Of a DNA stretch of 64,000 nucleotides, positions 1-64,000 are shown piece by piece; position 1 is the stretch's first letter, and each line of letters begins with the position of its first letter. Position numbers and translations under genes: made by a program. This DNA is from Parachlamydiales bacterium (lineage in GTDB: Bacteria; Chlamydiota; Chlamydiia; Chlamydiales; JAJFMK01), in the NCBI GenBank assembly GCA_963765145.1, contig CAVXVG010000020.1, forward strand, positions 32,001 to 96,000, read 5' to 3'. The notes beneath the pieces are model-generated. The model was not told where the DNA came from. It made no database searches and saw only the letters and a program-made list of their open reading frames with translations.

Positions 1-459
1 GAAGGAAAAGGGCAGCTTTTCTTACATGACATTAGACAAAAAAGTTTAGCTGAAGCCAAAGAACGGTTGGCCCGAGCAGGTGTTCAGAATTATCAATTTT
101 TAAATAAAAAACACAAAAAAGGGATCGATTGGGTTTTGGTGGATGCTCCCTGCAGCGGGACAGGCACTTTGAGAAGAAGCCCTGAGATGAAATGGAAATT
201 GACAGAGCAATCTATCAAAAATTTTGTTCAGTTACAAAGAGAAGTGATTGCTGAGGCCATTGAGTTTACAAAACCGGGCGGCCATTTTGTTTATGCCACC
301 TGCAGCCTTTTGCCCGAAGAGAATGAAGAGCAAGTGGAACACATACTAGCTACTTATCCGGTAAAGCTTGTTTCTCAATTAAAGATATTACCCGAAGAAG
401 ACGGCCCCGACGGCTTTTTCCTGGCGCATTTCGCAACAACGCTAACATCCAAAAAGTAA
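1..459 (+). CDS. RsmB/NOP (Sun-family) RNA m5C methyltransferase, 3' part (starts before window)
   Basis: Frame open from base 1; motifs VLVDAPCSGTG and VYATCSLLPEENE. Confidence 0.9.
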   Translation, partial: EGKGQLFLHDIRQKSLAEAKERLARAGVQNYQFLNKKHKKGIDWVLVDAPCSGTGTLRRSPEMKWKLTEQSIKNFVQLQREVIAEAIEFTKPGGHFVYATCSLLPEENEEQVEHILATYPVKLVSQLKILPEEDGPDGFFLAHFATTLTSKK

Positions 460-462
460 AAA

Positions 463-590
463 AACAGGGTGAACAGGATAAGCTTTGCCTAGTTCGATTC
501 TTAAGCGGTAAAAACAAGAAAAAAGAGGGCTTCGCCTAAATGTCATTGATTACAGGCGAAGCTTACCCTGTTCATCCTGTTCACCCTGTT
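463..590. repeat. Palindromic intergenic element with 9-bp ACAGG(A/G)TGA units in its arms, copy 1
   Basis: Left arm aacagggtgaacaggataagctttgcct; right arm aggcgaagcttaccctgttcatcctgttcaccctgtt; related copy at 8960-9250. Confidence 0.85.
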
Positions 591-669
591 ATTTTTTTAT
601 TTTAACCCAAGTGTCTTTTTAGCAACCCACTTCCATCTGACGTTGAAATAAGGTAAGATCTTAGGCTGT

Positions 670-1704
670 ATGAAATATTCTATCCTATTTTCTTTCCTAT
701 TAACATGTGCCACATTGAGCGCAGAGCTTCCCTATAAAGAGGGAGAGTTTGAAATTTTGGTCCAAAACCGCGTGATGGCGCAGGTCAACGGCAAGCCTAT
801 CACTGCTTTAGATGTGATCAAAAGGATGGATTTTCTTTTTTACCGGCAATTTCCCGAGTACATGTCCTCTCAATCGGCCCGGTATCAATATTATGAAATG
901 AATTTTGAGCCCATCCTTCAAGAATTGATTGATAGAGAGCTGATGCGTGCCGATGCAGCTGAAATGAAGGTGGAAATTTTGCCAAGTGATGTGCGTCAAG
1001 AGCTTGAGACTACCTTTGGCCCTGATATCATCAGTAACTTGGATAAAATCGGTCTTCGCTTAGAAGAAGCGATGACGATGTTAAAAGATGAACTTTTAAT
1101 ACGCCGTGTGACGATGTACAAAGTTAATGGAAAGGCCTTCCGAAATGTAGGGCCGATGGAAATTAAAAAAGCCTACGAAGAGTGGTTGACAACCCATACA
1201 GAGCCTCAAAAATGGCGCTATCGGTTGTTTACCTTGCGTGGCCCAAGCGAAGAGGAGGGGAAAAAGGCTGCCGCTCTTGTGCGTGAAGCAATACTTACCG
1301 GACTTGACCCTGAAACAGTGAGAAAAGAGGTTATCCAAGAAGGATTGATTTCTCCGAACATCACCATGACATTATCAGAAGTCTATACTCAGCCGCAGGA
1401 AGAGGTTCCAGACCTTTTATTGCCGGTTTTGTCAAAAATGGACGGGCCTGGAGTCTCTGAAATTTTCTCGCAGCTTAGCCGAAAAACAGGAGAAGTTGCT
1501 GTCCGTCTGATTGTATTGGAAGATAAACTCTCTTCATTAAATCCCCCTCTGCGGGATGTTGAAGATCGGCTAAAAAACGATCTTTTACAGCGCGGTGCCA
1601 TGGCTGAATCGCAAAAATATCTCTCTTCTCTGCGTGATCAGTACCACGTTTCTACAGAATCAAGAGGGTTGACGGGACTGCCTTTTATGCCCATTCCAAA
1701 ATAA
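670..1704 (+). CDS. SurA N-terminal-domain periplasmic chaperone-like protein
   Basis: Signal peptide; NRVMAQVNGKPIT and ILQELIDRELM resemble SurA_N; lies next to rsmA. Confidence 0.7.
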   Translation: MKYSILFSFLLTCATLSAELPYKEGEFEILVQNRVMAQVNGKPITALDVIKRMDFLFYRQFPEYMSSQSARYQYYEMNFEPILQELIDRELMRADAAEMKVEILPSDVRQELETTFGPDIISNLDKIGLRLEEAMTMLKDELLIRRVTMYKVNGKAFRNVGPMEIKKAYEEWLTTHTEPQKWRYRLFTLRGPSEEEGKKAAALVREAILTGLDPETVRKEVIQEGLISPNITMTLSEVYTQPQEEVPDLLLPVLSKMDGPGVSEIFSQLSRKTGEVAVRLIVLEDKLSSLNPPLRDVEDRLKNDLLQRGAMAESQKYLSSLRDQYHVSTESRGLTGLPFMPIPK

Positions 1705-1705
1705 A

Positions 1706-2449
1706 TTGAAGCTAAAGAAATCCCTCTCCCAAAATTTTTTAATTAACCCGCATCTGGCAAATAAATTGTTAGACGCGGGTCATTTTCATTCTGGCGATCT
1801 TGTTCTAGAAATTGGGCCGGGAGGTGGCGCACTGACCCTTCCATTGGTTGAAAAAGGTGTTCAGCTCACTGCCATTGAGATTAGCTTGCCTCACGCAGAG
1901 GAGCTTAAAACAACGCTAGGAGATAAGGCTAGAGTCATCCACGAAGATGCCCTGAAAGTAGATTTAAAAACGCTTTATCCTATCGAAAAGAATATCTCAC
2001 TTGTTTCCAGTGTCCCTTACAACATCACCTCTTTGCTTTTTGAACATCTTTTTTCGTTTCAATCCCTATTTAAGCAGTATCTGGTGATTGTTCAAAAAGA
2101 GGTGGGGGACGTGTTGTTGGCAAAACCTGAAAGCGAAAATTATGGGATCTTATCGATCATGGTTCAGCGGTTCACGGTTCCAAAAAAGCTTTTTGTTATT
2201 GCCAAAGGTAATTTTCGCCCGATGCCGAATGTCGATTCAATGGCTTTGCATCTTGAAACAAAACCTGGTCTTCAGGATGATGCAAAAGCCTTTTACTTTT
2301 TTTTGAAACAGATCTTTTCTTTAAGACGAAAGACGTTAGAGAATGCCTTTAGAATCCTCGGGTTTCCCCCTATCGAAGACAAGCGTCGTGCCGAAATGTT
2401 ATCCGCCGACGAACTCCACACCTACTTCGCAAAGTGTATGGAACCTTAA
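1706..2449 (+). CDS. rsmA: 16S rRNA m6,2A dimethyltransferase RsmA/KsgA
   Basis: KKSLSQNFL, VLEIGPGGGALT, VPYNITS, RRKTLEN motifs. Confidence 0.95.
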   Translation: MKLKKSLSQNFLINPHLANKLLDAGHFHSGDLVLEIGPGGGALTLPLVEKGVQLTAIEISLPHAEELKTTLGDKARVIHEDALKVDLKTLYPIEKNISLVSSVPYNITSLLFEHLFSFQSLFKQYLVIVQKEVGDVLLAKPESENYGILSIMVQRFTVPKKLFVIAKGNFRPMPNVDSMALHLETKPGLQDDAKAFYFFLKQIFSLRRKTLENAFRILGFPPIEDKRRAEMLSADELHTYFAKCMEP

Positions 2450-2518
2450 AGCTAGTAAGCGCTTAGTTTCACAACGCGTGTTGCATAAATTAACCAATGC
2501 GAAGAGAATTTTTTCCTA

Positions 2519-2613
2519 CGCAACGCGTTTGGAGTGCTCCTGAGCCCGTTTAGCTTTTACTTTCACTGATAAGTCAAAGCTAAACAGGAGTTTAGCACTC
2601 CAAACGCTTCGCG
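2519..2613. repeat. REP-like nested inverted repeat between convergent genes
   Basis: gcgtttggagtgct (2525-2538) / agcactccaaacgc (2594-2607) enclosing gtttagcttt / aaagctaaac. Confidence 0.75.
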
Positions 2614-3668
2614 ATGTAGCTGATAGAGTAATCGATGAGGTTTTGCAGCCGGCTGTTTGGGCCGCTTTTTAGCTCGTGGTTGGCTTTGCGGACAAAATAG
2701 AGAAGCTTAGTCACATCGGCCAGATCCCTTGCAGGCTTTGGTGAAAGACTACCTCCCATCAATCGCTCATATTCTGTTCTAAAAAGCGTTTCTAACTCAC
2801 GAACCTCCTCAGTCGATAACCCATGACGAAAGGCTTCGTTGATCAAGCTGCACCAGGTCCAACTGAAATCGTAAGGGGCAAAACCGATCGGCTGGTTGTT
2901 GGTGTCCACACTGACGACAAAAGAGGAGGTATCTATCCATGTGAATCGGCCTGACTTTTCATCAAAAAATAGATGTTCCAAAGCGCAGTCCCCATGAGAA
3001 TAAGATGAGTTTCCCCATTGATTCATCAAAGCAATGTTCATTTTTTTAAAAAGCGAATCTAGCCCTTCTTTCGATATTCCAATTCGATCGGTTTGCGTAA
3101 TCTCTTCTTCAATCCTTTGAATGATCAAATAAAACAGGGTGAAATTATAGTCTTGGACCTCTTTTAAAAGAGGTTTTGCCAAGTGCCGGTCTTTTAAGTG
3201 AAGTTCGGCAAGCCCTTTGGCTGTTTGTAGAAGCGCTTTTTTAAAATAAGGCTCTTGTAAAAGTTCCGATAATGCTTTTCCTTTTGCGGCTGCTTGAACA
3301 AAAGCAGTTTCTGTCGATGTTCTGCCGACCAAAATGAGATCTGTGAGATGGCTTTCTTTCAGATGTAAGTTTTCAAGGAGTTGTCTTGATACCAACTCTC
3401 TGGCTAGTTCTCGAGCACTTCCTCTTTTAGACACGTAGGTTAATTGTTGATCGACAAAACAACCTTCGGTTTTCGAACCCGATTGCCCCGGCAACTGTTG
3501 CCATACGACATTTTTTAGCCCCAAATCATTTTCCTGAAGAGCAAGTAAGGAAACAAACTGTTCTTCGAGCTGTTTTGTCCTTTCCTCATCTAATGGAGCC
3601 ACAGAGACTAAATTTTTGTTTAATGAATCAACAACCTCTTTGGCAGCTTTGAGAAGTCGTTTATCCAT
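2592..3668 (-). CDS. APH/choline-kinase-like phosphotransferase
   Basis: LAELH, Brenner-like SHGDCALEHLFF, TWIDTS, PYDF motifs. Confidence 0.7.
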   Translation of the reverse strand: MDKRLLKAAKEVVDSLNKNLVSVAPLDEERTKQLEEQFVSLLALQENDLGLKNVVWQQLPGQSGSKTEGCFVDQQLTYVSKRGSARELARELVSRQLLENLHLKESHLTDLILVGRTSTETAFVQAAAKGKALSELLQEPYFKKALLQTAKGLAELHLKDRHLAKPLLKEVQDYNFTLFYLIIQRIEEEITQTDRIGISKEGLDSLFKKMNIALMNQWGNSSYSHGDCALEHLFFDEKSGRFTWIDTSSFVVSVDTNNQPIGFAPYDFSWTWCSLINEAFRHGLSTEEVRELETLFRTEYERLMGGSLSPKPARDLADVTKLLYFVRKANHELKSGPNSRLQNLIDYSISYIAKRLEC

Positions 3669-3702
3669 AACGGGAGTTTAATTTAAATGGTTTTTCTAAC
3701 GA

Positions 3703-3808
3703 TGTAGCTTAGACTTTAGTCTGAGCTTGTTTTTGCAGGTTTTAACCTGCAACTATTGCCACGGGTTAAAACCCGTGATAACGAGCTCAGGCTAAAGCCT
3801 AAGCTACA
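3703..3808. repeat. GTAG-type REP doublet (BIME-like) with internal palindromes
   Basis: tgtagcttagactttagtctgag ... ctcaggctaaagcctaagctaca; inner gcaggttttaacctgc and cacgggttaaaacccgtg; half copy at 49393-49444. Confidence 0.85.
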
Positions 3809-3853
3809 GTGTTGATAATTAGTTATTTGTCCATCGAACTCACGTTGTCCATA

Positions 3854-5014
3854 TTATTTCTTTCTCCAGAGGAAATAGGAGAATGGAACAAGAAGGAAGG
3901 AGAGATAAGCCCAAGAAGCAGTAGACTTTTTTTCCTCTTCCCAACCCTCTACGTGAGCATAGACCTCTTCTCTGCGGTTCCCCTGCCCATCGATGATGCT
4001 ATATTTTCCGCTATTTTCTGACACCCACTCGAAGGTGAGCTCATAGCTTTCGTTTTCCGAAGGGTAACTATAGAAATAAAGAGGATCAAATGTGGTGAGA
4101 AGCCCTTTTTTACCCGATGGGTGGTCGATGGGCAGTACTTGTTTTCCAGGCTTCAATACCTCAACTTTTGTTGCAGGTTCGTTAAAGGCGGCCTCAAACA
4201 GGGCAATCGCCTCTTCAAAGCGGGTTTTTGCACTAGATGCGCCAAGAAGGACTGCAATCAACCGTCTCCCATCCTTTTCTGCAGCTGCTACAAGATTGAA
4301 CCCGCAAGCGGTGAACCATCCTGTTTTTACACCAATGGCGTAAGGATAAAAGTATTTACCTGGTCTTAGCAGCTTATTGGTCTGACTATATTTTGCCGAC
4401 TCTTGCATATTGGTTTTAGGTCGGATGAAATCTTTGGCTCTAACAAAAGCGCAAAAGTAAGCATTTTTTAATGCCACCCTCGTCATCTGAGCCAAGTCAT
4501 AGGCCGTGCTTTTTTGTGTGGGGTAGTAAAGACCGTGAGGATTATCTAGGTGAGTTTCGTTACAGCCAATTTTTTTTAGATAAAGATTCAGCTCTTCCAT
4601 AAATTTTGGTATGGAGCCTGAAATTGTTTCTGCGATGAGGTTAGAAGCATCGTCTGCCGAGGCAATCATCATGCCGTTGAATAGGTCGCGCAGTGTTAAC
4701 ACCTCCCCGGCCTTAATGCCCATGTGACAGGCGGCCTTTTCTAAACGCCAAGGGGGCTCGGCATATCCTTTCTTAAGACGTTCTTTTTCAGAGATGATAC
4801 CTATACAGTCCTGATTTCCAACGACTAACTGGTCTAAGTTCGGCCGTTTGGTCAGTGCGTAAAGACAGGTGGCGATTTTAGTCGTGCTGGCCGGATCGAG
4901 CGATTTATGAGGCTCTTTTTGGTACAAAATAGCCCCAGATTCGGCATTTATCAAGATAACAGATTCAGATTCAAGCTGTAAGGAGAGGGCGAGGAGTAGC
5001 GTCAGTAACATCAT
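3854..5014 (-). CDS. dacC: D-alanyl-D-alanine carboxypeptidase (peptidase S11)
   Basis: PASTTK (SxxK), SADDA, NPHGL, KTG motifs; C-terminal TM anchor. Confidence 0.9.
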   Translation of the reverse strand: MMLLTLLLALSLQLESESVILINAESGAILYQKEPHKSLDPASTTKIATCLYALTKRPNLDQLVVGNQDCIGIISEKERLKKGYAEPPWRLEKAACHMGIKAGEVLTLRDLFNGMMIASADDASNLIAETISGSIPKFMEELNLYLKKIGCNETHLDNPHGLYYPTQKSTAYDLAQMTRVALKNAYFCAFVRAKDFIRPKTNMQESAKYSQTNKLLRPGKYFYPYAIGVKTGWFTACGFNLVAAAEKDGRRLIAVLLGASSAKTRFEEAIALFEAAFNEPATKVEVLKPGKQVLPIDHPSGKKGLLTTFDPLYFYSYPSENESYELTFEWVSENSGKYSIIDGQGNRREEVYAHVEGWEEEKKSTASWAYLSFLLVPFSYFLWRKK

Positions 5015-5062
5015 AACCCCCGATTTTATCTGTTTGGCACGCTAGATGCACCCTATTTTAAT

Positions 5063-5461
5063 ATGGATATTGATGATCGTTATGTCAGAAGTGAAGCTAG
5101 GTTCAAAGAGATACTAGCTCTGTTGCAACGGGGTTCATCCGATTTGTGGGTGGAGCTAGACCTCAACTTACTAGAGGAAATAGGCGTTCTTGCCGATTTT
5201 GAAGAAGAAATCGCCTTCCCTCCGGCACCTTTTGAACTTTTTGTTGGCGAAGATAAAATTACACTTTTATCTCCCGATTTAATCGCTTGGCTCATTCCAC
5301 TAGTTGAAGAGGGTGAACGGGTTACGTATGTGATCTTATCAAGTAGCTTGCAAGAATCTCCCCATCTCTATCAAACTATCCGAGCGCGTGGTGTTTATAA
5401 TACTTCACGCATGCTGATGCGAACTATTGGCAAGTGGAAACACCAGATACTTAACTCTTAG
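5063..5461 (+). CDS. Hypothetical protein, likely conserved in Chlamydiae
   Basis: 132-aa ORF divergent from dacC; GVYNTSRMLMR C-terminus. Confidence 0.65.
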   Translation: MDIDDRYVRSEARFKEILALLQRGSSDLWVELDLNLLEEIGVLADFEEEIAFPPAPFELFVGEDKITLLSPDLIAWLIPLVEEGERVTYVILSSSLQESPHLYQTIRARGVYNTSRMLMRTIGKWKHQILNS

Positions 5462-5469
5462 GAGGCACT

Positions 5470-5622
5470 ATGAATACAACAAAAAAAGAAGTAAAGGTTA
5501 ATACTCAGGCTAATAAGAAGATTATGAGAGAGGAAGGAAGCGAAGAGATGCCAACATTGGCCCTAAAAAAACGCATCCCCACAGCCTTCAAAGTAAGACA
5601 ATCCCTCCAAAAAAAGAAATAA
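5470..5622 (+). CDS. Small basic protein (50 aa), not in ORF track
   Basis: GGAGG RBS before ATG; MNTTKKEVKVNTQANKKIMREEGSEEMPTLALKKRIPTAFKVRQSLQKKK. Confidence 0.55.
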   Translation: MNTTKKEVKVNTQANKKIMREEGSEEMPTLALKKRIPTAFKVRQSLQKKK

Positions 5623-5662
5623 GAGAGAGGGAGTGGGCGCTTGAGGTCCCAGCGCCTACTCC

Positions 5663-6199
5663 TTATATCTGATCGAGCATGTCGACAATCTTCTTGGCGA
5701 GCTTCCGCGATAAAACGGGGTAAATGCTGTCGCGGGCGTCGAAATAGTCGGTGACTTGGCCCAGGGAAAAGACGTTGACTGCGCCGTGACTTGTGTACCA
5801 GTCGTGGTCGTAGGTGACGCCGGCAGAAATGCAGACAGGGCCAAAATAACGGCAATTGCTGTAAGAATCAATAAGCGTAATTTGAGCAAGGAGGCTGGTT
5901 CGGGTCTCACAAGGGATGACCGTATTGATCAGTTCGCCGCTGCTATTTCGGTCATATCGAAAGCCCACATTCTCATCTTTCTTTTCCAGAAAAACAACTT
6001 CCAATGTGTAGCGGCCGCATTTAGAGGGAGAAAAATTGGCCGATTGAGACAACTCTCGGATGATGGAACGGGTCAGTTCCCCTCCTCGGTCTTTTTCGAT
6101 GAAAGGGACTGTCACTGTGTAGCGAGCGGCTGTGCTGTCCACAAGGGTATAGCCACAGCCGGCAAGAAGAAGGAGTAAAAGTAATACCCCTTTTTTCAC
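5663..6199 (-). CDS. LptE-like LPS assembly lipoprotein
   Basis: Lipobox LAGC-GY; size and C-terminal LAKKIV helix fit LptE; follows a BamD-like gene. Confidence 0.7.
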   Translation of the reverse strand: MKKGVLLLLLLLAGCGYTLVDSTAARYTVTVPFIEKDRGGELTRSIIRELSQSANFSPSKCGRYTLEVVFLEKKDENVGFRYDRNSSGELINTVIPCETRTSLLAQITLIDSYSNCRYFGPVCISAGVTYDHDWYTSHGAVNVFSLGQVTDYFDARDSIYPVLSRKLAKKIVDMLDQI

Positions 6200-7167
6200 T
6201 GTTGAGTCGTCTCTTCGGGGGTCGAGGCGATCAGCTCTTTTTCAAGTCTTTTTAGTCTCAATTCAGAAAGGGCTGCCACTTTTGTTTCTGGGAAATGGTG
6301 GATCGCATTTTTGTAATAAATTTCTGCGGAGCGAGGTTCCCCTTTCCGTTCGTACAACATCCCGGCTTCTAAAAGAGCCTCGGCATAACGCTCTTCGACT
6401 TTCTGAACTCCGTTTCGTACCATTTCAATACGCTCATCGTTTGGAAAATCAGATTCAAAACGTTTTACATTCACCCGGGCCATGCCCAAAATATCGGGGT
6501 TTTGAATCTCAATCGCGGCTTGAACCAAGAAAACTTCATTACTTTCTACATAAGCTTCTGCAGCCAAAGCGTCGTGAGGGAATCTGCGAATGAGGTTATA
6601 GAAAGCATCGACTGATTCTTTCCATTGTCCCATTTTCTTTAGTAGTAAACCTTTTGCATAGAGCGATTTGGCCGCAATGGGGTCAGAGGGGAGGATGGTG
6701 GAGATTTCGTCATAAATTTCCAGCGATAAGGTTTCTCCTCCTAACCATTTTGGGAGATATCGGACGCCAAAGATCGGCTTTCCGGTCCCTTCCCGAAATT
6801 TTTCAGCGATTTGAAATTTATCTTGGATCGCCTCTTTAAAATAAGTTGGCGCTCCTTGCGAACGGAGATAGAGAGAAAGTTTCTCGTTAGCAGCTTCAAG
6901 TTCTTGAAGCCGGATCAAACATTTTGCAGAACGGAAAATACTTTCAGAGGCAAGAGGTGAGCGAGGGTAGTTATCCCATATAGCTTCAAATGAAAGGAGT
7001 GCGCTGTTGTAGTCCCCTTTTTTCCAAGCATCTTTAGCGAGTTGAAATTCAACTTCCGCACTTTTCAACTCCCTATAGTGAAGGTTTGGTCCATCAAAGA
7101 GGAATTCTCCTTGCAATGAGGTAAAAATCAAGAGGAAAGAGAAAAGGGAAAAAGTGTAATATTTCAT
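6196..7167 (-). CDS. BamD-like TPR outer-membrane assembly protein
   Basis: TPR repeats with YPRSPLA, FPHDALA, FPETKVA; probable start MKYYTF at 7167. Confidence 0.75.
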   Translation of the reverse strand: MKYYTFSLFSFLLIFTSLQGEFLFDGPNLHYRELKSAEVEFQLAKDAWKKGDYNSALLSFEAIWDNYPRSPLASESIFRSAKCLIRLQELEAANEKLSLYLRSQGAPTYFKEAIQDKFQIAEKFREGTGKPIFGVRYLPKWLGGETLSLEIYDEISTILPSDPIAAKSLYAKGLLLKKMGQWKESVDAFYNLIRRFPHDALAAEAYVESNEVFLVQAAIEIQNPDILGMARVNVKRFESDFPNDERIEMVRNGVQKVEERYAEALLEAGMLYERKGEPRSAEIYYKNAIHHFPETKVAALSELRLKRLEKELIASTPEETTQQ

Positions 7168-7220
7168 ATAGTGGGACTTTCGTAAAAAACGCTTCCTAGT
7201 GTAGAGCATGAATTTCGAAG

Positions 7221-8927
7221 GTGTCAAACGGATTACGTACTTTGTTAAAGAAATTTTTCCTTTTTGTATCTAGTTTTTTCATTGTAGCGATGGGCCAGCC
7301 TGCCCATCTTCCTTTTCTGGGGCTACTTGCAGCGATGTTTGGTTTTGCCTTGATCTTTCGCTTTCTATTCGATATTCATAATGTAAAAAAACGATTTTAC
7401 TGGGGAACGGCTTGGTTTTTTCTGGTGCAATTGTTTCAACTCTATTGGTCAACCTCCCATCCGTATGCCTATATCTATCCTGTATGGGTGATTTGCTCTG
7501 CTATTTTTGGCGCCCAATTTGGATTGATGGCCATCTTTTTAACGAGGCAAAGAATCCAAAGCTTGGCGGGCATTGTTTTTTTCCCGGCTTTTTGGGTTAT
7601 CATGGAATGGCTTCGCCTTTTCCTCTTTTCCGGCATTTCCTGGAATCCAGTTGGCCTTGCATTGACAACCTATATTGTTCCGTTTCAAGCAGGTTCAATC
7701 TTGGGGCTATATGGATTGTCATTTTTGGTGATTTTAACCAACATTTTGGCCTGTAGGTGGATGATCAGTAAGCATCGCAGCACAGTGATCCCTTTTCTTG
7801 CTGCCGCCTGTTTCCCCTATCTGTTTGGCCTTGGCCATTTAGCGATTCACTACCCCAAAATTCAACAAGATATTGAGGAAGGGCGTGTTGTCGATGTTCT
7901 TCTAGTTCAAACTGGGTTTCCTGTTGAAGATGTGATGGAGTTGCATAGTCCGCAGACCAGGCTTCTCTACACCTATGGGAAATGGAAAGAGATTCTATCC
8001 ATTCTTTCTCGCCATCAACACCGAGATGGTGTCGATATGATCATTTTTCCAGAGTATGTTGTCCCTTTTGGCACCTATTATCCGATCTATCCTCTTGAAA
8101 GTGTCAGACAAGAATTTAGAGCCGCTTTTGGGGAAAAAGGGATTAAAGCGCTTCCCGAAATGGAGGAACATTTAGCCGTTGCCACTGAGGTTGGAAACGG
8201 GAAAAAGTTGTGGATGGTCAATAATGCGTTCTGGATGCAAGGGATATCTAACCTCTTTAATGCCGAAATAGTTGCAGGCCTAGAAGATACCGATTACATC
8301 TCTGAAAATCACAACCACCGTTTTTGCAGTGCAATGGTCTTTTTCCCAAATGGAGCGGCGATTGAAAGATATTCAAAAAGAGTGTTGGTTCCTCTTGGAG
8401 AATATATCCCTTTCGAATTTTTAAGAAAAATCGCACTCAATTATCAGGTCTCCGGTTCCTATACCCCTGGATCAAAAGCTAAAGTCATTGCCGGACGGGC
8501 CGGAAACTACGGTCTTTCGATCTGTTATGAGGAAACCTACGGAAATATCATGCGGGACAACCGCCTTGAAGGGGCTGAAATGTTGGTCAATGTGACCAAC
8601 GATTTTTGGTATCCCCGTTCCCTTTTAACTAAGCAACATTTTGACCATGCTAGAGTTCGCGCCATAGAAATGGGTATCCCTTTGGTCAGATCGGCCAATA
8701 CAGGCATCACCTCTGCTGTCGACAGCCTAGGTCAAATCTTGGCCGTTCTTGGAGAAGATGAGGATAGGGAGAGTTTGGCAGATGCCCTGTTTGTCACCGT
8801 TCCTCGTTATCATTACCGAACGTTGTACACCTATCTTGGCGATTTTCCTTTGATCCTTTTTTCGGGGCTTTTTGTCTCAACCTCCCTCGCAGTCAGCCGA
8901 AAGAAAAAAATCCCCTCCATCATCTAA
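7221..8927 (+). CDS. lnt: Apolipoprotein N-acyltransferase
   Basis: TM N-domain; FPE, KRVLVPLGEY, ICYE, NDFWY, RSANTGITS. Confidence 0.95.
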   Translation: MSNGLRTLLKKFFLFVSSFFIVAMGQPAHLPFLGLLAAMFGFALIFRFLFDIHNVKKRFYWGTAWFFLVQLFQLYWSTSHPYAYIYPVWVICSAIFGAQFGLMAIFLTRQRIQSLAGIVFFPAFWVIMEWLRLFLFSGISWNPVGLALTTYIVPFQAGSILGLYGLSFLVILTNILACRWMISKHRSTVIPFLAAACFPYLFGLGHLAIHYPKIQQDIEEGRVVDVLLVQTGFPVEDVMELHSPQTRLLYTYGKWKEILSILSRHQHRDGVDMIIFPEYVVPFGTYYPIYPLESVRQEFRAAFGEKGIKALPEMEEHLAVATEVGNGKKLWMVNNAFWMQGISNLFNAEIVAGLEDTDYISENHNHRFCSAMVFFPNGAAIERYSKRVLVPLGEYIPFEFLRKIALNYQVSGSYTPGSKAKVIAGRAGNYGLSICYEETYGNIMRDNRLEGAEMLVNVTNDFWYPRSLLTKQHFDHARVRAIEMGIPLVRSANTGITSAVDSLGQILAVLGEDEDRESLADALFVTVPRYHYRTLYTYLGDFPLILFSGLFVSTSLAVSRKKKIPSII

Positions 8928-8959
8928 TTCTAGATCTCAATAGGCTCCAAGCATTTTTC

Positions 8960-9250
8960 TAGGCAAAAGCATCCAGAAAAAATAACAGGGTGAACAGGAT
9001 GAACAGGATATGCTCCGCCTAGCTTTACTCTGAGTGGTAAATAAAACAGCAAAAGAAGATTTCGCCACAGTGAACCATTTTACTAGCAAAGCCTTCTTTT
9101 CCCTTATTCTTACAAATAGAGTTTTTTTTAGTAGGCGGAGCTTATCCTGTTCATCCTGTTCACCCTGTTATTTTTATCTTTTAATCAAAAAACCTTAGGT
9201 TGATGCGAATGCCTGTTCATCCTGTTATTTTTATTGGATGCTTTTGCCTA
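8960..9250. repeat. Palindromic 9-bp-unit element, copy 2, with a second outer arm
   Basis: aataacagggtgaacaggatgaacaggatatgctccgccta pairs with 9132-9172; taggcaaaagcatcca...aataacagg pairs with 9212-9250. Confidence 0.85.
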
Positions 9251-9321
9251 ATTGAGGCTTATGCGAATTTCACCTGTTTGATGGTAATTTATGGCAAAAC
9301 ACAGTAAAATTTCTTCGACTT

Positions 9322-10161
9322 ATGAAAAAGCAGGGAAGAACAATAGCCAAACCGGTCTCTTATTCCGGCATTGGAATCCATACGGGGGAAGTTGTCCAAA
9401 TGCAACTTCTGCCGGCCCCTGCAAAATCGGGCATCCGGTTCAGAAGGGTCGATCTACCAGGTCAGCCAGAAATGGCAGCCTCTTACCGCCATGTAGTCGA
9501 CACCTCTCGCAGCACGATTTTAGGAAATGCCGATTTCAAAATTCATACAGTCGAGCATGTGTTGGCTGCAGTAAAAGCATTTGGAATCGATAATCTCATC
9601 ATCGAGCTTTCAAACATCGAGCCTCCTGTTGGCGATGGAAGTTCGCTCCCTTTTGTCGAATTGATAAAAGAGTCAGGTGTGCAGGATCAGGATGAAGAAA
9701 TCCCTTTTCGAACACTGCAGAAGCCGGTGTTTATCCATCAAGGGGATGTTTCGTTGGTAGCCGTGCCTCACCCAACTTTCAAAATCAGCTATACATTAAG
9801 CTATCCGGGCGTACCGCCACTTGAAGCCCAATTTGTCTCTTGTGACGTTAATCAAGACAGCTTTGTCAAAGAGATCGCCCCTTGCAGAACGTTTGCCCTC
9901 TACAGAGAAATCTCCTACCTTATTGATAAGGGATTGATCAGGGGGGGGAGCCTTTCAAACGCCAACATCATTTTAGGCGAGGCGATTCTGACCAATGGAG
10001 GGCTTCGTTTTCCCAATGAAATGGCTCGTCATAAAGTGCTTGATCTCATCGGAGATTTGGCCCTTGTTGGCTTTCCTTTTAATGCACATATCATCTCGAT
10101 CCGTTCAGGACATGCAACCCATGTCGACCTGGCCAGGCTTTTAGGAGAACATTGTTTATGA
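9322..10161 (+). CDS. lpxC: UDP-3-O-acyl-GlcNAc deacetylase
   Basis: GIGIHTG, TVEHVLAA, DGSS, RHKVLDLIGDL. Confidence 0.97.
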   Translation: MKKQGRTIAKPVSYSGIGIHTGEVVQMQLLPAPAKSGIRFRRVDLPGQPEMAASYRHVVDTSRSTILGNADFKIHTVEHVLAAVKAFGIDNLIIELSNIEPPVGDGSSLPFVELIKESGVQDQDEEIPFRTLQKPVFIHQGDVSLVAVPHPTFKISYTLSYPGVPPLEAQFVSCDVNQDSFVKEIAPCRTFALYREISYLIDKGLIRGGSLSNANIILGEAILTNGGLRFPNEMARHKVLDLIGDLALVGFPFNAHIISIRSGHATHVDLARLLGEHCL

Positions 10162-10625
10162 CAGAGAAAAAACCTCTCATCGATATCCACGGGATTCGAA
10201 AAATTCTTCCCCACCGTTACCCGTTTCTTTTGGTGGATAAAGTTATAGAGGCCAATCCTGAAAAAGGGGGATATGTCATTGCTGTGAAGAATGTCACTTG
10301 CAATGAGCCCTATTTTCAAGGGCACTTTCCTCAAGCTCCTATCATGCCGGGCGTTTTAATTTTAGAAGCTCTAGCGCAAACAGGTGGAATTCTTGTAAGG
10401 TTACAAGGAAAGGATCATGGAAAGATCGCCTTATTTCTTGGCGTTCGAGAGGCTAAATTCCGCTCTCCAGTGATTCCAGGAGATGTTTTGACACTGAAAT
10501 GTGAAGAGATCCATATCACAACAAAAGCTGGCAAAGTCAAGGCGACAGCTTCTGTTGAGGGGCGGATTGTTGTTGAAGCCGAACTTAGTTTTGCCCTTGC
10601 AGACCCAAAAGACATTGGAGCTTAA
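10158..10625 (+). CDS. fabZ: 3-hydroxyacyl-ACP dehydratase
   Basis: [27 protein letters not shown]. Confidence 0.97.
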
Positions 10626-10629
10626 AAAG

Positions 10630-11492
10630 ATGTTAAGAGAAACCTTCATCCACCCAACCGCTATCGTTGAAAAAGGGGCCAAAATAGGCCAAGGGGTGCA
10701 CGTTGAGCCCTACGCGATCATCAAAGAAAATGTAACTTTAGAAGATAACGTAACGATCAAATCGTTTGTCTATATCGACGGTTTTACAACGATTGGTGAA
10801 GGAAGCACAATTTGGCCTTCTGCTAGCATTGGAACCAAAACGCAAGATTTAAAATTTCGTGGCGAAAAAACCTACGTAAAGATTGGTAAGCGGTGCGAAA
10901 TACGGGAATTTGTGACCATCAACTCCTCTTGTTCTGCAGAAACCTCGGTTGAAGTGGGAGATGATTGTTTGATCATGGCCTATTGCCATATCGCCCATAA
11001 CTGCAAAGTGGGCAATCGGGTGATCATGAGCAACAATGCCACATTAGCAGGGCATGTCGAAGTAGAAGACTACGCGATCATCGGTGGCTACACCCCGATC
11101 CATCAATTTGTTCGGATTGGATGCCATGCAATGGTTGGCGGGATGACCCGTGTGGACAAGATATTCCTCCTTATACGATTGGTGGAGATATCCCTTTCCG
11201 CTTAGCTGGCCTCAATTTAGTTGGTTTAAAAAGACACAAATTTTCTTTAGCTGTCAGAAAAGCCTTGGCGCACTCCTTTAGGCTTGTTTTTAGATCGGAC
11301 TTATCGGTTGAAGAAGCGCTTGTTAAAATCGAGGCCGAGTTTCCCGACTACGCCGAAGTACAGCACTTTGTCCATTTTTGCCGACAATCCAAAAGAGGGA
11401 TCATTGGTCTTTCCAAACAGCCGGAAAATAAAGATGAGCGGCTGGATCTAGAAGAGGAAGAAGAGGAAGAAGCCTTATCTTTAAAACAGTAA
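10630..11492 (+). CDS. lpxA: UDP-GlcNAc acyltransferase, frameshifted at ~11155 (one G missing)
   Basis: IHPTAIV hexapeptide repeats, HIAHNC, IHQF; adding one G in cgtgtggacaa joins it to [10 protein letters not shown]...GLNLVGLKR (287 aa). Confidence 0.9.
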
Positions 11493-12427
11493 AAGTTGTT
11501 TTTTTTGGAACGCCCGAGATTGCAAAAGAGTCGTTAGATTTTCTTTTCAAACAGGGCGTTAATATTGTAGGGGTGGTGACAAAGCCTGATAAACCGAAAG
11601 GGCGCTCTTCAAAACCTCTCCCTCCGCCAGTAAAGGACTGGGTTTTAACAGAAAATCCATCTATCCCTTTTTTTCAGCCAGAAAAAACTTCGACTCCTGA
11701 AATGCTAGAGCAATTAAAAGCTCTTAAACCCGATTTATTTGTGGTCGTTGCTTATGGGGAGATTTTAAAACAATCCCTTTTGGATCTGGCGCCACTTGGA
11801 GCTATTAATCTCCATGCTAGTTTATTGCCCCGCTGGAGAGGCGCTGCCCCCATCCAAAGGGCTATAGAGGCGGGCGATGGTGAAACAGGTGTGTCGATCA
11901 TTAAACTCGTGCAGAAAATGGATGCGGGCCCGATTTTGTTAAAAAAAACGTATCCTTTAACTGAGAACATCCGCTCTGCCGAGCTTTTTGAGTCTCTTTC
12001 CGATATTGGCAAGCAAGCCCTCTTACAAGTCATCCACCAGTTTGAAAATGGCACTATCCAAGAAGAGATTCAGGATGAAGCAAAAGTTACCCATGCGGCT
12101 AAACTAACCCCCGAAGGGTGTCAACTCGATTGGAAGCAAGAGGGGATAAAGCTTCACCATCTTGTTTGTGCGGCCTATCCAAACCCCATTGCGTGGACAG
12201 AGGTCGTTATCCGTGGGGATAAGAAAAAGCTAAACATTCAAGAAAGTCGCTACCGCGACGATATCACTCTACCACCAGCCGAGCTATTCCTCTCCAAGAA
12301 AGAGATCATCGTCGGCACTGCAAAAGGTGCCCTGCAGCTCTTACATGTTCAGCAAGAAGGGAAAAAGGCTATGAGCGCCCCCGATTGGGCCCGTGGCATC
12401 AATAGCCCTATCGAATTTGTGTTGTAG
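11477..12427 (+). CDS. fmt: Methionyl-tRNA formyltransferase; start codon uncertain (no canonical start before the conserved N-terminus)
   Basis: In-frame [10 protein letters not shown] at 11492-11521; VVAYG, NLHASLLPRWRGAAP, MDAG. Confidence 0.9.
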   Translation: MFKTVKVVFFGTPEIAKESLDFLFKQGVNIVGVVTKPDKPKGRSSKPLPPPVKDWVLTENPSIPFFQPEKTSTPEMLEQLKALKPDLFVVVAYGEILKQSLLDLAPLGAINLHASLLPRWRGAAPIQRAIEAGDGETGVSIIKLVQKMDAGPILLKKTYPLTENIRSAELFESLSDIGKQALLQVIHQFENGTIQEEIQDEAKVTHAAKLTPEGCQLDWKQEGIKLHHLVCAAYPNPIAWTEVVIRGDKKKLNIQESRYRDDITLPPAELFLSKKEIIVGTAKGALQLLHVQQEGKKAMSAPDWARGINSPIEFVL

Positions 12428-12452
12428 AAGGCTAGCAAGTGTTGTGATCTAG

Positions 12453-12479
12453 ACTAGGATCGCCTACGGCGATCCTAGT
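12453..12479 (+). terminator. Hairpin after fmt
   Basis: actaggatcgcc-tac-ggcgatcctagt perfect stem followed by a T-rich tract. Confidence 0.6.
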
Positions 12480-12542
12480 TCTTTACTCTTCCCAAATAAA
12501 ATATTTAAATATTTTTAATAAAAAACTATTAAAATATTTATC

Positions 12543-13895
12543 ATGGCGAATATGTCAAGGGTTATTTCAGATCATTATCAACAGAACGGAGAGCCGACGT
12601 TAATTAGGACATTAATTTCTGATGAAAAAAGTTTAGAAATAAAACTTCCTTTTTCTGAGCAGGTATCTTCTGATTCAGATAATTATCTCGAAAATTGCCA
12701 AGTAAACCTACTAGAAAGTCGAGATGCTCCAGAAGCTCTTTCGCAATTAATGAAAGATTTGTTCGAAAAAGAAAACGGCAACTCCTGTATTTTTAATGAA
12801 TTCTCCATTTTAAAGAAAAAAGAAGGGAAATACCGTATTGGCGATCTGAGGACTCCAAGAGACGTGGTAGGAAAAGGTGCTTTTGGTCGTGTCTACTCGA
12901 TTCCAGGATATACCCTCGACACCCAAGAAATGACAATTAAAGACAAGCCGCATGTGGTTAAAATAGCGACAGGCTTTGGGTTTGGCAGCAACTTTATTCA
13001 GCAAGAAAAAGTGGGCAGCGAACTTGCAACAACCCTTAGAAAAGAATATAAAGAAAGATACAATAAGAAACTCTCTGGTCTTATTGAGCCAGGAAGGGTG
13101 CACCGTTTGAAGAATGGTCAGGCCTGCATGGTCATGAAGAAGTACAATAAGGGAGATGCAAGACAATTTGCCTCTTCATCTGGCCATTCGCTTGCAGAAC
13201 TGTCTAAAAAGTTTCTGTGGCCTTTAGAGACGCTCATGTTTTTTGGCGAAATGGGCGTGCAGCACTTCGATATCAAGCCGCCCAATCTCTTTGTTCATGA
13301 AAATAAGATGGCAATAGGGGATACAGCCGGAGCTTTTATCCTTCCGGAAGTAGCTAAGGGTGAGACGTACGGTTCCTTCCTCAGAAAAATCCACCCAGAC
13401 CACCCTCTTAAGATGCCGGCATGTTCACCTGCCTTCACTCCGTCAAAGGAATACAAGGAATATGAGAAAAAAATCGAAAAACTGAAAAAGCATCTAGAAA
13501 CTGCAGATCCTGAAGCACGGATGCCCAGTAAATGGGTCCAACATTGCAATACTTTAAGAGAATCAGGGGTAAAAGTCGGGATATTGCAAATGGGGCTTTC
13601 CCTCTTTTTTGCTTATGCAGAATCAGAAGGGTTGAAGGGAAGCGATTACTTCTCTTATGAATTCGTTACAATTGAGGGAAGAGAGGTATCCTTCTTGCAA
13701 GGGGCCGAACAAGAAGAGATCTACTCACTATTCCAGCGGTCAGCCTTCATTAAGCATTTTGGAGACGAAAAGGCCCAAAAACTGGCTAATTTGATCCTTC
13801 GAATGGTTGCTCCTCCAAAGGTTCGTGCTACTGGAAAAGAGGCTTACGAAACCTACAAAAACATTGTGGGTCAGCAGAAAACTGAATCCCAGTAA
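12543..13895 (+). CDS. Eukaryotic-like Ser/Thr protein kinase, effector candidate
   Basis: GKGAFGRVY, VVK, HFDIKPPN, IGD; no signal peptide or TM. Confidence 0.8.
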   Translation: MANMSRVISDHYQQNGEPTLIRTLISDEKSLEIKLPFSEQVSSDSDNYLENCQVNLLESRDAPEALSQLMKDLFEKENGNSCIFNEFSILKKKEGKYRIGDLRTPRDVVGKGAFGRVYSIPGYTLDTQEMTIKDKPHVVKIATGFGFGSNFIQQEKVGSELATTLRKEYKERYNKKLSGLIEPGRVHRLKNGQACMVMKKYNKGDARQFASSSGHSLAELSKKFLWPLETLMFFGEMGVQHFDIKPPNLFVHENKMAIGDTAGAFILPEVAKGETYGSFLRKIHPDHPLKMPACSPAFTPSKEYKEYEKKIEKLKKHLETADPEARMPSKWVQHCNTLRESGVKVGILQMGLSLFFAYAESEGLKGSDYFSYEFVTIEGREVSFLQGAEQEEIYSLFQRSAFIKHFGDEKAQKLANLILRMVAPPKVRATGKEAYETYKNIVGQQKTESQ

Positions 13896-14770
13896 TACTT
13901 TTGGCTAGACAATTTCTTTTTCATTGCTTTTGACAAATGGGGGCCCAAATACTTGCCTAAATGATACCCAAGCCACTTCATCCCAAGATGGGCAATCCCA
14001 TAAGGAATGAGGTACATTGGGAGATGAGAAAGAAATTGCTTGGTAAAGTGCTTCCCATACTGGCTATCTGTGCCGACCTCTTCTAGGAAAGGGGCAAGCG
14101 TTTTTCTTGCCAATCCTGTATCAAAATAGCGCCTAAATTCTTGCAGAAGGGTGTAAGTGTGGGAATGGAATACCTCGGCTTCGGCAACATAGGCTACCTT
14201 CCCTCCCCGTTTGAGGATTTTAGCGCAGGCAAGAGCATCCTCTCCCAATAAACATTCTGAAAATCCGCCGATTTGATCGAGTGCCCGATTCGAATAGGCG
14301 CTGCAAGAGTCGGAAAAAAAGAAAAGAAAACTGCCCCACTCCTTTTTATCTTCCCACGATCTGGTGTGGCTTGATCCCGGGTAATTCAATTGGCGCGGCA
14401 TCGACTCGAAATAGGAGGCTCCTTCTTTGGGCAACTGCCTGGCGTAGGCCAAATCGGCCTCCTGTTTGACGATCGGTTCGACCAATTTTTGAACAAACCC
14501 CGCTTTACCGTATGCATCTGGTGTCATGAACACCACAATGTCTGTCCCTAAATGGAGCCTAGCCTTCTCTCTAGTTAGCCCATGGTTGAACTCCTCGTAA
14601 GGAATTTCGAGCACTTCGGCTCCCATTTTTTTAGCAAGCGTTACGGTCTCATCAGTCGACTGGGGGTCGACGATCAAAACCTTAAAACCTTCAAGAGGTG
14701 GCAAACAGAGGGGAAGGTGGTGGGCCGAGTTGTAGGTGAGGATGGCAATGCCAATAGAGCTATTTTTCAC
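13871..14770 (-). CDS. Glycosyltransferase family 2 (rhamnosyltransferase-like)
   Basis: ILTYN, FNHGLTR, VFMTPDA, YARQLP, GED, VFHSH. Confidence 0.9.
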   Translation of the reverse strand: MKNSSIGIAILTYNSAHHLPLCLPPLEGFKVLIVDPQSTDETVTLAKKMGAEVLEIPYEEFNHGLTREKARLHLGTDIVVFMTPDAYGKAGFVQKLVEPIVKQEADLAYARQLPKEGASYFESMPRQLNYPGSSHTRSWEDKKEWGSFLFFFSDSCSAYSNRALDQIGGFSECLLGEDALACAKILKRGGKVAYVAEAEVFHSHTYTLLQEFRRYFDTGLARKTLAPFLEEVGTDSQYGKHFTKQFLSHLPMYLIPYGIAHLGMKWLGYHLGKYLGPHLSKAMKKKLSSQKYYWDSVFC

Positions 14771-14792
14771 GAGATGTTAAACTCCCGCCCCT

Positions 14793-16223
14793 ATGTTATC
14801 AGTAAACATTTCTCCTTTAAAGCTCTTAAACTCCACGTTAGCTACGACATTTGGAACAACAAAGGGTCGGGAGGCGTTCGACCTCATTCTAATCAACGGC
14901 TTTAACTTGCAGTCTATTTTTCTTAAAACGTTACAAGCAACAAGCGATCTTTGTAGCTTGGGAAACTTATTGGAGTCTTCCCCTTACTTTTGGGAAGCTC
15001 GGAAGGAAAATAAAATCAAAATAGCAGAAGAAGAGGGTCAGCTTTACTTATGGAGAGGGGATGATCGGGAGGGAGTAACCCCATTTTGTTATGACATCTA
15101 TTTTCGCCCCTTGAAAGCGCTAACAAAAATTGCTGAAGTCGTGGGTGCAACCAGCCATATCCTAAAAATAGCCATGCAGTTTTTTGGCTTAAAGGCTGAA
15201 GTTGGAAATGGCCATCTGCTGATGGCGATGGAGCATGGATTAAAAACATTACTCAGTTTGCACTACCTTTACCACCTAAACGATGATAAATCGCGCTCCT
15301 TTACAAAGGGGATGCTGAACCTCCTATCTGAAAGTCTTTTAACGCTAAGCAGCCTTTCTGAAAACCGCTGTTTAGGGCTGATGGCGGGTGTTTTTCAGGT
15401 CGCCGCACAGGGATATGTTGAAGCCAGAAAAAAGGAGAAAGAATCTGCCCGGAAACCTTTGATTGAAAAGCTTCCGACCACACTTGCTGACCCAATGCCT
15501 GAAGACGAGTGGCCGATCGTCCAGAAGTTTTTGTTTCGTCTGTTTCAAACCCCCTATTTTGTTTTATCTTTGGCAGATATTGAGCAATTTGCACGTACAT
15601 TGTTTTGCGTCAATGGGTTTGCCGACTCGTTTTCCTATCTTTTTGGGGTGAAAAAACACCCTATTTTTTCCCATTGTTCTCTAGCGGGATACGGGATGTA
15701 TGGCCTTGTTGCTCATAAATATGTGACCTACTGGACAGACGACAAAATCCCCCATTCGTGGTCAGGGTTTTTATTTTTAGGGACTAGCCTTTGCGATAGC
15801 CTCTTCTTTTTGAATGACAATGGGCTCGTTGAAATGACCAAGCAAATAGGGAAGCTATTGATAGTTAAAGGCGTCCTAATGGCGCTGGCCTGCTCAATGA
15901 TTATTTACGATTTACTCAAAGAGGACTCACCGTTAGAAGAAGAAGCGGTTCTTTTAGAGGGGGTTAATGGTTCGATCAAGGCAGTTCTAACGCTTAATAG
16001 TGCTACTACTCACTATGGGAAAGCCCTTCCAAAGCTGATGACTATATTTTTTGGCAGTGTATTTGGCTTAAATCAGGTAGCTCGTGGCCTCTACTGGCAG
16101 AGGTTCAACGACAAAAGAAAAATTGAGGGTGAGAAAAAGCTAGCCATCAGTTGGGAAAATAGGGTACAAGGACCAGCTTTCTCATCAGATAGAAAAGCCT
16201 TAGCGGAAAAATTCTATTTATAG
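14793..16223 (+). CDS. Hydrophobic hypothetical protein; apparent fusion of homologs of the next two genes
   Basis: N-half shares motifs with 16290-17573 and C-half with 17667-18761. Confidence 0.75.
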   Translation: MLSVNISPLKLLNSTLATTFGTTKGREAFDLILINGFNLQSIFLKTLQATSDLCSLGNLLESSPYFWEARKENKIKIAEEEGQLYLWRGDDREGVTPFCYDIYFRPLKALTKIAEVVGATSHILKIAMQFFGLKAEVGNGHLLMAMEHGLKTLLSLHYLYHLNDDKSRSFTKGMLNLLSESLLTLSSLSENRCLGLMAGVFQVAAQGYVEARKKEKESARKPLIEKLPTTLADPMPEDEWPIVQKFLFRLFQTPYFVLSLADIEQFARTLFCVNGFADSFSYLFGVKKHPIFSHCSLAGYGMYGLVAHKYVTYWTDDKIPHSWSGFLFLGTSLCDSLFFLNDNGLVEMTKQIGKLLIVKGVLMALACSMIIYDLLKEDSPLEEEAVLLEGVNGSIKAVLTLNSATTHYGKALPKLMTIFFGSVFGLNQVARGLYWQRFNDKRKIEGEKKLAISWENRVQGPAFSSDRKALAEKFYL

Positions 16224-16289
16224 ATCTCCTAAAAAAAGCCCTATCTGTTATGATGGTAAAAATCTTAATTTGAACGGATTAAAGAAAAT

Positions 16290-17573
16290 ATGACCTTTCC
16301 ATTAGTAAGTACATTGGGTAGTGCCGGAATACGTTTCGCGTGCACTGTGCCGGCAGTAGTCACAACAGCTTTTTCGACTACAGGAGGGCGCGAGTCAGTT
16401 TACAAGCTTGTTGTGCCCCTTATGCAGCTTTTTGGTCCAAAGAATGCGAAAAGCGATTATTTCATCGCATCGGCAATAGCTGCAGGCGGAATCATAGACA
16501 TTCACTGGTTGGCACAGATTTTTTCTTTATTCACTACAAGAGTTGGGGGTTTTTTCAGAGAAAACGTCTATAACGTTGAGGCTGGTGCGTATGAAGAAAA
16601 AATTTACGAAATCGCAAAAGAATATTATGAAGAGATCTCTTCAAGAGAGGGTGCCGCTCTTTTGGTGAGTAAGGTTCAAGGTTATACGATTCAGGAAGAT
16701 AACGCGTCTGAAAGATTTATAGTCCTTAAAGACGCTCAAGGAGGACAACCGGTCACACCGATCTCTTTGAATAATTGGGCCGATGTCTTGGTGAATGAAG
16801 TCCCAGGTTATGCTTTTAAAGTTGCGCAAAACGGCGCAGTACAGCTTTTTAAAGTTACACTCGATCAGAAAGTCGAGGTGGCAAAAGATAGTGTGGAAGC
16901 AGCAGATGGCACCTTGCTTTCAGTGGGATGGCTCGCACATGAAAGGGCTAAACAATGCAAGATCACAAAAGGTGAAGATGGTGCAGATTTGCAGCGTCCT
17001 CAAATTGGAATATACTATGATGTCAATCATGTCGGAAAAAAAGAAATGCCAAAAAGAGCAGGCATTACACCTTTTGCTTACTATTGGACCTATAACAAAG
17101 TCAAAGCATTTGTCTTAATAAATTTCGCATGGTCCTCTTTCCAATCGGTGGCCTCAACTTATGTGCCCTTATTGAAACCAGACATTTCATTGTTCAGTTC
17201 ATTCACGAAGATTGTTTGTCGCATGGGTGGTGAACAGATCTGTACCCCTCAGCAATGGGATTCGGGTTTTAGGCTGTTTTGGAAAAAAGCCGATACAATA
17301 GCACTTTCTACTGCCTATGCCCTTCAAGCCTTTGATGCCGGTAGAAGATTGTGGAATATCAACGATGATTTAGGGCGCTCAAGAATTAAAGAAGCCACAA
17401 AACTAGGGGCAAATCTTACACTCACTGGCTTATATGCATGGATGACTCTTACAGGAGAGAACTCTCCGTACGCCAGAATGACTGCAGGTGCATTGCAGCT
17501 CTTTTTAATCACAACAAAAGAGTTGAGAAAAGCATCAATTGCCGAAGAACGAAAGTCTTCACGGCCTCGATGA
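16290..17573 (+). CDS. Hypothetical membrane-associated protein (module A)
   Basis: 427-aa ORF; FSTTGGRE and GITPFAY motifs shared with the upstream gene. Confidence 0.75.
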   Translation: MTFPLVSTLGSAGIRFACTVPAVVTTAFSTTGGRESVYKLVVPLMQLFGPKNAKSDYFIASAIAAGGIIDIHWLAQIFSLFTTRVGGFFRENVYNVEAGAYEEKIYEIAKEYYEEISSREGAALLVSKVQGYTIQEDNASERFIVLKDAQGGQPVTPISLNNWADVLVNEVPGYAFKVAQNGAVQLFKVTLDQKVEVAKDSVEAADGTLLSVGWLAHERAKQCKITKGEDGADLQRPQIGIYYDVNHVGKKEMPKRAGITPFAYYWTYNKVKAFVLINFAWSSFQSVASTYVPLLKPDISLFSSFTKIVCRMGGEQICTPQQWDSGFRLFWKKADTIALSTAYALQAFDAGRRLWNINDDLGRSRIKEATKLGANLTLTGLYAWMTLTGENSPYARMTAGALQLFLITTKELRKASIAEERKSSRPR

Positions 17574-17666
17574 CATTAAAAAGCCTGGAAAAGGCAAAAG
17601 TTCAAGGACTTACACAAGAATGTTAGGGACCGGAACAGCACAACCAGCAACTGAGGAATCATAATA

Positions 17667-18761
17667 ATGGCCGCAACACATACAAATCCATTTTATTCAT
17701 CTTTTTTTCGACCCTGGACACTATGGGAGAACCCAATCACTCGGGCACCCAAAGATTTTGCAAATTGTCTTCCTCTTGATAGCGTAACAAAAGCTGTACG
17801 GGTCGTTGCCGATATCCCATTTGTCAAACCCCTTTGGGACAATGCTCCCGCCAGGATTTCAGCCTCAGTTGTCAGATTGGGTTATAGCAACCTTTTTACC
17901 CGTTTTGCATATGGCATGGCTGAGCGGATTTTTAATAGCACAGCTGTTTTAAGATCATTATCTGACATCGATTCATTGACGAAGACAGTGACATTGGCGG
18001 TTAGCATTTCAGGCCTTTGGTTAGGGACAAAGCATCCTTTTATTGCGTCTTTAGAATTGGGTAATAAGGCTTTAGGCGGCTTTATCTTTGCAAAGCATGT
18101 CATTCCTTTGACTAACAAAAGCTATATGGAGGCATTTGATAAGCAGGGTAATTTAGTGCCTGGAAAGATTTGCAAAACAGCTGCCTTGATTGGCTTCCAG
18201 TTTGCCCATTTTTGCCAAACACACGAATTCATGAAAAAGACCGGTCTATTCGATATCTTAAGTGAAGTTCCAGTTGTTGGTCACATTGGAAAAGCCTGCC
18301 TTAAGATGGAACTTGGGTCTCTTAAAAATCCGGCAGTTGTCATTGGAGCGATCTTTGCGACTTTAGCTGTAGGAGAATGGGCATTAGTCAAAATCAACGA
18401 TTCGTGGTCAAAACCTGAAGGTACTTTGTGGAAAGCCATTACAAGTTTCACCTGCAAGCCAGACGAAGAAGTTGACCAAGTTGCGAACGGTGTTAACAAC
18501 GCAACGAAGGCTTATATTGTCGCTATACTGGCTAAATGGGCAAAAGCGGTTCAGCCTTATGCTAGAATCTCGGGCGATTTGCTGGGGGCTACTAACCTCT
18601 TTAAAGGGGCGGGTTATGAAGAGAAAAAAGATGCCGACTCCTTGCCTCAACGAGTTCGACTTGCGACAATATACAACAACCCATCAATAGCTGCTGGTAG
18701 AGCTGAAATAGTAAAGCTCAGAAAAGAAGACTTGAAAACGCACAAGTGTGTTCGAGCTTGA
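17667..18761 (+). CDS. Hypothetical membrane-associated protein (module B)
   Basis: 364-aa ORF with GAGGA RBS; SLSDIDSLTKT and GTKHPFI motifs shared with the C-half of 14793-16223. Confidence 0.75.
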   Translation: MAATHTNPFYSSFFRPWTLWENPITRAPKDFANCLPLDSVTKAVRVVADIPFVKPLWDNAPARISASVVRLGYSNLFTRFAYGMAERIFNSTAVLRSLSDIDSLTKTVTLAVSISGLWLGTKHPFIASLELGNKALGGFIFAKHVIPLTNKSYMEAFDKQGNLVPGKICKTAALIGFQFAHFCQTHEFMKKTGLFDILSEVPVVGHIGKACLKMELGSLKNPAVVIGAIFATLAVGEWALVKINDSWSKPEGTLWKAITSFTCKPDEEVDQVANGVNNATKAYIVAILAKWAKAVQPYARISGDLLGATNLFKGAGYEEKKDADSLPQRVRLATIYNNPSIAAGRAEIVKLRKEDLKTHKCVRA

Positions 18762-18791
18762 TCGAAAATTTTCGACAGATCGAGAACCTAA

Positions 18792-18825
18792 AAGGACTGG
18801 GGGAGACCCCAGTCCTTATTTTTTT
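18792..18825 (+). terminator. Rho-independent terminator
   Basis: aaggactgggg-gaga-ccccagtcctt followed by a T-run. Confidence 0.85.
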
Positions 18826-19106
18826 ACCCTCTCTTTTTCCAGCCTCTTTTTTGTTGCAGAGAAATCACCGATTCAGATAACCTATTGTCATTCATGAGCT
18901 AGGATTGCTCTCAGTAAGAGAGTAATTGCAAACAGAAGCGAGAGTTCTAAACCTTTCAATTCACCCTCTTAATCGACTCCTTATCGGGTGTCTTAATGGT
19001 GGAGAATGGGAAACCAGAGGAAGAACAATCAATAAGTGTCTGTTTGAAGCGTGGTGAGAAATATTTAGTAGATCCCTCTAGAGCTAAAACTGGAAGGCTT
19101 TTGTGT

Positions 19107-19784
19107 ATGGTTGAGAATAAAAAAACGTCAAGATCTCCTATCGTATTGATGGGTAAGAAAGTTGGCATGACCCAAACTTTTGATGATAAAGGGAATGTAA
19201 CTCCCTGCACTGTTATCGAAGTTGAGCCGAATGTTGTGGTGCAGTTGAAGACTGCCGACACTGATGGTTACGAAGCTATCCAGCTTGGTTACCATACAGT
19301 GAAAGTCAACCACGAAGAAACGATTAAAAATCGTGTGACTGCTCCTTTGATTGGCCACTTCAAGAAAGGGGGCGTAGCTCCTTGCAGATTCCTGGCCGAA
19401 TCAAGAGTGTCTACTGCATCCGAATACAGTGTTGGCCAAGAAATTGGTGTTGAGCACTTCGAAGGCGTGGCATTTATCGACGCAAGAGCAGTTTCTAAAG
19501 GGAAAGGGTACCAAGGGGTTATCAAGCGATACCATTTCGCTGGAGGTCCTGCGGCGCACGGTTCTGGTTTCCACCGTCACGGTGGTTCCACAGGGATGAG
19601 ATCGACTCCTGGTCGTTGCTTCCCTGGTAGAAAAAAAGCGGGTCACATGGGAAATAAGCCTGTTACTGTTCAAAACCTTAAAATTGTCGGAATCGACAAA
19701 GAAAAAAGGGTTTTGTTAGTGAAAGGCGCAGTGCCTGGTCCCAATGGCGGAATGGTCAAAATTTCATCCGCAGTGAAGGCATAA
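19107..19784 (+). CDS. rplC: 50S ribosomal protein L3
   Basis: LMGKKVGMTQ, SKGKGYQGVIKR, GHMG; probable ATG at 19107. Confidence 0.97.
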   Translation: MVENKKTSRSPIVLMGKKVGMTQTFDDKGNVTPCTVIEVEPNVVVQLKTADTDGYEAIQLGYHTVKVNHEETIKNRVTAPLIGHFKKGGVAPCRFLAESRVSTASEYSVGQEIGVEHFEGVAFIDARAVSKGKGYQGVIKRYHFAGGPAAHGSGFHRHGGSTGMRSTPGRCFPGRKKAGHMGNKPVTVQNLKIVGIDKEKRVLLVKGAVPGPNGGMVKISSAVKA

Positions 19785-19804
19785 GGTAGGAGACGAGATA
19801 CTAG

Positions 19805-20494
19805 ATGGTTACGCTGAAAAAATTTAATTTAACTGGCAGCGAGCTCGGCACTTGCTCGATTGCTCCTCAGATTGTCGATGCAACAGCAGATAGTCAATCG
19901 ATCAAAGATTACATTGTGGCTTTGAGAGAAAATCAAAGACAGTGGAATGCTTGTGTAAAAAGAAGAAGCGAAGTCTCGCACAGCACGAAAAAGCCTCACC
20001 CTCAAAAAGGGACAGGTCGTGCTCGTCAAGGTTCGCTTGCCTCTACCCAATATAAAGGGGGGGGAAGGCCAATGGGTCCAAAGCCTAAGTTTGATCAACA
20101 CGTCAAGATTAATAAAAAAGAGAAAAGAGCTGCTATCCGCGCCCTTTTAGCTGAAAAAATCAGAGCTGGCAAAGTAGCTGTTCTTGACCATTTTGAAATG
20201 GAAGCGCCAAAAACTAAGAGTCTTTCGCACTTCCTGGGTAAAGTTGGCTTCGAAAGAAGACCTCTTTTCCTTGGCGAAAGCAATATCATTGGTCTTGAAG
20301 ACGAAGAAGGTGGAATCATGACATTCCACACTCCGCAAGAACAACACGATGCTTTCAAGCTGAGCCTCAGAAATATTCCGAAGGCAACATATGCGTTGGC
20401 CTCTTCAGTGTCTGGTTATGACATTTTAGTTGCCCATCACATTATCGTGTCTGAAAAAGCACTAGAAGAATTGACAAGCTGGCTGGTGGGGTAA
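19805..20494 (+). CDS. rplD: 50S ribosomal protein L4
   Basis: KPHPQKGTGRARQG. Confidence 0.97.
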   Translation: MVTLKKFNLTGSELGTCSIAPQIVDATADSQSIKDYIVALRENQRQWNACVKRRSEVSHSTKKPHPQKGTGRARQGSLASTQYKGGGRPMGPKPKFDQHVKINKKEKRAAIRALLAEKIRAGKVAVLDHFEMEAPKTKSLSHFLGKVGFERRPLFLGESNIIGLEDEEGGIMTFHTPQEQHDAFKLSLRNIPKATYALASSVSGYDILVAHHIIVSEKALEELTSWLVG

Positions 20495-20497
20495 AAC

Positions 20498-20845
20498 ATG
20501 ACTAAAACTATGAATCAACAAGATCCATTTGCCATCGTAAAGTCGCTTTATGTGACCGAAAAATCAAGAACTTTGCAAGAGCTGAAGAACAACACTTCTA
20601 ACCGCTCTGTTGCAAAGTGTGACCATCCAAAATATGTGTTTTTGGTTGATCCTGCTGCTAACAAGCACGAGATCAAGCAAGCTGTAGAGGAAATCTACAA
20701 GGCGCATGGTGTAAAAGTGACAAAAGTTAACACGATCCGCGTGAAGCCAAAGCCCTGTGGAAGACGGGGACGGCATGGTACAAAGGCCTCCTTTAAAAAG
20801 GCAGTTGTCACACTCGAACCGAAAGACAACTTAGAGGATCTCTAA
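20498..20845 (+). CDS. rplW: 50S ribosomal protein L23
   Basis: [22 protein letters not shown]. Confidence 0.95.
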
Positions 20846-20847
20846 AG

Positions 20848-21690
20848 ATGTTAAAGAAAAGTAAACCAACATCCCCAGGTAGACGTCAGCTCATCTTGCC
20901 GATGAACGAGACATTGACACGTGTTGAAGGTAAACGTGTGACAGTTGCTCCGGAAAAAGGGCTTCTTCTTCCAAAAAGAAGAACCAACGGACGGAACAAC
21001 CAAGGACATATCACCTGCCGCCATAAAGGTGGTGGTCATAAGCGTCAGTACCGAATCATTGACTTCAAAAGGGATAAATATGACATTCCTGCGAAAGTTG
21101 CCTCTATTGAGTACGATCCAAACAGGACATCTTACATTGCGCTTTTGCACTATGTAGATGGTGAAAAGCGGTACATTATCGCTCCTCACGGGTTGAAAGA
21201 AGGCGATGTAGTGAAAACTAGCCAAGAGCCACCTTTTGATGTAGGGTGTGCGATGCAGCTTAAGTTTATGCCGATTGGTTCCACGATCCACAATATCGAA
21301 ATGGTACCAGGTAAAGGTGGTAAACTTGTCCGTTCTGCCGGTTTATCTGCACAGTTAATGGCAAGAAGCGGTGGCTTTGCGACGTTACGTATGCCATCGG
21401 GTGAAATGAGAATGGTGAGCGAAAGATGTGTTGCTACGTTTGGCACCGTCTCTAACTCAGAGCACAATTTGAGAAACGAAGGGAAAGCAGGACGTAAACG
21501 ATGGATGGGTGTACGCCCAACTGTTCGTGGTAATGCGATGAACCCTGTTGACCACCCACACGGTGGTGGTGAAGGTCGGAGTAAGGGGAACATTCCTCAA
21601 TCTCCTTGGGCAGTCTTTGCAAAAGGGCTACGCACAAGACCTTTGAAAAAGTCTCGTAAATTTATCGTGAAAGATAGACGGAAGAAGTAA
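20848..21690 (+). CDS. rplB: 50S ribosomal protein L2
   Basis: [28 protein letters not shown]. Confidence 0.98.
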
Positions 21691-21694
21691 TAGC

Positions 21695-21979
21695 ATGGCA
21701 CGTTCACTAAAAAAAGGACCCTTTGTCGACCACCATGTCGAAAAGAAGGTTCAAGCAAGACTGGTAGATGGCTCTAAAAAGCCGATTAAGACCTGGTCGC
21801 GCCGCTCAATGATCACACCAGAGATGGTGGGGATGACATTTGAAGTGCATAACGGAAAGAAGTTCATTTCTGTCTTCGTTTCTGATAATATGGTTGGACA
21901 TCGCCTTGGAGAGTTTTCTCCTACTAGAACTTTCAAGGGACATCCTTTGAAATCTAAAGAATCAGCTGGTGGAGGCTAG
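21695..21979 (+). CDS. rpsS: 30S ribosomal protein S19
   Basis: [27 protein letters not shown]. Confidence 0.98.
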
Positions 21980-21988
21980 AGACCGACT

Positions 21989-22330
21989 ATGATGAGAAAT
22001 GGAGCAAAAGCAATTTCAAAATACTTGAGGATTTCACCTCAAAAAGCCAGGCTTGCAGCTGCGTTGATTCGGAATCTTCCTATCGATAGAGCTGAAGCTG
22101 AACTGCGCTACTCAGGGCTCAAAGGGGGCAGACTCCTTTTGAAAACTTTGCAAAGCGCTGTGGCCAATGCGGTGATGCAGCAAGATGTTTCGAAAGAAGA
22201 ATTAAGAGTTGTCGAAGTACGAGTGGATGAAGGCCCTTCTCATAAAAGGGTTAAGCCAAAAAATAAGGGGGGAACCCATCCTTATAAAGTTCGGCAGAGC
22301 CATTTTACTGTGGTAGTAAACGTAGAGTAG
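21989..22330 (+). CDS. rplV: 50S ribosomal protein L22
   Basis: ISPQKARL, SAVANA, VDEGP. Confidence 0.96.
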   Translation: MMRNGAKAISKYLRISPQKARLAAALIRNLPIDRAEAELRYSGLKGGRLLLKTLQSAVANAVMQQDVSKEELRVVEVRVDEGPSHKRVKPKNKGGTHPYKVRQSHFTVVVNVE

Positions 22331-22343
22331 GATTGTAAAGAAT

Positions 22344-22997
22344 ATGGGACAAAAGACAAATCCAGTCGGTTTTCGTCTGGTCATCCGGAAAGATTGGCGT
22401 TCTCGTTGGTTTGCCAACAAAAAAGAGTTCAGCAAATACCTGATGGAAGATGCCAAGATCCGAGCTTTCCTGCTTAAAAAAGCGTGTTGCCAAGGCACCT
22501 CGAAAATTAAGATTAAGCGGATGAGCGACAAAATCGAAATCACAATTGCTACTGCTCGTCCAGGTCTTGTTATCGGGAAGAAAGGTTCAGAAATTGAGAT
22601 CTTGAAAAAAGAACTTTCTGACCTAACAAAGAAAGAAGTTTGGGTTGAAGTAGAAGAAATCAAGCGTCCAGATTTGGATGCACAAATTGTTGCCGACGGC
22701 ATTGCGCGTCAAATTGAGCGTAGAATTCCTTTTAGACGTGCGTTGAAAAAGGCTATTCAAGCGACAATGGATGCAGGCGCTGCAGGTATCAAATTGCAAA
22801 TTTCTGGTTGCATTGGCGGTGCAGAAATTGCAAGAACGGAAGGATATAAGGACGGAAGCGTTCCTTTGCATACGCTAAGAGCGGATATTGATTATGCTCA
22901 TGCGACTGCAAATACTTCCCACGGGACAATTGGAATTAAAGTGATCATCAATAAAGGTGAAACAGTCGTTCTCCCTAAGAAAGAGGTTGCAGCATGA
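22344..22997 (+). CDS. rpsC: 30S ribosomal protein S3
   Basis: [33 protein letters not shown]. Confidence 0.98.
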
Positions 22998-23416
22998 GTT
23001 TGATGCCGAAGCGGACTAAATTCCGCAAAATGCAAAAAGGAAGTTGTTCAGGTTTAACAAAAGGTGCTGCCTTCGTTGATTTCGGCGATTATGGCATCCA
23101 AGTGTTAGAACGTGGTTGGATTACCAACCAGCAAATTGAAGCTTGCCGTGTGGTTATTAACCGATACTTTCAACGTAAAGGGAAAGTTTGGATCCGCGCG
23201 TTCCCAGATAAGCCTGTAACCAAAAAGCCAGCCGAAGTTCGGATGGGTAAAGGTAAAGGTGCAGTGGACCACTGGGTTTCAGTTGTTCGCCCTGGAAAGA
23301 TACTCTTCGAAGTTGGAAGTGTTTCAAAAGAAATGGCACAGAATGCTTTGAGAAGAGCTGCGGCAAAATTGCCATTAAAAACTCGCTTTGTTGAGCGTGT
23401 GGAAAGGGTAGGCTAA
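22994..23416 (+). CDS. rplP: 50S ribosomal protein L16
   Basis: [21 protein letters not shown]. Confidence 0.98.
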
Positions 23417-23418
23417 AC

Positions 23419-23625
23419 ATGAATAAACTTACGCAAGCTCTGAGAGATCAATCAGTCGATGAACTTTCAGCGACTTTATATGAGACTCAAAGAGAGTTAT
23501 TTAACCTTAGGAATGAACTAAGTGTTAACAAAAAATTGGATAAGCCGCATCTTATTACAGCGCTACGTAAAAAGCGCGCAAGAGTGCTGACAATCCTTAA
23601 CGAAAAGAGTGCGAAGGCAAGCTGA
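23419..23625 (+). CDS. rpmC: 50S ribosomal protein L29
   Basis: [19 protein letters not shown]; position in operon. Confidence 0.93.
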
Positions 23626-23909
23626 TGACTGACTCAAATGTACGTCCAAAAAGAAAAGTCAAAATCGGAACAGTGGTTTCGGCTAAGATGGATAAGACGG
23701 TAGTCGTTCGCACTGAACGGACATTCCGTCACCCTCGTTACGAGAAAATCGTAAAGACGGCGAAAAAATATTATGCGCATACAGATGATGCCTCTCTAAA
23801 AGAGGGAGATGTTGTCGAAATCATGGAAACACGTCCTATTTCTAAACTAGTCCGTTGGAGAGTAGTAGAAAGGGTCGGACATGATAACAAAGTACCAGTT
23901 GTAGCTTAA
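23625..23909 (+). CDS. rpsQ: 30S ribosomal protein S17
   Basis: [27 protein letters not shown]. Confidence 0.97.
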
Positions 23910-23927
23910 GATAGGTAGATAGCGGAT

Positions 23928-24296
23928 ATGATCCAACAAGAAACGCTCCTAGAAGTGGCTGATAACACTGGGGCAAAAAAAGTTAAATGTTTTAAGGTCC
24001 TCGGTGGATCTAAGAGACGTTACGCCTACGTTGGCGATGTGATTGTTTGCTCTGTTAGAGAAGCATCACCCGACGGCGGTGTGAAAGAAGGCGATGTGGT
24101 GAAAGCAGTCATCGTAAGAACACGTAATTACATCAGAAGAGGTGATGGATCAAAACTTCGCTTCGATGTAAACAGCTGTGTTCTGATTGATGACAAGTTG
24201 AATCCAAGAGGAACACGTATTTTTGGACCAGTCGCAAAAGAAGTTAGAGATAGAGGTTTCTTAAAGATTACCTCTTTAGCACCAGAGGTCATCTAA
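23928..24296 (+). CDS. rplN: 50S ribosomal protein L14
   Basis: [23 protein letters not shown]. Confidence 0.98.
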
Positions 24297-24306
24297 AGAG
24301 GATACT

Positions 24307-24636
24307 ATGGCATATTTAAGAAAAGATGATTCGGTCATTGTTCTCACTGGCAACAGCAAAGGGCTAAAAGGACCGATTTTAAAAATGAGCGGAAACAAAG
24401 TTGTCGTCCAAGGCGTAAACGTTCGCAAACGACACATGAAACCGACTCAAACTAGCCCAAAAGGTTCAGTGATTCAGGTGGAAAGACCGATCGATATTTC
24501 TAACGTTGCTCTTGAAGTCGAAGGGAAACCTGTTCGTCTGAAAGCTCGCTTAACGGCTGAAGGCGCGAAAGAGGTTTACTACAAAGAGGGCGATAAATTG
24601 GTCGTCTTCAGAACTGTTAGAAAGGGGGATAAGTAA
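24307..24636 (+). CDS. rplX: 50S ribosomal protein L24
   Basis: VVVQGVN, PIDISNV; position in operon. Confidence 0.95.
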
Positions 24637-24641
24637 TCCCA

Positions 24642-25205
24642 ATGTCCAGACTGAAAGAAAGATATAAAAAAGAAGTAAGAAAAGCATTGCAAGAGAAGTT
24701 TGGCTATGCCAACTCTATGCAAGTCCCATCATTGAAGACGATTGTCCTCTCAATGGGTATTGCTGAAGCTTCGAAAGACAAAAACGTAGTTCAACAGATT
24801 GTGAACGAAGTTTCAATGATCACTGGTCAAAAGCCAATCATCGTGAAATCTAAGAAAGCCATTTCAAACTTTAAACTAAGACAAGGGCAACCTATCGGTT
24901 TAAAGATCACCATGCGTGGTGTAAGAATGTACGAGTTCTTAGATCGTTTTTGCAATATTGCATGCCCAAGGATCCGCGACTTTCACGGCTTTGGAACTAA
25001 ATGTGACGGTAGAGGCAATTTCTCTTTAGGTCTTGATGACCAACAGGTATTTCCCGAAGTCAATTTAGACCAGATGAAGAAAGTGCAGGGGATGAACCTA
25101 AACTTTGTGACCAATGCTAAAACTGATGAAGAGTGCGTAGAGCTTCTCCGTCAACTAGGCTTGCCATTTAAAAATTTACCCATTGTTGTTGCAACAGCAG
25201 CCTAA
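24642..25205 (+). CDS. rplE: 50S ribosomal protein L5
   Basis: [23 protein letters not shown]. Confidence 0.98.
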
Positions 25206-25215
25206 AAGAGATTTT

Positions 25216-25611
25216 ATGAATTTAAGCGACCCAATAGCCGACTTTTTAACAAGAATCCGTAATGCAAGTGCTGCTCAAAATAGATTTTGCGACATACCTT
25301 GGAGCAAACTTAAAGAGCAACTAGCTGAAATCTTAAAAGAGCAAGGACTTGTAGAAAGCTACCAAGTTAATCTCAAAGGGACTTTCGGAACGATTAGAGT
25401 CTATCTGAAGTATGCTGGACGTAGACAAGTTCTTAATGGATTAAAAAGGATGAGCAGTCCTGGATCTAGAAGATACGTCACTAAGGATCAGATTCCAAAG
25501 TTCTTTGGTGGTTTAGGTATACCTGTTCTATCAACCTCAAAAGGTGTGATGGCAGGAGCAGATGCGCATAGAGAGCAAATTGGTGGCGAGCTCCTCTTTT
25601 TGGCGTGGTAG
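25216..25611 (+). CDS. rpsH: 30S ribosomal protein S8
   Basis: DPIADFLTRIRN, STSKGVM, GGEL. Confidence 0.98.
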   Translation: MNLSDPIADFLTRIRNASAAQNRFCDIPWSKLKEQLAEILKEQGLVESYQVNLKGTFGTIRVYLKYAGRRQVLNGLKRMSSPGSRRYVTKDQIPKFFGGLGIPVLSTSKGVMAGADAHREQIGGELLFLAW

Positions 25612-25647
25612 AAATTAGAAGAATAAGTGTTGGAGAAATAGAGAAAA

Positions 25648-26190
25648 ATGTCTCGTAAAGGTAAACAGCCGATCAGTATCCCAAAAGGGGTAGAGATCTC
25701 CATATCTGGACAGAAAATATCAGCCAAAGGCCCAAAAGGCACATTGGAGAGAGCTTTACCTGCTCAACTTTCTGCTAAAAAAGAAGAGCAGAATTTACTG
25801 ATTGAATTAAGAGAAGGACAAGAAGAGTATTCAAACCTTCATGGCCTATTCCGTTCTCTGATTGCCAACATGGTAGATGGAGTCAGTAGCGGTTTTGTAA
25901 GAAAGCTAGAGATGATTGGTGTGGGTTACCGCGCCTCCGTCCAAGGGCAACTGCTTGATCTTTTGATCGGGTTGTCGCACCCAACTAAGCTTCCTATTCC
26001 AAACGGAGTAGAGGTGAAGGTGGAAAAAAATACATTAATCGTTCTCTCTGGAAACGACAAACATGTCCTGGGGCAATTTGCTGCGGTTATTCGCTCTAAG
26101 AAGCCACCAGAGCCATATCAAGGAAAAGGTATTCGCTATCAAGGCGAATATGTGAGGAAAAAAGCTGGTAAAACAGCTGCTAAGAAGTGA
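25648..26190 (+). CDS. rplF: 50S ribosomal protein L6
   Basis: KGPKGTL, GVGYRA, PEPYQGKGIRY. Confidence 0.98.
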   Translation: MSRKGKQPISIPKGVEISISGQKISAKGPKGTLERALPAQLSAKKEEQNLLIELREGQEEYSNLHGLFRSLIANMVDGVSSGFVRKLEMIGVGYRASVQGQLLDLLIGLSHPTKLPIPNGVEVKVEKNTLIVLSGNDKHVLGQFAAVIRSKKPPEPYQGKGIRYQGEYVRKKAGKTAAKK

Positions 26191-26194
26191 TGTT

Positions 26195-26566
26195 ATGAAA
26201 GTTTCAGGCACAAAAAAAAGACAATTAAGAGTTAAAAGAGCCTTGAGGGTTCGCAAGAGACTGATCAGTACATCTGATCGTCCACGCCTCGTTGTCAAAA
26301 AGACAAATAAGCATTTGTCTGCTCAGATCATAGATGATTCTAAGCATGCGACGCTTGCCTCTTTTTCTACCCTTTCGAAAGAAAACAAAGGGACGCCCTT
26401 TGCTAAGAAAGGCAAAGAATCAGCCAAGAAAATTGGAGAGGAGATCGCTGCACGTGCGCTTTCTCAAAATATTAAGGCTGTCGTTTTCGACAGAGGTGCT
26501 TGCAAGTATCACGGCTTGTTAGCGATCGTTGCAGATTCTGCTCGTGAAAAAGGATTGGAGCTTTAA
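26195..26566 (+). CDS. rplR: 50S ribosomal protein L18
   Basis: RPRLVV, VVFDRG, YHG. Confidence 0.97.
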   Translation: MKVSGTKKRQLRVKRALRVRKRLISTSDRPRLVVKKTNKHLSAQIIDDSKHATLASFSTLSKENKGTPFAKKGKESAKKIGEEIAARALSQNIKAVVFDRGACKYHGLLAIVADSAREKGLEL

Positions 26567-26571
26567 ACACT

Positions 26572-27063
26572 ATGGCAAAGGGTAACGAAGCAGAAAAGAA
26601 AAACGATGGTCTAGAGGAAAAAGTACTCTATATCAATCGTTGCTCGAAAGTAGTAAAGGGCGGTAGGAAATTTAGTTTCTCCGCGCTTATCTTAGTCGGC
26701 GATAAAAAAGGTTCTGTTGGATATGGGTTTGCAAAAGCCAACGAGTTAACAGACGCTATCCGTAAGGGTGGTGAAAACGCTCGTAAGAATTTGATCAAGG
26801 TTGCTCTTGAAGACATGACTTTGCCTCACGAAGTCAATGTTCGTTGGGATGGAGCTTCTATCTGCATGAGACCGGCCAAAAATGGCTCTGGTGTTATTGC
26901 TGGATCACAAGTTCGAGCTATTTTGGAATTTGCAGGAATTAAGGATGTGATGGCAAAGAGTCTCGGAGCCAACAATCCATTGAATCTTGTTAAGGCTACA
27001 TTTAAAGGGCTGCAAATGCTCGATAAGAAAGAGACCATCGAGAAGATGAGGGAGTCAGCTTAA
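26572..27063 (+). CDS. rpsE: 30S ribosomal protein S5
   Basis: KVVKGGRKFSF, GSGVIAG. Confidence 0.98.
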   Translation: MAKGNEAEKKNDGLEEKVLYINRCSKVVKGGRKFSFSALILVGDKKGSVGYGFAKANELTDAIRKGGENARKNLIKVALEDMTLPHEVNVRWDGASICMRPAKNGSGVIAGSQVRAILEFAGIKDVMAKSLGANNPLNLVKATFKGLQMLDKKETIEKMRESA

Positions 27064-27507
27064 ATGACAGACTTAAGTGCATTAAAAAATAATTCTCGTC
27101 CCTACAAAACGCGTAAGCGTGTAGGTAGAGGTCCGGGATCAAAACTGGGTAAAACTTGCGGTCGCGGTGTAAAAGGTGCGGGTTCTCGTTCCGGTTATAC
27201 TAGACGTTGGGGCTATGAAGGCGGTCAGATGCGTATGCACATGAAAATGCCTAAGCGTGGTTTCAGCAACGTTAGATTCCAGAAAAGGCTTGAATCAGTC
27301 AATTTGGGTATGATCGAAGAACACTTTCAAGATGGCGATGAAGTCAGCTACGAAACGTTGTTCCTAAAACGTCTAGTTCGTGGTAACGGATATGGCGTGA
27401 AATTGTTGGGTGACGGCGAAATAACAAAGAAAGTTGTTTTGGTTGTTGATGACATTTCAGAATCTGCTCGAGTGAAAATTGAAAAGGCCGGCATCCAAGT
27501 AGGATAA
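27064..27507 (+). CDS. rplO: 50S ribosomal protein L15
   Basis: RVGRGPGS, GKTCGRG, EGGQM. Confidence 0.97.
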   Translation: MTDLSALKNNSRPYKTRKRVGRGPGSKLGKTCGRGVKGAGSRSGYTRRWGYEGGQMRMHMKMPKRGFSNVRFQKRLESVNLGMIEEHFQDGDEVSYETLFLKRLVRGNGYGVKLLGDGEITKKVVLVVDDISESARVKIEKAGIQVG

Positions 27508-27606
27508 GCCTTTTGTGTGAAAAGGTTGCAAAGTGTTTTTGAACACCTTGCAACTTCTTCTAGTGAAATAGTTGAAACAGAATCCTCCATAAGAGGACAT
27601 GGTAGT

Positions 27607-28977
27607 ATGTTCCCAAACCTGCAGAAAATCTTACAGATTCCCGAGCTAAAGCAAAAGATTATATTCACTTTGCTAATGCTTGTAGTCTGCCGTATCGGTG
27701 GATTTGTTCCCGTTCCAGGTATTAACGGTGAACTTGCCATGTCGTTGTTTAAACAGGCAACTGGTGGTGCTCAAAACCTGTTTCAGTTAGTTGACATTTT
27801 TTCTGGCGGCGCATTTTCACAAATGACAGTCATTGCATTAGGTGTGATTCCATACATTTCTTCTTCGATCATCATGCAATTGATGATGGCTTTATCGCCA
27901 AGCTTGATGAGAGAAATGCAAGAGAACCAACAAGCAGCACGCCGTAAAGTTAATCAATACACAAGATACCTAACCGTTATACTGGCTTTGGTTCAGTCGT
28001 TTTTGTTCGCAAGATACGCTTTATCAATGAATTTGGCTAACCCAGGCATCATCAACTCAGAGCTCATCACAAATACCTTATTTGGCTTTCCATTGCTCTT
28101 CTTTGTTGTGACCATGTTAAGCATGACAGCTGGTACGATGTTTTTGGTTTGGGTAGGTGAACAGATCACTGACCGTGGAATTGGTAACGGAATGAGTTTG
28201 ATCATCACGCTTGGTATCGTTTCTTCTCTTCCTTCGGCCGTAGGTCAAGTGTTCCAACAGCTAAACTTAGATTCGCAAGCTGCCGGTCAGATGAGCTTTA
28301 CAACTGTGATTGTGCTGTTGGCTATGTTTATCCTAGTCACCCTTTCAACAATTCTTATTGTTCAAGGAACAAGGAAGATTCCACTTCAGTATGCAAGAAG
28401 GGTGGTAGGTCGCCAGGAAGTACAAGGGGCGACATCCTTTATTCCATTAAAAGTAAATTACGCAGGGGTTGTGCCGGTTATTTTTGCATCAGCACTTCTC
28501 ATGTTCCCAGCTACACTTGCTCAATTTATCGGACAAGGTACTTGGTTTGCTGATATCGCTGCATCCATTACGCCCGGATCGACAATCTACATTCTATTCT
28601 ATGTCGCTCTGATCGTATTTTTTACCTATTTTTGGACTGCAACACAATTTAAGCCTGACCAGATTGCTTCAGAAATGAAGAAAAATGGGGCTTTTATCCC
28701 AGGAGTACGGCAAGGGAAACCGACCCAAGAATACCTGGAAGATACGATGAATAAGATCACTTTCTTAGGAGCAATCTCGCTTGCGTTGATTGCAGTCCTA
28801 CCAAATATGGTAGGCAGATTCTTAGGGGTACCTCCAACCATTAGCTATTATTTTGGTGGAACGGCTCTTTTGATTCTCGTTGGAGTGGTCTTGGATACTG
28901 TAAAACAGGTGGAATCCCACCTCATTATGAAGCGATATGATGGCTTCATGAGAAAAAGTAAGGCTAAAATGAGATGA
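27607..28977 (+). CDS. secY: Preprotein translocase SecY
   Basis: ALGVIPYISSSII, GIGNGMS, AGVVPVIFAS, IPGVRQG; ATG at 27607. Confidence 0.98.
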   Translation: MFPNLQKILQIPELKQKIIFTLLMLVVCRIGGFVPVPGINGELAMSLFKQATGGAQNLFQLVDIFSGGAFSQMTVIALGVIPYISSSIIMQLMMALSPSLMREMQENQQAARRKVNQYTRYLTVILALVQSFLFARYALSMNLANPGIINSELITNTLFGFPLLFFVVTMLSMTAGTMFLVWVGEQITDRGIGNGMSLIITLGIVSSLPSAVGQVFQQLNLDSQAAGQMSFTTVIVLLAMFILVTLSTILIVQGTRKIPLQYARRVVGRQEVQGATSFIPLKVNYAGVVPVIFASALLMFPATLAQFIGQGTWFADIAASITPGSTIYILFYVALIVFFTYFWTATQFKPDQIASEMKKNGAFIPGVRQGKPTQEYLEDTMNKITFLGAISLALIAVLPNMVGRFLGVPPTISYYFGGTALLILVGVVLDTVKQVESHLIMKRYDGFMRKSKAKMR

Positions 28978-29040
28978 GCCCCTTTCAAGTTTTACAAAGA
29001 AATGATAAACTATTAGCTCTTTTCCTCTAGGAGACTGCAC

Positions 29041-29409
29041 ATGCCACGGATTATCGGGATAGACGTTCCAGATAACAAGCGACTCGTTATTAGCCTTACT
29101 TACCTTTTTGGTATCGGTAAGCATTTGTCGCAACAGATCATTGATCGTTTGGGATTGGATCCCAACTTGAGAGCGCATAAATTAACTCAAGACGATATAG
29201 CGAAAATTAACACCCTCTTGCAGGCTGAATATGTAGTGGAAGGGGATTTAAGAAGAGATATTCAAAACAACATTAAACGTTTAATCTCGATCCATTCGTA
29301 TCGCGGAATGCGTCACCGTCTAAAATTGCCCGTTAGAGGACAAAGGACAAGGACCAACGCTCGTACGAGAAAAGGTAAGAAGAAAACAGTGGCTAACAAG
29401 AAAAAATAG
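29041..29409 (+). CDS. rpsM: 30S ribosomal protein S13
   Basis: [22 protein letters not shown]. Confidence 0.98.
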
Positions 29410-29421
29410 GGCAGATTGTAA

Positions 29422-29826
29422 ATGAATAAGCAAGTAGCTTCCAAAAAGGGACCAAAGGCCAAAAAACGTGCGTTTTCTAATGTTCCTTTTGCAATAGCCC
29501 ATGTTAAGGCAACCTTTAACAACACGATCATTGCGATTACAGATCCATCAGGAAAAGTTCTTTCGTGGTCTTCAGCCGGTAAAGTTAACTTTTCTGGCTC
29601 GAGAAAATCTGCAGCTTTTGCAGCAACAGTAGCGGCTCAAGATGCTGCTAAGTCTGCGCAAAGCTACGGTGTTAAAGAGATTGAAGTCAATTTAAATGGA
29701 CCTGGCGCTGGTCGTGAATCTGCTGTAAGGGGATTCATTGGTGCAGGATTGAATGTGACGACTATTAGGGATAAAACACCCGTTCCACATAACGGCTGCA
29801 GACCCCGCAAAAAACGTCGCGTATAA
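29422..29826 (+). CDS. rpsK: 30S ribosomal protein S11
   Basis: [23 protein letters not shown]. Confidence 0.98.
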
Positions 29827-29854
29827 AGAAACGAAGAGTTGGAGTTAAACAAGC

Positions 29855-30982
29855 ATGACATCACTTCCTTATGGAAAGTTTGAGCTACCTACAAAAATCA
29901 CTGTAGAAGAAAAAGGCAAAACGCCTAACTTCGCAAGAGTGGTTCTCGAGCCGTTCGAGAAAGGGTATGGCCACACGGTTGGAAACACGATGCGTCGTGT
30001 ACTTCTTACTTCGATAGAAGCGCCTGCCATTATCTCTTTGTCGATTGAAGGCGTACCACACGAATTCATGTCGATGGAGGGGGTCATTGAAGATATGACC
30101 ACAATCGTCCTGAATTTGAAAGGTGGTTTGATCAGAAAATTGAACTTTTCTGAAGATCGTCTAGGCACTTCAAGGATCATTACTACACAGTTAGATATCA
30201 ATAAAAGTGATATTGACGCTCAAAAAGGTGCATACCAAGTTAAGTTAGGCGAACTTATTAAGGATAAGACTTATGAAGTAGTCAATCCTAATATGCACGT
30301 CTTTACAGTCACTAAGCCTTTCAAAAAACAGATTGATTTAAGAATTGCTTTAGGCCGTGGATATGTCCCATCAGAGCGTCATCAAATTTTTGACAGAGTC
30401 TCAAACGAGATCCTTCTTGATGCTGCCTATTCACCAGTACGTCTTGTAAACTATATTGTTGAAAACACAAGGGTTGGACAAGATACTGACTTTGATAAAT
30501 TAATATTCGAAATCACAACCGACGGAAGGATTACTCCAGCCGAGGCACTTTCATTTGCTGCGCAGATTTCAGTGAAGCATTTCGATATCTTTAACAAAAT
30601 TAAAAGTTACAACCTCACATTCGATGAAGAGCAAACAGAGCTGACTTCAGATGATGATGAGATTTTAGATAAGCTCTCTTTAGGAATCGATGAAATCGAA
30701 CTTTCAGTTCGTTCAACCAACTGCTTAGTTGGTGCAAACATCGAGACTATTGCAGAACTTGTTTCGATCCCAGATCGAAAAATGTTAGAATTTAGAAACT
30801 TTGGTAAGAAATCTCTCAATGAAATCAAGGCAAAGCTTACAGAAATGGGGCTTCACCTTGGAATGGATCTTTCTCGCTTCAATATCACGCTTGACAACGT
30901 TAAAGAGAAAATGCGTCAAGTTAGAGAACAGCGCAGAACCAGAAGAGAACAAGCTAAGGCCGAAGAGGAATCACAGGTTTAG
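29855..30982 (+). CDS. rpoA: RNA polymerase alpha subunit
   Basis: [33 protein letters not shown]. Confidence 0.98.
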
Positions 30983-30990
30983 GAAGCAAC

Positions 30991-31419
30991 ATGAGACACC
31001 GTAAGCGCACTTTAAAACTTAACAATACCTCTTCTCATAACAGATGTCTTTTTGCCAATATGCTGAAGTCTCTGATTGAGAATGAAAAAATTGTAACAAC
31101 TGTCCCCAAAGGCAAATGGCTGAAACGCTTTGCTGATAAAATGGTGACTTTAGCTAAGGAAAACACTTTGGCTAGCCGCCGACGTGCTATTGCAGAAATG
31201 ATGGTTCGTTTTAACGAGTTGTCTGGTAAAGAAGCTCGTGCAGCAAAAGGTGGCGACCTGTCAGCTTACAACACTGATCGTAAAGTCATTGGTAAGCTTT
31301 TCAATGAGTTAGGACCTAGATTTGCAACCAGAAATGGTGGTTACACACGTCTCATCAGGCTTGGTAATCGTGTAGGCGACAATGCAGAAACTTGCATCGT
31401 CGAATACTTAGGCGCTTAA
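30991..31419 (+). CDS. rplQ: 50S ribosomal protein L17
   Basis: MRHRK, RNGGYTR, RVGDNA. Confidence 0.98.
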
Positions 31420-31437
31420 GCGCTTAGTTTCTAGTAG

Positions 31438-31459
31438 GGAGCTCTTTAAAAAGAGCTCC
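31438..31459 (+). terminator. Hairpin after rplQ
   Basis: ggagctctt-taaa-aagagctcc. Confidence 0.5.
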
Positions 31460-31493
31460 GATCATACCTTGCCAACCCCAAAGGGGAATCTAG

Positions 31494-32501
<1,008 letters not shown>

Positions 32502-32517
32502 ACGATAGAGAGTTATA

Positions 32518-33323
32518 GTGGATTATACCCGTGAACCGATCATTGAGACGGTGATTACCCCGAAAGAAGGGTGCAAGCTTGTCTTAAGAAATACGAAAGG
32601 GGCATCACAAGAAGAATATTTTGTAGATGCCATAGAAGTGGTAACTTTTGGAACTACCCATTTTTTCCGTTCCCTTGAAAAGCCGAAACCATTTCTCATT
32701 CCTACGACCGATTTTGAGGTTTTAGAAGTGAGAGAACCCCGGATGATTTTAAAAACATCTGGCATTGATCGTTCGATCAAGATTTCGGGCGGAAAAGAAA
32801 AGCCCCATAAAGAACACCATCATCCTAAAGAGCAAGTTGAAGAAAAGCGTCAACCTGAAGAGAAAAAGCAGGAAGAAAAACGTCCTGATGATAAAGATGG
32901 CCAAGGTGAAAGAAAGCGTAACCGCCGTTCTTCCCGCCGTCGTCGTGATAAAGATGAGGAGCATGAGCCAAAAGGTGAAAATCCGGTAGAAGGTGGCGAA
33001 TTGCCTCCTCCACCACGCCTAATAGCACCTCCGCCGACTCTTATATCAGAGACTCTTTCTCGATACCGAGACCAAGACCAGTTCAAAGGTGCTTTTTACG
33101 ATAAAGAGACTGAAACTAAAGAAGGTCTCATAAAAGAAGAAGAGCGCCCTTTTTTTCCGCCACAGAAGAATTTAATGAAGCAGACGATCTCCTTTTTAGG
33201 ACGCCGCCTCAAGAATCTCCTTCAGAAGGAAGAGTAAGAAAGCCACGTCACGCGAAGGAAGAGGTCCCTCACATGGAAGAAGATCCATTTGACAATCCTC
33301 CTCTAATCGGCGATGATGATTAA
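32518..33323 (+). CDS. grgA: GrgA-family chlamydial transcription factor, frameshifted at T7 (33150-33156)
   Basis: N-terminus YTREPIIETVITPKEGCKLVLRN...AIEVV...KPFLIP matches GrgA (CT504) as I recall it; basic RR-rich middle; adding one T gives an acidic tail ending DDD* at 33323. Confidence 0.8.
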
Positions 33324-33370
33324 CCAAAAATAACTCCAAAGGGGAAAACAACATTTTCCCCTTTCCTACC

Positions 33371-33455
33371 GCTCGGATGGTGGAATGGTAGACACTAGGG
33401 ACTTAAAATCCCTTGCTCTTTATCGGGCGTGCTGGTTCGACTCCAGTTCCGAGCA
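33371..33455 (+). tRNA. tRNA-Leu (anticodon TAA); integration target
   Basis: Acceptor GCTCGGA/TCCGAGC+A, anticodon arm AGGGA-CTTAAAA-TCCCT, long variable arm, GGTTCGACT T-loop. Confidence 0.95.
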
Positions 33456-33516
33456 CTTAATTTACAGGGACTTAAGCGGAAATCAAAAAGGCTTAAGTCC
33501 CTTTTCTTTTTCCATT

Positions 33517-33771
33517 TTACGCACTTTTTACGCACTAGACTGCAAAAAGCCAGCATAAAAGAATTTTTTATTTTTCACTCATTTCCACCAAAAAGACGAT
33601 CTGATCTTTTTTGTCGTGTGACATGCGTGACGCTTGTGACGACTGAGAGAAAACCTTGTCACAGTTTGCTCCACTTCATTTGTGTCACTTGTGACGTTCT
33701 CCAGTTTTTCTATCTCAATTTCAATGCCTTCTTCTGTAAAAACTTTTCTCTAGTGCGTAAAAAGTGCGTAA
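33517..33771. repeat. Perfect 23-bp inverted repeat of tandem TTACGCAC (arm-type) motifs
   Basis: ttacgcactttttacgcactaga (33517-33539) / tctagtgcgtaaaaagtgcgtaa (33749-33771); motif recurs at 46468, 46733 and 49183. Confidence 0.85.
33616..33695. repeat. GTGAC/GTCAC iteron cluster 1
   Basis: GTGAC at 33618, 33627, 33636 (9-bp period), GTCAC at 33658 and 33684, GTGAC at 33691. Confidence 0.7.
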
Positions 33772-33901
33772 TTCCGTCCTTAGAGGCGAGAGCTATTCAT
33801 TTTCTACACTATGAAAACCAGTTCGACACTCAAGGGATTGTCAATCGCTTGTTGCTGTTATTGCTATATTATTTTACATATTCCCCTTTGCGAGGTTTTT
33901 A

Positions 33902-34960
33902 ATGGGTACGATTCGTGAGCTAACAAGAAAAGATGGGTCAAAAACCTATCATGCCGAAGTTAGATTAAAGGGCTATCCAGATCAAAGAGATCGTTTTCGA
34001 ACTCGTTCGGCTGCTAAAAAGTGGATACAGGATACTGAGAGCGCTATCCGTGATGGTCGTCATTTCAAAACAACTGAGGCAAAATCCCATACTGTCGGGG
34101 AGATGATCGACCGATTCGTTAACCAGTGGCTACCTAAGTTTCCTGAAAGATTGGAGAAACAAACGGCTCTCCTTTTCGTCTGGAAGGAAAAGTATGGCTA
34201 CCTCCTTTTAGCTGACTTCACCCCTGCTGTAATCGCAGAATTTAGAGATAGTCTCTTGGCAGAAACAACTGTGCGCGGCACCCTGCGAAGCCCTTCTACG
34301 GTCAATCGCTACCTTAGTGCTATGGGGAGTGTTCTTTCTGTGGCGATGAAGGAATGGGGCTGGATTGAAGACAGTCCAATGAGGAAGATCAAGAAACCAT
34401 CAGAAGCTCCTGGTCGCGAGAGATTTCTCAGCCTTGAAGAAAAGGATCGGCTGCTGGAGGCGTGTAAAGAGTCTCGCAACACTAACCTATACCCGATGGT
34501 TGCTATTTCACTGATTTTGGGGGTTAGGTACGGTGAGCTAGCAGGATTACGATGGGGAGATATCGATTGGGAGCAGAGAAAAATCACCCTCTGGCGAACC
34601 AAGAATGGAGATAATCGAATACTCCCACTAACAGCTGAAGTCGAAGATATACTCAAAGCCCTTTCTACTTTTGGAAGCTCTGCTGAAAAACTAATTTTCC
34701 AGTCTAAAAATAGACAGGTGGGGGCTTCTAAAGTTAGCGTTAGAGGAGCTTTTGAAGGGGCATGTAAAAGAGCCGACATTAATAACTTCGTTTGGCATGA
34801 CCTCAGACATTCTGCGGCCAGCTATATGGCCATGGGAGGAGCGACACAAGGTGAGCTGATGGCCATTTTGGGTCACCGTTCTCCAGCAATGACGCGTCGT
34901 TATGCCCATTACAGTCAAGATCATTTGAGAAATATGCTAGAGCGAACAAAGAGGATCTAG
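33902..34960 (+). CDS. int: Tyrosine recombinase (integrase)
   Basis: Catalytic set intact: GVRYGEL, TKNG, HDLRH, LGH, RRYAH; N-terminal arm-binding-like beta domain. Confidence 0.95.
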   Translation: MGTIRELTRKDGSKTYHAEVRLKGYPDQRDRFRTRSAAKKWIQDTESAIRDGRHFKTTEAKSHTVGEMIDRFVNQWLPKFPERLEKQTALLFVWKEKYGYLLLADFTPAVIAEFRDSLLAETTVRGTLRSPSTVNRYLSAMGSVLSVAMKEWGWIEDSPMRKIKKPSEAPGRERFLSLEEKDRLLEACKESRNTNLYPMVAISLILGVRYGELAGLRWGDIDWEQRKITLWRTKNGDNRILPLTAEVEDILKALSTFGSSAEKLIFQSKNRQVGASKVSVRGAFEGACKRADINNFVWHDLRHSAASYMAMGGATQGELMAILGHRSPAMTRRYAHYSQDHLRNMLERTKRI

Positions 34961-34963
34961 GAA

Positions 34964-36100
34964 ATGAAAAATCTATCATTCAGTGAAGAGAGCAATTTCG
35001 GGAGTTATGGGATAACTGACGTTCCATTATTACCTGGTTTTTTTAAGGGTCGATTGGTTGCGGTTCCTGCACCGCATATCCCACCTGGAGCGGTAGAGGA
35101 AGATGGCCGCTTGCATCTATATAAATTCGAACTTTTAAATAAGGGTGATGAGGTAGAAGTCCCACCACGGAAAAGCTATTTCGACTGGCTTCTTGAAAGT
35201 GGAGGGTTAAAATCCCATGTTTTAGAGCCTATTGATCCCAATGATCTAAGCGATAAAGAGACTAGGGATTTATGTAGGCGCTCAGGGATTCCGCTAGGTT
35301 GGGTCAAACCTCAGCTCGATCGAAGAAAGTTTAAGGAAAGGGCTGCTGATGTTGGGAATGTACAGTATGCTAAAAAAAGAAGGGTAAAGGAAAGGGAGCT
35401 GTACAGCGAACCCTTATTCAAAAAGTTTCTGAAGTGCCTTGGTAAGGTAAATAAAAAAAGTCGAATTGTAGCGGAGCTACTTTATCATTTGAACAAGCTC
35501 CTCTTGGGAGGTGGATACGTAACTTCAGAAGATGTTTTGCGTACGCAGCTGAAGGATGTGAGCTCTCCACTCGAACAGCCTAATTGGGTTCATTTGAGTC
35601 GAACATCTCAAGAGGGGACATTGCTATTTTCTCTTTGCTTGCCCAACAAACTAATGAAAAAGATTTTGGGGCAGATAAACCCAGGCTCAATCTTTGTGTT
35701 TGCAGCAGGCAATGGCGGGCCTCTTACGTCGGCCCAATTGGATAGAGATTTCAGGATAGCTTCTGAAAAAGCAGGAATAAATCCCCCAATTAAACCATTT
35801 AATTTAAGGCCAATAATAAACTTTGAGGCGGTATTGGAGGAAGACTATGAGCTTCTTTGTAAGGCTGTTCCCACTTTAGAACCAAAAAGAGGAAGGAAAC
35901 CAATTCGTGATCCAAGAATGCTCCTCAATGCCATGTTGTTTCATTTAAGAGCTGGTTGTCCCTTTAGAAAACTGTCCTTTGAATTGGACTGGAGAGCTGC
36001 GCATTCTCAGTATTCTAGATGGAAAAAAACTGGGGTATTTGAGGAAATTCTGAAAATTTTGAAGAAAATTTGTCCTCATTTAGCTTTTGGCAATCTTTGA
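34964..36100 (+). CDS. Chimeric protein: degenerate tyrosine-recombinase-like core plus IS5-family N-terminal (DUF4096-like) HTH
   Basis: FVFAAGNGGPLT...FRIASEKAGINPPIKPFNLR, then PKRGRKP...LNAMLFHLRAGCPFRKL...YSRWKKTGVFEEIL. Confidence 0.6.
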   Translation: MKNLSFSEESNFGSYGITDVPLLPGFFKGRLVAVPAPHIPPGAVEEDGRLHLYKFELLNKGDEVEVPPRKSYFDWLLESGGLKSHVLEPIDPNDLSDKETRDLCRRSGIPLGWVKPQLDRRKFKERAADVGNVQYAKKRRVKERELYSEPLFKKFLKCLGKVNKKSRIVAELLYHLNKLLLGGGYVTSEDVLRTQLKDVSSPLEQPNWVHLSRTSQEGTLLFSLCLPNKLMKKILGQINPGSIFVFAAGNGGPLTSAQLDRDFRIASEKAGINPPIKPFNLRPIINFEAVLEEDYELLCKAVPTLEPKRGRKPIRDPRMLLNAMLFHLRAGCPFRKLSFELDWRAAHSQYSRWKKTGVFEEILKILKKICPHLAFGNL

Positions 36101-36287
36101 ATTCGACGACAAAATTGAAATTCCTTACTCGCATGTTTGTTAAATCTGCGTCAAAAATATGCCTTTAGGAAATATCTAAAAGGCATTTCTATTGCATATA
36201 AATTTGAAATAAAATAAAAAGTGGATATAGCCACCTCAATCCAGAGCTGAGCAGTGGTAGCAGTAATTAAGTAAGAAAGAGGCATTT

Positions 36288-36602
36288 ATGCAATCAACAG
36301 TTGTTAAAGAGACATGTGCAAAGGGAGATGAAAAGAGAAATGATCATTTCGAATCTCCTCAAATTCTGACGGTTCGTCAGTTTTGCACTAGGTTTCCTTG
36401 GCCATCAGAATCAGCAATGAGGTCATACATTTACAGGGCAAAGGAACTTGGATTTTCCGAGGCTTTTATCCGCGTGAACAGACGAGTTTTAATAAACTCT
36501 AGAAAATTCTTTGAAATTATCGATCAACATCAAAGTCGTTCTAACTCAGGAGGTTTATATGAAACGGCACAATGCCCAGAAAAGGGAAAAAATCACTTTT
36601 GA
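36288..36602 (+). CDS. Excisionase/AlpA-like winged-helix DNA-binding protein
   Basis: ILTVRQF...SESAMRSYI...IRVNRRVLIN; position between int and the rep module. Confidence 0.7.
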   Translation: MQSTVVKETCAKGDEKRNDHFESPQILTVRQFCTRFPWPSESAMRSYIYRAKELGFSEAFIRVNRRVLINSRKFFEIIDQHQSRSNSGGLYETAQCPEKGKNHF

Positions 36603-36711
36603 GCGAAGCAAAACAAATCGCTGGTACGAGTACGAGCTGAATAAAAAGTACCTCAGCCACCATAAGAGGGAAGCTGAGGTTAGAGCGTTAACAAGAGATT
36701 TAGGCATCTAA
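36559..36711 (+). CDS. Small hypothetical protein (50 aa)
   Basis: AGGAGG RBS before ATG 36559; followed by hairpin gctcactccg/cggagtgagc. Confidence 0.55.
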   Translation: MKRHNAQKREKITFERSKTNRWYEYELNKKYLSHHKREAEVRALTRDLGI

Positions 36712-36764
36712 ACAACCCGCTCACTCCGCTTCAACGGAGTGAGCAATGTTTTAAACAGGCTCCT

Positions 36765-38597
36765 ATGGACAATGATATTATTTTTAATGACACCTTACAA
36801 CAAGAAGATAACAAATTCCAGTCACATACTGAGGTGATAAACATTGCGGATGCTCGAGCAGAGGAACTCCGGCAATCGGATGTTGAAAGAGCGCTCCCAA
36901 AGGGTTTTAAATTTGACCAAGAAGGGTGGTTGGTTTTTGAAGAAGAAAAGGATGGAGAAACTTCAAACTCTATTAAAATTTGCTCTCGGCTAGAGGTTGT
37001 TGCCAGATCAAGAGATCAAAACAACGAAAATCATGGTCGGATCCTTAGCTTTAAAGACCCTGATGGAGTTATGCACCGTTGGGCAATGCCGATGGCGTTG
37101 CTGGCTGGAGATGGCACCTCTTTTCGTGAAGAGTTGTTGTCGAAAGGTCTTTTGATTGCGCCTGGAAAAGGTGCTAGATCGTTTTTAGCTACCTATATCC
37201 AAATTTCAAATCCTCCAAAAACCGTGAGATGTGTTCCTCAGGTTGGATGGAACAAAAGTTTAAATGCCTTTGTTCTAAGCAACGAAACGATAGGGGAAGA
37301 GGGGAATGAACCACTTATTCTTCAGACCTCCACGGGCATGTCTTATTCACCTGATTGTCTTTTAGGCAGCTTAGAAGGGTGGAAAGAGCTGGCTTCTCTT
37401 AGTGTTGGAAACTCAAGGCTAATGTTTGCGTTATGCATAGCATTTGCACCACCTTTGCTTCAATTGTTGGGTGTTGAAGGGGGCGGTATTCACTTTAGAG
37501 GACATTCTTCTTCAGGGAAAACAACGTGTTTAAGAGTGGCGGCCTCTGTTTGGGGTGGTCAAGATTTCTTAAAAACATGGAGAACTACTTCTAATGGTTT
37601 AGAAGGTACTTCTGCCATGCATAACGATTGTCTTCTTTGCTTAGACGAGATGGGGGAAATATCACCCCAAGAAATCGGCAACGTAGCTTATATGCTTGCA
37701 AATGGTAGGGGGAAGGGGCGAGCCGACAAACTTGGTAACGCTAGAGAATCCAAAAAATGGCAATTACTTTTTTTCTCGTCTGGAGAGATAAAGCTAGGTG
37801 ACCACATGGCAGAGGCGAAGAAAACGGTAAGGGCTGGTCATGAAGTTCGTATTTTAGAAATACCTGCTGACGGCCTTAAAGAAGGTTGTTTTGAAGATAT
37901 TCATGGCTTTGAAAACGGAAAAGCGTTTGCTGATCATCTAGCAAAAATCACCAAGGCACATTATGGGATTGTAGGTAGGGAATTCCTGAGACATCTCGTT
38001 CGGTCGAAAGAACAGGCTTTAGAGCTATGGAAAATGATGAACTCCTCTTTGACTCGAAGATGTTTACCTAAGACGGCATCATCTCAAGTTCAACGTGCTT
38101 TTAATCGTTTCATACTTATCGCCGTCGCAGGTGAGTTGGCTACTCAATTTGGGTTAACAGGCTGGGAGAAAGGGGTAGCGACAGAAGCTGTAGTTCAATG
38201 TTTTAATGACTGGCTTCGTGCAAGGGGAGACGTTGGCTTGCTGGAAGAAAGGCACGCCTTAGATCAAATACGTCATTTTTTTGAGTTGCACGGTGAAAGT
38301 CGATTTAGCGCTTGCGATCAGGATGAAAATGATAAGCCGCAAGGAAAGACCTTAAACCGGGCAGGATTTAGGAAGTCAACAGACGAGGGGATCGAATTTT
38401 ACGTTCTTCCAGGTTGCTTCAAAAGTGAAATTTGCCAATCTCTAGATCCAGAATTTGTAGCGACCGTTTGCATTAAGAACGGTTGGTTAATTCCTGATTC
38501 AAAAGGTGGCTCAACGAGATCAGAAAGGTTGCCTGGGATCAAAGGGACCACTAGGGTTTACAGATTTTCATCAAAAGTACTTCAGGATGAGGAGTAG
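36765..38597 (+). CDS. DUF927-family superfamily-3-like replicative helicase
   Basis: Walker A GHSSSGKTT, WRTTSNGLE, LCLDEMGE, YMLANGRGKGRA, SSGE. Confidence 0.88.
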   Translation: MDNDIIFNDTLQQEDNKFQSHTEVINIADARAEELRQSDVERALPKGFKFDQEGWLVFEEEKDGETSNSIKICSRLEVVARSRDQNNENHGRILSFKDPDGVMHRWAMPMALLAGDGTSFREELLSKGLLIAPGKGARSFLATYIQISNPPKTVRCVPQVGWNKSLNAFVLSNETIGEEGNEPLILQTSTGMSYSPDCLLGSLEGWKELASLSVGNSRLMFALCIAFAPPLLQLLGVEGGGIHFRGHSSSGKTTCLRVAASVWGGQDFLKTWRTTSNGLEGTSAMHNDCLLCLDEMGEISPQEIGNVAYMLANGRGKGRADKLGNARESKKWQLLFFSSGEIKLGDHMAEAKKTVRAGHEVRILEIPADGLKEGCFEDIHGFENGKAFADHLAKITKAHYGIVGREFLRHLVRSKEQALELWKMMNSSLTRRCLPKTASSQVQRAFNRFILIAVAGELATQFGLTGWEKGVATEAVVQCFNDWLRARGDVGLLEERHALDQIRHFFELHGESRFSACDQDENDKPQGKTLNRAGFRKSTDEGIEFYVLPGCFKSEICQSLDPEFVATVCIKNGWLIPDSKGGSTRSERLPGIKGTTRVYRFSSKVLQDEE

Positions 38598-38612
38598 GCC
38601 ATGAGATTAAAC

Positions 38613-38690
38613 TGTCACGCTTGTCGCGCCAAAAGTTTTTGTATATGTGACAACTTTTCTCGAGTGTGTCACGGCTGTCACACTTGTCAC
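38613..38690. repeat. Iteron cluster 2 (putative origin of replication)
   Basis: GTCAC at 38614, 38668, 38677, 38686, GTCGC at 38623, GTGAC at 38647; lies between helicase and primase. Confidence 0.7.
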
Positions 38691-38719
38691 GCGCTAAAAA
38701 ATGGAGCATGGTCATTCTG

Positions 38720-39748
38720 ATGAATGTGCTCGAATTGTCGGAGGAGCTGGGTCTCATTCCTAAAAGGATGTCTTCTACTAAAGGAGGCGAATTTCACAGC
38801 CCGTGCCCAGATCCTGCTTGTGGAGGCAAAGATCGCTTTTGTGTATGGCCTAATGAAGGATCAAGCGGGCGTTACTGGTGTCGTCAATGTGGTAAATCAG
38901 GTGATGCCATCCAATTTTGCAGAGACTTTCTTGGCCTTCCCTATCTTGACGCCTGCAAAAAGGTAGGAGAAGAGCCGAGGCCTAGAGCTGAACTAATCAT
39001 CCGAAGAAGACTCCATTTTGAGCCTGAAGAAGCCATTTTCCCTTGCGAAGCTTGGATGAAAAGAGGAAAGAGCTTTGTAGAAGAATGTCATCTTAGACTT
39101 CTGAAAGAGCCAATTGCCCTTGAGATTCTTAAGAGTCGAGGAATTCATTTGGAGACCGCTAAGCAATTTAAAATAGGCTGGAATCCCGATGATCTCTTTG
39201 AGGAAAAGCAAAGTTGGGGACTAGACAAAGAGTTCAATGGGACTAGGGAAAAGAAGCAATGGTTGCCCAAGGGATTGGTGATACCCTTTTTTCAAGATGG
39301 TTGCTTACAAAAAATCAAAATCCGTCGTGCGGCATGGACGCCTAGCGACACCTTTCCCAAGTATGTTGAAGTGTCTGGAAGCAGCAAACAGTTTGCAGTT
39401 TTTGGAGACCCGACTTTGGCTGTTGTGTTGGTTGAAGCAGAGATTGATGCTATTTTGATCCAGCAGGAAGCAAGTAATCTCTGTTGTTCTGTCGCTTTAG
39501 GTGGGGCGGGAAAGAAACCAGATGGTTTTATCCATCTGCTCCTAAAGACATCGCCCAGAATCTTGTATTCCTTAGATTTTGATGAAGCTGGAAAGAAAGC
39601 ATTCTCCTTTTGGAGTCGTGTTTATCCGAACTTGATGCCATGGCCTTCACCAATAGGAAAAAGTCCTGAAGAGGCCCATAAGCAAGGAGTCAACTTGAAA
39701 GAATGGATCCAAGCTGGATTGTTAAAGCCTTCGTTAGCGTATTTGTGA
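38720..39748 (+). CDS. Primase: zinc-binding domain plus Toprim-like domain
   Basis: PCPDPACGGKDRF...YWCRQCGKSGDAI; VLVEAEIDA; LDFDEAG. Confidence 0.85.
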   Translation: MNVLELSEELGLIPKRMSSTKGGEFHSPCPDPACGGKDRFCVWPNEGSSGRYWCRQCGKSGDAIQFCRDFLGLPYLDACKKVGEEPRPRAELIIRRRLHFEPEEAIFPCEAWMKRGKSFVEECHLRLLKEPIALEILKSRGIHLETAKQFKIGWNPDDLFEEKQSWGLDKEFNGTREKKQWLPKGLVIPFFQDGCLQKIKIRRAAWTPSDTFPKYVEVSGSSKQFAVFGDPTLAVVLVEAEIDAILIQQEASNLCCSVALGGAGKKPDGFIHLLLKTSPRILYSLDFDEAGKKAFSFWSRVYPNLMPWPSPIGKSPEEAHKQGVNLKEWIQAGLLKPSLAYL

Positions 39749-39876
39749 GTAAGTATAGAAACAATAAACACATGAAGATGTATCCCTATGATGATTTAAA
39801 ATTTTGTCTTACAATTTGGGGTAGAGAGTTAGCAGTTAACAGACTGGAACTATAATTAGAAAATTAGGAACGAAAA

Positions 39877-40263
39877 ATGACTGAAAAGTACGAAAAAGGC
39901 CTGACTGATCGACAGAAAAGAGCACTCCCTTTTTTTGTCGGCTGTAAAAGTTATGAAGAAGGATGTCGTAAAGCCGAGGTTTCTAAGCATGCATTCTATT
40001 CCTGGTTGCAAAATCCTGCCTTCAAATCAGAATTGACTCGACTACAAGATGACGTAGTTTCCGAGGCCGTACTGACACTGAAATTTAATATGACACATGC
40101 CACGGATGTTCTAGTCTCTCTACTAGAGCATAAAGATAACCCTTCGCTTCAAAGGGCTGTGTGTAACGACATCATTGGACATGTCTCAAAATTCCGTGAA
40201 ATTGAGGAGATCGAGCGTAGGCTTGACGCCCTTGAGAGTAATGCAAAACTCAATCCAATTTAG
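39877..40263 (+). CDS. HTH protein (phBC6A51-like / small-terminase-like)
   Basis: LTDRQKRA...AEVSKHAFYSWLQNPAF; C-terminal EIERRLDALE coil. Confidence 0.6.
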   Translation: MTEKYEKGLTDRQKRALPFFVGCKSYEEGCRKAEVSKHAFYSWLQNPAFKSELTRLQDDVVSEAVLTLKFNMTHATDVLVSLLEHKDNPSLQRAVCNDIIGHVSKFREIEEIERRLDALESNAKLNPI

Positions 40264-40273
40264 GAAGGTAGCC

Positions 40274-40534
40274 ATGGCTTTTCATTCTCGCCTGAAAAGA
40301 TTAGAAAACAAGCTCGAAGATGAGCAAGAACTGCATGCAGTGTTTAGGATCAATTACTATGAGAATAAAGATGAGGGAAAAAAGGTTCGGGATCGACTTG
40401 TAGATGAATATTTTTCTGACGGTAAGCCTAAACCCACTCTCAGCATTTTTATCACTGATTTTGGGGGAACAAACCCAGAAGGCTTTGTATATTCATACAA
40501 ACCGAGTGTTCCTCGGTCCTATGCCAGGAATTAA
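40274..40534 (+). CDS. Hypothetical protein
   Basis: GGAAGG RBS; SRLKRLENKL N-terminus; coupled to the upstream gene. Confidence 0.6.
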   Translation: MAFHSRLKRLENKLEDEQELHAVFRINYYENKDEGKKVRDRLVDEYFSDGKPKPTLSIFITDFGGTNPEGFVYSYKPSVPRSYARN

Positions 40535-40549
40535 ACTAAAGAGGTTGTC

Positions 40550-41191
40550 ATGAGCAAAAGCACAGAAATGATCCCAGAGGATTCTAATATTCCTCATACA
40601 CCGAATATCCCTGAAAAGAAAATTCAAGGGAAAAAACCCCAAGCAAAACCCTTTTTTACTGCAAACAAGGAAAAAGAGCGCGATTTATTAAAAATGAATA
40701 GTGAGGCAGTCGACCTCACCGAAAGACTTCAAAAAGCTACTGGTAGCGAGAACGACATCATAGCTCGAGTTGAACTTAGCTCTTCAGTGGGTGCCGCTAT
40801 ACCTTTTGGTAAACATAAAATTGAAGACACACTCGACTTTTCAAACTCAATAGCTTTAACAATGGAAGCTTTAGCGCCTCAAGATGAAATTGAAGGGCAT
40901 TTGGTTTCCCAACTAGCTGTGCTTCAGCAACATTCAATGTATTGGTTGGCCAAGGCTGTCAATACCGAGAGGGTTGATTTCGCTAATGTCTATCTGAACG
41001 GAGCATCTAAAATGCTGGCGCGTCATCATGAAACTATTGAAACTTTGATGAGATACAGGCGACGTGGTGAACAAAGAGTGCATGTCGAACATGTTCATGT
41101 GCATGAAGGAGGCCAGGCCATTGTTGGCAATGTCAACACTGGGGGTGGGTCAAACCAAAAAGCCGGAGAAGGTCCCCATGCAAAGGTGTAA
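40550..41191 (+). CDS. Hypothetical protein of the type found next to HGGxSTG genes
   Basis: PQDEIEGHLVSQ; RYRRRGEQRVHVEHVHVHEGGQAIVGNV C-terminus. Confidence 0.7.
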   Translation: MSKSTEMIPEDSNIPHTPNIPEKKIQGKKPQAKPFFTANKEKERDLLKMNSEAVDLTERLQKATGSENDIIARVELSSSVGAAIPFGKHKIEDTLDFSNSIALTMEALAPQDEIEGHLVSQLAVLQQHSMYWLAKAVNTERVDFANVYLNGASKMLARHHETIETLMRYRRRGEQRVHVEHVHVHEGGQAIVGNVNTGGGSNQKAGEGPHAKV

Positions 41192-41390
41192 AGCCAAGTC
41201 CAAGCGTTCAGGCGAACAGTGCAAGAACTACGCCCTAAAAACCTACGGAGTTTGCCGTATGCATGGTGCCCGTGGAGGTCCAAAGACTAAGAAGGGACGC
41301 ATAGCTTGCAAAATGGCGCCAATGAAACACGGAGTGTTCAGCCAGGAAGACATAAAAGAGCGCCAACTAGTGAAGTCATTGTTGGCTTAA
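41178..41390 (+). CDS. HGGxSTG-domain-like small Cys/His protein
   Basis: RCKAKSKRSGEQCKN...CRMHGARGGPKTKKGR...MKHG. Confidence 0.75.
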   Translation: MQRCKAKSKRSGEQCKNYALKTYGVCRMHGARGGPKTKKGRIACKMAPMKHGVFSQEDIKERQLVKSLLA

Positions 41391-41396
41391 AGCTTG

Positions 41397-42332
41397 CTAG
41401 TCTTTTTGTCCAAAAACCACAGATGAGAACAGATCTAATATCGCAATTCTTCCGCCTAATAAAGCCATTTCGTAGGGTGTTTTTATACCCCCATAACACA
41501 TAGCTTTTGCGATTGGGTCAGCGCCATACTTTATTAGCAACTTTGCAGCTTCAAAATCGTTATTTGAAACAGCCCAATGAAGGTGTATGGTTTTTTCTAA
41601 AGCATGTAATTGATGATTAGTATTTTCTGGAATATCGAACTTATTAACATATGCAAGAAGTGTTTCTGCGATATCTAATCTTTTATTAACAAAGGCGAGT
41701 TCCAAAGGTGAAGCATGCTTACCAAAAATCCCCTTACGCCATGGATTCGGGCGTTTTTGTGATTTTTGCAATAAATAGTTGATAAGGTCGAGGTTGCCTG
41801 TATTTACTGCTTCACACAATGTATATGATGGGGAGCCAGGTATGTTTTCGTTTTTAGAATAGAGTTCTACTAAGTTGACATCAGCACCCCTATCGAAGAG
41901 TGGTTTTAAATATTCCAGAGCATTCTTTGACTCGCGAACGATTATTTGTAAGATTCTAGTTTCAGCAAGTTTTACCTCTCGGATAGAGCGATTAGAAGAG
42001 TGTCTAAGAACATATTCAGAAATATTATTAACGGATAGGTCAGGTAAAGCCGAGAGGATTGTCTTAAATAGAAGGAGTCTATCCTGCCTTATGCAAGTAA
42101 TAAGGATGTTTTTGCATGTTATATCGGCTTTATTCTTTCTCCAGTCCTTTTCACCTGACAAATAGACAAGGTCTCCAGTGCCAAACTTTTCAATTAAAAA
42201 GAGGACTAATTTTTCATTATACAGCTTTTCTATCGCATAAGCAGTTTCTGACCAGCCAAACTTTTTTTCTTCACTTTGAGAGTAATTTATTAAAAACTCA
42301 TCAAAGTATTCTTTTTCAACGACGCTTATCAT
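41397..42332 (-). CDS. Ankyrin-repeat protein (cargo)
   Basis: RGADVN, LCEAVNTGNLDLINYLL, SPLELA, LHWAVSNNDFEAAKLLIKYGADP. Confidence 0.85.
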   Translation of the reverse strand: MISVVEKEYFDEFLINYSQSEEKKFGWSETAYAIEKLYNEKLVLFLIEKFGTGDLVYLSGEKDWRKNKADITCKNILITCIRQDRLLLFKTILSALPDLSVNNISEYVLRHSSNRSIREVKLAETRILQIIVRESKNALEYLKPLFDRGADVNLVELYSKNENIPGSPSYTLCEAVNTGNLDLINYLLQKSQKRPNPWRKGIFGKHASPLELAFVNKRLDIAETLLAYVNKFDIPENTNHQLHALEKTIHLHWAVSNNDFEAAKLLIKYGADPIAKAMCYGGIKTPYEMALLGGRIAILDLFSSVVFGQKD

Positions 42333-42477
42333 CTGTCCAAAGTAGTTCTTTGTAAAAGAATACAGACTCTTTGGTTTATTTGGAATTAAATCACAGCTAA
42401 ACTTTTATTTTTACTTGATTTTCTTTGTTAAAGTTAATTACAATTTATGATTAATTTAATTGATGGTTGCTTTTAGC

Positions 42478-43035
42478 ATGTACAAATGGCTTCTTGTTTC
42501 AGTTCTTTCTTTGTCACTTTCTAATTTTGCTCCGGTATTTTCAGCTTCTGTGGATTATCCTAAGCTTGCCAAGTCCATTCAAGAGGAAATCTGCACTCTT
42601 TGGTTTAAGTGCATGATTCAGGAGCTTGAACGAATTCATGACATGAAAACAATTAAACAATGGGAAGAATACGAAGAAAATTTCGATTGTTTTGATGCAT
42701 TGTTTGAGGCGGCCACTTTAGATGAAAACCAAAAAGTATTATTAGGTTACGTAGTCTATGCAAAACGCTATGAATTTTGGACTAAGATGAACATGGCGTT
42801 GTTCTCGAAGATGCTTAAGGAAGATAGATTTGGATTAACTGATAGTCTGGACGATGGCCAAAAGAAAAGGCTGGCAGAGTTTGCCCACCAAGGCTTCGAT
42901 ATGAACCCAACAGGTATTTCTATCGAAAGGATAGAGCAAGAATTAGAAAAATACGGTGATAAAATAGAATTTTTTAAGGACAGGGCAAAAAAACTTGGCA
43001 TGTCAGAAATATTAGATAGTATGGGGACTCTTTGA
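42478..43035 (+). CDS. Secreted hypothetical protein (cargo)
   Basis: Signal-peptide-like N-terminus; AT-rich. Confidence 0.6.
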   Translation: MYKWLLVSVLSLSLSNFAPVFSASVDYPKLAKSIQEEICTLWFKCMIQELERIHDMKTIKQWEEYEENFDCFDALFEAATLDENQKVLLGYVVYAKRYEFWTKMNMALFSKMLKEDRFGLTDSLDDGQKKRLAEFAHQGFDMNPTGISIERIEQELEKYGDKIEFFKDRAKKLGMSEILDSMGTL

Positions 43036-43048
43036 GTTGGATTAATAA

Positions 43049-43327
43049 ATGAAATTATATTATTTTCTTTTTTCTTTTCTTTTTTGTTTTGGTGGTGTTT
43101 TTGCCAGCGAAGGAGTTCAGGGATATATAGTTCAAGTAGCTGATGGAAGAAGCTTTCTTCTTGACACTGAAACTGGCGCTACTTGGAGATATTTTTTTAA
43201 TAGTGTCGGGGAGCAAGGGTGGTCGCGAGTATATTTTATGAGTTTAGGCGAGGATTCTAATTCAGTATCACTAGTGCCTTATGGTGTTCCATTTGAAGTC
43301 CCAAAAGATAAAAAAATTGTTAAGTGA
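43049..43327 (+). CDS. Small secreted hypothetical protein
   Basis: Signal peptide ending VFA; LLDTETGATWR motif. Confidence 0.6.
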   Translation: MKLYYFLFSFLFCFGGVFASEGVQGYIVQVADGRSFLLDTETGATWRYFFNSVGEQGWSRVYFMSLGEDSNSVSLVPYGVPFEVPKDKKIVK

Positions 43328-43397
43328 AAAGAAGCATCTTGTGATGCAAGCCAAACAAATAGATGCGAAATTATATTTTTTAAATGATCGATATTAA

Positions 43398-43658
43398 ATG
43401 ATTTGTAATAGTTTTAATCAGCGTGTTATTGCGCTTTTGCTCACTTTGTCCTTTGGTTTAATCCAGGATAGTTTCGCTAATTCTGCAAATGCTATTCCGA
43501 CAACATGCCAACCACAATCTGCTGTGGTTTATGTAACTAAGACTGGAAAGAAGTATCATAGATCTGGCTGTAAGCATTTAAAATCTATTATTCCAATCGA
43601 GATAGATGAAGCTCGTCGTCTCGGATATGAGCCATGCAAAACCTGTAAACCAAACTAG
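43398..43658 (+). CDS. Small secreted protein with an Ada-like metal-binding domain
   Basis: VYVTKTGKKYHRSGC...EARRLGYEPCKTCKP. Confidence 0.75.
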   Translation: MICNSFNQRVIALLLTLSFGLIQDSFANSANAIPTTCQPQSAVVYVTKTGKKYHRSGCKHLKSIIPIEIDEARRLGYEPCKTCKPN

Positions 43659-43662
43659 CAAT

Positions 43663-44343
43663 ATGAATTTTTTTTTAATTTTGATTTTAACAATTTTCTT
43701 TTTCACAGTCGGCTACTGCTTTTCAATATGGAAAAATAAAAATAAATTGGAAGTCATTCGGGCTCGTGGAGTAATAGATTTTATCTACTCTTACTGTGAA
43801 AGATTGCATGATAGATGTGACTTAGTGCTTGAGAAGATGGAAACTGGAACATTTGAGGATAAAGAAAAGGTTGTATACGCAGCAATGCTCAAAACACACA
43901 CAAATATAGTAGAGGATTTAGTTGAGGTTGCAAATGCGTTTGAAAATAAATTGGCAGGACTTTTACAAGGGGAAATTGGTGAAAGAGTGGCCTTTGGAAG
44001 GCGCTTAGATAGAAAAATCAAAAATCTTGCTGCTGTTGAAGACGGATTAACTGGTGAAGGGACAATTGAAGACTTTGAGCATATTACAGAAAGTTTACGA
44101 CAGGTAGAAGTAATCAAAGTTTTGGTGAATGATTATTTAAATCACAGTGATGATTTTATAAAGAACGCTGCGATTGAAGCGGCCGCATTGATGGATGTAA
44201 AGGGAAATATTTTAAATATTTTAGAGGAATGTCTTAAAGCTGGCGAAAATGCGCCCGGCAAAGAAACTAAAGAGCTACTTGAAAGGCAAGCGATTCAAAC
44301 AACACGATTCGTTAATTCGATAAAACATTTATTCGGTTCTTGA
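43663..44343 (+). CDS. Hypothetical protein with N-terminal TM
   Basis: ATG 43663; hydrophobic N-terminus, helical body. Confidence 0.6.
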   Translation: MNFFLILILTIFFFTVGYCFSIWKNKNKLEVIRARGVIDFIYSYCERLHDRCDLVLEKMETGTFEDKEKVVYAAMLKTHTNIVEDLVEVANAFENKLAGLLQGEIGERVAFGRRLDRKIKNLAAVEDGLTGEGTIEDFEHITESLRQVEVIKVLVNDYLNHSDDFIKNAAIEAAALMDVKGNILNILEECLKAGENAPGKETKELLERQAIQTTRFVNSIKHLFGS

Positions 44344-44344
44344 T

Positions 44345-44653
44345 ATGCAAACAGATGTCAAATTTCTAAAAAGACTGAACAATAGCTTCTTTAAGTGGTT
44401 AATGATTACATATATTGCGCTCCTTCTAATCTTGGGCTACAAAATATATCAATATACATCTGCTTATGACGAGATCATTTCTAATAAATTAAAATTATTT
44501 TTCTTTTCTATAAAAGAGATGCTAGATGCTCTTGACGGTTGGGCTATTTTTTGGATGGTAATTTTTGTTTTTATCGTTGGTACTATGATCTGTCACTATT
44601 TGCAAAGAAAGATCGTTGAACAAGGTGGTTCTCTACTTGATGAAGACGAATAG
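44345..44653 (+). CDS. Small two-TM membrane protein
   Basis: Two hydrophobic segments; N-terminus paralogous to 45695-46453. Confidence 0.6.
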   Translation: MQTDVKFLKRLNNSFFKWLMITYIALLLILGYKIYQYTSAYDEIISNKLKLFFFSIKEMLDALDGWAIFWMVIFVFIVGTMICHYLQRKIVEQGGSLLDEDE

Positions 44654-44733
44654 GTAACAGGATGACAGCCAAATTGCATAAAGTCCGTCTTTAATTTTAA
44701 AAATGTTTCAATTTATTTTTTTGGTAATGGTTT

Positions 44734-45693
44734 ATGAGTGAAATAAAAGGAATAATGGAGCTTTTGTTGAGTCCAACGCCGATCGCCCATAGGCTTTTAA
44801 TGGCTGCCTGGGACAACTTAAGCTTCGAGTCTCAATGCGATCTTTTATTGAATTATGGAAGCGTGCAAGGCCAAAGGCTTAGAAATCATTGGGTAGAAAT
44901 TGGTGAAGTCGCAATAAAAAGTCCTTATCCTCTTGTAAGGTACCTTGGTTCAAAAATAATAGGGTCAGAGAAAAAATACGAAGCGCAGGTGCGTAATGAT
45001 CCACATCCTCTCGTTTCTGCTTCAAATATGATTTCTGGGTGTGATTATTTTAGTTCTGTGTTCAAAAATATCACCTCTTTCCTTTCTTTAAATCAGGCTG
45101 AAAGGATCGAGCAATTATCTAATTGCTCTAATTCAGGTGGTAAATTTTTTGACCTAATGCTTTCTGTTAAGAAAGAAATGGAAAAGGGCCTGCTTAAACA
45201 GGCAGAAGTTTTTGAAATGCTGTTTGCCTATCTAACAAATCCTTATGTAAAAAGAGAAATTGAGAGAGATTTTAGTAAATATGGACCGGAGGGGGGATTT
45301 AATTGGTTTTCTGATGGAGAAGAAAGAAATTCTCTATGGAAACTGATAACTCTTTTTCCAGATCAGTGGAATTTACCTGAGTTTTTACCTGCTGTTCCAC
45401 AGGGTGCAATTATAAAGGACTTAAAGAGTATAGCGGATGAATTAACCAAAGGTAAATTCTGGCAAACTTTAGATGCAATATTTCAAAGAAAAGACATCAA
45501 AGAAGATGGGTTGAAAAAAACTCTTTTTGATGAATTGATGAGAGCTGTTGTTAATTCAGATCCAAATAGTAGATTTACCGATATTGGAAAATATGATGCG
45601 ATATCGCTGATCAGCTCTCTTAGTTCTAAAAATGAATCTTGGGAAGAAATAAATAAAAAAATATGCTGTTATTTTGACGGTGAGGGGGCTTGA
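44734..45693 (+). CDS. Hypothetical protein
   Basis: 319-aa ORF; weak HEAT-like SPYPLVRY / DPHPLV. Confidence 0.6.
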   Translation: MSEIKGIMELLLSPTPIAHRLLMAAWDNLSFESQCDLLLNYGSVQGQRLRNHWVEIGEVAIKSPYPLVRYLGSKIIGSEKKYEAQVRNDPHPLVSASNMISGCDYFSSVFKNITSFLSLNQAERIEQLSNCSNSGGKFFDLMLSVKKEMEKGLLKQAEVFEMLFAYLTNPYVKREIERDFSKYGPEGGFNWFSDGEERNSLWKLITLFPDQWNLPEFLPAVPQGAIIKDLKSIADELTKGKFWQTLDAIFQRKDIKEDGLKKTLFDELMRAVVNSDPNSRFTDIGKYDAISLISSLSSKNESWEEINKKICCYFDGEGA

Positions 45694-45694
45694 T

Positions 45695-46453
45695 ATGAAG
45701 CTGAATGTTAAATTTCTTAATAGGCGCAATTTGCGCATTGTCAAGTGGTCAATGATTACTTACGTTATATTGTCGTCAATCGTTTTTTTTACTATTTATC
45801 AATTTGCGGGACGTTATAATGAGCCGTCGTATTATTTAAAATCGGCTCACAAACAAAAAAATATAATAGATCCTTTATTGGGCTATGATTGGCGAGAACC
45901 AGGTACATTTTCTCTCCCCCTATCTAACTCTACATTGTCTTCGCCGTATAGAGCTATTTTTGGTATAGAAGCGAAGGGGTTGGCTCTTTCTAAGGGATTT
46001 TTTGACACTAACGCCATAGAAGCAATTGTTGTTAATGAACGATTTGAAAATATTTACTTTGAGTATTTAGAAATCGGTTATTATTCTATTGATGATTGGC
46101 AATCTAAAGACTTTTCTGCAGTTTTAGAAAGTGTAAAAAGAAATACACTGAGTGATAATCCCAAGCGTCTAAAAATGGGTCTAAGTGAACAAAAGGTGAT
46201 AGGTTGGCTATACGAGCCTATCATAGATCGTCATGCAAACTCAGTGATTTTTGTTGTCGAAGGTGAAGATCTAGATGGTCCTTTTGTAAATTTTATAGCT
46301 TTCAAAATGGGGAGATATGGAGTTGAGAAAATCACGTGGGTAACTGACATGAAGAGCTATATCCAATTCGGGAGTGAGCTTAATTTGATGCTAAGATCAT
46401 TTGATTTCGATCCTGGTTTCAGATACGTAGATCATACTTCAGGAGATTACTAG
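45695..46453 (+). CDS. DUF2167-like membrane-anchored protein, apparently C-terminally truncated
   Basis: GYYSIDDW, NPKRLKMG, IGWLYEP, GRYGV, FDPGFRYVD; ends just before the element's right end. Confidence 0.65.
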   Translation: MKLNVKFLNRRNLRIVKWSMITYVILSSIVFFTIYQFAGRYNEPSYYLKSAHKQKNIIDPLLGYDWREPGTFSLPLSNSTLSSPYRAIFGIEAKGLALSKGFFDTNAIEAIVVNERFENIYFEYLEIGYYSIDDWQSKDFSAVLESVKRNTLSDNPKRLKMGLSEQKVIGWLYEPIIDRHANSVIFVVEGEDLDGPFVNFIAFKMGRYGVEKITWVTDMKSYIQFGSELNLMLRSFDFDPGFRYVDHTSGDY

Positions 46454-46467
46454 CCCTTTATTGTGGA

Positions 46468-46703
46468 TTACGCAAAATTTACGCACTAGAGGGCAAAAAA
46501 CTGGCATAAAATAGCGATGAGCTGCACAATTGGGGATGTCGTAAATTACTAACGGTGTTGTGCTTGATGATGTTGGTTTATTCCAGTTTAAGCAATGATA
46601 ACCGACTTAAAATCCCTTGCTCTTTATCGGGCGTGCTGGTTCGACTCCAGTTCCGAGCACTTAATTTACAGGGACTTAAGCGGAAATCAAAAAGGCTTAA
46701 GTC
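46468..46703 (+). repeat. Element right end plus attR1 (tRNA 3' half copy)
   Basis: 46468-46603 similar to 49183-49318 (both 136 bp); 46604-46703 identical to 33400-33499. Confidence 0.92.
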
Positions 46704-46828
46704 TTCTTTCTTTTTGTTATTTTTCCTCACTTTTACGCACTTGCTAGAAGATTCAAGGCTTATGAGATCGAGAAGAGATAAATTTCTGTTATTTTAACTT
46801 TATCGCCATTTAGAGCACGACTTATAGG

Positions 46829-47695
46829 CTACGACTGGTTTTGAATTCGTTCATAAAAACCATTTGTCATTTCAAAAGCATGTGTTAAGTCAGGATTTAA
46901 TCCACATTCAATGGCCAATTTTTGAAAAAGATCCCTCCATCCATGGGGAGGAGCTATTAGACTGTTGGGTAAGAGATGCGTTCCTCTAGTTGCAAAAATA
47001 GTTGTAAGAGCTATTTTGCATTTATCTATATCAAAATCAGCGCTTCCCAATAGCAGGACCAAGTCAATTAAGTCTTTTACTCTTGAATTTATTTTTCCAT
47101 CTCTGGGAAGGCTATAGGCGTGGATCTTCTCAGCAAATTGCTGTTCTCTTGTGATCATAGGCATCATGGGAGAAGGAATGTTACAAAATTCAAGCCAATC
47201 ACTTCCCTTTATCCTGTCGACATGATTGACCAAGATATCGAGGCCAATATCTATTTGAAAACGTACGAAAAGCTTTCCATCCAAAAAGGAGGAAACGGGA
47301 AAACGAGCTCCTCCATAAGGGGCATTGTCTAGTTCAAGCTCAGGTTGGCCAATTTGATAAACAAAAAAATCATTTAGATCTATTTGAGCATAATCACGAA
47401 GAGTCTGAAAAATTCCTTCGGGTGCGGCTATTATTGTGCTTCTAAATCGCTCAAGATAGGTTAAATCGATATCCTTTGTAGCCCGAGCCTTCTCAAATCG
47501 CAATTCCATCGCATACCCACCCTTCAGAAGAAATTGGGGGCTTTCCGATTCCTGAAATATCCTGGCGAGCAAACGATCAAATGCTACCTTTCTCCTTAGA
47601 CGTTGTAAATCTTGTTTAGAAGTCCTTGCGAGTGAATTTAATCGCGTCTCTAAGCTCTTGCGGAAGTCGGTGGCGGATTTAAATTGTATGCTCAT
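46829..47695 (-). CDS. abiEii: AbiEii-family nucleotidyltransferase toxin (type IV TA)
   Basis: LLKGGYAM, RATKDIDL, AEKIHA, SRVKDLID. Confidence 0.92.
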   Translation of the reverse strand: MSIQFKSATDFRKSLETRLNSLARTSKQDLQRLRRKVAFDRLLARIFQESESPQFLLKGGYAMELRFEKARATKDIDLTYLERFRSTIIAAPEGIFQTLRDYAQIDLNDFFVYQIGQPELELDNAPYGGARFPVSSFLDGKLFVRFQIDIGLDILVNHVDRIKGSDWLEFCNIPSPMMPMITREQQFAEKIHAYSLPRDGKINSRVKDLIDLVLLLGSADFDIDKCKIALTTIFATRGTHLLPNSLIAPPHGWRDLFQKLAIECGLNPDLTHAFEMTNGFYERIQNQS

Positions 47696-48269
47696 ATATG
47701 AATTGCCTTAGTATTGCTGCTTGTTCATTCCGTTCTATTTCTTGTTTTGAGATAAGCCCTTGTTTGATCGCTTGTCTTATTCCCAGCTCAATTTGATCCT
47801 CAGATACACTTTTGTCTTTGACAATATCCACAAGAGTTTTTAGTACTGTTGTTACTCTGTAGCCTTGCCTAACTTGAATATCCTGGGGAAGAAGAGTATT
47901 GTAATGCAGAACTAGCACTCCTGGGATTGTTTGATTGCGTCTGAAGTGATTCGGAACAGTCATATGCATTTTTGCAGGCATGGTATCTGTGAGTTCATGG
48001 ATATCAAGAGCGGTTTCATGAGACCATATTCCTTCCGGCTCTCCTTGCTTGTTTCGGCTCCATAGGCTCCAAAGGACAAGCTCTGGTCTACCTTGAATTG
48101 GGTAGCGCGCAAGTCGATAAATGCCTCTGAATTCCTTTATCCAACTTCCTGAAATGACATATCGGTGAAAATGAGAGCGGTGATACCCACACTCCTCCGC
48201 CTGTGAAGAAGTGAAATACCCCTGCTGCCTGTCTGCTACTTCAAAGAGTCTGTCTTTACTAGTCTCCAT
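47679..48269 (-). CDS. abiEi: AbiEi-family antitoxin (type IV TA)
   Basis: AxRQQGYFT, RGIYRL, SHETALDIHEL, VTTVLKTLVD. Confidence 0.9.
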   Translation of the reverse strand: METSKDRLFEVADRQQGYFTSSQAEECGYHRSHFHRYVISGSWIKEFRGIYRLARYPIQGRPELVLWSLWSRNKQGEPEGIWSHETALDIHELTDTMPAKMHMTVPNHFRRNQTIPGVLVLHYNTLLPQDIQVRQGYRVTTVLKTLVDIVKDKSVSEDQIELGIRQAIKQGLISKQEIERNEQAAILRQFIYEHTI

Positions 48270-48271
48270 AC

Positions 48272-48300
48272 ACAAATGTTACCTTTTTGGTAACTTTTGT
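48272..48300. promoter_or_regulatory. Inverted repeat directly upstream of abiEi (putative autoregulatory operator)
   Basis: ACAAAtGTTACC-ttttt-GGTAACtTTTGT. Confidence 0.6.
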
Positions 48301-48314
48301 GTAAATAGGGCTTT

Positions 48315-49106
48315 TTATTTAGCATATTTGAGAGCTGCCCAGGCAAGTAAAATAAAGGCTTTCCTACTTTCGTCCAAAAAAGATTTGTCAACAAGGGTGA
48401 TTTGCCAATGAATTAAACCCTCAGGCTTAGAAAGGTTGGCGACAGCAACTAACCGATTAGTCACAGCTTCGCGAAAGACTAGGCTCATCTTGTCATTATT
48501 GCCTTTAGCATGCGCCAGAGGACGTCCTAAACCTGAATAAAGCTCCAAATGGCTATTTGTTAATTTAATCACCCCAATGCGATTACCATTAACATGGGCC
48601 AGTAAGTTAGACTCGTCTCTGAACACCTTTTTTCCTGTTGGATAGGAGAAATCGAAGGTTCCAAACTCACTGTCTTCCACTAGAAATTCCAACGTTGCGT
48701 TTTGAAAAAGAGAAAACATGTGTTTGGCGGCATGTTGTTCTAGTCTGATTTGGTTATCATTGGTGCCAAATACTCGACAAAAAATATGACAAATTGGGGT
48801 AAAAGAGCTGTGGAGGGAACTTTTATTGGATAAAGAATCAATGAGGTAGTATTCAACATTATTAGCAATTTCTATCGGGAATTCGGGCATCCTCTCAACA
48901 GAATCAAAGGAATAGCGCAAGCATGTTGTTTCAACAGAATCTGCAAAAACAAATATTTTGCGAAATAGTCTCTCGGTCCACTCCATCTTTTGCCATGAAT
49001 GCTTTTCGTAGCTATAAAAGCGACCATTCGACGCTTCTGACTTTAAAAGAGGAAGTGTCAATGAACTTTCGTTTATTTGTTCGTATTCAGTTGTAATTGC
49101 GATCAT
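48315..49106 (-). CDS. Hypothetical protein
   Basis: ATG 49106; remnant of its 3' end at 57463-57513. Confidence 0.6.
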   Translation of the reverse strand: MIAITTEYEQINESSLTLPLLKSEASNGRFYSYEKHSWQKMEWTERLFRKIFVFADSVETTCLRYSFDSVERMPEFPIEIANNVEYYLIDSLSNKSSLHSSFTPICHIFCRVFGTNDNQIRLEQHAAKHMFSLFQNATLEFLVEDSEFGTFDFSYPTGKKVFRDESNLLAHVNGNRIGVIKLTNSHLELYSGLGRPLAHAKGNNDKMSLVFREAVTNRLVAVANLSKPEGLIHWQITLVDKSFLDESRKAFILLAWAALKYAK

Positions 49107-49182
49107 AGAAATTCCTGTGCAGGTTTCAAAATTGCATTCTGTGTTTTTGAGTCTAGTAAAAAGCATGCCTTGATGGGGTTTT

Positions 49183-49368
49183 TTACGCAAAATTTACGCA
49201 CTAAAGGGCAAAAAACTGGCATAAAATGGCGATGAGCTGCACAATCACAAGCTTTGTAATATGTTCACGGTGTTGTGCTTGATGATGCTAGGTCATTCCA
49301 GTTTAAGCAATGATAACCGACTTAAAATCCCTTGCTCTTTATCGGCCGTGCTGGTTCGACTCCAGTTC
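49183..49368 (+). repeat. Element right end plus attR2 (tRNA 3' part, one mismatch, truncated)
   Basis: gacttaaaatcccttgctctttatcggccgtgctggttcgactccagttc at 49319-49368. Confidence 0.9.
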
Positions 49369-49392
49369 TAAGTTAGCCCCTCTTTCAATAAT

Positions 49393-49444
49393 TGTAGCTT
49401 AGGCTTTAGCCTGAGGGTGTTTTTGCGGGTTTTAACCCGCAACT
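49393..49444. repeat. Half copy of the GTAG REP doublet at 3703-3808
   Basis: tgtagcttaggctttagcctgag...ttttgcgggttttaacccgcaact. Confidence 0.8.
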
Positions 49445-49496
49445 TCCCCAATGTACTCCGCACATTGCAAGAGGGAGGAAAGCATTTCCGCATCGC

Positions 49497-49713
49497 AGGC
49501 CGGGCCTAGGGTGAAACATATCACTCAAAAATTGGGAATTTCTCGTAGTGAGAAACCAGAAATTTCCTGTCCCAATTTTTTCCCTCGATTTGTTGTTTAA
49601 GCAGAGAAAAAACACCATGTGAGCAGCTGTTAAAAAAGGCCCAAGATTGGAGGGATAAAATCAGTCCGTTTTTTGCAAAAAATCGGCGATTTGTTTCACC
49701 CCAGGCCCGGCCT
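49497..49713. mobile_element. MITE-like element with 26-bp terminal inverted repeats
   Basis: aggccgggcctagggtgaaacatatc / gatttgtttcaccccaggcccggcct (2 mismatches); no credible ORF. Confidence 0.65.
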
Positions 49714-49813
49714 CGAGATTCTTCGATCCCCTGGGTCTTGGGCTTTTAATTTTACAATAAATCAAAAATACATTTACAATGTAAGGCGATTATGTAATTA
49801 AGGCTAGATATCT

Positions 49814-50212
49814 ATGGCATCAGTGATTGGATTGGGAACAGCGCTTGGTACTGCATGCATTGCAGCTTACGACTATTTTTGTCCATCGGGCAAAAAAAAT
49901 GAGAGCGAAAGTCCTCTTACAGGACGAGCCGTCTTGATCAAAGGAGCCCAACTTGGAGCAGGGGCATTGACCGTTGCTATTGCCGGCCTCTTTGCCTATA
50001 AGGTTCTTCCTTACCTCCTAGATGCGAAAGGGGGACGAATCACTTTTGAATTTGTAAAAAACAATAGTAAAATTGATCTGATTATAAGGGAGACTTCCTG
50101 GGCTGAATTATTCCCACATAACGTCATTGAAAAAGGTTTTCTGATCTTTTCTCAAATCATGTTGGGGGTCCCTCTTTATTTCATAATGAAGGAAAAATTT
50201 TCCACCCCTTAA
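49814..50212 (+). CDS. Small hydrophobic hypothetical protein
   Basis: Three hydrophobic stretches. Confidence 0.55.
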   Translation: MASVIGLGTALGTACIAAYDYFCPSGKKNESESPLTGRAVLIKGAQLGAGALTVAIAGLFAYKVLPYLLDAKGGRITFEFVKNNSKIDLIIRETSWAELFPHNVIEKGFLIFSQIMLGVPLYFIMKEKFSTP

Positions 50213-50349
50213 TTAGTGTTCTCATCATTGAGAAAAAGCACCAAATTTTGAGTTGGAGTTTTGCTGATATATCTATTAATTATTTTTTGTTCTAATTCTC
50301 GTGTTTGCTATAATTACTCTCCAATATTTTTTAAAAAAGAGGGGAAAAA

Positions 50350-51279
50350 ATGGCGACCATATCGAGAAATCGATTTGCGGCACTGGAGGCAAATTACTTT
50401 AATGGTGCAGAAGAGCTCAAAGGGCAGCTCGATCTTTTGGGTAAGGCTTTTAGCGCCGAGGTGATCCGTTTAGACCATCTTCACGATATCTATCCCATCT
50501 ATGGTGCTCTGAATCGGATTACTCAAGCTGTAGCAGAACTTGCCAACGAAGAGTTGACTGCTGAATGGAGTGAGATCTTAACGACCCTTCATGGAAGAAA
50601 AATTCACCAGGTTGGATTTGGTCAAACCTCGATTGATACCTCTTTTGCTAATGATTTACTGACAAAAAAGCCGGGCGTAGAAGAATGGCAGGTGGGTGTC
50701 TGCGATTTAAAAAATTCAAAGAGCGTTTCTGATTTAATCGATTACCAACAGGCTGTTGACAAAGAGGCCTACGCAGAATGTCATAGAAGGGGATTTTTTG
50801 AATACTTGTTTGGGTCAAAAGATGCTCTCTGCATGACAGCAAAAAATGACCAAGGGCAAATTGTGGGGGCTTTGTGGGGCTTTTTCAAAGAAGAAAATGG
50901 GGGCAAGATCTTTCATTTCTTTGACCTTTCCTGTCGAGCGCAGTTTGCACACATGGGGGTTGCAAAAGCTCTGATTGAGTGTGCGAAAGCGCAGCAGGTC
51001 AACTATCCGGAAGTGATGACGGCTACCCTAAATGTGATGGCAAACAATCCTCTCGCCAAGCAGATCTATGAGAATCTCGAGTTCAAGACTATAGATCCTT
51101 CTGAGAACGAGAAGATTTTCATGGCAAAGCCTATTGCAGAGGCAAGCAAAGACGTTCCAGTTGATGCAAAAGCCATTGTGGTCCGGTTTGTAATGGCGTC
51201 GGTGTCTCTGCCTTATTTGCTCTTCAACGAGCTTGTCCGCCGCACGGAGCTGTTGTTCCGCTCCTGGTGGTATCAATAG
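50350..51279 (+). CDS. GNAT acetyltransferase with N-terminal extension
   Basis: IVGALWG, FAHMGVAKALI, LNVMANNPLAKQIYENLEF. Confidence 0.8.
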   Translation: MATISRNRFAALEANYFNGAEELKGQLDLLGKAFSAEVIRLDHLHDIYPIYGALNRITQAVAELANEELTAEWSEILTTLHGRKIHQVGFGQTSIDTSFANDLLTKKPGVEEWQVGVCDLKNSKSVSDLIDYQQAVDKEAYAECHRRGFFEYLFGSKDALCMTAKNDQGQIVGALWGFFKEENGGKIFHFFDLSCRAQFAHMGVAKALIECAKAQQVNYPEVMTATLNVMANNPLAKQIYENLEFKTIDPSENEKIFMAKPIAEASKDVPVDAKAIVVRFVMASVSLPYLLFNELVRRTELLFRSWWYQ

Positions 51280-51417
51280 TTTTTGGTGAAAGGGGCCGAG
51301 CCTATCCTGCGATAATCTGGCATCATGTTTTGAATAGGTAGAGCCATAAGAACATCTCCTTTTGCATAGGAGTTTAAAGAATGTCGATTTTAAAGAAAGA
51401 CCCGGTTGGTCCTTAAT

Positions 51418-52098
51418 TTAATCTTCTATGTGCTGTGCGTGAGGGAATTGGGAGAGAAGTGCCTTGTCAAGTTTTCCATCGGCTCTCGAAAGGTCAAATT
51501 GAAGGTTTGAAACGGCACGTTTTAGAGGATCTAAATGGGCCACGCTCATTGCTTCTGTGATTTTCAAGAATTGAAGTGGCGCTTCCTCTAGTGGTTGGAG
51601 AGAAGGGACGTTGCATGCATTCAGAATTGTCACCGAATTTAGAGGAGCTCCATTTAAGAATTCGATATCTTGCAATATGGCGCCCTGCGAGATCACAAGT
51701 TCCTGAAGACATGGGCTCTTTACCTTTTCAAGCGATTCGATGAAATGACCAATACGCAATTTTTCGAGACGGGGAAAAAAAGATAAAAGGCGGCCTGAGC
51801 TGACATGCGAGACATCCATATCCATGTCTGTTACTTTTTCTCGAACTTCTTTTGGCATCTGTTCTAAAAAGGTGTAGAAATCGTCCTGTTCAGTGTAAGG
51901 GTCGCAAACTTTGAAGGAGCTCTCATGAAGTTGGTAGACTACACCGCCTAATGAAGGAGCAGGAAGTGATCCATCGCCTGCCTTCAAAGTCTTCACAAAA
52001 AGTATTTGATAGACTGTCATTTCCGATTGCCGCTCTTCCAAAGTGCGGATGACGGAATGCCTATGATTTGTTGGGGTACTTGGTACTGAAGAGGTCAT
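51418..52098 (-). CDS. Short LRR-like protein, effector candidate
   Basis: FPRLEKLRI, LQELVI, PLNSVTI, PLQFLKI; S/T/P-rich N-terminus. Confidence 0.6.
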   Translation of the reverse strand: MTSSVPSTPTNHRHSVIRTLEERQSEMTVYQILFVKTLKAGDGSLPAPSLGGVVYQLHESSFKVCDPYTEQDDFYTFLEQMPKEVREKVTDMDMDVSHVSSGRLLSFFPRLEKLRIGHFIESLEKVKSPCLQELVISQGAILQDIEFLNGAPLNSVTILNACNVPSLQPLEEAPLQFLKITEAMSVAHLDPLKRAVSNLQFDLSRADGKLDKALLSQFPHAQHIED

Positions 52099-52111
52099 AA
52101 CGATTATTCCA

Positions 52112-54390
52112 TCACAATTTATAACTTTCTAAAAGGGCATGCAGTGTGAGCTCCTTTGCATTAGAGGGAGCTATGCATGCATTAGTAGTATACGCTAAAT
52201 CTTCAATTTCGCGGGTGATGGATTGCGTTTCAGCAATGAGATGCTCAACCTTATTGTCGCCTAGCATCAATTCGCTTTCAAGATTTTGGAACAGTTCCGT
52301 GTGGGCTTCCTCTAGGAGAGCTAGTTGATCTGCTCCTATGTGACTTCTTAAAAGAGGATCCTGCAGGGAAAGTCCTGCCATAGAGCGCAGAATAGCCTCG
52401 ATTTTCGGGGGTAGTGAGGGGGATTCCGCCAATTCCGATTTCTCTAACTTAGAAACTGCTAAGGCAAAGAGATCTTCAGGGGCGACAAGATTATCGCGGA
52501 TGTGTGCATGAGCATCCTTTAATTTTGCCAATCTATCGTTTAAAGCGGGAATTAAACTCTCGGGGTCGCTTGGACTTAGCTCATTTGCGAGTTGTCGGAT
52601 CGCAAAGGCAAAGGGTAGCATTTTTTTTCGCTTCAATTTTTCAAGGTCGTCAACCTTCTCATAAAGTTCGGTGATCAGCAGTTCGTGTTGCCCATAAAGT
52701 TGGGCGATCAGCTGTTCATGCTCCTTATTGAGTTCGGCAATTAGCTGTTCGTGCTTCTCATTGAGTTGGGCGACTTGCTCATCTTTCCCATAAAGTTCGG
52801 CGATCTGAAGTTTATGCTGTTTATTGAGTTCGGCAATCTGCTTCTTGTGTAGTTCGCTGTCTTTGGATTTCATTTGGGCTACGAGTTCATGTCCCGCATA
52901 CACGATCCTGAGGAGATATTTGGACCGTTTTACCAAGGCATCATAAGGGGTAGCCTTTTGATCGAGGTCATCTTGGTAATGGGAGAGGAATTTCCCCAAA
53001 TTTTCTTTCATGCTGCTCAGACATTCTTGAGGAGTCCCATCTTCCGAAGATCCGTGAACAGATAGAGGACGGATCGGTTGATCTCCAAATAGGAGGCGGA
53101 TCAGCCAACTCCTCCACCCTTTAGGCCCATCATAATGAGCCTCCCTAAGAGGGGAAAGAGCCTGCCTCATCCGTTGCTCATGGATTTGCCCTCCATTGCG
53201 AAAGCAAGTGATGCCGTAGCCTCCTTGAGTCAGATAGCTATCGTCATAAAGGGCATTTCTAAGGGAAGCGTGGGCTGCGAGTTTTACATATAGGGAATCA
53301 GTATCCTCTTTTCGAGCCTTAAGGATCTCCTCCTCCAGCGCATCCATCTTTTTGCCAATTTCGAGGACAAGTGGCGCCCTAAACAGGAGAATAGCATCCT
53401 GCATTTTTTCTCGGGTGTCGGGATCATTTAAGAGTTGCTGGTACTTTAGCGCAATTTCAAGAGCCCCCCCTTCCTATAAAGAGGCTCAATGACTTCCGCT
53501 TCTGATGGGACAATTCTGGCAAAAACCTTTAAAATCCCTAAGTGAAGAGCACGCTCGAAAGCCTGCGCTTCGCCTAGCCGCTTAATCTCTCTTTTTCCAC
53601 GATTATCAATCTCTTCTTTTTCGTGCTCTTTTTTTCCCTCTGTATTCTTAAGAATAGTATAATCGGCTTGCAGCCTCTTACGATACTTAGTGAGTAATTC
53701 TGGCTTGGAGGAGAGGGAGCGATAAACTTGTAAAGCCGCTAGGTTTGCTTCAAGAGCGGCAAAGTCGCTTTTTGCCTTGGAAGATGTGAGACGTGCTTCT
53801 GTTTGTAGAGCCTCTCCCGGATGATTGGTGTAGGTAGATACATCGGCCATATCGCTTGTATGTCCATCAAATATAGCACGCCATAGGTGCTGAAAAAGTA
53901 CCCATTCTCTGGACTCGTTAGTGTGCGAAAGGGGCCCATAAAGAACGCGGTCAATGTCTGAGTCGTGCCCTGGGGTTCCAAATGCGGTAGCTTCCCCTAA
54001 ACCGTCAGTCGCCATGTTGATCGAAACTTTCCCGGTGAGCGTTGTGATCGATTGCCTAAGGGAGTCAAAAGAGAGCATCGAGCTCTTTGGCTCACTTTTT
54101 TTGAGGTTTGCCCAGCCATCCTCCTTCATCTTAGAGAGGAGGCCTTGATTTTGTGACTTCACTGATTTCATTTCCGCAAACAAGTTAGGTTGGCTAGTCT
54201 TTGTCAACTTGCGGAGTTTTTGAGCAGTCGCATTTATGCTCTCTGGACCGACTTTTTCTGAAAAAAGAGTACCGTCCAGTTCTTCCGATGAAACAGGCTT
54301 AGCAGGAAGGATCTTCCCAAGATAGGGGAGCCCTATATGGAAAGAAGAGAACCAAGAAGTAAAACCTTCGAAAAGCCAAATTGATGTCAT
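52112..54390 (-). CDS. Large nucleotidyltransferase-motif protein with coiled-coil repeats, frameshifted at C7 (53464-53470)
   Basis: FGTPGHDSDIDRVL; adding one G joins the two track ORFs into 759 aa. Confidence 0.65.
52661..52856 (-). repeat. Degenerate ~33-bp (11-aa) coding tandem repeat
   Basis: QIAELNKQHKL / QIAELYGKDE / QVAQLNEKHEQ / LIAELNKEHEQ / LIAQLYGQHEL / LITELYEK. Confidence 0.8.
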
Positions 54391-54722
54391 ATTAAAATAT
54401 TTAAACACAAATATATTTAGATAATATAAAGGTTCTTGAGCATAAATCCTTTAGCACGCGCTGATAATTATATCTCTTATTCAGATTTCTATGCATTGAG
54501 GTATCCATTGGAGCTGTATGATAAAAAAGAATACATCTCCTTATTCTCGAGAGACCTCCTACAAACAATTGCGTCAGAGCAACATTTTTTGATCCAATTA
54601 AAGCCGAGCCTCAATTGGGGTAAAAGCATCCTTTAAATCCCAAACTTCTTCCAAGCGATAGGGGTTTGGAGCTGACAAAATTTTGCCCATTTTGCACAAT
54701 GCGTTCTCTTAAAGGGGGTTTT

Positions 54723-55271
54723 ATGTCCACTTCATCACTCAATCTTCAAGCTGTGCACAGCAGCTTGGTTGTCATCAATCCACAAGGTGGCGAACTTGAT
54801 AAGCAAGCCATGTTACGCATCCAAGGGGTCGTTAGCCACCTTCTCAAAATAAAACGGGAGCCGATTTATGGAGGGCAGGATCTCCTGCTTGGTCTGATGT
54901 GGGAAAAACCGAGTGTGTTGCAGACTCGTGTTCTTTACGAGGGGGTAAATCTGCTGGGTATTCTTGTCTTCGGAAACAACGTGGAACAAGCGGCTGATGG
55001 GAAGGATGCGATTGCCATTAAAGCCCTTGAAATTACAAAATTGGCACCAAAGCGGCAGCAAAAGAAGGAATGTTTCGAAAAGCTTTTGAATATTGTGAAA
55101 GAGCATGTGAAACTAAATCATTCCTCCCTCCTAGATCTTTCAACAGTGATTAGTCAGGAAGAGAATGAGGTGCGAGATCTTTTTCAAGATTGCGGGTTTA
55201 GGATCACCAAGACGCAGAAAAGTTCTCGTTATAAGGAGAAATCAGAGCATCTGCTCCGCCTTTCAAACTAG
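54723..55271 (+). CDS. Hypothetical protein, weak GNAT-like fold
   Basis: LLGILVF...DLFQDCGFRI pattern. Confidence 0.5.
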   Translation: MSTSSLNLQAVHSSLVVINPQGGELDKQAMLRIQGVVSHLLKIKREPIYGGQDLLLGLMWEKPSVLQTRVLYEGVNLLGILVFGNNVEQAADGKDAIAIKALEITKLAPKRQQKKECFEKLLNIVKEHVKLNHSSLLDLSTVISQEENEVRDLFQDCGFRITKTQKSSRYKEKSEHLLRLSN

Positions 55272-55423
55272 GTCTAAAGGCAGAATCTCTTTGATCTGCA
55301 ATGTTGTTAATATAACTAATCGTTAACTTTTAAATGTTTGTGGACAATACTTTGGTGTATTATTTTCCTTTTGCTGAAAAAAGACGGATGTTTTTTGCTG
55401 TTGGTTTTTGGAGGTTGTCAGGG

Positions 55424-55774
55424 ATGGAAGTCGATAAATTTGTGAATATAATGGTGAATGTTCCAGCCGACCACGCCGATGCAGTGCGAGCAGCAATGGG
55501 TGAGGCTGGGGCAGGTAGACTTGGCAATTACCAATATGGCTCTTTTTCTGTTAAAGGAACGGGTAGATTTATCCCGCAAAATGAAGCTCAACCTAAGATT
55601 GGGAAGGTGGGAGAGCTAGAATCGGTTGAAGAAGAATTGATCGAAGTTTTGTGTGAAGAGTCGATACTGGAAAAGGTGGTCGAGGCAATTGAAAAGGTCC
55701 ATCCTTATGAAGAAATTGGCATCACTTTTTTCCCAGTTCAAGTGGTTAGATCCAAGGCTAAGAAAAAAGCATGA
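55424..55774 (+). CDS. YqfO/NIF3-associated PII-like domain protein
   Basis: VPADHADAVRAAMGEAGAGRLGNY, GTGRF, HPYEE. Confidence 0.85.
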   Translation: MEVDKFVNIMVNVPADHADAVRAAMGEAGAGRLGNYQYGSFSVKGTGRFIPQNEAQPKIGKVGELESVEEELIEVLCEESILEKVVEAIEKVHPYEEIGITFFPVQVVRSKAKKKA

Positions 55775-55912
55775 GTAAACAAGCCTAACCTCCAGGCCCT
55801 GCAATAGTGAAAGGGGCCCTGGGTTGCATCGCCAGCACCTTGGCTTTGCTCTTTCCAAAAGACAGGTATTTCGATATTATTCATTTAATAAAAACCTACA
55901 ATTTTTTGTTTA

Positions 55913-56725
55913 ATGTTTATTCCTGCTCAATCCCCATTTCCTTTACTTAATGTTTCTTATACGTTTCAGGAAAGAAAGGAGATGATAAAAAGAGATTTTG
56001 TTGAGAGGATTCCCTTTTATTTAATGACTTTTGGTGCAACTGCGCTTTTTACTAAAGAAACTGACCGGGTATCACTTGCATTAAGAGCAATTAACTATCT
56101 TGTTTGTTCCTCTGCTGCCCAAGCGTTAGCCCATCTCTTTGATGAGGCAGCTAAAAAGACAAATCACAAGGGCATTGTCATTTTGCTGCACAAGATGGAA
56201 GTCGGTTGTAGGTACATGCACCACTATCTTCATGCTGATTGGTACAACCGAACGGTGGGCCAACTTTTTCATGAAATAGGCCATGTAGCAATGGTCGAAT
56301 TGTTATGTAAGGACACTACATCCACTGTTGAGATCTACGGAGGTGGAAAAAGTATTTTTGGTGGATCAGGGTACAAGTATAAGTATGAATCTTTGTCAAA
56401 GCTCGGTCGAATATTAGGAGAAAAAAACGTTACTTTAATGGTAACTGCTGCAGGCCCTTTGGTCGACATGATCCACGCCTTGAGTCTGACTTTTCTTGCA
56501 CATGTAAGTCAAGGGCATGCAGTTGGGGAGTATCAGGCAAGACTTTGCCGCTTAGTGTTTAGGGCTGTTGACTTGTCTTATGATTCCTTTTATCTGCCGG
56601 TACTTGGAAAGACAGTCGAGACCGACTACCTAATCATTGAGAGAATGAGTCATATCCCTCGGTATGTGATTGCCGGCTCTTTTGCGGTGTTACCTTATCT
56701 TTTTAGCAAAGTGCTTAAAAGCTAA
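55913..56725 (+). CDS. M50-like membrane metallopeptidase
   Basis: FHEIGH and AAGP motifs, TDY, hydrophobic segments. Confidence 0.7.
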   Translation: MFIPAQSPFPLLNVSYTFQERKEMIKRDFVERIPFYLMTFGATALFTKETDRVSLALRAINYLVCSSAAQALAHLFDEAAKKTNHKGIVILLHKMEVGCRYMHHYLHADWYNRTVGQLFHEIGHVAMVELLCKDTTSTVEIYGGGKSIFGGSGYKYKYESLSKLGRILGEKNVTLMVTAAGPLVDMIHALSLTFLAHVSQGHAVGEYQARLCRLVFRAVDLSYDSFYLPVLGKTVETDYLIIERMSHIPRYVIAGSFAVLPYLFSKVLKS

Positions 56726-56774
56726 CAGAATGGCAGCTTCAAGTTCGACACTTCTCATGACAGTTAAAGACTTT

Positions 56775-57341
56775 TCATAGTAGCGCGGGGGAATTTGCTG
56801 GAAGAATCGGGGTAGCCGCCATTGCTGCTTGAAGCTTTTTGACATAGCTTTCATACTTTTTATTGCCCGGATGGGTAAAACAAGAGCCTTTATTATCATC
56901 GTTTAAGGTCCAAATAATTTTTGAAGAAAATTCGGCAGGGACTGACAACAAAAAATGGGTCATTTCTATGTGTCGGATATCCATGGCCCCAAAAGCATCT
57001 TTCTTGGCTGCGATTAAGAAAAAATTAGCATCTTTTGCTTGTTTTCTGATCTCCAGCGCTAGCTGAGCAGCATTTTGAATAGTTTCATCTGATGCTGTTC
57101 CCTTTGGATCTAAAAGCAGCGCATGCACATCGCGAAACACAACCTTTTTGTGCTCTCCCTCACGAAAACCGCTCCGTAGATTTAATGTGAGATCATTGAT
57201 CATCTTAATGGTAGTATTGTTATTTTTTAGTTCTCTATTGGCTCGAATGGTTCCAAGAACATGGTGAGTGGCTACCTCAAAAAATAGACCTGTTGGTTGA
57301 GAAACAATATGGGGGGAAACTCTGACGACACTGGCAGCCAT
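56775..57341 (-). CDS. Hypothetical protein
   Basis: AGGAG RBS before ATG 57341. Confidence 0.6.
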   Translation of the reverse strand: MAASVVRVSPHIVSQPTGLFFEVATHHVLGTIRANRELKNNNTTIKMINDLTLNLRSGFREGEHKKVVFRDVHALLLDPKGTASDETIQNAAQLALEIRKQAKDANFFLIAAKKDAFGAMDIRHIEMTHFLLSVPAEFSSKIIWTLNDDNKGSCFTHPGNKKYESYVKKLQAAMAATPILPANSPALL

Positions 57342-57462
57342 GTTACTCCTATTGGGCTGAAACACAAAGACAAGCGAGATACAAAAAAGCTTAGAATAAC
57401 CCAAACATACTCAAAAGCGTTTTTTCAAAGCACGTAAAAAAACATTGGGACCGATCCCTTTC

Positions 57463-57513
57463 ATTTAGTATATTTGAGGGCTGCCCAGGCAAGCGTTGCA
57501 GTGAATTAAACCC
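57463..57513 (-). pseudogene. Internally deleted remnant of the 3' end of gene 48315-49106
   Basis: 57463-57493 matches 48317-48347 (29/31); tgaattaaaccc at 57502-57513 = 48409-48420. Confidence 0.7.
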
Positions 57514-57616
57514 CAAGATGTCATTTTAGTCTTTTTCAAGCTCGAAAAAAAGAGGCTTTCTATTCAAAAATAGGTGAAATAGGTAGCATTTCAATTTTAA
57601 CTGCTCAAAAGGACAT

Positions 57617-58666
57617 ATGAGAAAACTCCCTTTATTTATGTTGTCAGCCGTTTTAGCCGGACAAGCTGTTTCAGCCTGCGATTCCTCAACTGTTTTTGAG
57701 ATGTATGGCACATGCCTTTACCTCCAACCAGGTGGAACGGATCAGTATTATGGCGTACAAGCTATTGGCTTAGATCCAGATATCACGATTCCTGCACTTT
57801 CTCCTAACTGGGATATATTGGAAATCAACCCTCGTTACCATTGGGGCTTTGAAATTGGTACAAAAGTTACACTTCCATGTTCTGGCTTTAGTTTAGATGC
57901 TAATTGGGAAAGGTTGCATTGCCGAGATTCAAGTTCCTTTTTAGCCTCTTCTGCAGATGGGTTTATGGTAGGTCCATTTTTTGATATTGGTCCTAATTCT
58001 GAACCATATAAATTGGCTCAAGGAACAGTTAAACATCAATTTGATAAAGTGGATTTGCGCTTAGGAAAAGCGTTTTGCTTCAACGATAATTTTATCGTTA
58101 ATTTTTTTGCTGGAGTTAGTGGCGCAAGAATCAACCATACCCTGCAATCCTCTTATTCCAATGCTAGTTCTGAGATTGCTCGGACATTAAACTGTCCTTC
58201 CACATTCATGGGAGCAGGCCCCATGATTGGGTTAGCCTATGATTACGAAATTTTTTGTAACTTCTTTTTTGTTGGAGAAACAACCTCTTCTTTACTAGTG
58301 GGAAGGTCAAAAAATCAAACAACTTTCCAATCGCTTTCGCCCGAACTTACCACTCTTGGGATACCGCAGCCAAATACTCAAGCGACTTATAACCCGCATA
58401 GAGCACAAATGGTACCTGGCTTAGAACAGAGAATCGGCTTTTCCTATATGTACTCTTTCGATTGCTGGTCAATCACCCTTGAGGCAGGGTACCAATGCCA
58501 ACTTTACTTCAACGCTATCCAGTCAGTTGACATGACAGCTCCTCAAGTGTTGCCTGCAGGAGCTATTTTTACTCCGCAAGTAGGTCTATTTGCCGTTGGT
58601 TTTGAAAGAACAATCAGTGATTTTATGCTGAATGGTATTTACGCTACTTTAAATATCGAATTCTAA
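57617..58666 (+). CDS. Lpg1974-family / MOMP-like outer-membrane porin
   Basis: Signal peptide; LYLQP, PRYHWGFEIG, FMGAGP, LEAGY; terminal Phe. Confidence 0.8.
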   Translation: MRKLPLFMLSAVLAGQAVSACDSSTVFEMYGTCLYLQPGGTDQYYGVQAIGLDPDITIPALSPNWDILEINPRYHWGFEIGTKVTLPCSGFSLDANWERLHCRDSSSFLASSADGFMVGPFFDIGPNSEPYKLAQGTVKHQFDKVDLRLGKAFCFNDNFIVNFFAGVSGARINHTLQSSYSNASSEIARTLNCPSTFMGAGPMIGLAYDYEIFCNFFFVGETTSSLLVGRSKNQTTFQSLSPELTTLGIPQPNTQATYNPHRAQMVPGLEQRIGFSYMYSFDCWSITLEAGYQCQLYFNAIQSVDMTAPQVLPAGAIFTPQVGLFAVGFERTISDFMLNGIYATLNIEF

Positions 58667-58670
58667 GCGA

Positions 58671-58698
58671 AAGGGGCTGGTCCGTCCGGCTCCTTTTA
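58671..58698 (+). terminator. Rho-independent terminator
   Basis: aaggggctgg...ccggctcctttt. Confidence 0.65.
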
Positions 58699-58803
58699 CT
58701 TCAATTCTTTGATCAGTCCTAAGTTGTTTTTAATTGTACTCCAAAAAAAGCCTCTATACCTGCAATTTCTTTTTTCTTAAAGATCCTCCAGGTTGAGCTT
58801 TCC

Positions 58804-58832
58804 TAAGCAATGATAACCGACTAAAATCCCTT
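58804..58832 (+). repeat. Degenerate attR3 remnant
   Basis: taagcaatgataaccgact-aaaatccctt matches the right-end/att junctions at 46589-46618 and 49304-49333 with a 1-bp deletion. Confidence 0.8.
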
Positions 58833-58955
58833 TGTCCTTTGGTATTAGTCTTTTGTTAACTAACAGCTTGGGTTTATCGTCCTCTTTCATTTCACTATTT
58901 TTTTGCTAAAATGAAAAATTTGCTCCTGAGGAGGATTGTATGAGTGTAAAAGACC

Positions 58956-61900
58956 CTAAATCAGAATCTCGACGGTTTTCCCTTTTTTATTCTTGGCCGA
59001 TTTGATGTACAGCTGCAATGGAGATTCTGCCGGCTCAGGAATTGATAGGCCAAAAGCTCCTAAGAATTCATTACCGGCCCAGCGTGCCGATGTGGCTATC
59101 CAATGCTGCCCAATTTTATTGCCTCGGAGATCAAGGAAGATCAAAGAGCTTTTTTCCACCGCCGTGAGAATATCGACTAATCCCTCTTCGAGGATCTGGT
59201 TTTGCGAAACAGTTAACCGCCGGAGAGGGCTTGTTTCAAGCGCCTTGAGAATATCTTCTAACCCCTCATTCGTCAGCTGATTCAGCTTGATGTCTAAAGT
59301 GGTTAAAGGGCTTTTTGGCAAAGCATCCGCCAAAGCTAGTGCTCCTACATCTGTGATGGAAGTATTAGATAAATAAAGCTGACGAAGAGAAGATGTGGGA
59401 AGGGCTTCGGCAAGTTTTTCAACCCCATCGTCACCTACTTGGTTGCTCGTAGGGGTCATTCCGAATCCATTTTGGTAATTGGATAAAACAAGTCCTTTTA
59501 AAGCGATGCCTTTTTTTAAATAGTTTATTAATCTTTGCAGCTCTGGCAGGGCTAAATTGTTATTGCTGATATCCAACCACTCAAGAGAACTTTTTTGGAC
59601 GGCGTCGATGATCCTCCGCATAGCTTCTGAATCAAAGTTGTTCCAACTGATGCTTAACTTTGAAAGTTTCCCGCTTGCGACGGCCTCTGCGATCACTTGA
59701 CTACTTTTTGAAGTGATTTCATTTCCATCTACATATAATTCAAAAGGAGTTTTTCTTTTCTTTATAGCGCAAAAAAGGGCTTCTGCTCCTTCATCTTTTA
59801 TCCGATTACCGTTTAGGCTGAGCTCAACGATTTCGTCCTGCTCGACAGACACAGCCAATGCCTTGGCTCCACTTCGTCCGACCTCATTCCCGCTAAAATC
59901 AAGTCTAGTGAAGGGGCTTCCTCGAAGAAGGGAGGCTAAGGCAATAGCTCCGGTTGAATTAATTTTGTTGTTCGGCTTGTTTTGCTCAAATACGATTCGG
60001 CAAAGATCACCTTTGATTGTACCAACAGCTACACCTTTAACGAGTTTGTCCGTCATCAACATGCCAAAAGAGTCTCCCTGTTCCTGATTTGCCCAAGCTT
60101 TTAGATGCCGGACAAGAGGAGAGATATCGCGGTGGAAGAAAGCGCTGGTCAATTGATCAACAGCAGGCAATGCAAATTTGATCTGATAGGAGCCTTCTCG
60201 ATCAATTTTAGTGCTAAAACCCACCTCTAGAGAGACCTCTTTTAAAGAGGGGTTATTCGGAATCTTTAAATCACGAAGTTTAGGCGCCTCTATCACGAGG
60301 GAAGCAAAATTTTCACAATTTTCGATGTGAAGAGTTTGCAAGGAGGGGAACTCTACAGGATAACTTAGAATGATCCCGTAAGAGTGTTTAAAATCTCTGA
60401 GTCCTTTGCATCCTATGATTTGGAGCTCTAAAAGCTCGGGATGTAAAAAGGGACGGAGTCGTTCTAAATTTAAGACACTGATCTCTTCAAACCTAAAGCT
60501 ATTGAACCGTTTTTCCCTTAGGGCTAAAAACTGAATAAGAAACTCAAGCAGATCTATCTTTTTTGTTCCGAAAAAGATTCGGTGAACTTAACAAGCCCGA
60601 CCTCTTTTTCGCCCTCTTCTTGAATAGAAAAAACTGATTTAAGAATAGAAAGTTCTTTGGAAAGGGCGTCTACCACTATCTGCTGTGAGGGTTGAAGTGG
60701 CTGCTTATCGGCGAGAAGTCGATCGGTGGCTGCGGCTATTTTCGCTCTATCTTTGGTCATCCCAGAAAGCATCTCTTCGATCCTTTCCACAGTCGCCTTT
60801 ATCACTGCGAGGAGATCTTCTGCCGCCTCTTTCTCTTCATCTAACTCTTTTTCGACCTCTTCCAATGCTTGGATCTTATTGTTATAGTCAGACTCGTTAA
60901 TGCCATTTTCATCTCTTAAGTCGGCTAATCTTTTCTTCTCTTCTTCAATCGCTTCTTTTTGTTGTTCGAGCTCTTTGTAGTTAGTTTGGAGCTCTTCCTT
61001 GTTTTTTAGAGTAAAAAGGATCTTATTCCAATCGTCTTTTGTTTTGAGAGTGGCTATACTTGAAGAAATCCTTAGCTTTACGGGATCTTTTTTTTCAACC
61101 TTACTTCTTTGAACAAGGGTGTGAATGGCGTCCTCTTCAAAGGCCTTAGTTCTTGTAAGATAAATGAGTTCTTCACAAGCGGTCTCTCGGATTCTCCAAT
61201 CTTCTTTATCTCTCCAATGATGCAATGAACTCGCCTTTAGCACTATTTCAAGGGCATTTTTAGCCTGTTTTGAAGAGGGGTTTTGCTGCAGGATGGTTGA
61301 TAGAGCCTTTAGATAGCCGCATTGATATTTCCAGGAGGAATGTAAAGACTTCATGTCGATGATCTGTTGAAAGATAGCATCATTTTCCACAGCAAGGGGG
61401 GTTAATAGACGGATAAGCAATAAATCGGCATACCAATGGGCTGCTTGTGCCTTTTTTGATTCTTGAATCAATTGAGAAAGAGTGCTAAGAAGCCCTCCCA
61501 CATCGGAGTTATAAGCTCCTTGAACAATCGATATGATAAAATTAAAGAGTCTTTGGTTTTCTTGATTATCTGTGAGAGCATTGATTCCAGCTTTTGCGCT
61601 TTTTAACGCATACCGGAGGCTATTTTCTCCTAAAACATCTGTTCTAATTAGGGAAACCAAATTAGTGAGGGTGCTATCTGCTGTCTGTTTCCACGAGGCA
61701 TCAACTAAATCATTTCCGCCAACAAGATGAATTAGGTCTGCATAGGCATGAAGAGCTTCAGCCAAGCCTTGCAGGGCTTCGATATTCGGGGCTTTCGCAA
61801 GGCCGCCTGCAAAAGCATTTAAGATGTGAGTAACGACAAGGGAAGGATCTTTGGGTGATGTTTGCCTTGCCAAAAGGAGCAATTTCGAAGCCCCATCTTT

Positions 61901-62068
61901 TAATTCTGTTACTTTACCAACAGCAATCAAATCCCCAAACGTACTTGCAAGCTCTGCTGCCTCCGTCGAATCAGTGGTTAGAATGAGAGGATGTGCGGTG
62001 GCAGGTGTACTGCCCAATAACGAAAAGCTTGACGCTTGACCAGATTGAGAAAGATGAGAAACGCTCAT
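58956..62068 (-). CDS. Large RNI-like LRR protein with helical and coiled-coil N-half, frameshifted at 60559-60564
   Basis: ~28-aa LRRs (LDFSGNEVG, LSLNGNRIK, LYLSNTSIT); the frame between the track ORFs is open; adding one A gives 1037 aa. Confidence 0.8.
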
Positions 62069-62323
62069 TTGACCTCCTAAAAGTCACTCCATAGTAACAT
62101 GAATTCGGTGAAAAACCACAAAATAAAAGCGCTCTTTTGAATAAAATCCAAAGATCTTCGGTGATTTTTTTGAACAATAGATCGAAAAATTATAAATGCG
62201 GAAATGTTCTAATTGGTCAGATTTGTTTCTCGTGGGTAGTTAAACGCCGTAAAGCACTTAATTTGTTTAGTAAAGACGATGGCGGGTCTTTAGGATCCAC
62301 TTCAGAATGTAGGGGGAAATTTT

Positions 62324-62611
62324 TTATGAAGATTGTTTTCTGATTAATTCATGCTCTTTGATTCCAAGCATTCTTTCTTTATAGTCAATATCCGCTGGGT
62401 CTCCCTTCTTTTTAGTTTTATTAAGTTCATTGAGTGCCTTATCTCTGGCCACACGCATTTCTTTGACCTGTTTGCCAACTTTTGCAAGTTCAGCTTTTAT
62501 TTCTGCGATTTCTTTTTTTTCGCTACTAACGGTGGGTCCCTCGTTAAATTTCTCTGCAAATGTTTTGGTTTTTGCCGGGAAAGTTTGGCTATCTTCCACC
62601 ATGGTTGCCAC
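62324..62611 (-). CDS. Short coiled-coil hypothetical protein or gene fragment
   Basis: K/E-rich 95-aa ORF; start unclear. Confidence 0.4.
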   Translation of the reverse strand: MATMVEDSQTFPAKTKTFAEKFNEGPTVSSEKKEIAEIKAELAKVGKQVKEMRVARDKALNELNKTKKKGDPADIDYKERMLGIKEHELIRKQSS

Positions 62612-62891
62612 TTCTGCGCTCTTTTCAGGCGAAGAGGTTGCGGCCTTAAAAAGGGAGGGGAAAGATGGTGTTTCCTTTGCTTTTTAAAACAATTTATAAA
62701 GGGAAGAAAAAAGAAGAAGAGTCAGTGCTCCCCTTTCCCACAATTTAACTTAGAAAGATTTACTGAATATTAATTTTTGATTAACAGTATACGACTGTTT
62801 ATGCCAATCGTAACAAATAGCACGACGTAAATAAATTCTTTAAACATGCTTTATCCTCCTCATTTACAAGGGAAAGTAGAGGGGGAACTCT

Positions 62892-64000
62892 ATGAGTGGA
62901 TCGAAGCCTGTAGGCGATGGCATTGTTAATTTTTTCTTCCAAAATCTTTTGGAAAAAAGCCCCGTTAAAAATCCAAAAAATGAACCCGTCAAAAAGCTTT
63001 GGAAAAAGGCTCAAGAATCTCTGATGGAAAACAACGATCAGCTGCTGAAGATATGCGAAGATCTCGAAAAAAGCAAAAATAACTTTAAGATAGATCAAAC
63101 TCTGCCGTTAAAAAAGGCAGAATCGGATACATCAAAGCTTTTAAACATTCTTCAGGATACTTCTGCTAAAGAAAAGGCTCATGAATTTTTAAAAAAAGAA
63201 GGCGTCGAGGTCGTCTTAGATGAGACCCAGGCAGTAGAGGCTCTGAAGGGGAATGTTGGTACAAACAGCCCGCTTAGAGAGGCTGCTGCAAAAATCCTGA
63301 TGAAAAATCGGGATGTCTACGAGGGAGATGGTCTTATTGTGATCAAGCGCAAGCATAAGACCGGAGAGGAGAAAATCCAAGTCTTTCACGTCGCCGGAAA
63401 GGATCGCGTGGAGCTGGCAGAGGGGGGTTTTAATAAAATCTACAAAATACGAGAAGAGGTTTTTGGCAAGTCCTACAAAGATAAAGCGGCTATCTACAGG
63501 GAAGGTCTGCCGGATAAGGCAGTTGAATCTGATGCTCCTATATTGGAATGGATCGAAAAAGACAGTGGCGGCACTATGCCTGAGGGGATTCGCAAGCAGT
63601 ACAAAGTAGAAGGAAAAGCAGTAGACGGAAAAATCATGAAGTTCTACGACGGAGGAAAAAAATCTCTCGATGATAAACAGGCTTTTAGGGCACTGAAAGG
63701 GCCTATGAATGCTCTTTTGTACTTTAAAAAGAAAGGCATTGCCCATATCGACCTTAAAGTTGAAAACCTATTGCTGGAAAATGGGAAAGCTGTGGTCACA
63801 GATTTTGACAGAGTGCGTATCTTTCCGGATTTTGACGAAAACACTCAGGACAAACAACAGACGGCTCAAGTCATCTTGAAGTATTTAGGCCCGAACGAAA
63901 AAATTGCGTTTACAGGCTTGAATCAAAATGTTAAGGAAGTGGCTCAATATAAATCGTATATGGCGATAATTCGCCCGGCGCTTGAAGCCTTGAGCCGTGG
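62892..64000 (+). CDS. Eukaryotic-like Ser/Thr kinase, runs off the window (not in ORF track)
   Basis: ATG 62892 after GAGGGGG; LAEGGFNKIY, HIDLKVENLL, VTDFD. Confidence 0.8.
   Translation, partial: MSGSKPVGDGIVNFFFQNLLEKSPVKNPKNEPVKKLWKKAQESLMENNDQLLKICEDLEKSKNNFKIDQTLPLKKAESDTSKLLNILQDTSAKEKAHEFLKKEGVEVVLDETQAVEALKGNVGTNSPLREAAAKILMKNRDVYEGDGLIVIKRKHKTGEEKIQVFHVAGKDRVELAEGGFNKIYKIREEVFGKSYKDKAAIYREGLPDKAVESDAPILEWIEKDSGGTMPEGIRKQYKVEGKAVDGKIMKFYDGGKKSLDDKQAFRALKGPMNALLYFKKKGIAHIDLKVENLLLENGKAVVTDFDRVRIFPDFDENTQDKQQTAQVILKYLGPNEKIAFTGLNQNVKEVAQYKSYMAIIRPALEALSR

Follow-up and report, generated by a model that had tools for sequence, protein, structure and literature searches.

How did one tRNA gene of a Parachlamydiales bacterium come to be followed by three partial copies of itself, and did the genes between these copies arrive as mobile DNA? 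The window is a stretch of 64,000 nucleotides (contig CAVXVG010000020.1, positions 32,001 to 96,000), in which a first-pass annotation had proposed a tandem-accreting array of integrative elements at 33371..58832. The target gene is a tRNA-Leu(TAA) on the forward strand (33371..33456; the only Rfam match). The answer that we consider likely is that a complete-looking, satellite-like element and two integrase-less relatives were inserted site-specifically at this gene one after another, and that the older residents then lost their left halves by deletion. Tandem accretion at the tRNA, as first proposed, is supported by co-oriented att copies, by the arms that flank them and by gene content.

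The attL of unit 1 is marked by the start of the repeat at 33400, in the anticodon arm of the tRNA, where the crossover would presumably fall. All three att copies are on the forward strand and are unique to the tRNA-Leu(TAA) locus. Copy 1, which runs on into a damaged arm, the left one of unit 2 (46604..46741 for both), matches the 3' part of the tRNA at 56/56 positions and continues for a further 44 identical nt, giving about 100 nt in total; overall, identity is 92% over 139 nt. Copy 2 (49319..49368) is truncated: it agrees with the tRNA at 49 of 50 positions and diverges beyond, where the left arm is absent and a genome-wide dispersed repeat is found instead. The third is a relic (58804..58840) consisting of a 15-nt arm tip and a damaged core that starts at 58819. 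Its alignment to copy 1 is 29/30 with one gap and includes an exact run of 19 nt from 58804, made up of 15 nt of right end and 4 nt of core. The perfect repeat, the single-mismatch copy and the remnant had all been reported by the first-pass annotation, and each is confirmed.

As the source genome is a 37-contig, metagenome-assembled one, the array could in principle be an assembly artefact or a set of chance repeats, but this is very improbable. The copies differ from one another and are no longer than about 140 nt, and even for the weakest, the 19-nt run has a chance expectation of 3e-5 per genome. In the whole genome of 2.68 Mb, the 15-nt right end is found three times and no more, always at the tRNA-Leu locus. 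Further, the same geometry is present in the 24 other genomes that were inspected, in some of them on contigs as long as 2–3 Mb. Misassembly was rejected on account of the differences between copies and this recurrence.

Judged by its sequence, unit 1 is a complete-looking integrative element of 13.2 kb that resembles a phage satellite. Its left att arm (33457..33536, forward strand) contains a hairpin and a direct pair of arm-type-like sites (33517-33535), whose function as arm sites is suggested by the biology of lambda-type integrases. An inverted copy of the pair lies on the reverse strand (33749..33771), 130 nt upstream of the integrase start, and is found at the same position in most close family members. 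The tyrosine integrase that follows (33902..34960, forward strand; 352 aa) is intact, and R209, K234, H299, R302, H325 and Y334, which from family knowledge we take to be the catalytic residues, are all present in the alignment. It matches Pfam PF00589 with an E of 1.6e-29. Immediately behind it, a 378-aa protein (34964..36100, forward strand) has an integrase-like middle domain, which lacks the catalytic Arg, His and Tyr, and a C-terminal IS5-type HTH. Its match to the integrase profile (hhalign 90%, E 1.5e-6) may be inflated because the profile contained true integrases; the gene is kept behind the integrase in several relatives.

The remainder of unit 1 is read from the forward strand up to the cargo. 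A conserved ORF of 104 aa (36288..36602), with no match in Pfam, PHROG or NCBIfam, may have an excisionase/AlpA-like role, as its position suggests. This is followed by a DUF927 helicase/primase-associated replication protein (36765..38597), a primase with a Zn ribbon and Toprim domain (38666..39748), and four ORFs (39877..41390) encoding a weakly TerS-like HTH protein, two unknowns of 119 and 213 aa and a protein with an HGGxSTG domain. The cargo (41397..46453) is low in GC, with a GC3 of 0.32, and comprises an ankyrin protein, membrane or secreted unknowns and a DUF2167 protein. The right att arm (46468..46603, forward strand; 136 nt) begins with the arm-site pair. With a restored tRNA, a displaced co-oriented fragment and an integrase in the interval, unit 1 is an Islander-type island.

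The layout of unit 1 is like that of the PICIs, as these are presented in the accessible text of PMC10085698: about 13 kb, with an integrase, a primase-replicase and a TerS-like gene, and then accessory genes, and no tail, holin or capsid matches. Unlike the PICIs of that text, it has no AlpA/MerR/Stl match and no known helper, and a catalytically dead integrase-like gene stands behind its integrase. A further difference is that no capsid-morphogenesis gene was detected among the 18 ORFs of unit 1 scanned, a gene that the same text gives as dispensable (type B). The TerS match is another difference, as it is weak (PHROG terS, E 2e-5 to 5e-3) and falls mainly on the HTH; paralogues in the source genome reach 8e-12. 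No relative of the unit-1 integrase was confirmed in viral contigs, and its identity to integrases of named phages tops out at about 31%. Profile searches of unit 1 found no relaxase, and a promoter scan of its left end found no promoter. An F-type TraC is encoded elsewhere in the source genome, on contig C1. Of 151 genomes surveyed in the phylum, 11 have a Terminase_6N match; none was found in the source genome, which is 85% complete. This last result and the weak TerS match weigh against the explanation that we prefer.

Unit 2 (2.7 kb) is by its sequence features an integrase-less sibling of unit 1. It consists of an AbiEii toxin and AbiEi antitoxin (46829..48275, reverse strand), a type IV toxin-antitoxin/abortive infection pair with both frames open, and one 291-aa ORF of no known family (48315..49190, reverse strand), relatives of which occur in 3/199 other genomes of the order. 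AbiE was the sole PADLOC call kept; two further matches were set aside at E about 1e-3. Att cores are present on both sides. The right arm (49183..49318, forward strand) has an intact arm pair and matches that of unit 1 at 118 of 136 nt. On the left side, unit 2 has a damaged arm pair and no inverted pair. Units 1 and 2 have no common cargo.

The interval called unit 3 (49814..58666) contains host-like ORFans, a GNAT protein, a weakly P-II/CutA-like protein and a Legionella-OMP-type porin (57617-58666). Here, both att ends are damaged, no arm-type site is found at either end, and just 15 of the 136 right-end nt are shared; the shared right end that had been claimed for every copy thus holds over its full length for units 1 and 2 and shrinks to a tip in unit 3. 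The initial observation that only the tRNA-proximal unit has an integrase is correct for both outer units. That the effector-like genes and the porin are delivered cargo is not shown: the genes have host-like GC3, and the porin gene occupies the spot from which the arm and a cargo gene have disappeared. With only a 15-nt arm tip and host-like genes, unit 3 is not demonstrated as a delivered cassette, and its presentation as one cassette was rejected as an established fact. A relic of the 3' end of the 291-aa gene of unit 2 lies within it (57459..57493, reverse strand; 35 nt, 91%) and has no other place in the genome. A single element family is supported as the source of units 1 and 2 and of the tip at the right end of unit 3; for the genes of unit 3 it is not shown.

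In the explanation that we consider likely, a lambda-type integrase would recombine the attP of a circle (136-nt right arm, core and left arm) with the anticodon arm of the tRNA, which would restore the tRNA and displace earlier residents outward. Older residents would then shed the left arm, the integrase and the replication genes, whereas the right arm and adjoining cargo would stay; the cargo retained is often a toxin-antitoxin pair, which would resist loss. Such a relic would be immobile alone. However, unit 2 could exit together with unit 1 by recombination of the tRNA site with att copy 2, giving a 15.9-kb circle (cis-mobilisation). Transfer between cells would probably be helper-dependent, with a tailed phage as the most likely helper. 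Unit 3 would be an older sibling of unit 2, worn to a tip and overwritten by the ordinary gene traffic of a variable region, and its relic of a unit-2 gene may be counted in favour of this explanation.

The same relic, common to units 2 and 3, and the identity of units 1 and 2 over roughly 100 nt at their left ends could also point to an origin of units 2 and 3 by tandem duplication or composite delivery of one element, followed by rearrangement, instead of separate arrivals, such that apparent ages would not give the order of arrival. Tandem transfer of a CIME with an ICE is reported in the accessible text of PMC5704250, and in one other array (G110) it is the inner att copy that shows wear, the outer one being perfect. 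Nevertheless, such an origin is quite unlikely, as 18/136 right-arm positions are not the same in units 1 and 2, the two share no cargo, and decay in the source array is monotonic. The identity of 44 nt past the tRNA end in units 1 and 2, where the right arms differ by 13%, is an observation against the preferred explanation, as it fits poorly with simple independent insertion.

A survey of the order showed that this locus is one of many. Relatives of the integrase occur in 132/301 genomes, and at least two copies of the core in 54 of the 279 genomes that have it. An arm pair 124–142 nt upstream of the core is present in 30/44 units (24 genomes) and in 9/264 control windows. Among units with an integrase, 13/15 carry the right arm and 12/15 the left arm; for integrase-less units the values are 17/29 and 5/29, with a left-arm control of 9/176. 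Two units are chimeric, with the left arm of one family and the right arm of another, one is empty (239 nt), and integrase fragments are present among the units surveyed; the chimeric arms and the empty unit are such as deletion would give. The gradient of att age that had been proposed is seen in the source array and is not general: among nine arrays, att decay increased with distance in four, was flat in four (one of these, G331, scored with caution on a 22-nt reference) and was reversed in one, that of G110. This lack of generality is a further point against the preferred explanation.

Integrase-less units make up 30 of the 45 delimited, across the order, and many are only 0.8–3 kb with one to three genes; by raw count from manual classing, 17 of the 30 carry toxin-antitoxin-like, Schlafen or AAA/DUF4143 genes. 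They might therefore be purpose-built cassettes, excised and inserted singly in trans by an integrase of the family, their cargo being attached to the right arm at its outer edge. Consistent with this, right-end homology within genomes stops 123–145 nt from the core, at that edge, in 11 of 12 pairs (from 7 genomes, 6 pairs being from one), which is sharper than random decay predicts and also counts against the preferred explanation, and 3/9 arrays anchored at a tRNA are devoid of integrase sequence. We regard such cassettes as unlikely, since the left arm pair is present in just 5/29 integrase-less units, so that most could not form a full attP. In addition, chimeric arms and integrase fragments indicate deletion, an attC-like fold is absent, and unit 2 itself has a damaged left pair and lacks the inverted one. 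Similarly doubtful is an order-wide gene-capture system at tRNA-Leu(TAA), in which satellite-like elements would attach new genes exactly at the outer edge of the 135-nt att arm, perhaps with the help of the catalytically dead integrase-like protein, and one-arm cassettes shuffled and exported in cis. If true, the one-arm cassettes would be defence, resistance and host-interaction genes, these intracellular bacteria would gain genes by this as a main route, and undescribed tailed helper phages would be widespread.

Among known systems, the insertion-and-deletion history that we prefer is closest to the three-step model of integration, decay and accretion set out in the available texts of PMC5704250 and of the tycheposon preprint (10.1101/2020.12.28.424599). 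In ICESt1/ICESt3-type CIMEs, as described in the former, decay removes integration and transfer genes and leaves att sites, and a newcomer at the restored site gives a tandem. Unit 2, with its two Abi genes and one ORF, likewise no longer has genes for integration or transfer, and the newcomer at a restored tRNA site, the chimeric internal att and the integrase-less relics would be shared as well. Compared with the CIMEs of that text, the active partner here is satellite-like, without relaxase or conjugation genes, and is not an ICE or IME; most chlamydial relics are one-armed, and the host lineage is intracellular. Prochlorococcus tycheposons, in the preprint text, share the layout (a tRNA tyrosine integrase, a gene in the excisionase position, a primase/helicase module and cargo), and several elements parted by partial tRNAs are displaced outward by newcomers. 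The tycheposon-like mode of working proposed at the outset is thus supported, as a way of working only: tycheposons are there one integrase clade with its own hallmark profiles, and the text records none that is both PICI-like and cargo-bearing, whereas cargo and a TerS-like gene (a weak match) are combined in unit 1.

Each member of an Islander tandem array has its own tRNA fragment and integrase (PMC4383910); as units 2 and 3 have no integrase, the locus falls outside that definition. The integron analogy was also drawn, and short units of accessory genes lined up behind a single recombinase, with the newest in front, are indeed integron-like. However, the junctions are tRNA fragments and double-stranded arm-type sites, and a common promoter was not found. 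DNA folding of both arms and the junction, on both strands, gave z from -0.6 to +0.9, with no attC hairpin, and the unit-1 integrase scores 36 bits against the IntI model TIGR02249 (cut-off 265). For these reasons, and because integrase-less units are mostly one-armed, the integron reading was rejected; the fit is to tandem accretion with CIMEs and tycheposon islands.

Comparison of the locus in the nearest relatives, which belong to other species, confirmed variable content and gave no clean empty site. In a one-contig genome of the same genus (G001), no att copy lies within 40 kb of the locus, and a variable region with a different gene set is present, so it cannot serve as an empty site; a variable region without an att relic is another observation against the preferred explanation. 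Contigs of G002 and G003 stop 0.3 and 1.5 kb past the tRNA. The source genome itself has three further elements that are bounded by att sites and built in the same way, one at tRNA-Asn and one at each of two tRNA-Met genes, each with its own arm motif; they speak for the preferred explanation.

The statement that Chlamydiae are poor in mobile DNA fails for this order, given the integrase relatives above and the islands of Protochlamydia (PMC5010888). Integrase islands beside tRNA genes are already published there: according to the available text, P. naegleriophila has strain-specific islands of 5–15 kb beside tRNA-Leu, -Met and -Thr, with a chloramphenicol acetyltransferase and an OMP-like gene among their cargo. 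These belong to the same order and, as here, have integrases beside tRNA-Leu and tRNA-Met; that text describes them singly and mentions neither att sites or arms nor tandem arrays or an element family. In the main texts of the openly accessible literature, neither arrays in chlamydiae nor the present element family were found to be described. What is seen here is likely a known mechanism in a new lineage, and a known way in which islands pile up, and as the mechanism is known, a single locus is unsurprising.

The added value lies in scope: environmental chlamydiae commonly carry a family of satellite-like integrative elements whose att geometry is fixed, and toxin-antitoxin, defence-like, resistance-like and host-interaction genes collect at tRNA-Leu(TAA) as a hotspot. 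This suggests a concrete, testable route of gene gain for obligate intracellular bacteria and hints at undiscovered helper phages. In addition, an integrase specific to a conserved chlamydial tRNA is a possible genetic tool for amoeba-associated lineages.

The only tRNA in the region is a tRNA-Leu(TAA) at 33371-33456 (ARAGORN, Rfam). As the first-pass annotation had proposed, its 3' portion, beginning at 33400 in the anticodon arm, recurs behind it in three copies. Att copy 1, at 46604, matches the tRNA 3' part at 56/56 positions plus 44 more identical nt, with 92% identity over 139 nt, and att copy 2, at 49319, matches at 49/50 positions and is then cut. Att relic 3, at 58819, is the weakest and has in common with copy 1 a 19-nt exact run, for which the chance expectation is 3e-5 genome-wide. 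Each of the three copies is preceded by the same 15 nt, a sequence with no further occurrence in the 2.68-Mb genome.

The first interval, unit 1 (33400-46603, 13.2 kb), encodes a tyrosine integrase in which R-K-H-R-H-Y, which we take to be the catalytic residues, are all in place. Next follows a 378-aa protein (34964-36100), the middle of which resembles an integrase catalytic domain lacking the catalytic residues (the matching profile contained true integrases), and which continues into an IS5-type HTH. Several chlamydial elements keep a gene of this type directly behind their integrase; in others, a different integrase-like gene fills the slot. Downstream, in order, lie a conserved small ORF, genes for a DUF927 helicase and a primase, an HTH with weak similarity to TerS, an HGGxSTG protein and cargo of low GC; no relaxase match was found in unit 1. 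A pair of directly repeated 7-8-nt sites is found 118 nt past the core, the tRNA 3' part shared by the att copies. The pair is repeated 136 nt ahead of the next core and occurs, inverted, 130 nt upstream of the integrase gene; these pairs are probably arm-type sites.

The genome holds three other att-bounded elements built like unit 1, located at a tRNA-Asn and at two tRNA-Met genes (L083:564-14445, L084:3064-12146 and L085:431-8112, on contigs C29, C26 and C2, respectively), each having its own arm motif ~135 nt ahead of the core, and contig C17 holds another related integrase. The L083 element carries an HNH and a Tad2-like ORF. Contig C1 (85 kb, lower GC) encodes an F-type TraC and has an F-type tra cluster at ~6.5-25 kb, with many effector-like genes after it. 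Within the phylum, Terminase_6N was matched in 11 of 151 genomes; the present genome, which is 85% complete, gave no match.

Unit 2 (46604-49318, 2.7 kb) retains the family left end as far as a damaged arm pair, and encodes AbiEii/AbiEi and a 291-aa ORF; its right arm is identical to that of unit 1 at 118/136 positions. Unit 3 (49319-58818) is probably a sibling of unit 2 that has eroded and since acquired other DNA, because both of its ends lack an arm pair, its mean GC3 is host-like (0.417 for 8 genes vs. 0.425 for 1810 ORFs of the genome and 0.317 for unit-1 cargo), its genes are similar both to the ones past 58.8 kb and to the ones that follow this tRNA in a relative of the same genus (G001), and it contains a 35-nt relic of the unit-2 ORF 3' end with no other copy in the genome. 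A porin gene stands between this relic and the 15-nt arm tip. The GC3 values and the place of the porin gene do not uphold the earlier proposal that the unit-3 genes were delivered as cargo. Three repeats also lie here: a dispersed palindromic repeat (49390-49447; 99 blastn matches in the genome), which occurs also ~170 nt behind tRNA-Leu in G001; a MITE-like 217-nt segment (49497-49713), which has terminal inverted repeats of 26 nt and is partly copied on three further contigs; and, inside a coiled-coil ORF, a tandem repeat of 33 nt (52650-52849).

In G001, a single-contig assembly, the tRNA region was matched once, no att relic was present within the 40 kb examined, the gene set is different, and there is a broken AbiE pair in opposite orientation. 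Two further relatives, G002 and G003, are too fragmented for locus comparison. Integrase relatives (E < 1e-40) occur in 132 of 301 genomes of the order; the named close ones are mostly from chlamydial MAGs, followed by Methylococcales at 43-49% identity. The 16-nt core was matched in 279/401 genomes. By hand count, at least two copies occur in 54 of them and at least three in 14, and a single copy in each of the 30 from family f35, likely Chlamydiaceae judging from sizes of about 1.0-1.4 Mb. Extra copies are not always att sites, since the second in G002 is another whole tRNA.

From 31 stretches of 25 genomes, picked for extra core copies, 45 units of 0.24-19 kb were delimited. Thirty of these have no integrase match, and Pfam detected none among 93 ORFs taken from integrase-less units. 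Excluding a 239-nt unit, an arm pair lies 124-142 nt ahead of the core in 30/44 units vs. 9/264 control windows. Integrase-bearing units have the right pair in 13/15 and the left in 12/15 cases; for integrase-less units the figures are 17/29 and 5/29 (left control 9/176). The 239-nt unit, in G178, is empty, a left and a right att arm with nothing else (L065:11174-11413), and in two units (G014, G354) arms of different families are joined. TA-like, Schlafen or AAA/DUF4143 genes occur in 17/30 integrase-less units, a manual classing counted without background comparison, and others carry CAT, APH or GNAT. Among nine tRNA-anchored arrays, att decay with distance was rising in four, flat in four and reversed in one. 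Within genomes, right-end homology ends 123-145 nt from the core in 11/12 pairs (seven genomes; 6/12 pairs from G162) and extends to 294 in the remaining one. This stop at the arm edge could reflect selection on the arm together with recombination between copies; directed capture there is a bolder reading.

Several loci in other genomes have features of their own. An integrase-free array in G041 (L006:8103-11901) carries a chloramphenicol acetyltransferase in its second unit and a third arm relic behind a truncated ORF, presumably of TrmH type. A tRNA-Leu element in G075 (L079:1072-18270) carries genes for a large terminase, a serine recombinase and a 940-aa protein, with no capsid match. On contig C9 of G162 (L054), three att copies share their arms with the tRNA-anchored array that lies on a different contig of that genome; no tRNA is seen before the end of C9.

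The array is real, and taken alone such a locus is unremarkable among bacteria. An integration-decay-accretion scheme with CIMEs is laid out (PMC5704250), Islander counts 125 tandems among 3919 islands (PMC4383910), and a tycheposon preprint has newcomers displacing residents outward, with partial tRNAs remaining (10.1101/2020.12.28.424599). Other sources cover PICI core components (PMC10085698), strain-specific chlamydial integrase islands near tRNA-Leu and tRNA-Met (PMC5010888) and chlamydial plasmids with T4SS and phage genes (PMC7846284); PMC10880633 and the iOriT preprint provide context only. Our literature search, of limited coverage, turned up no description of tandem arrays in chlamydiae or of the unit-1 element family. 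The array had also been likened to an integron, a reading rejected here because the IntI and attC tests were both negative.

We infer, with fair confidence, a sequence of events in which satellite-like elements would insert again and again at the tRNA anticodon arm. Older elements would lose their left half, the right arm and addictive cargo staying behind, and the resulting one-armed relics could move only jointly with an intact upstream element. What the locus adds is an order-wide element family with fixed arm geometry, and one-armed relics, in an intracellular lineage.
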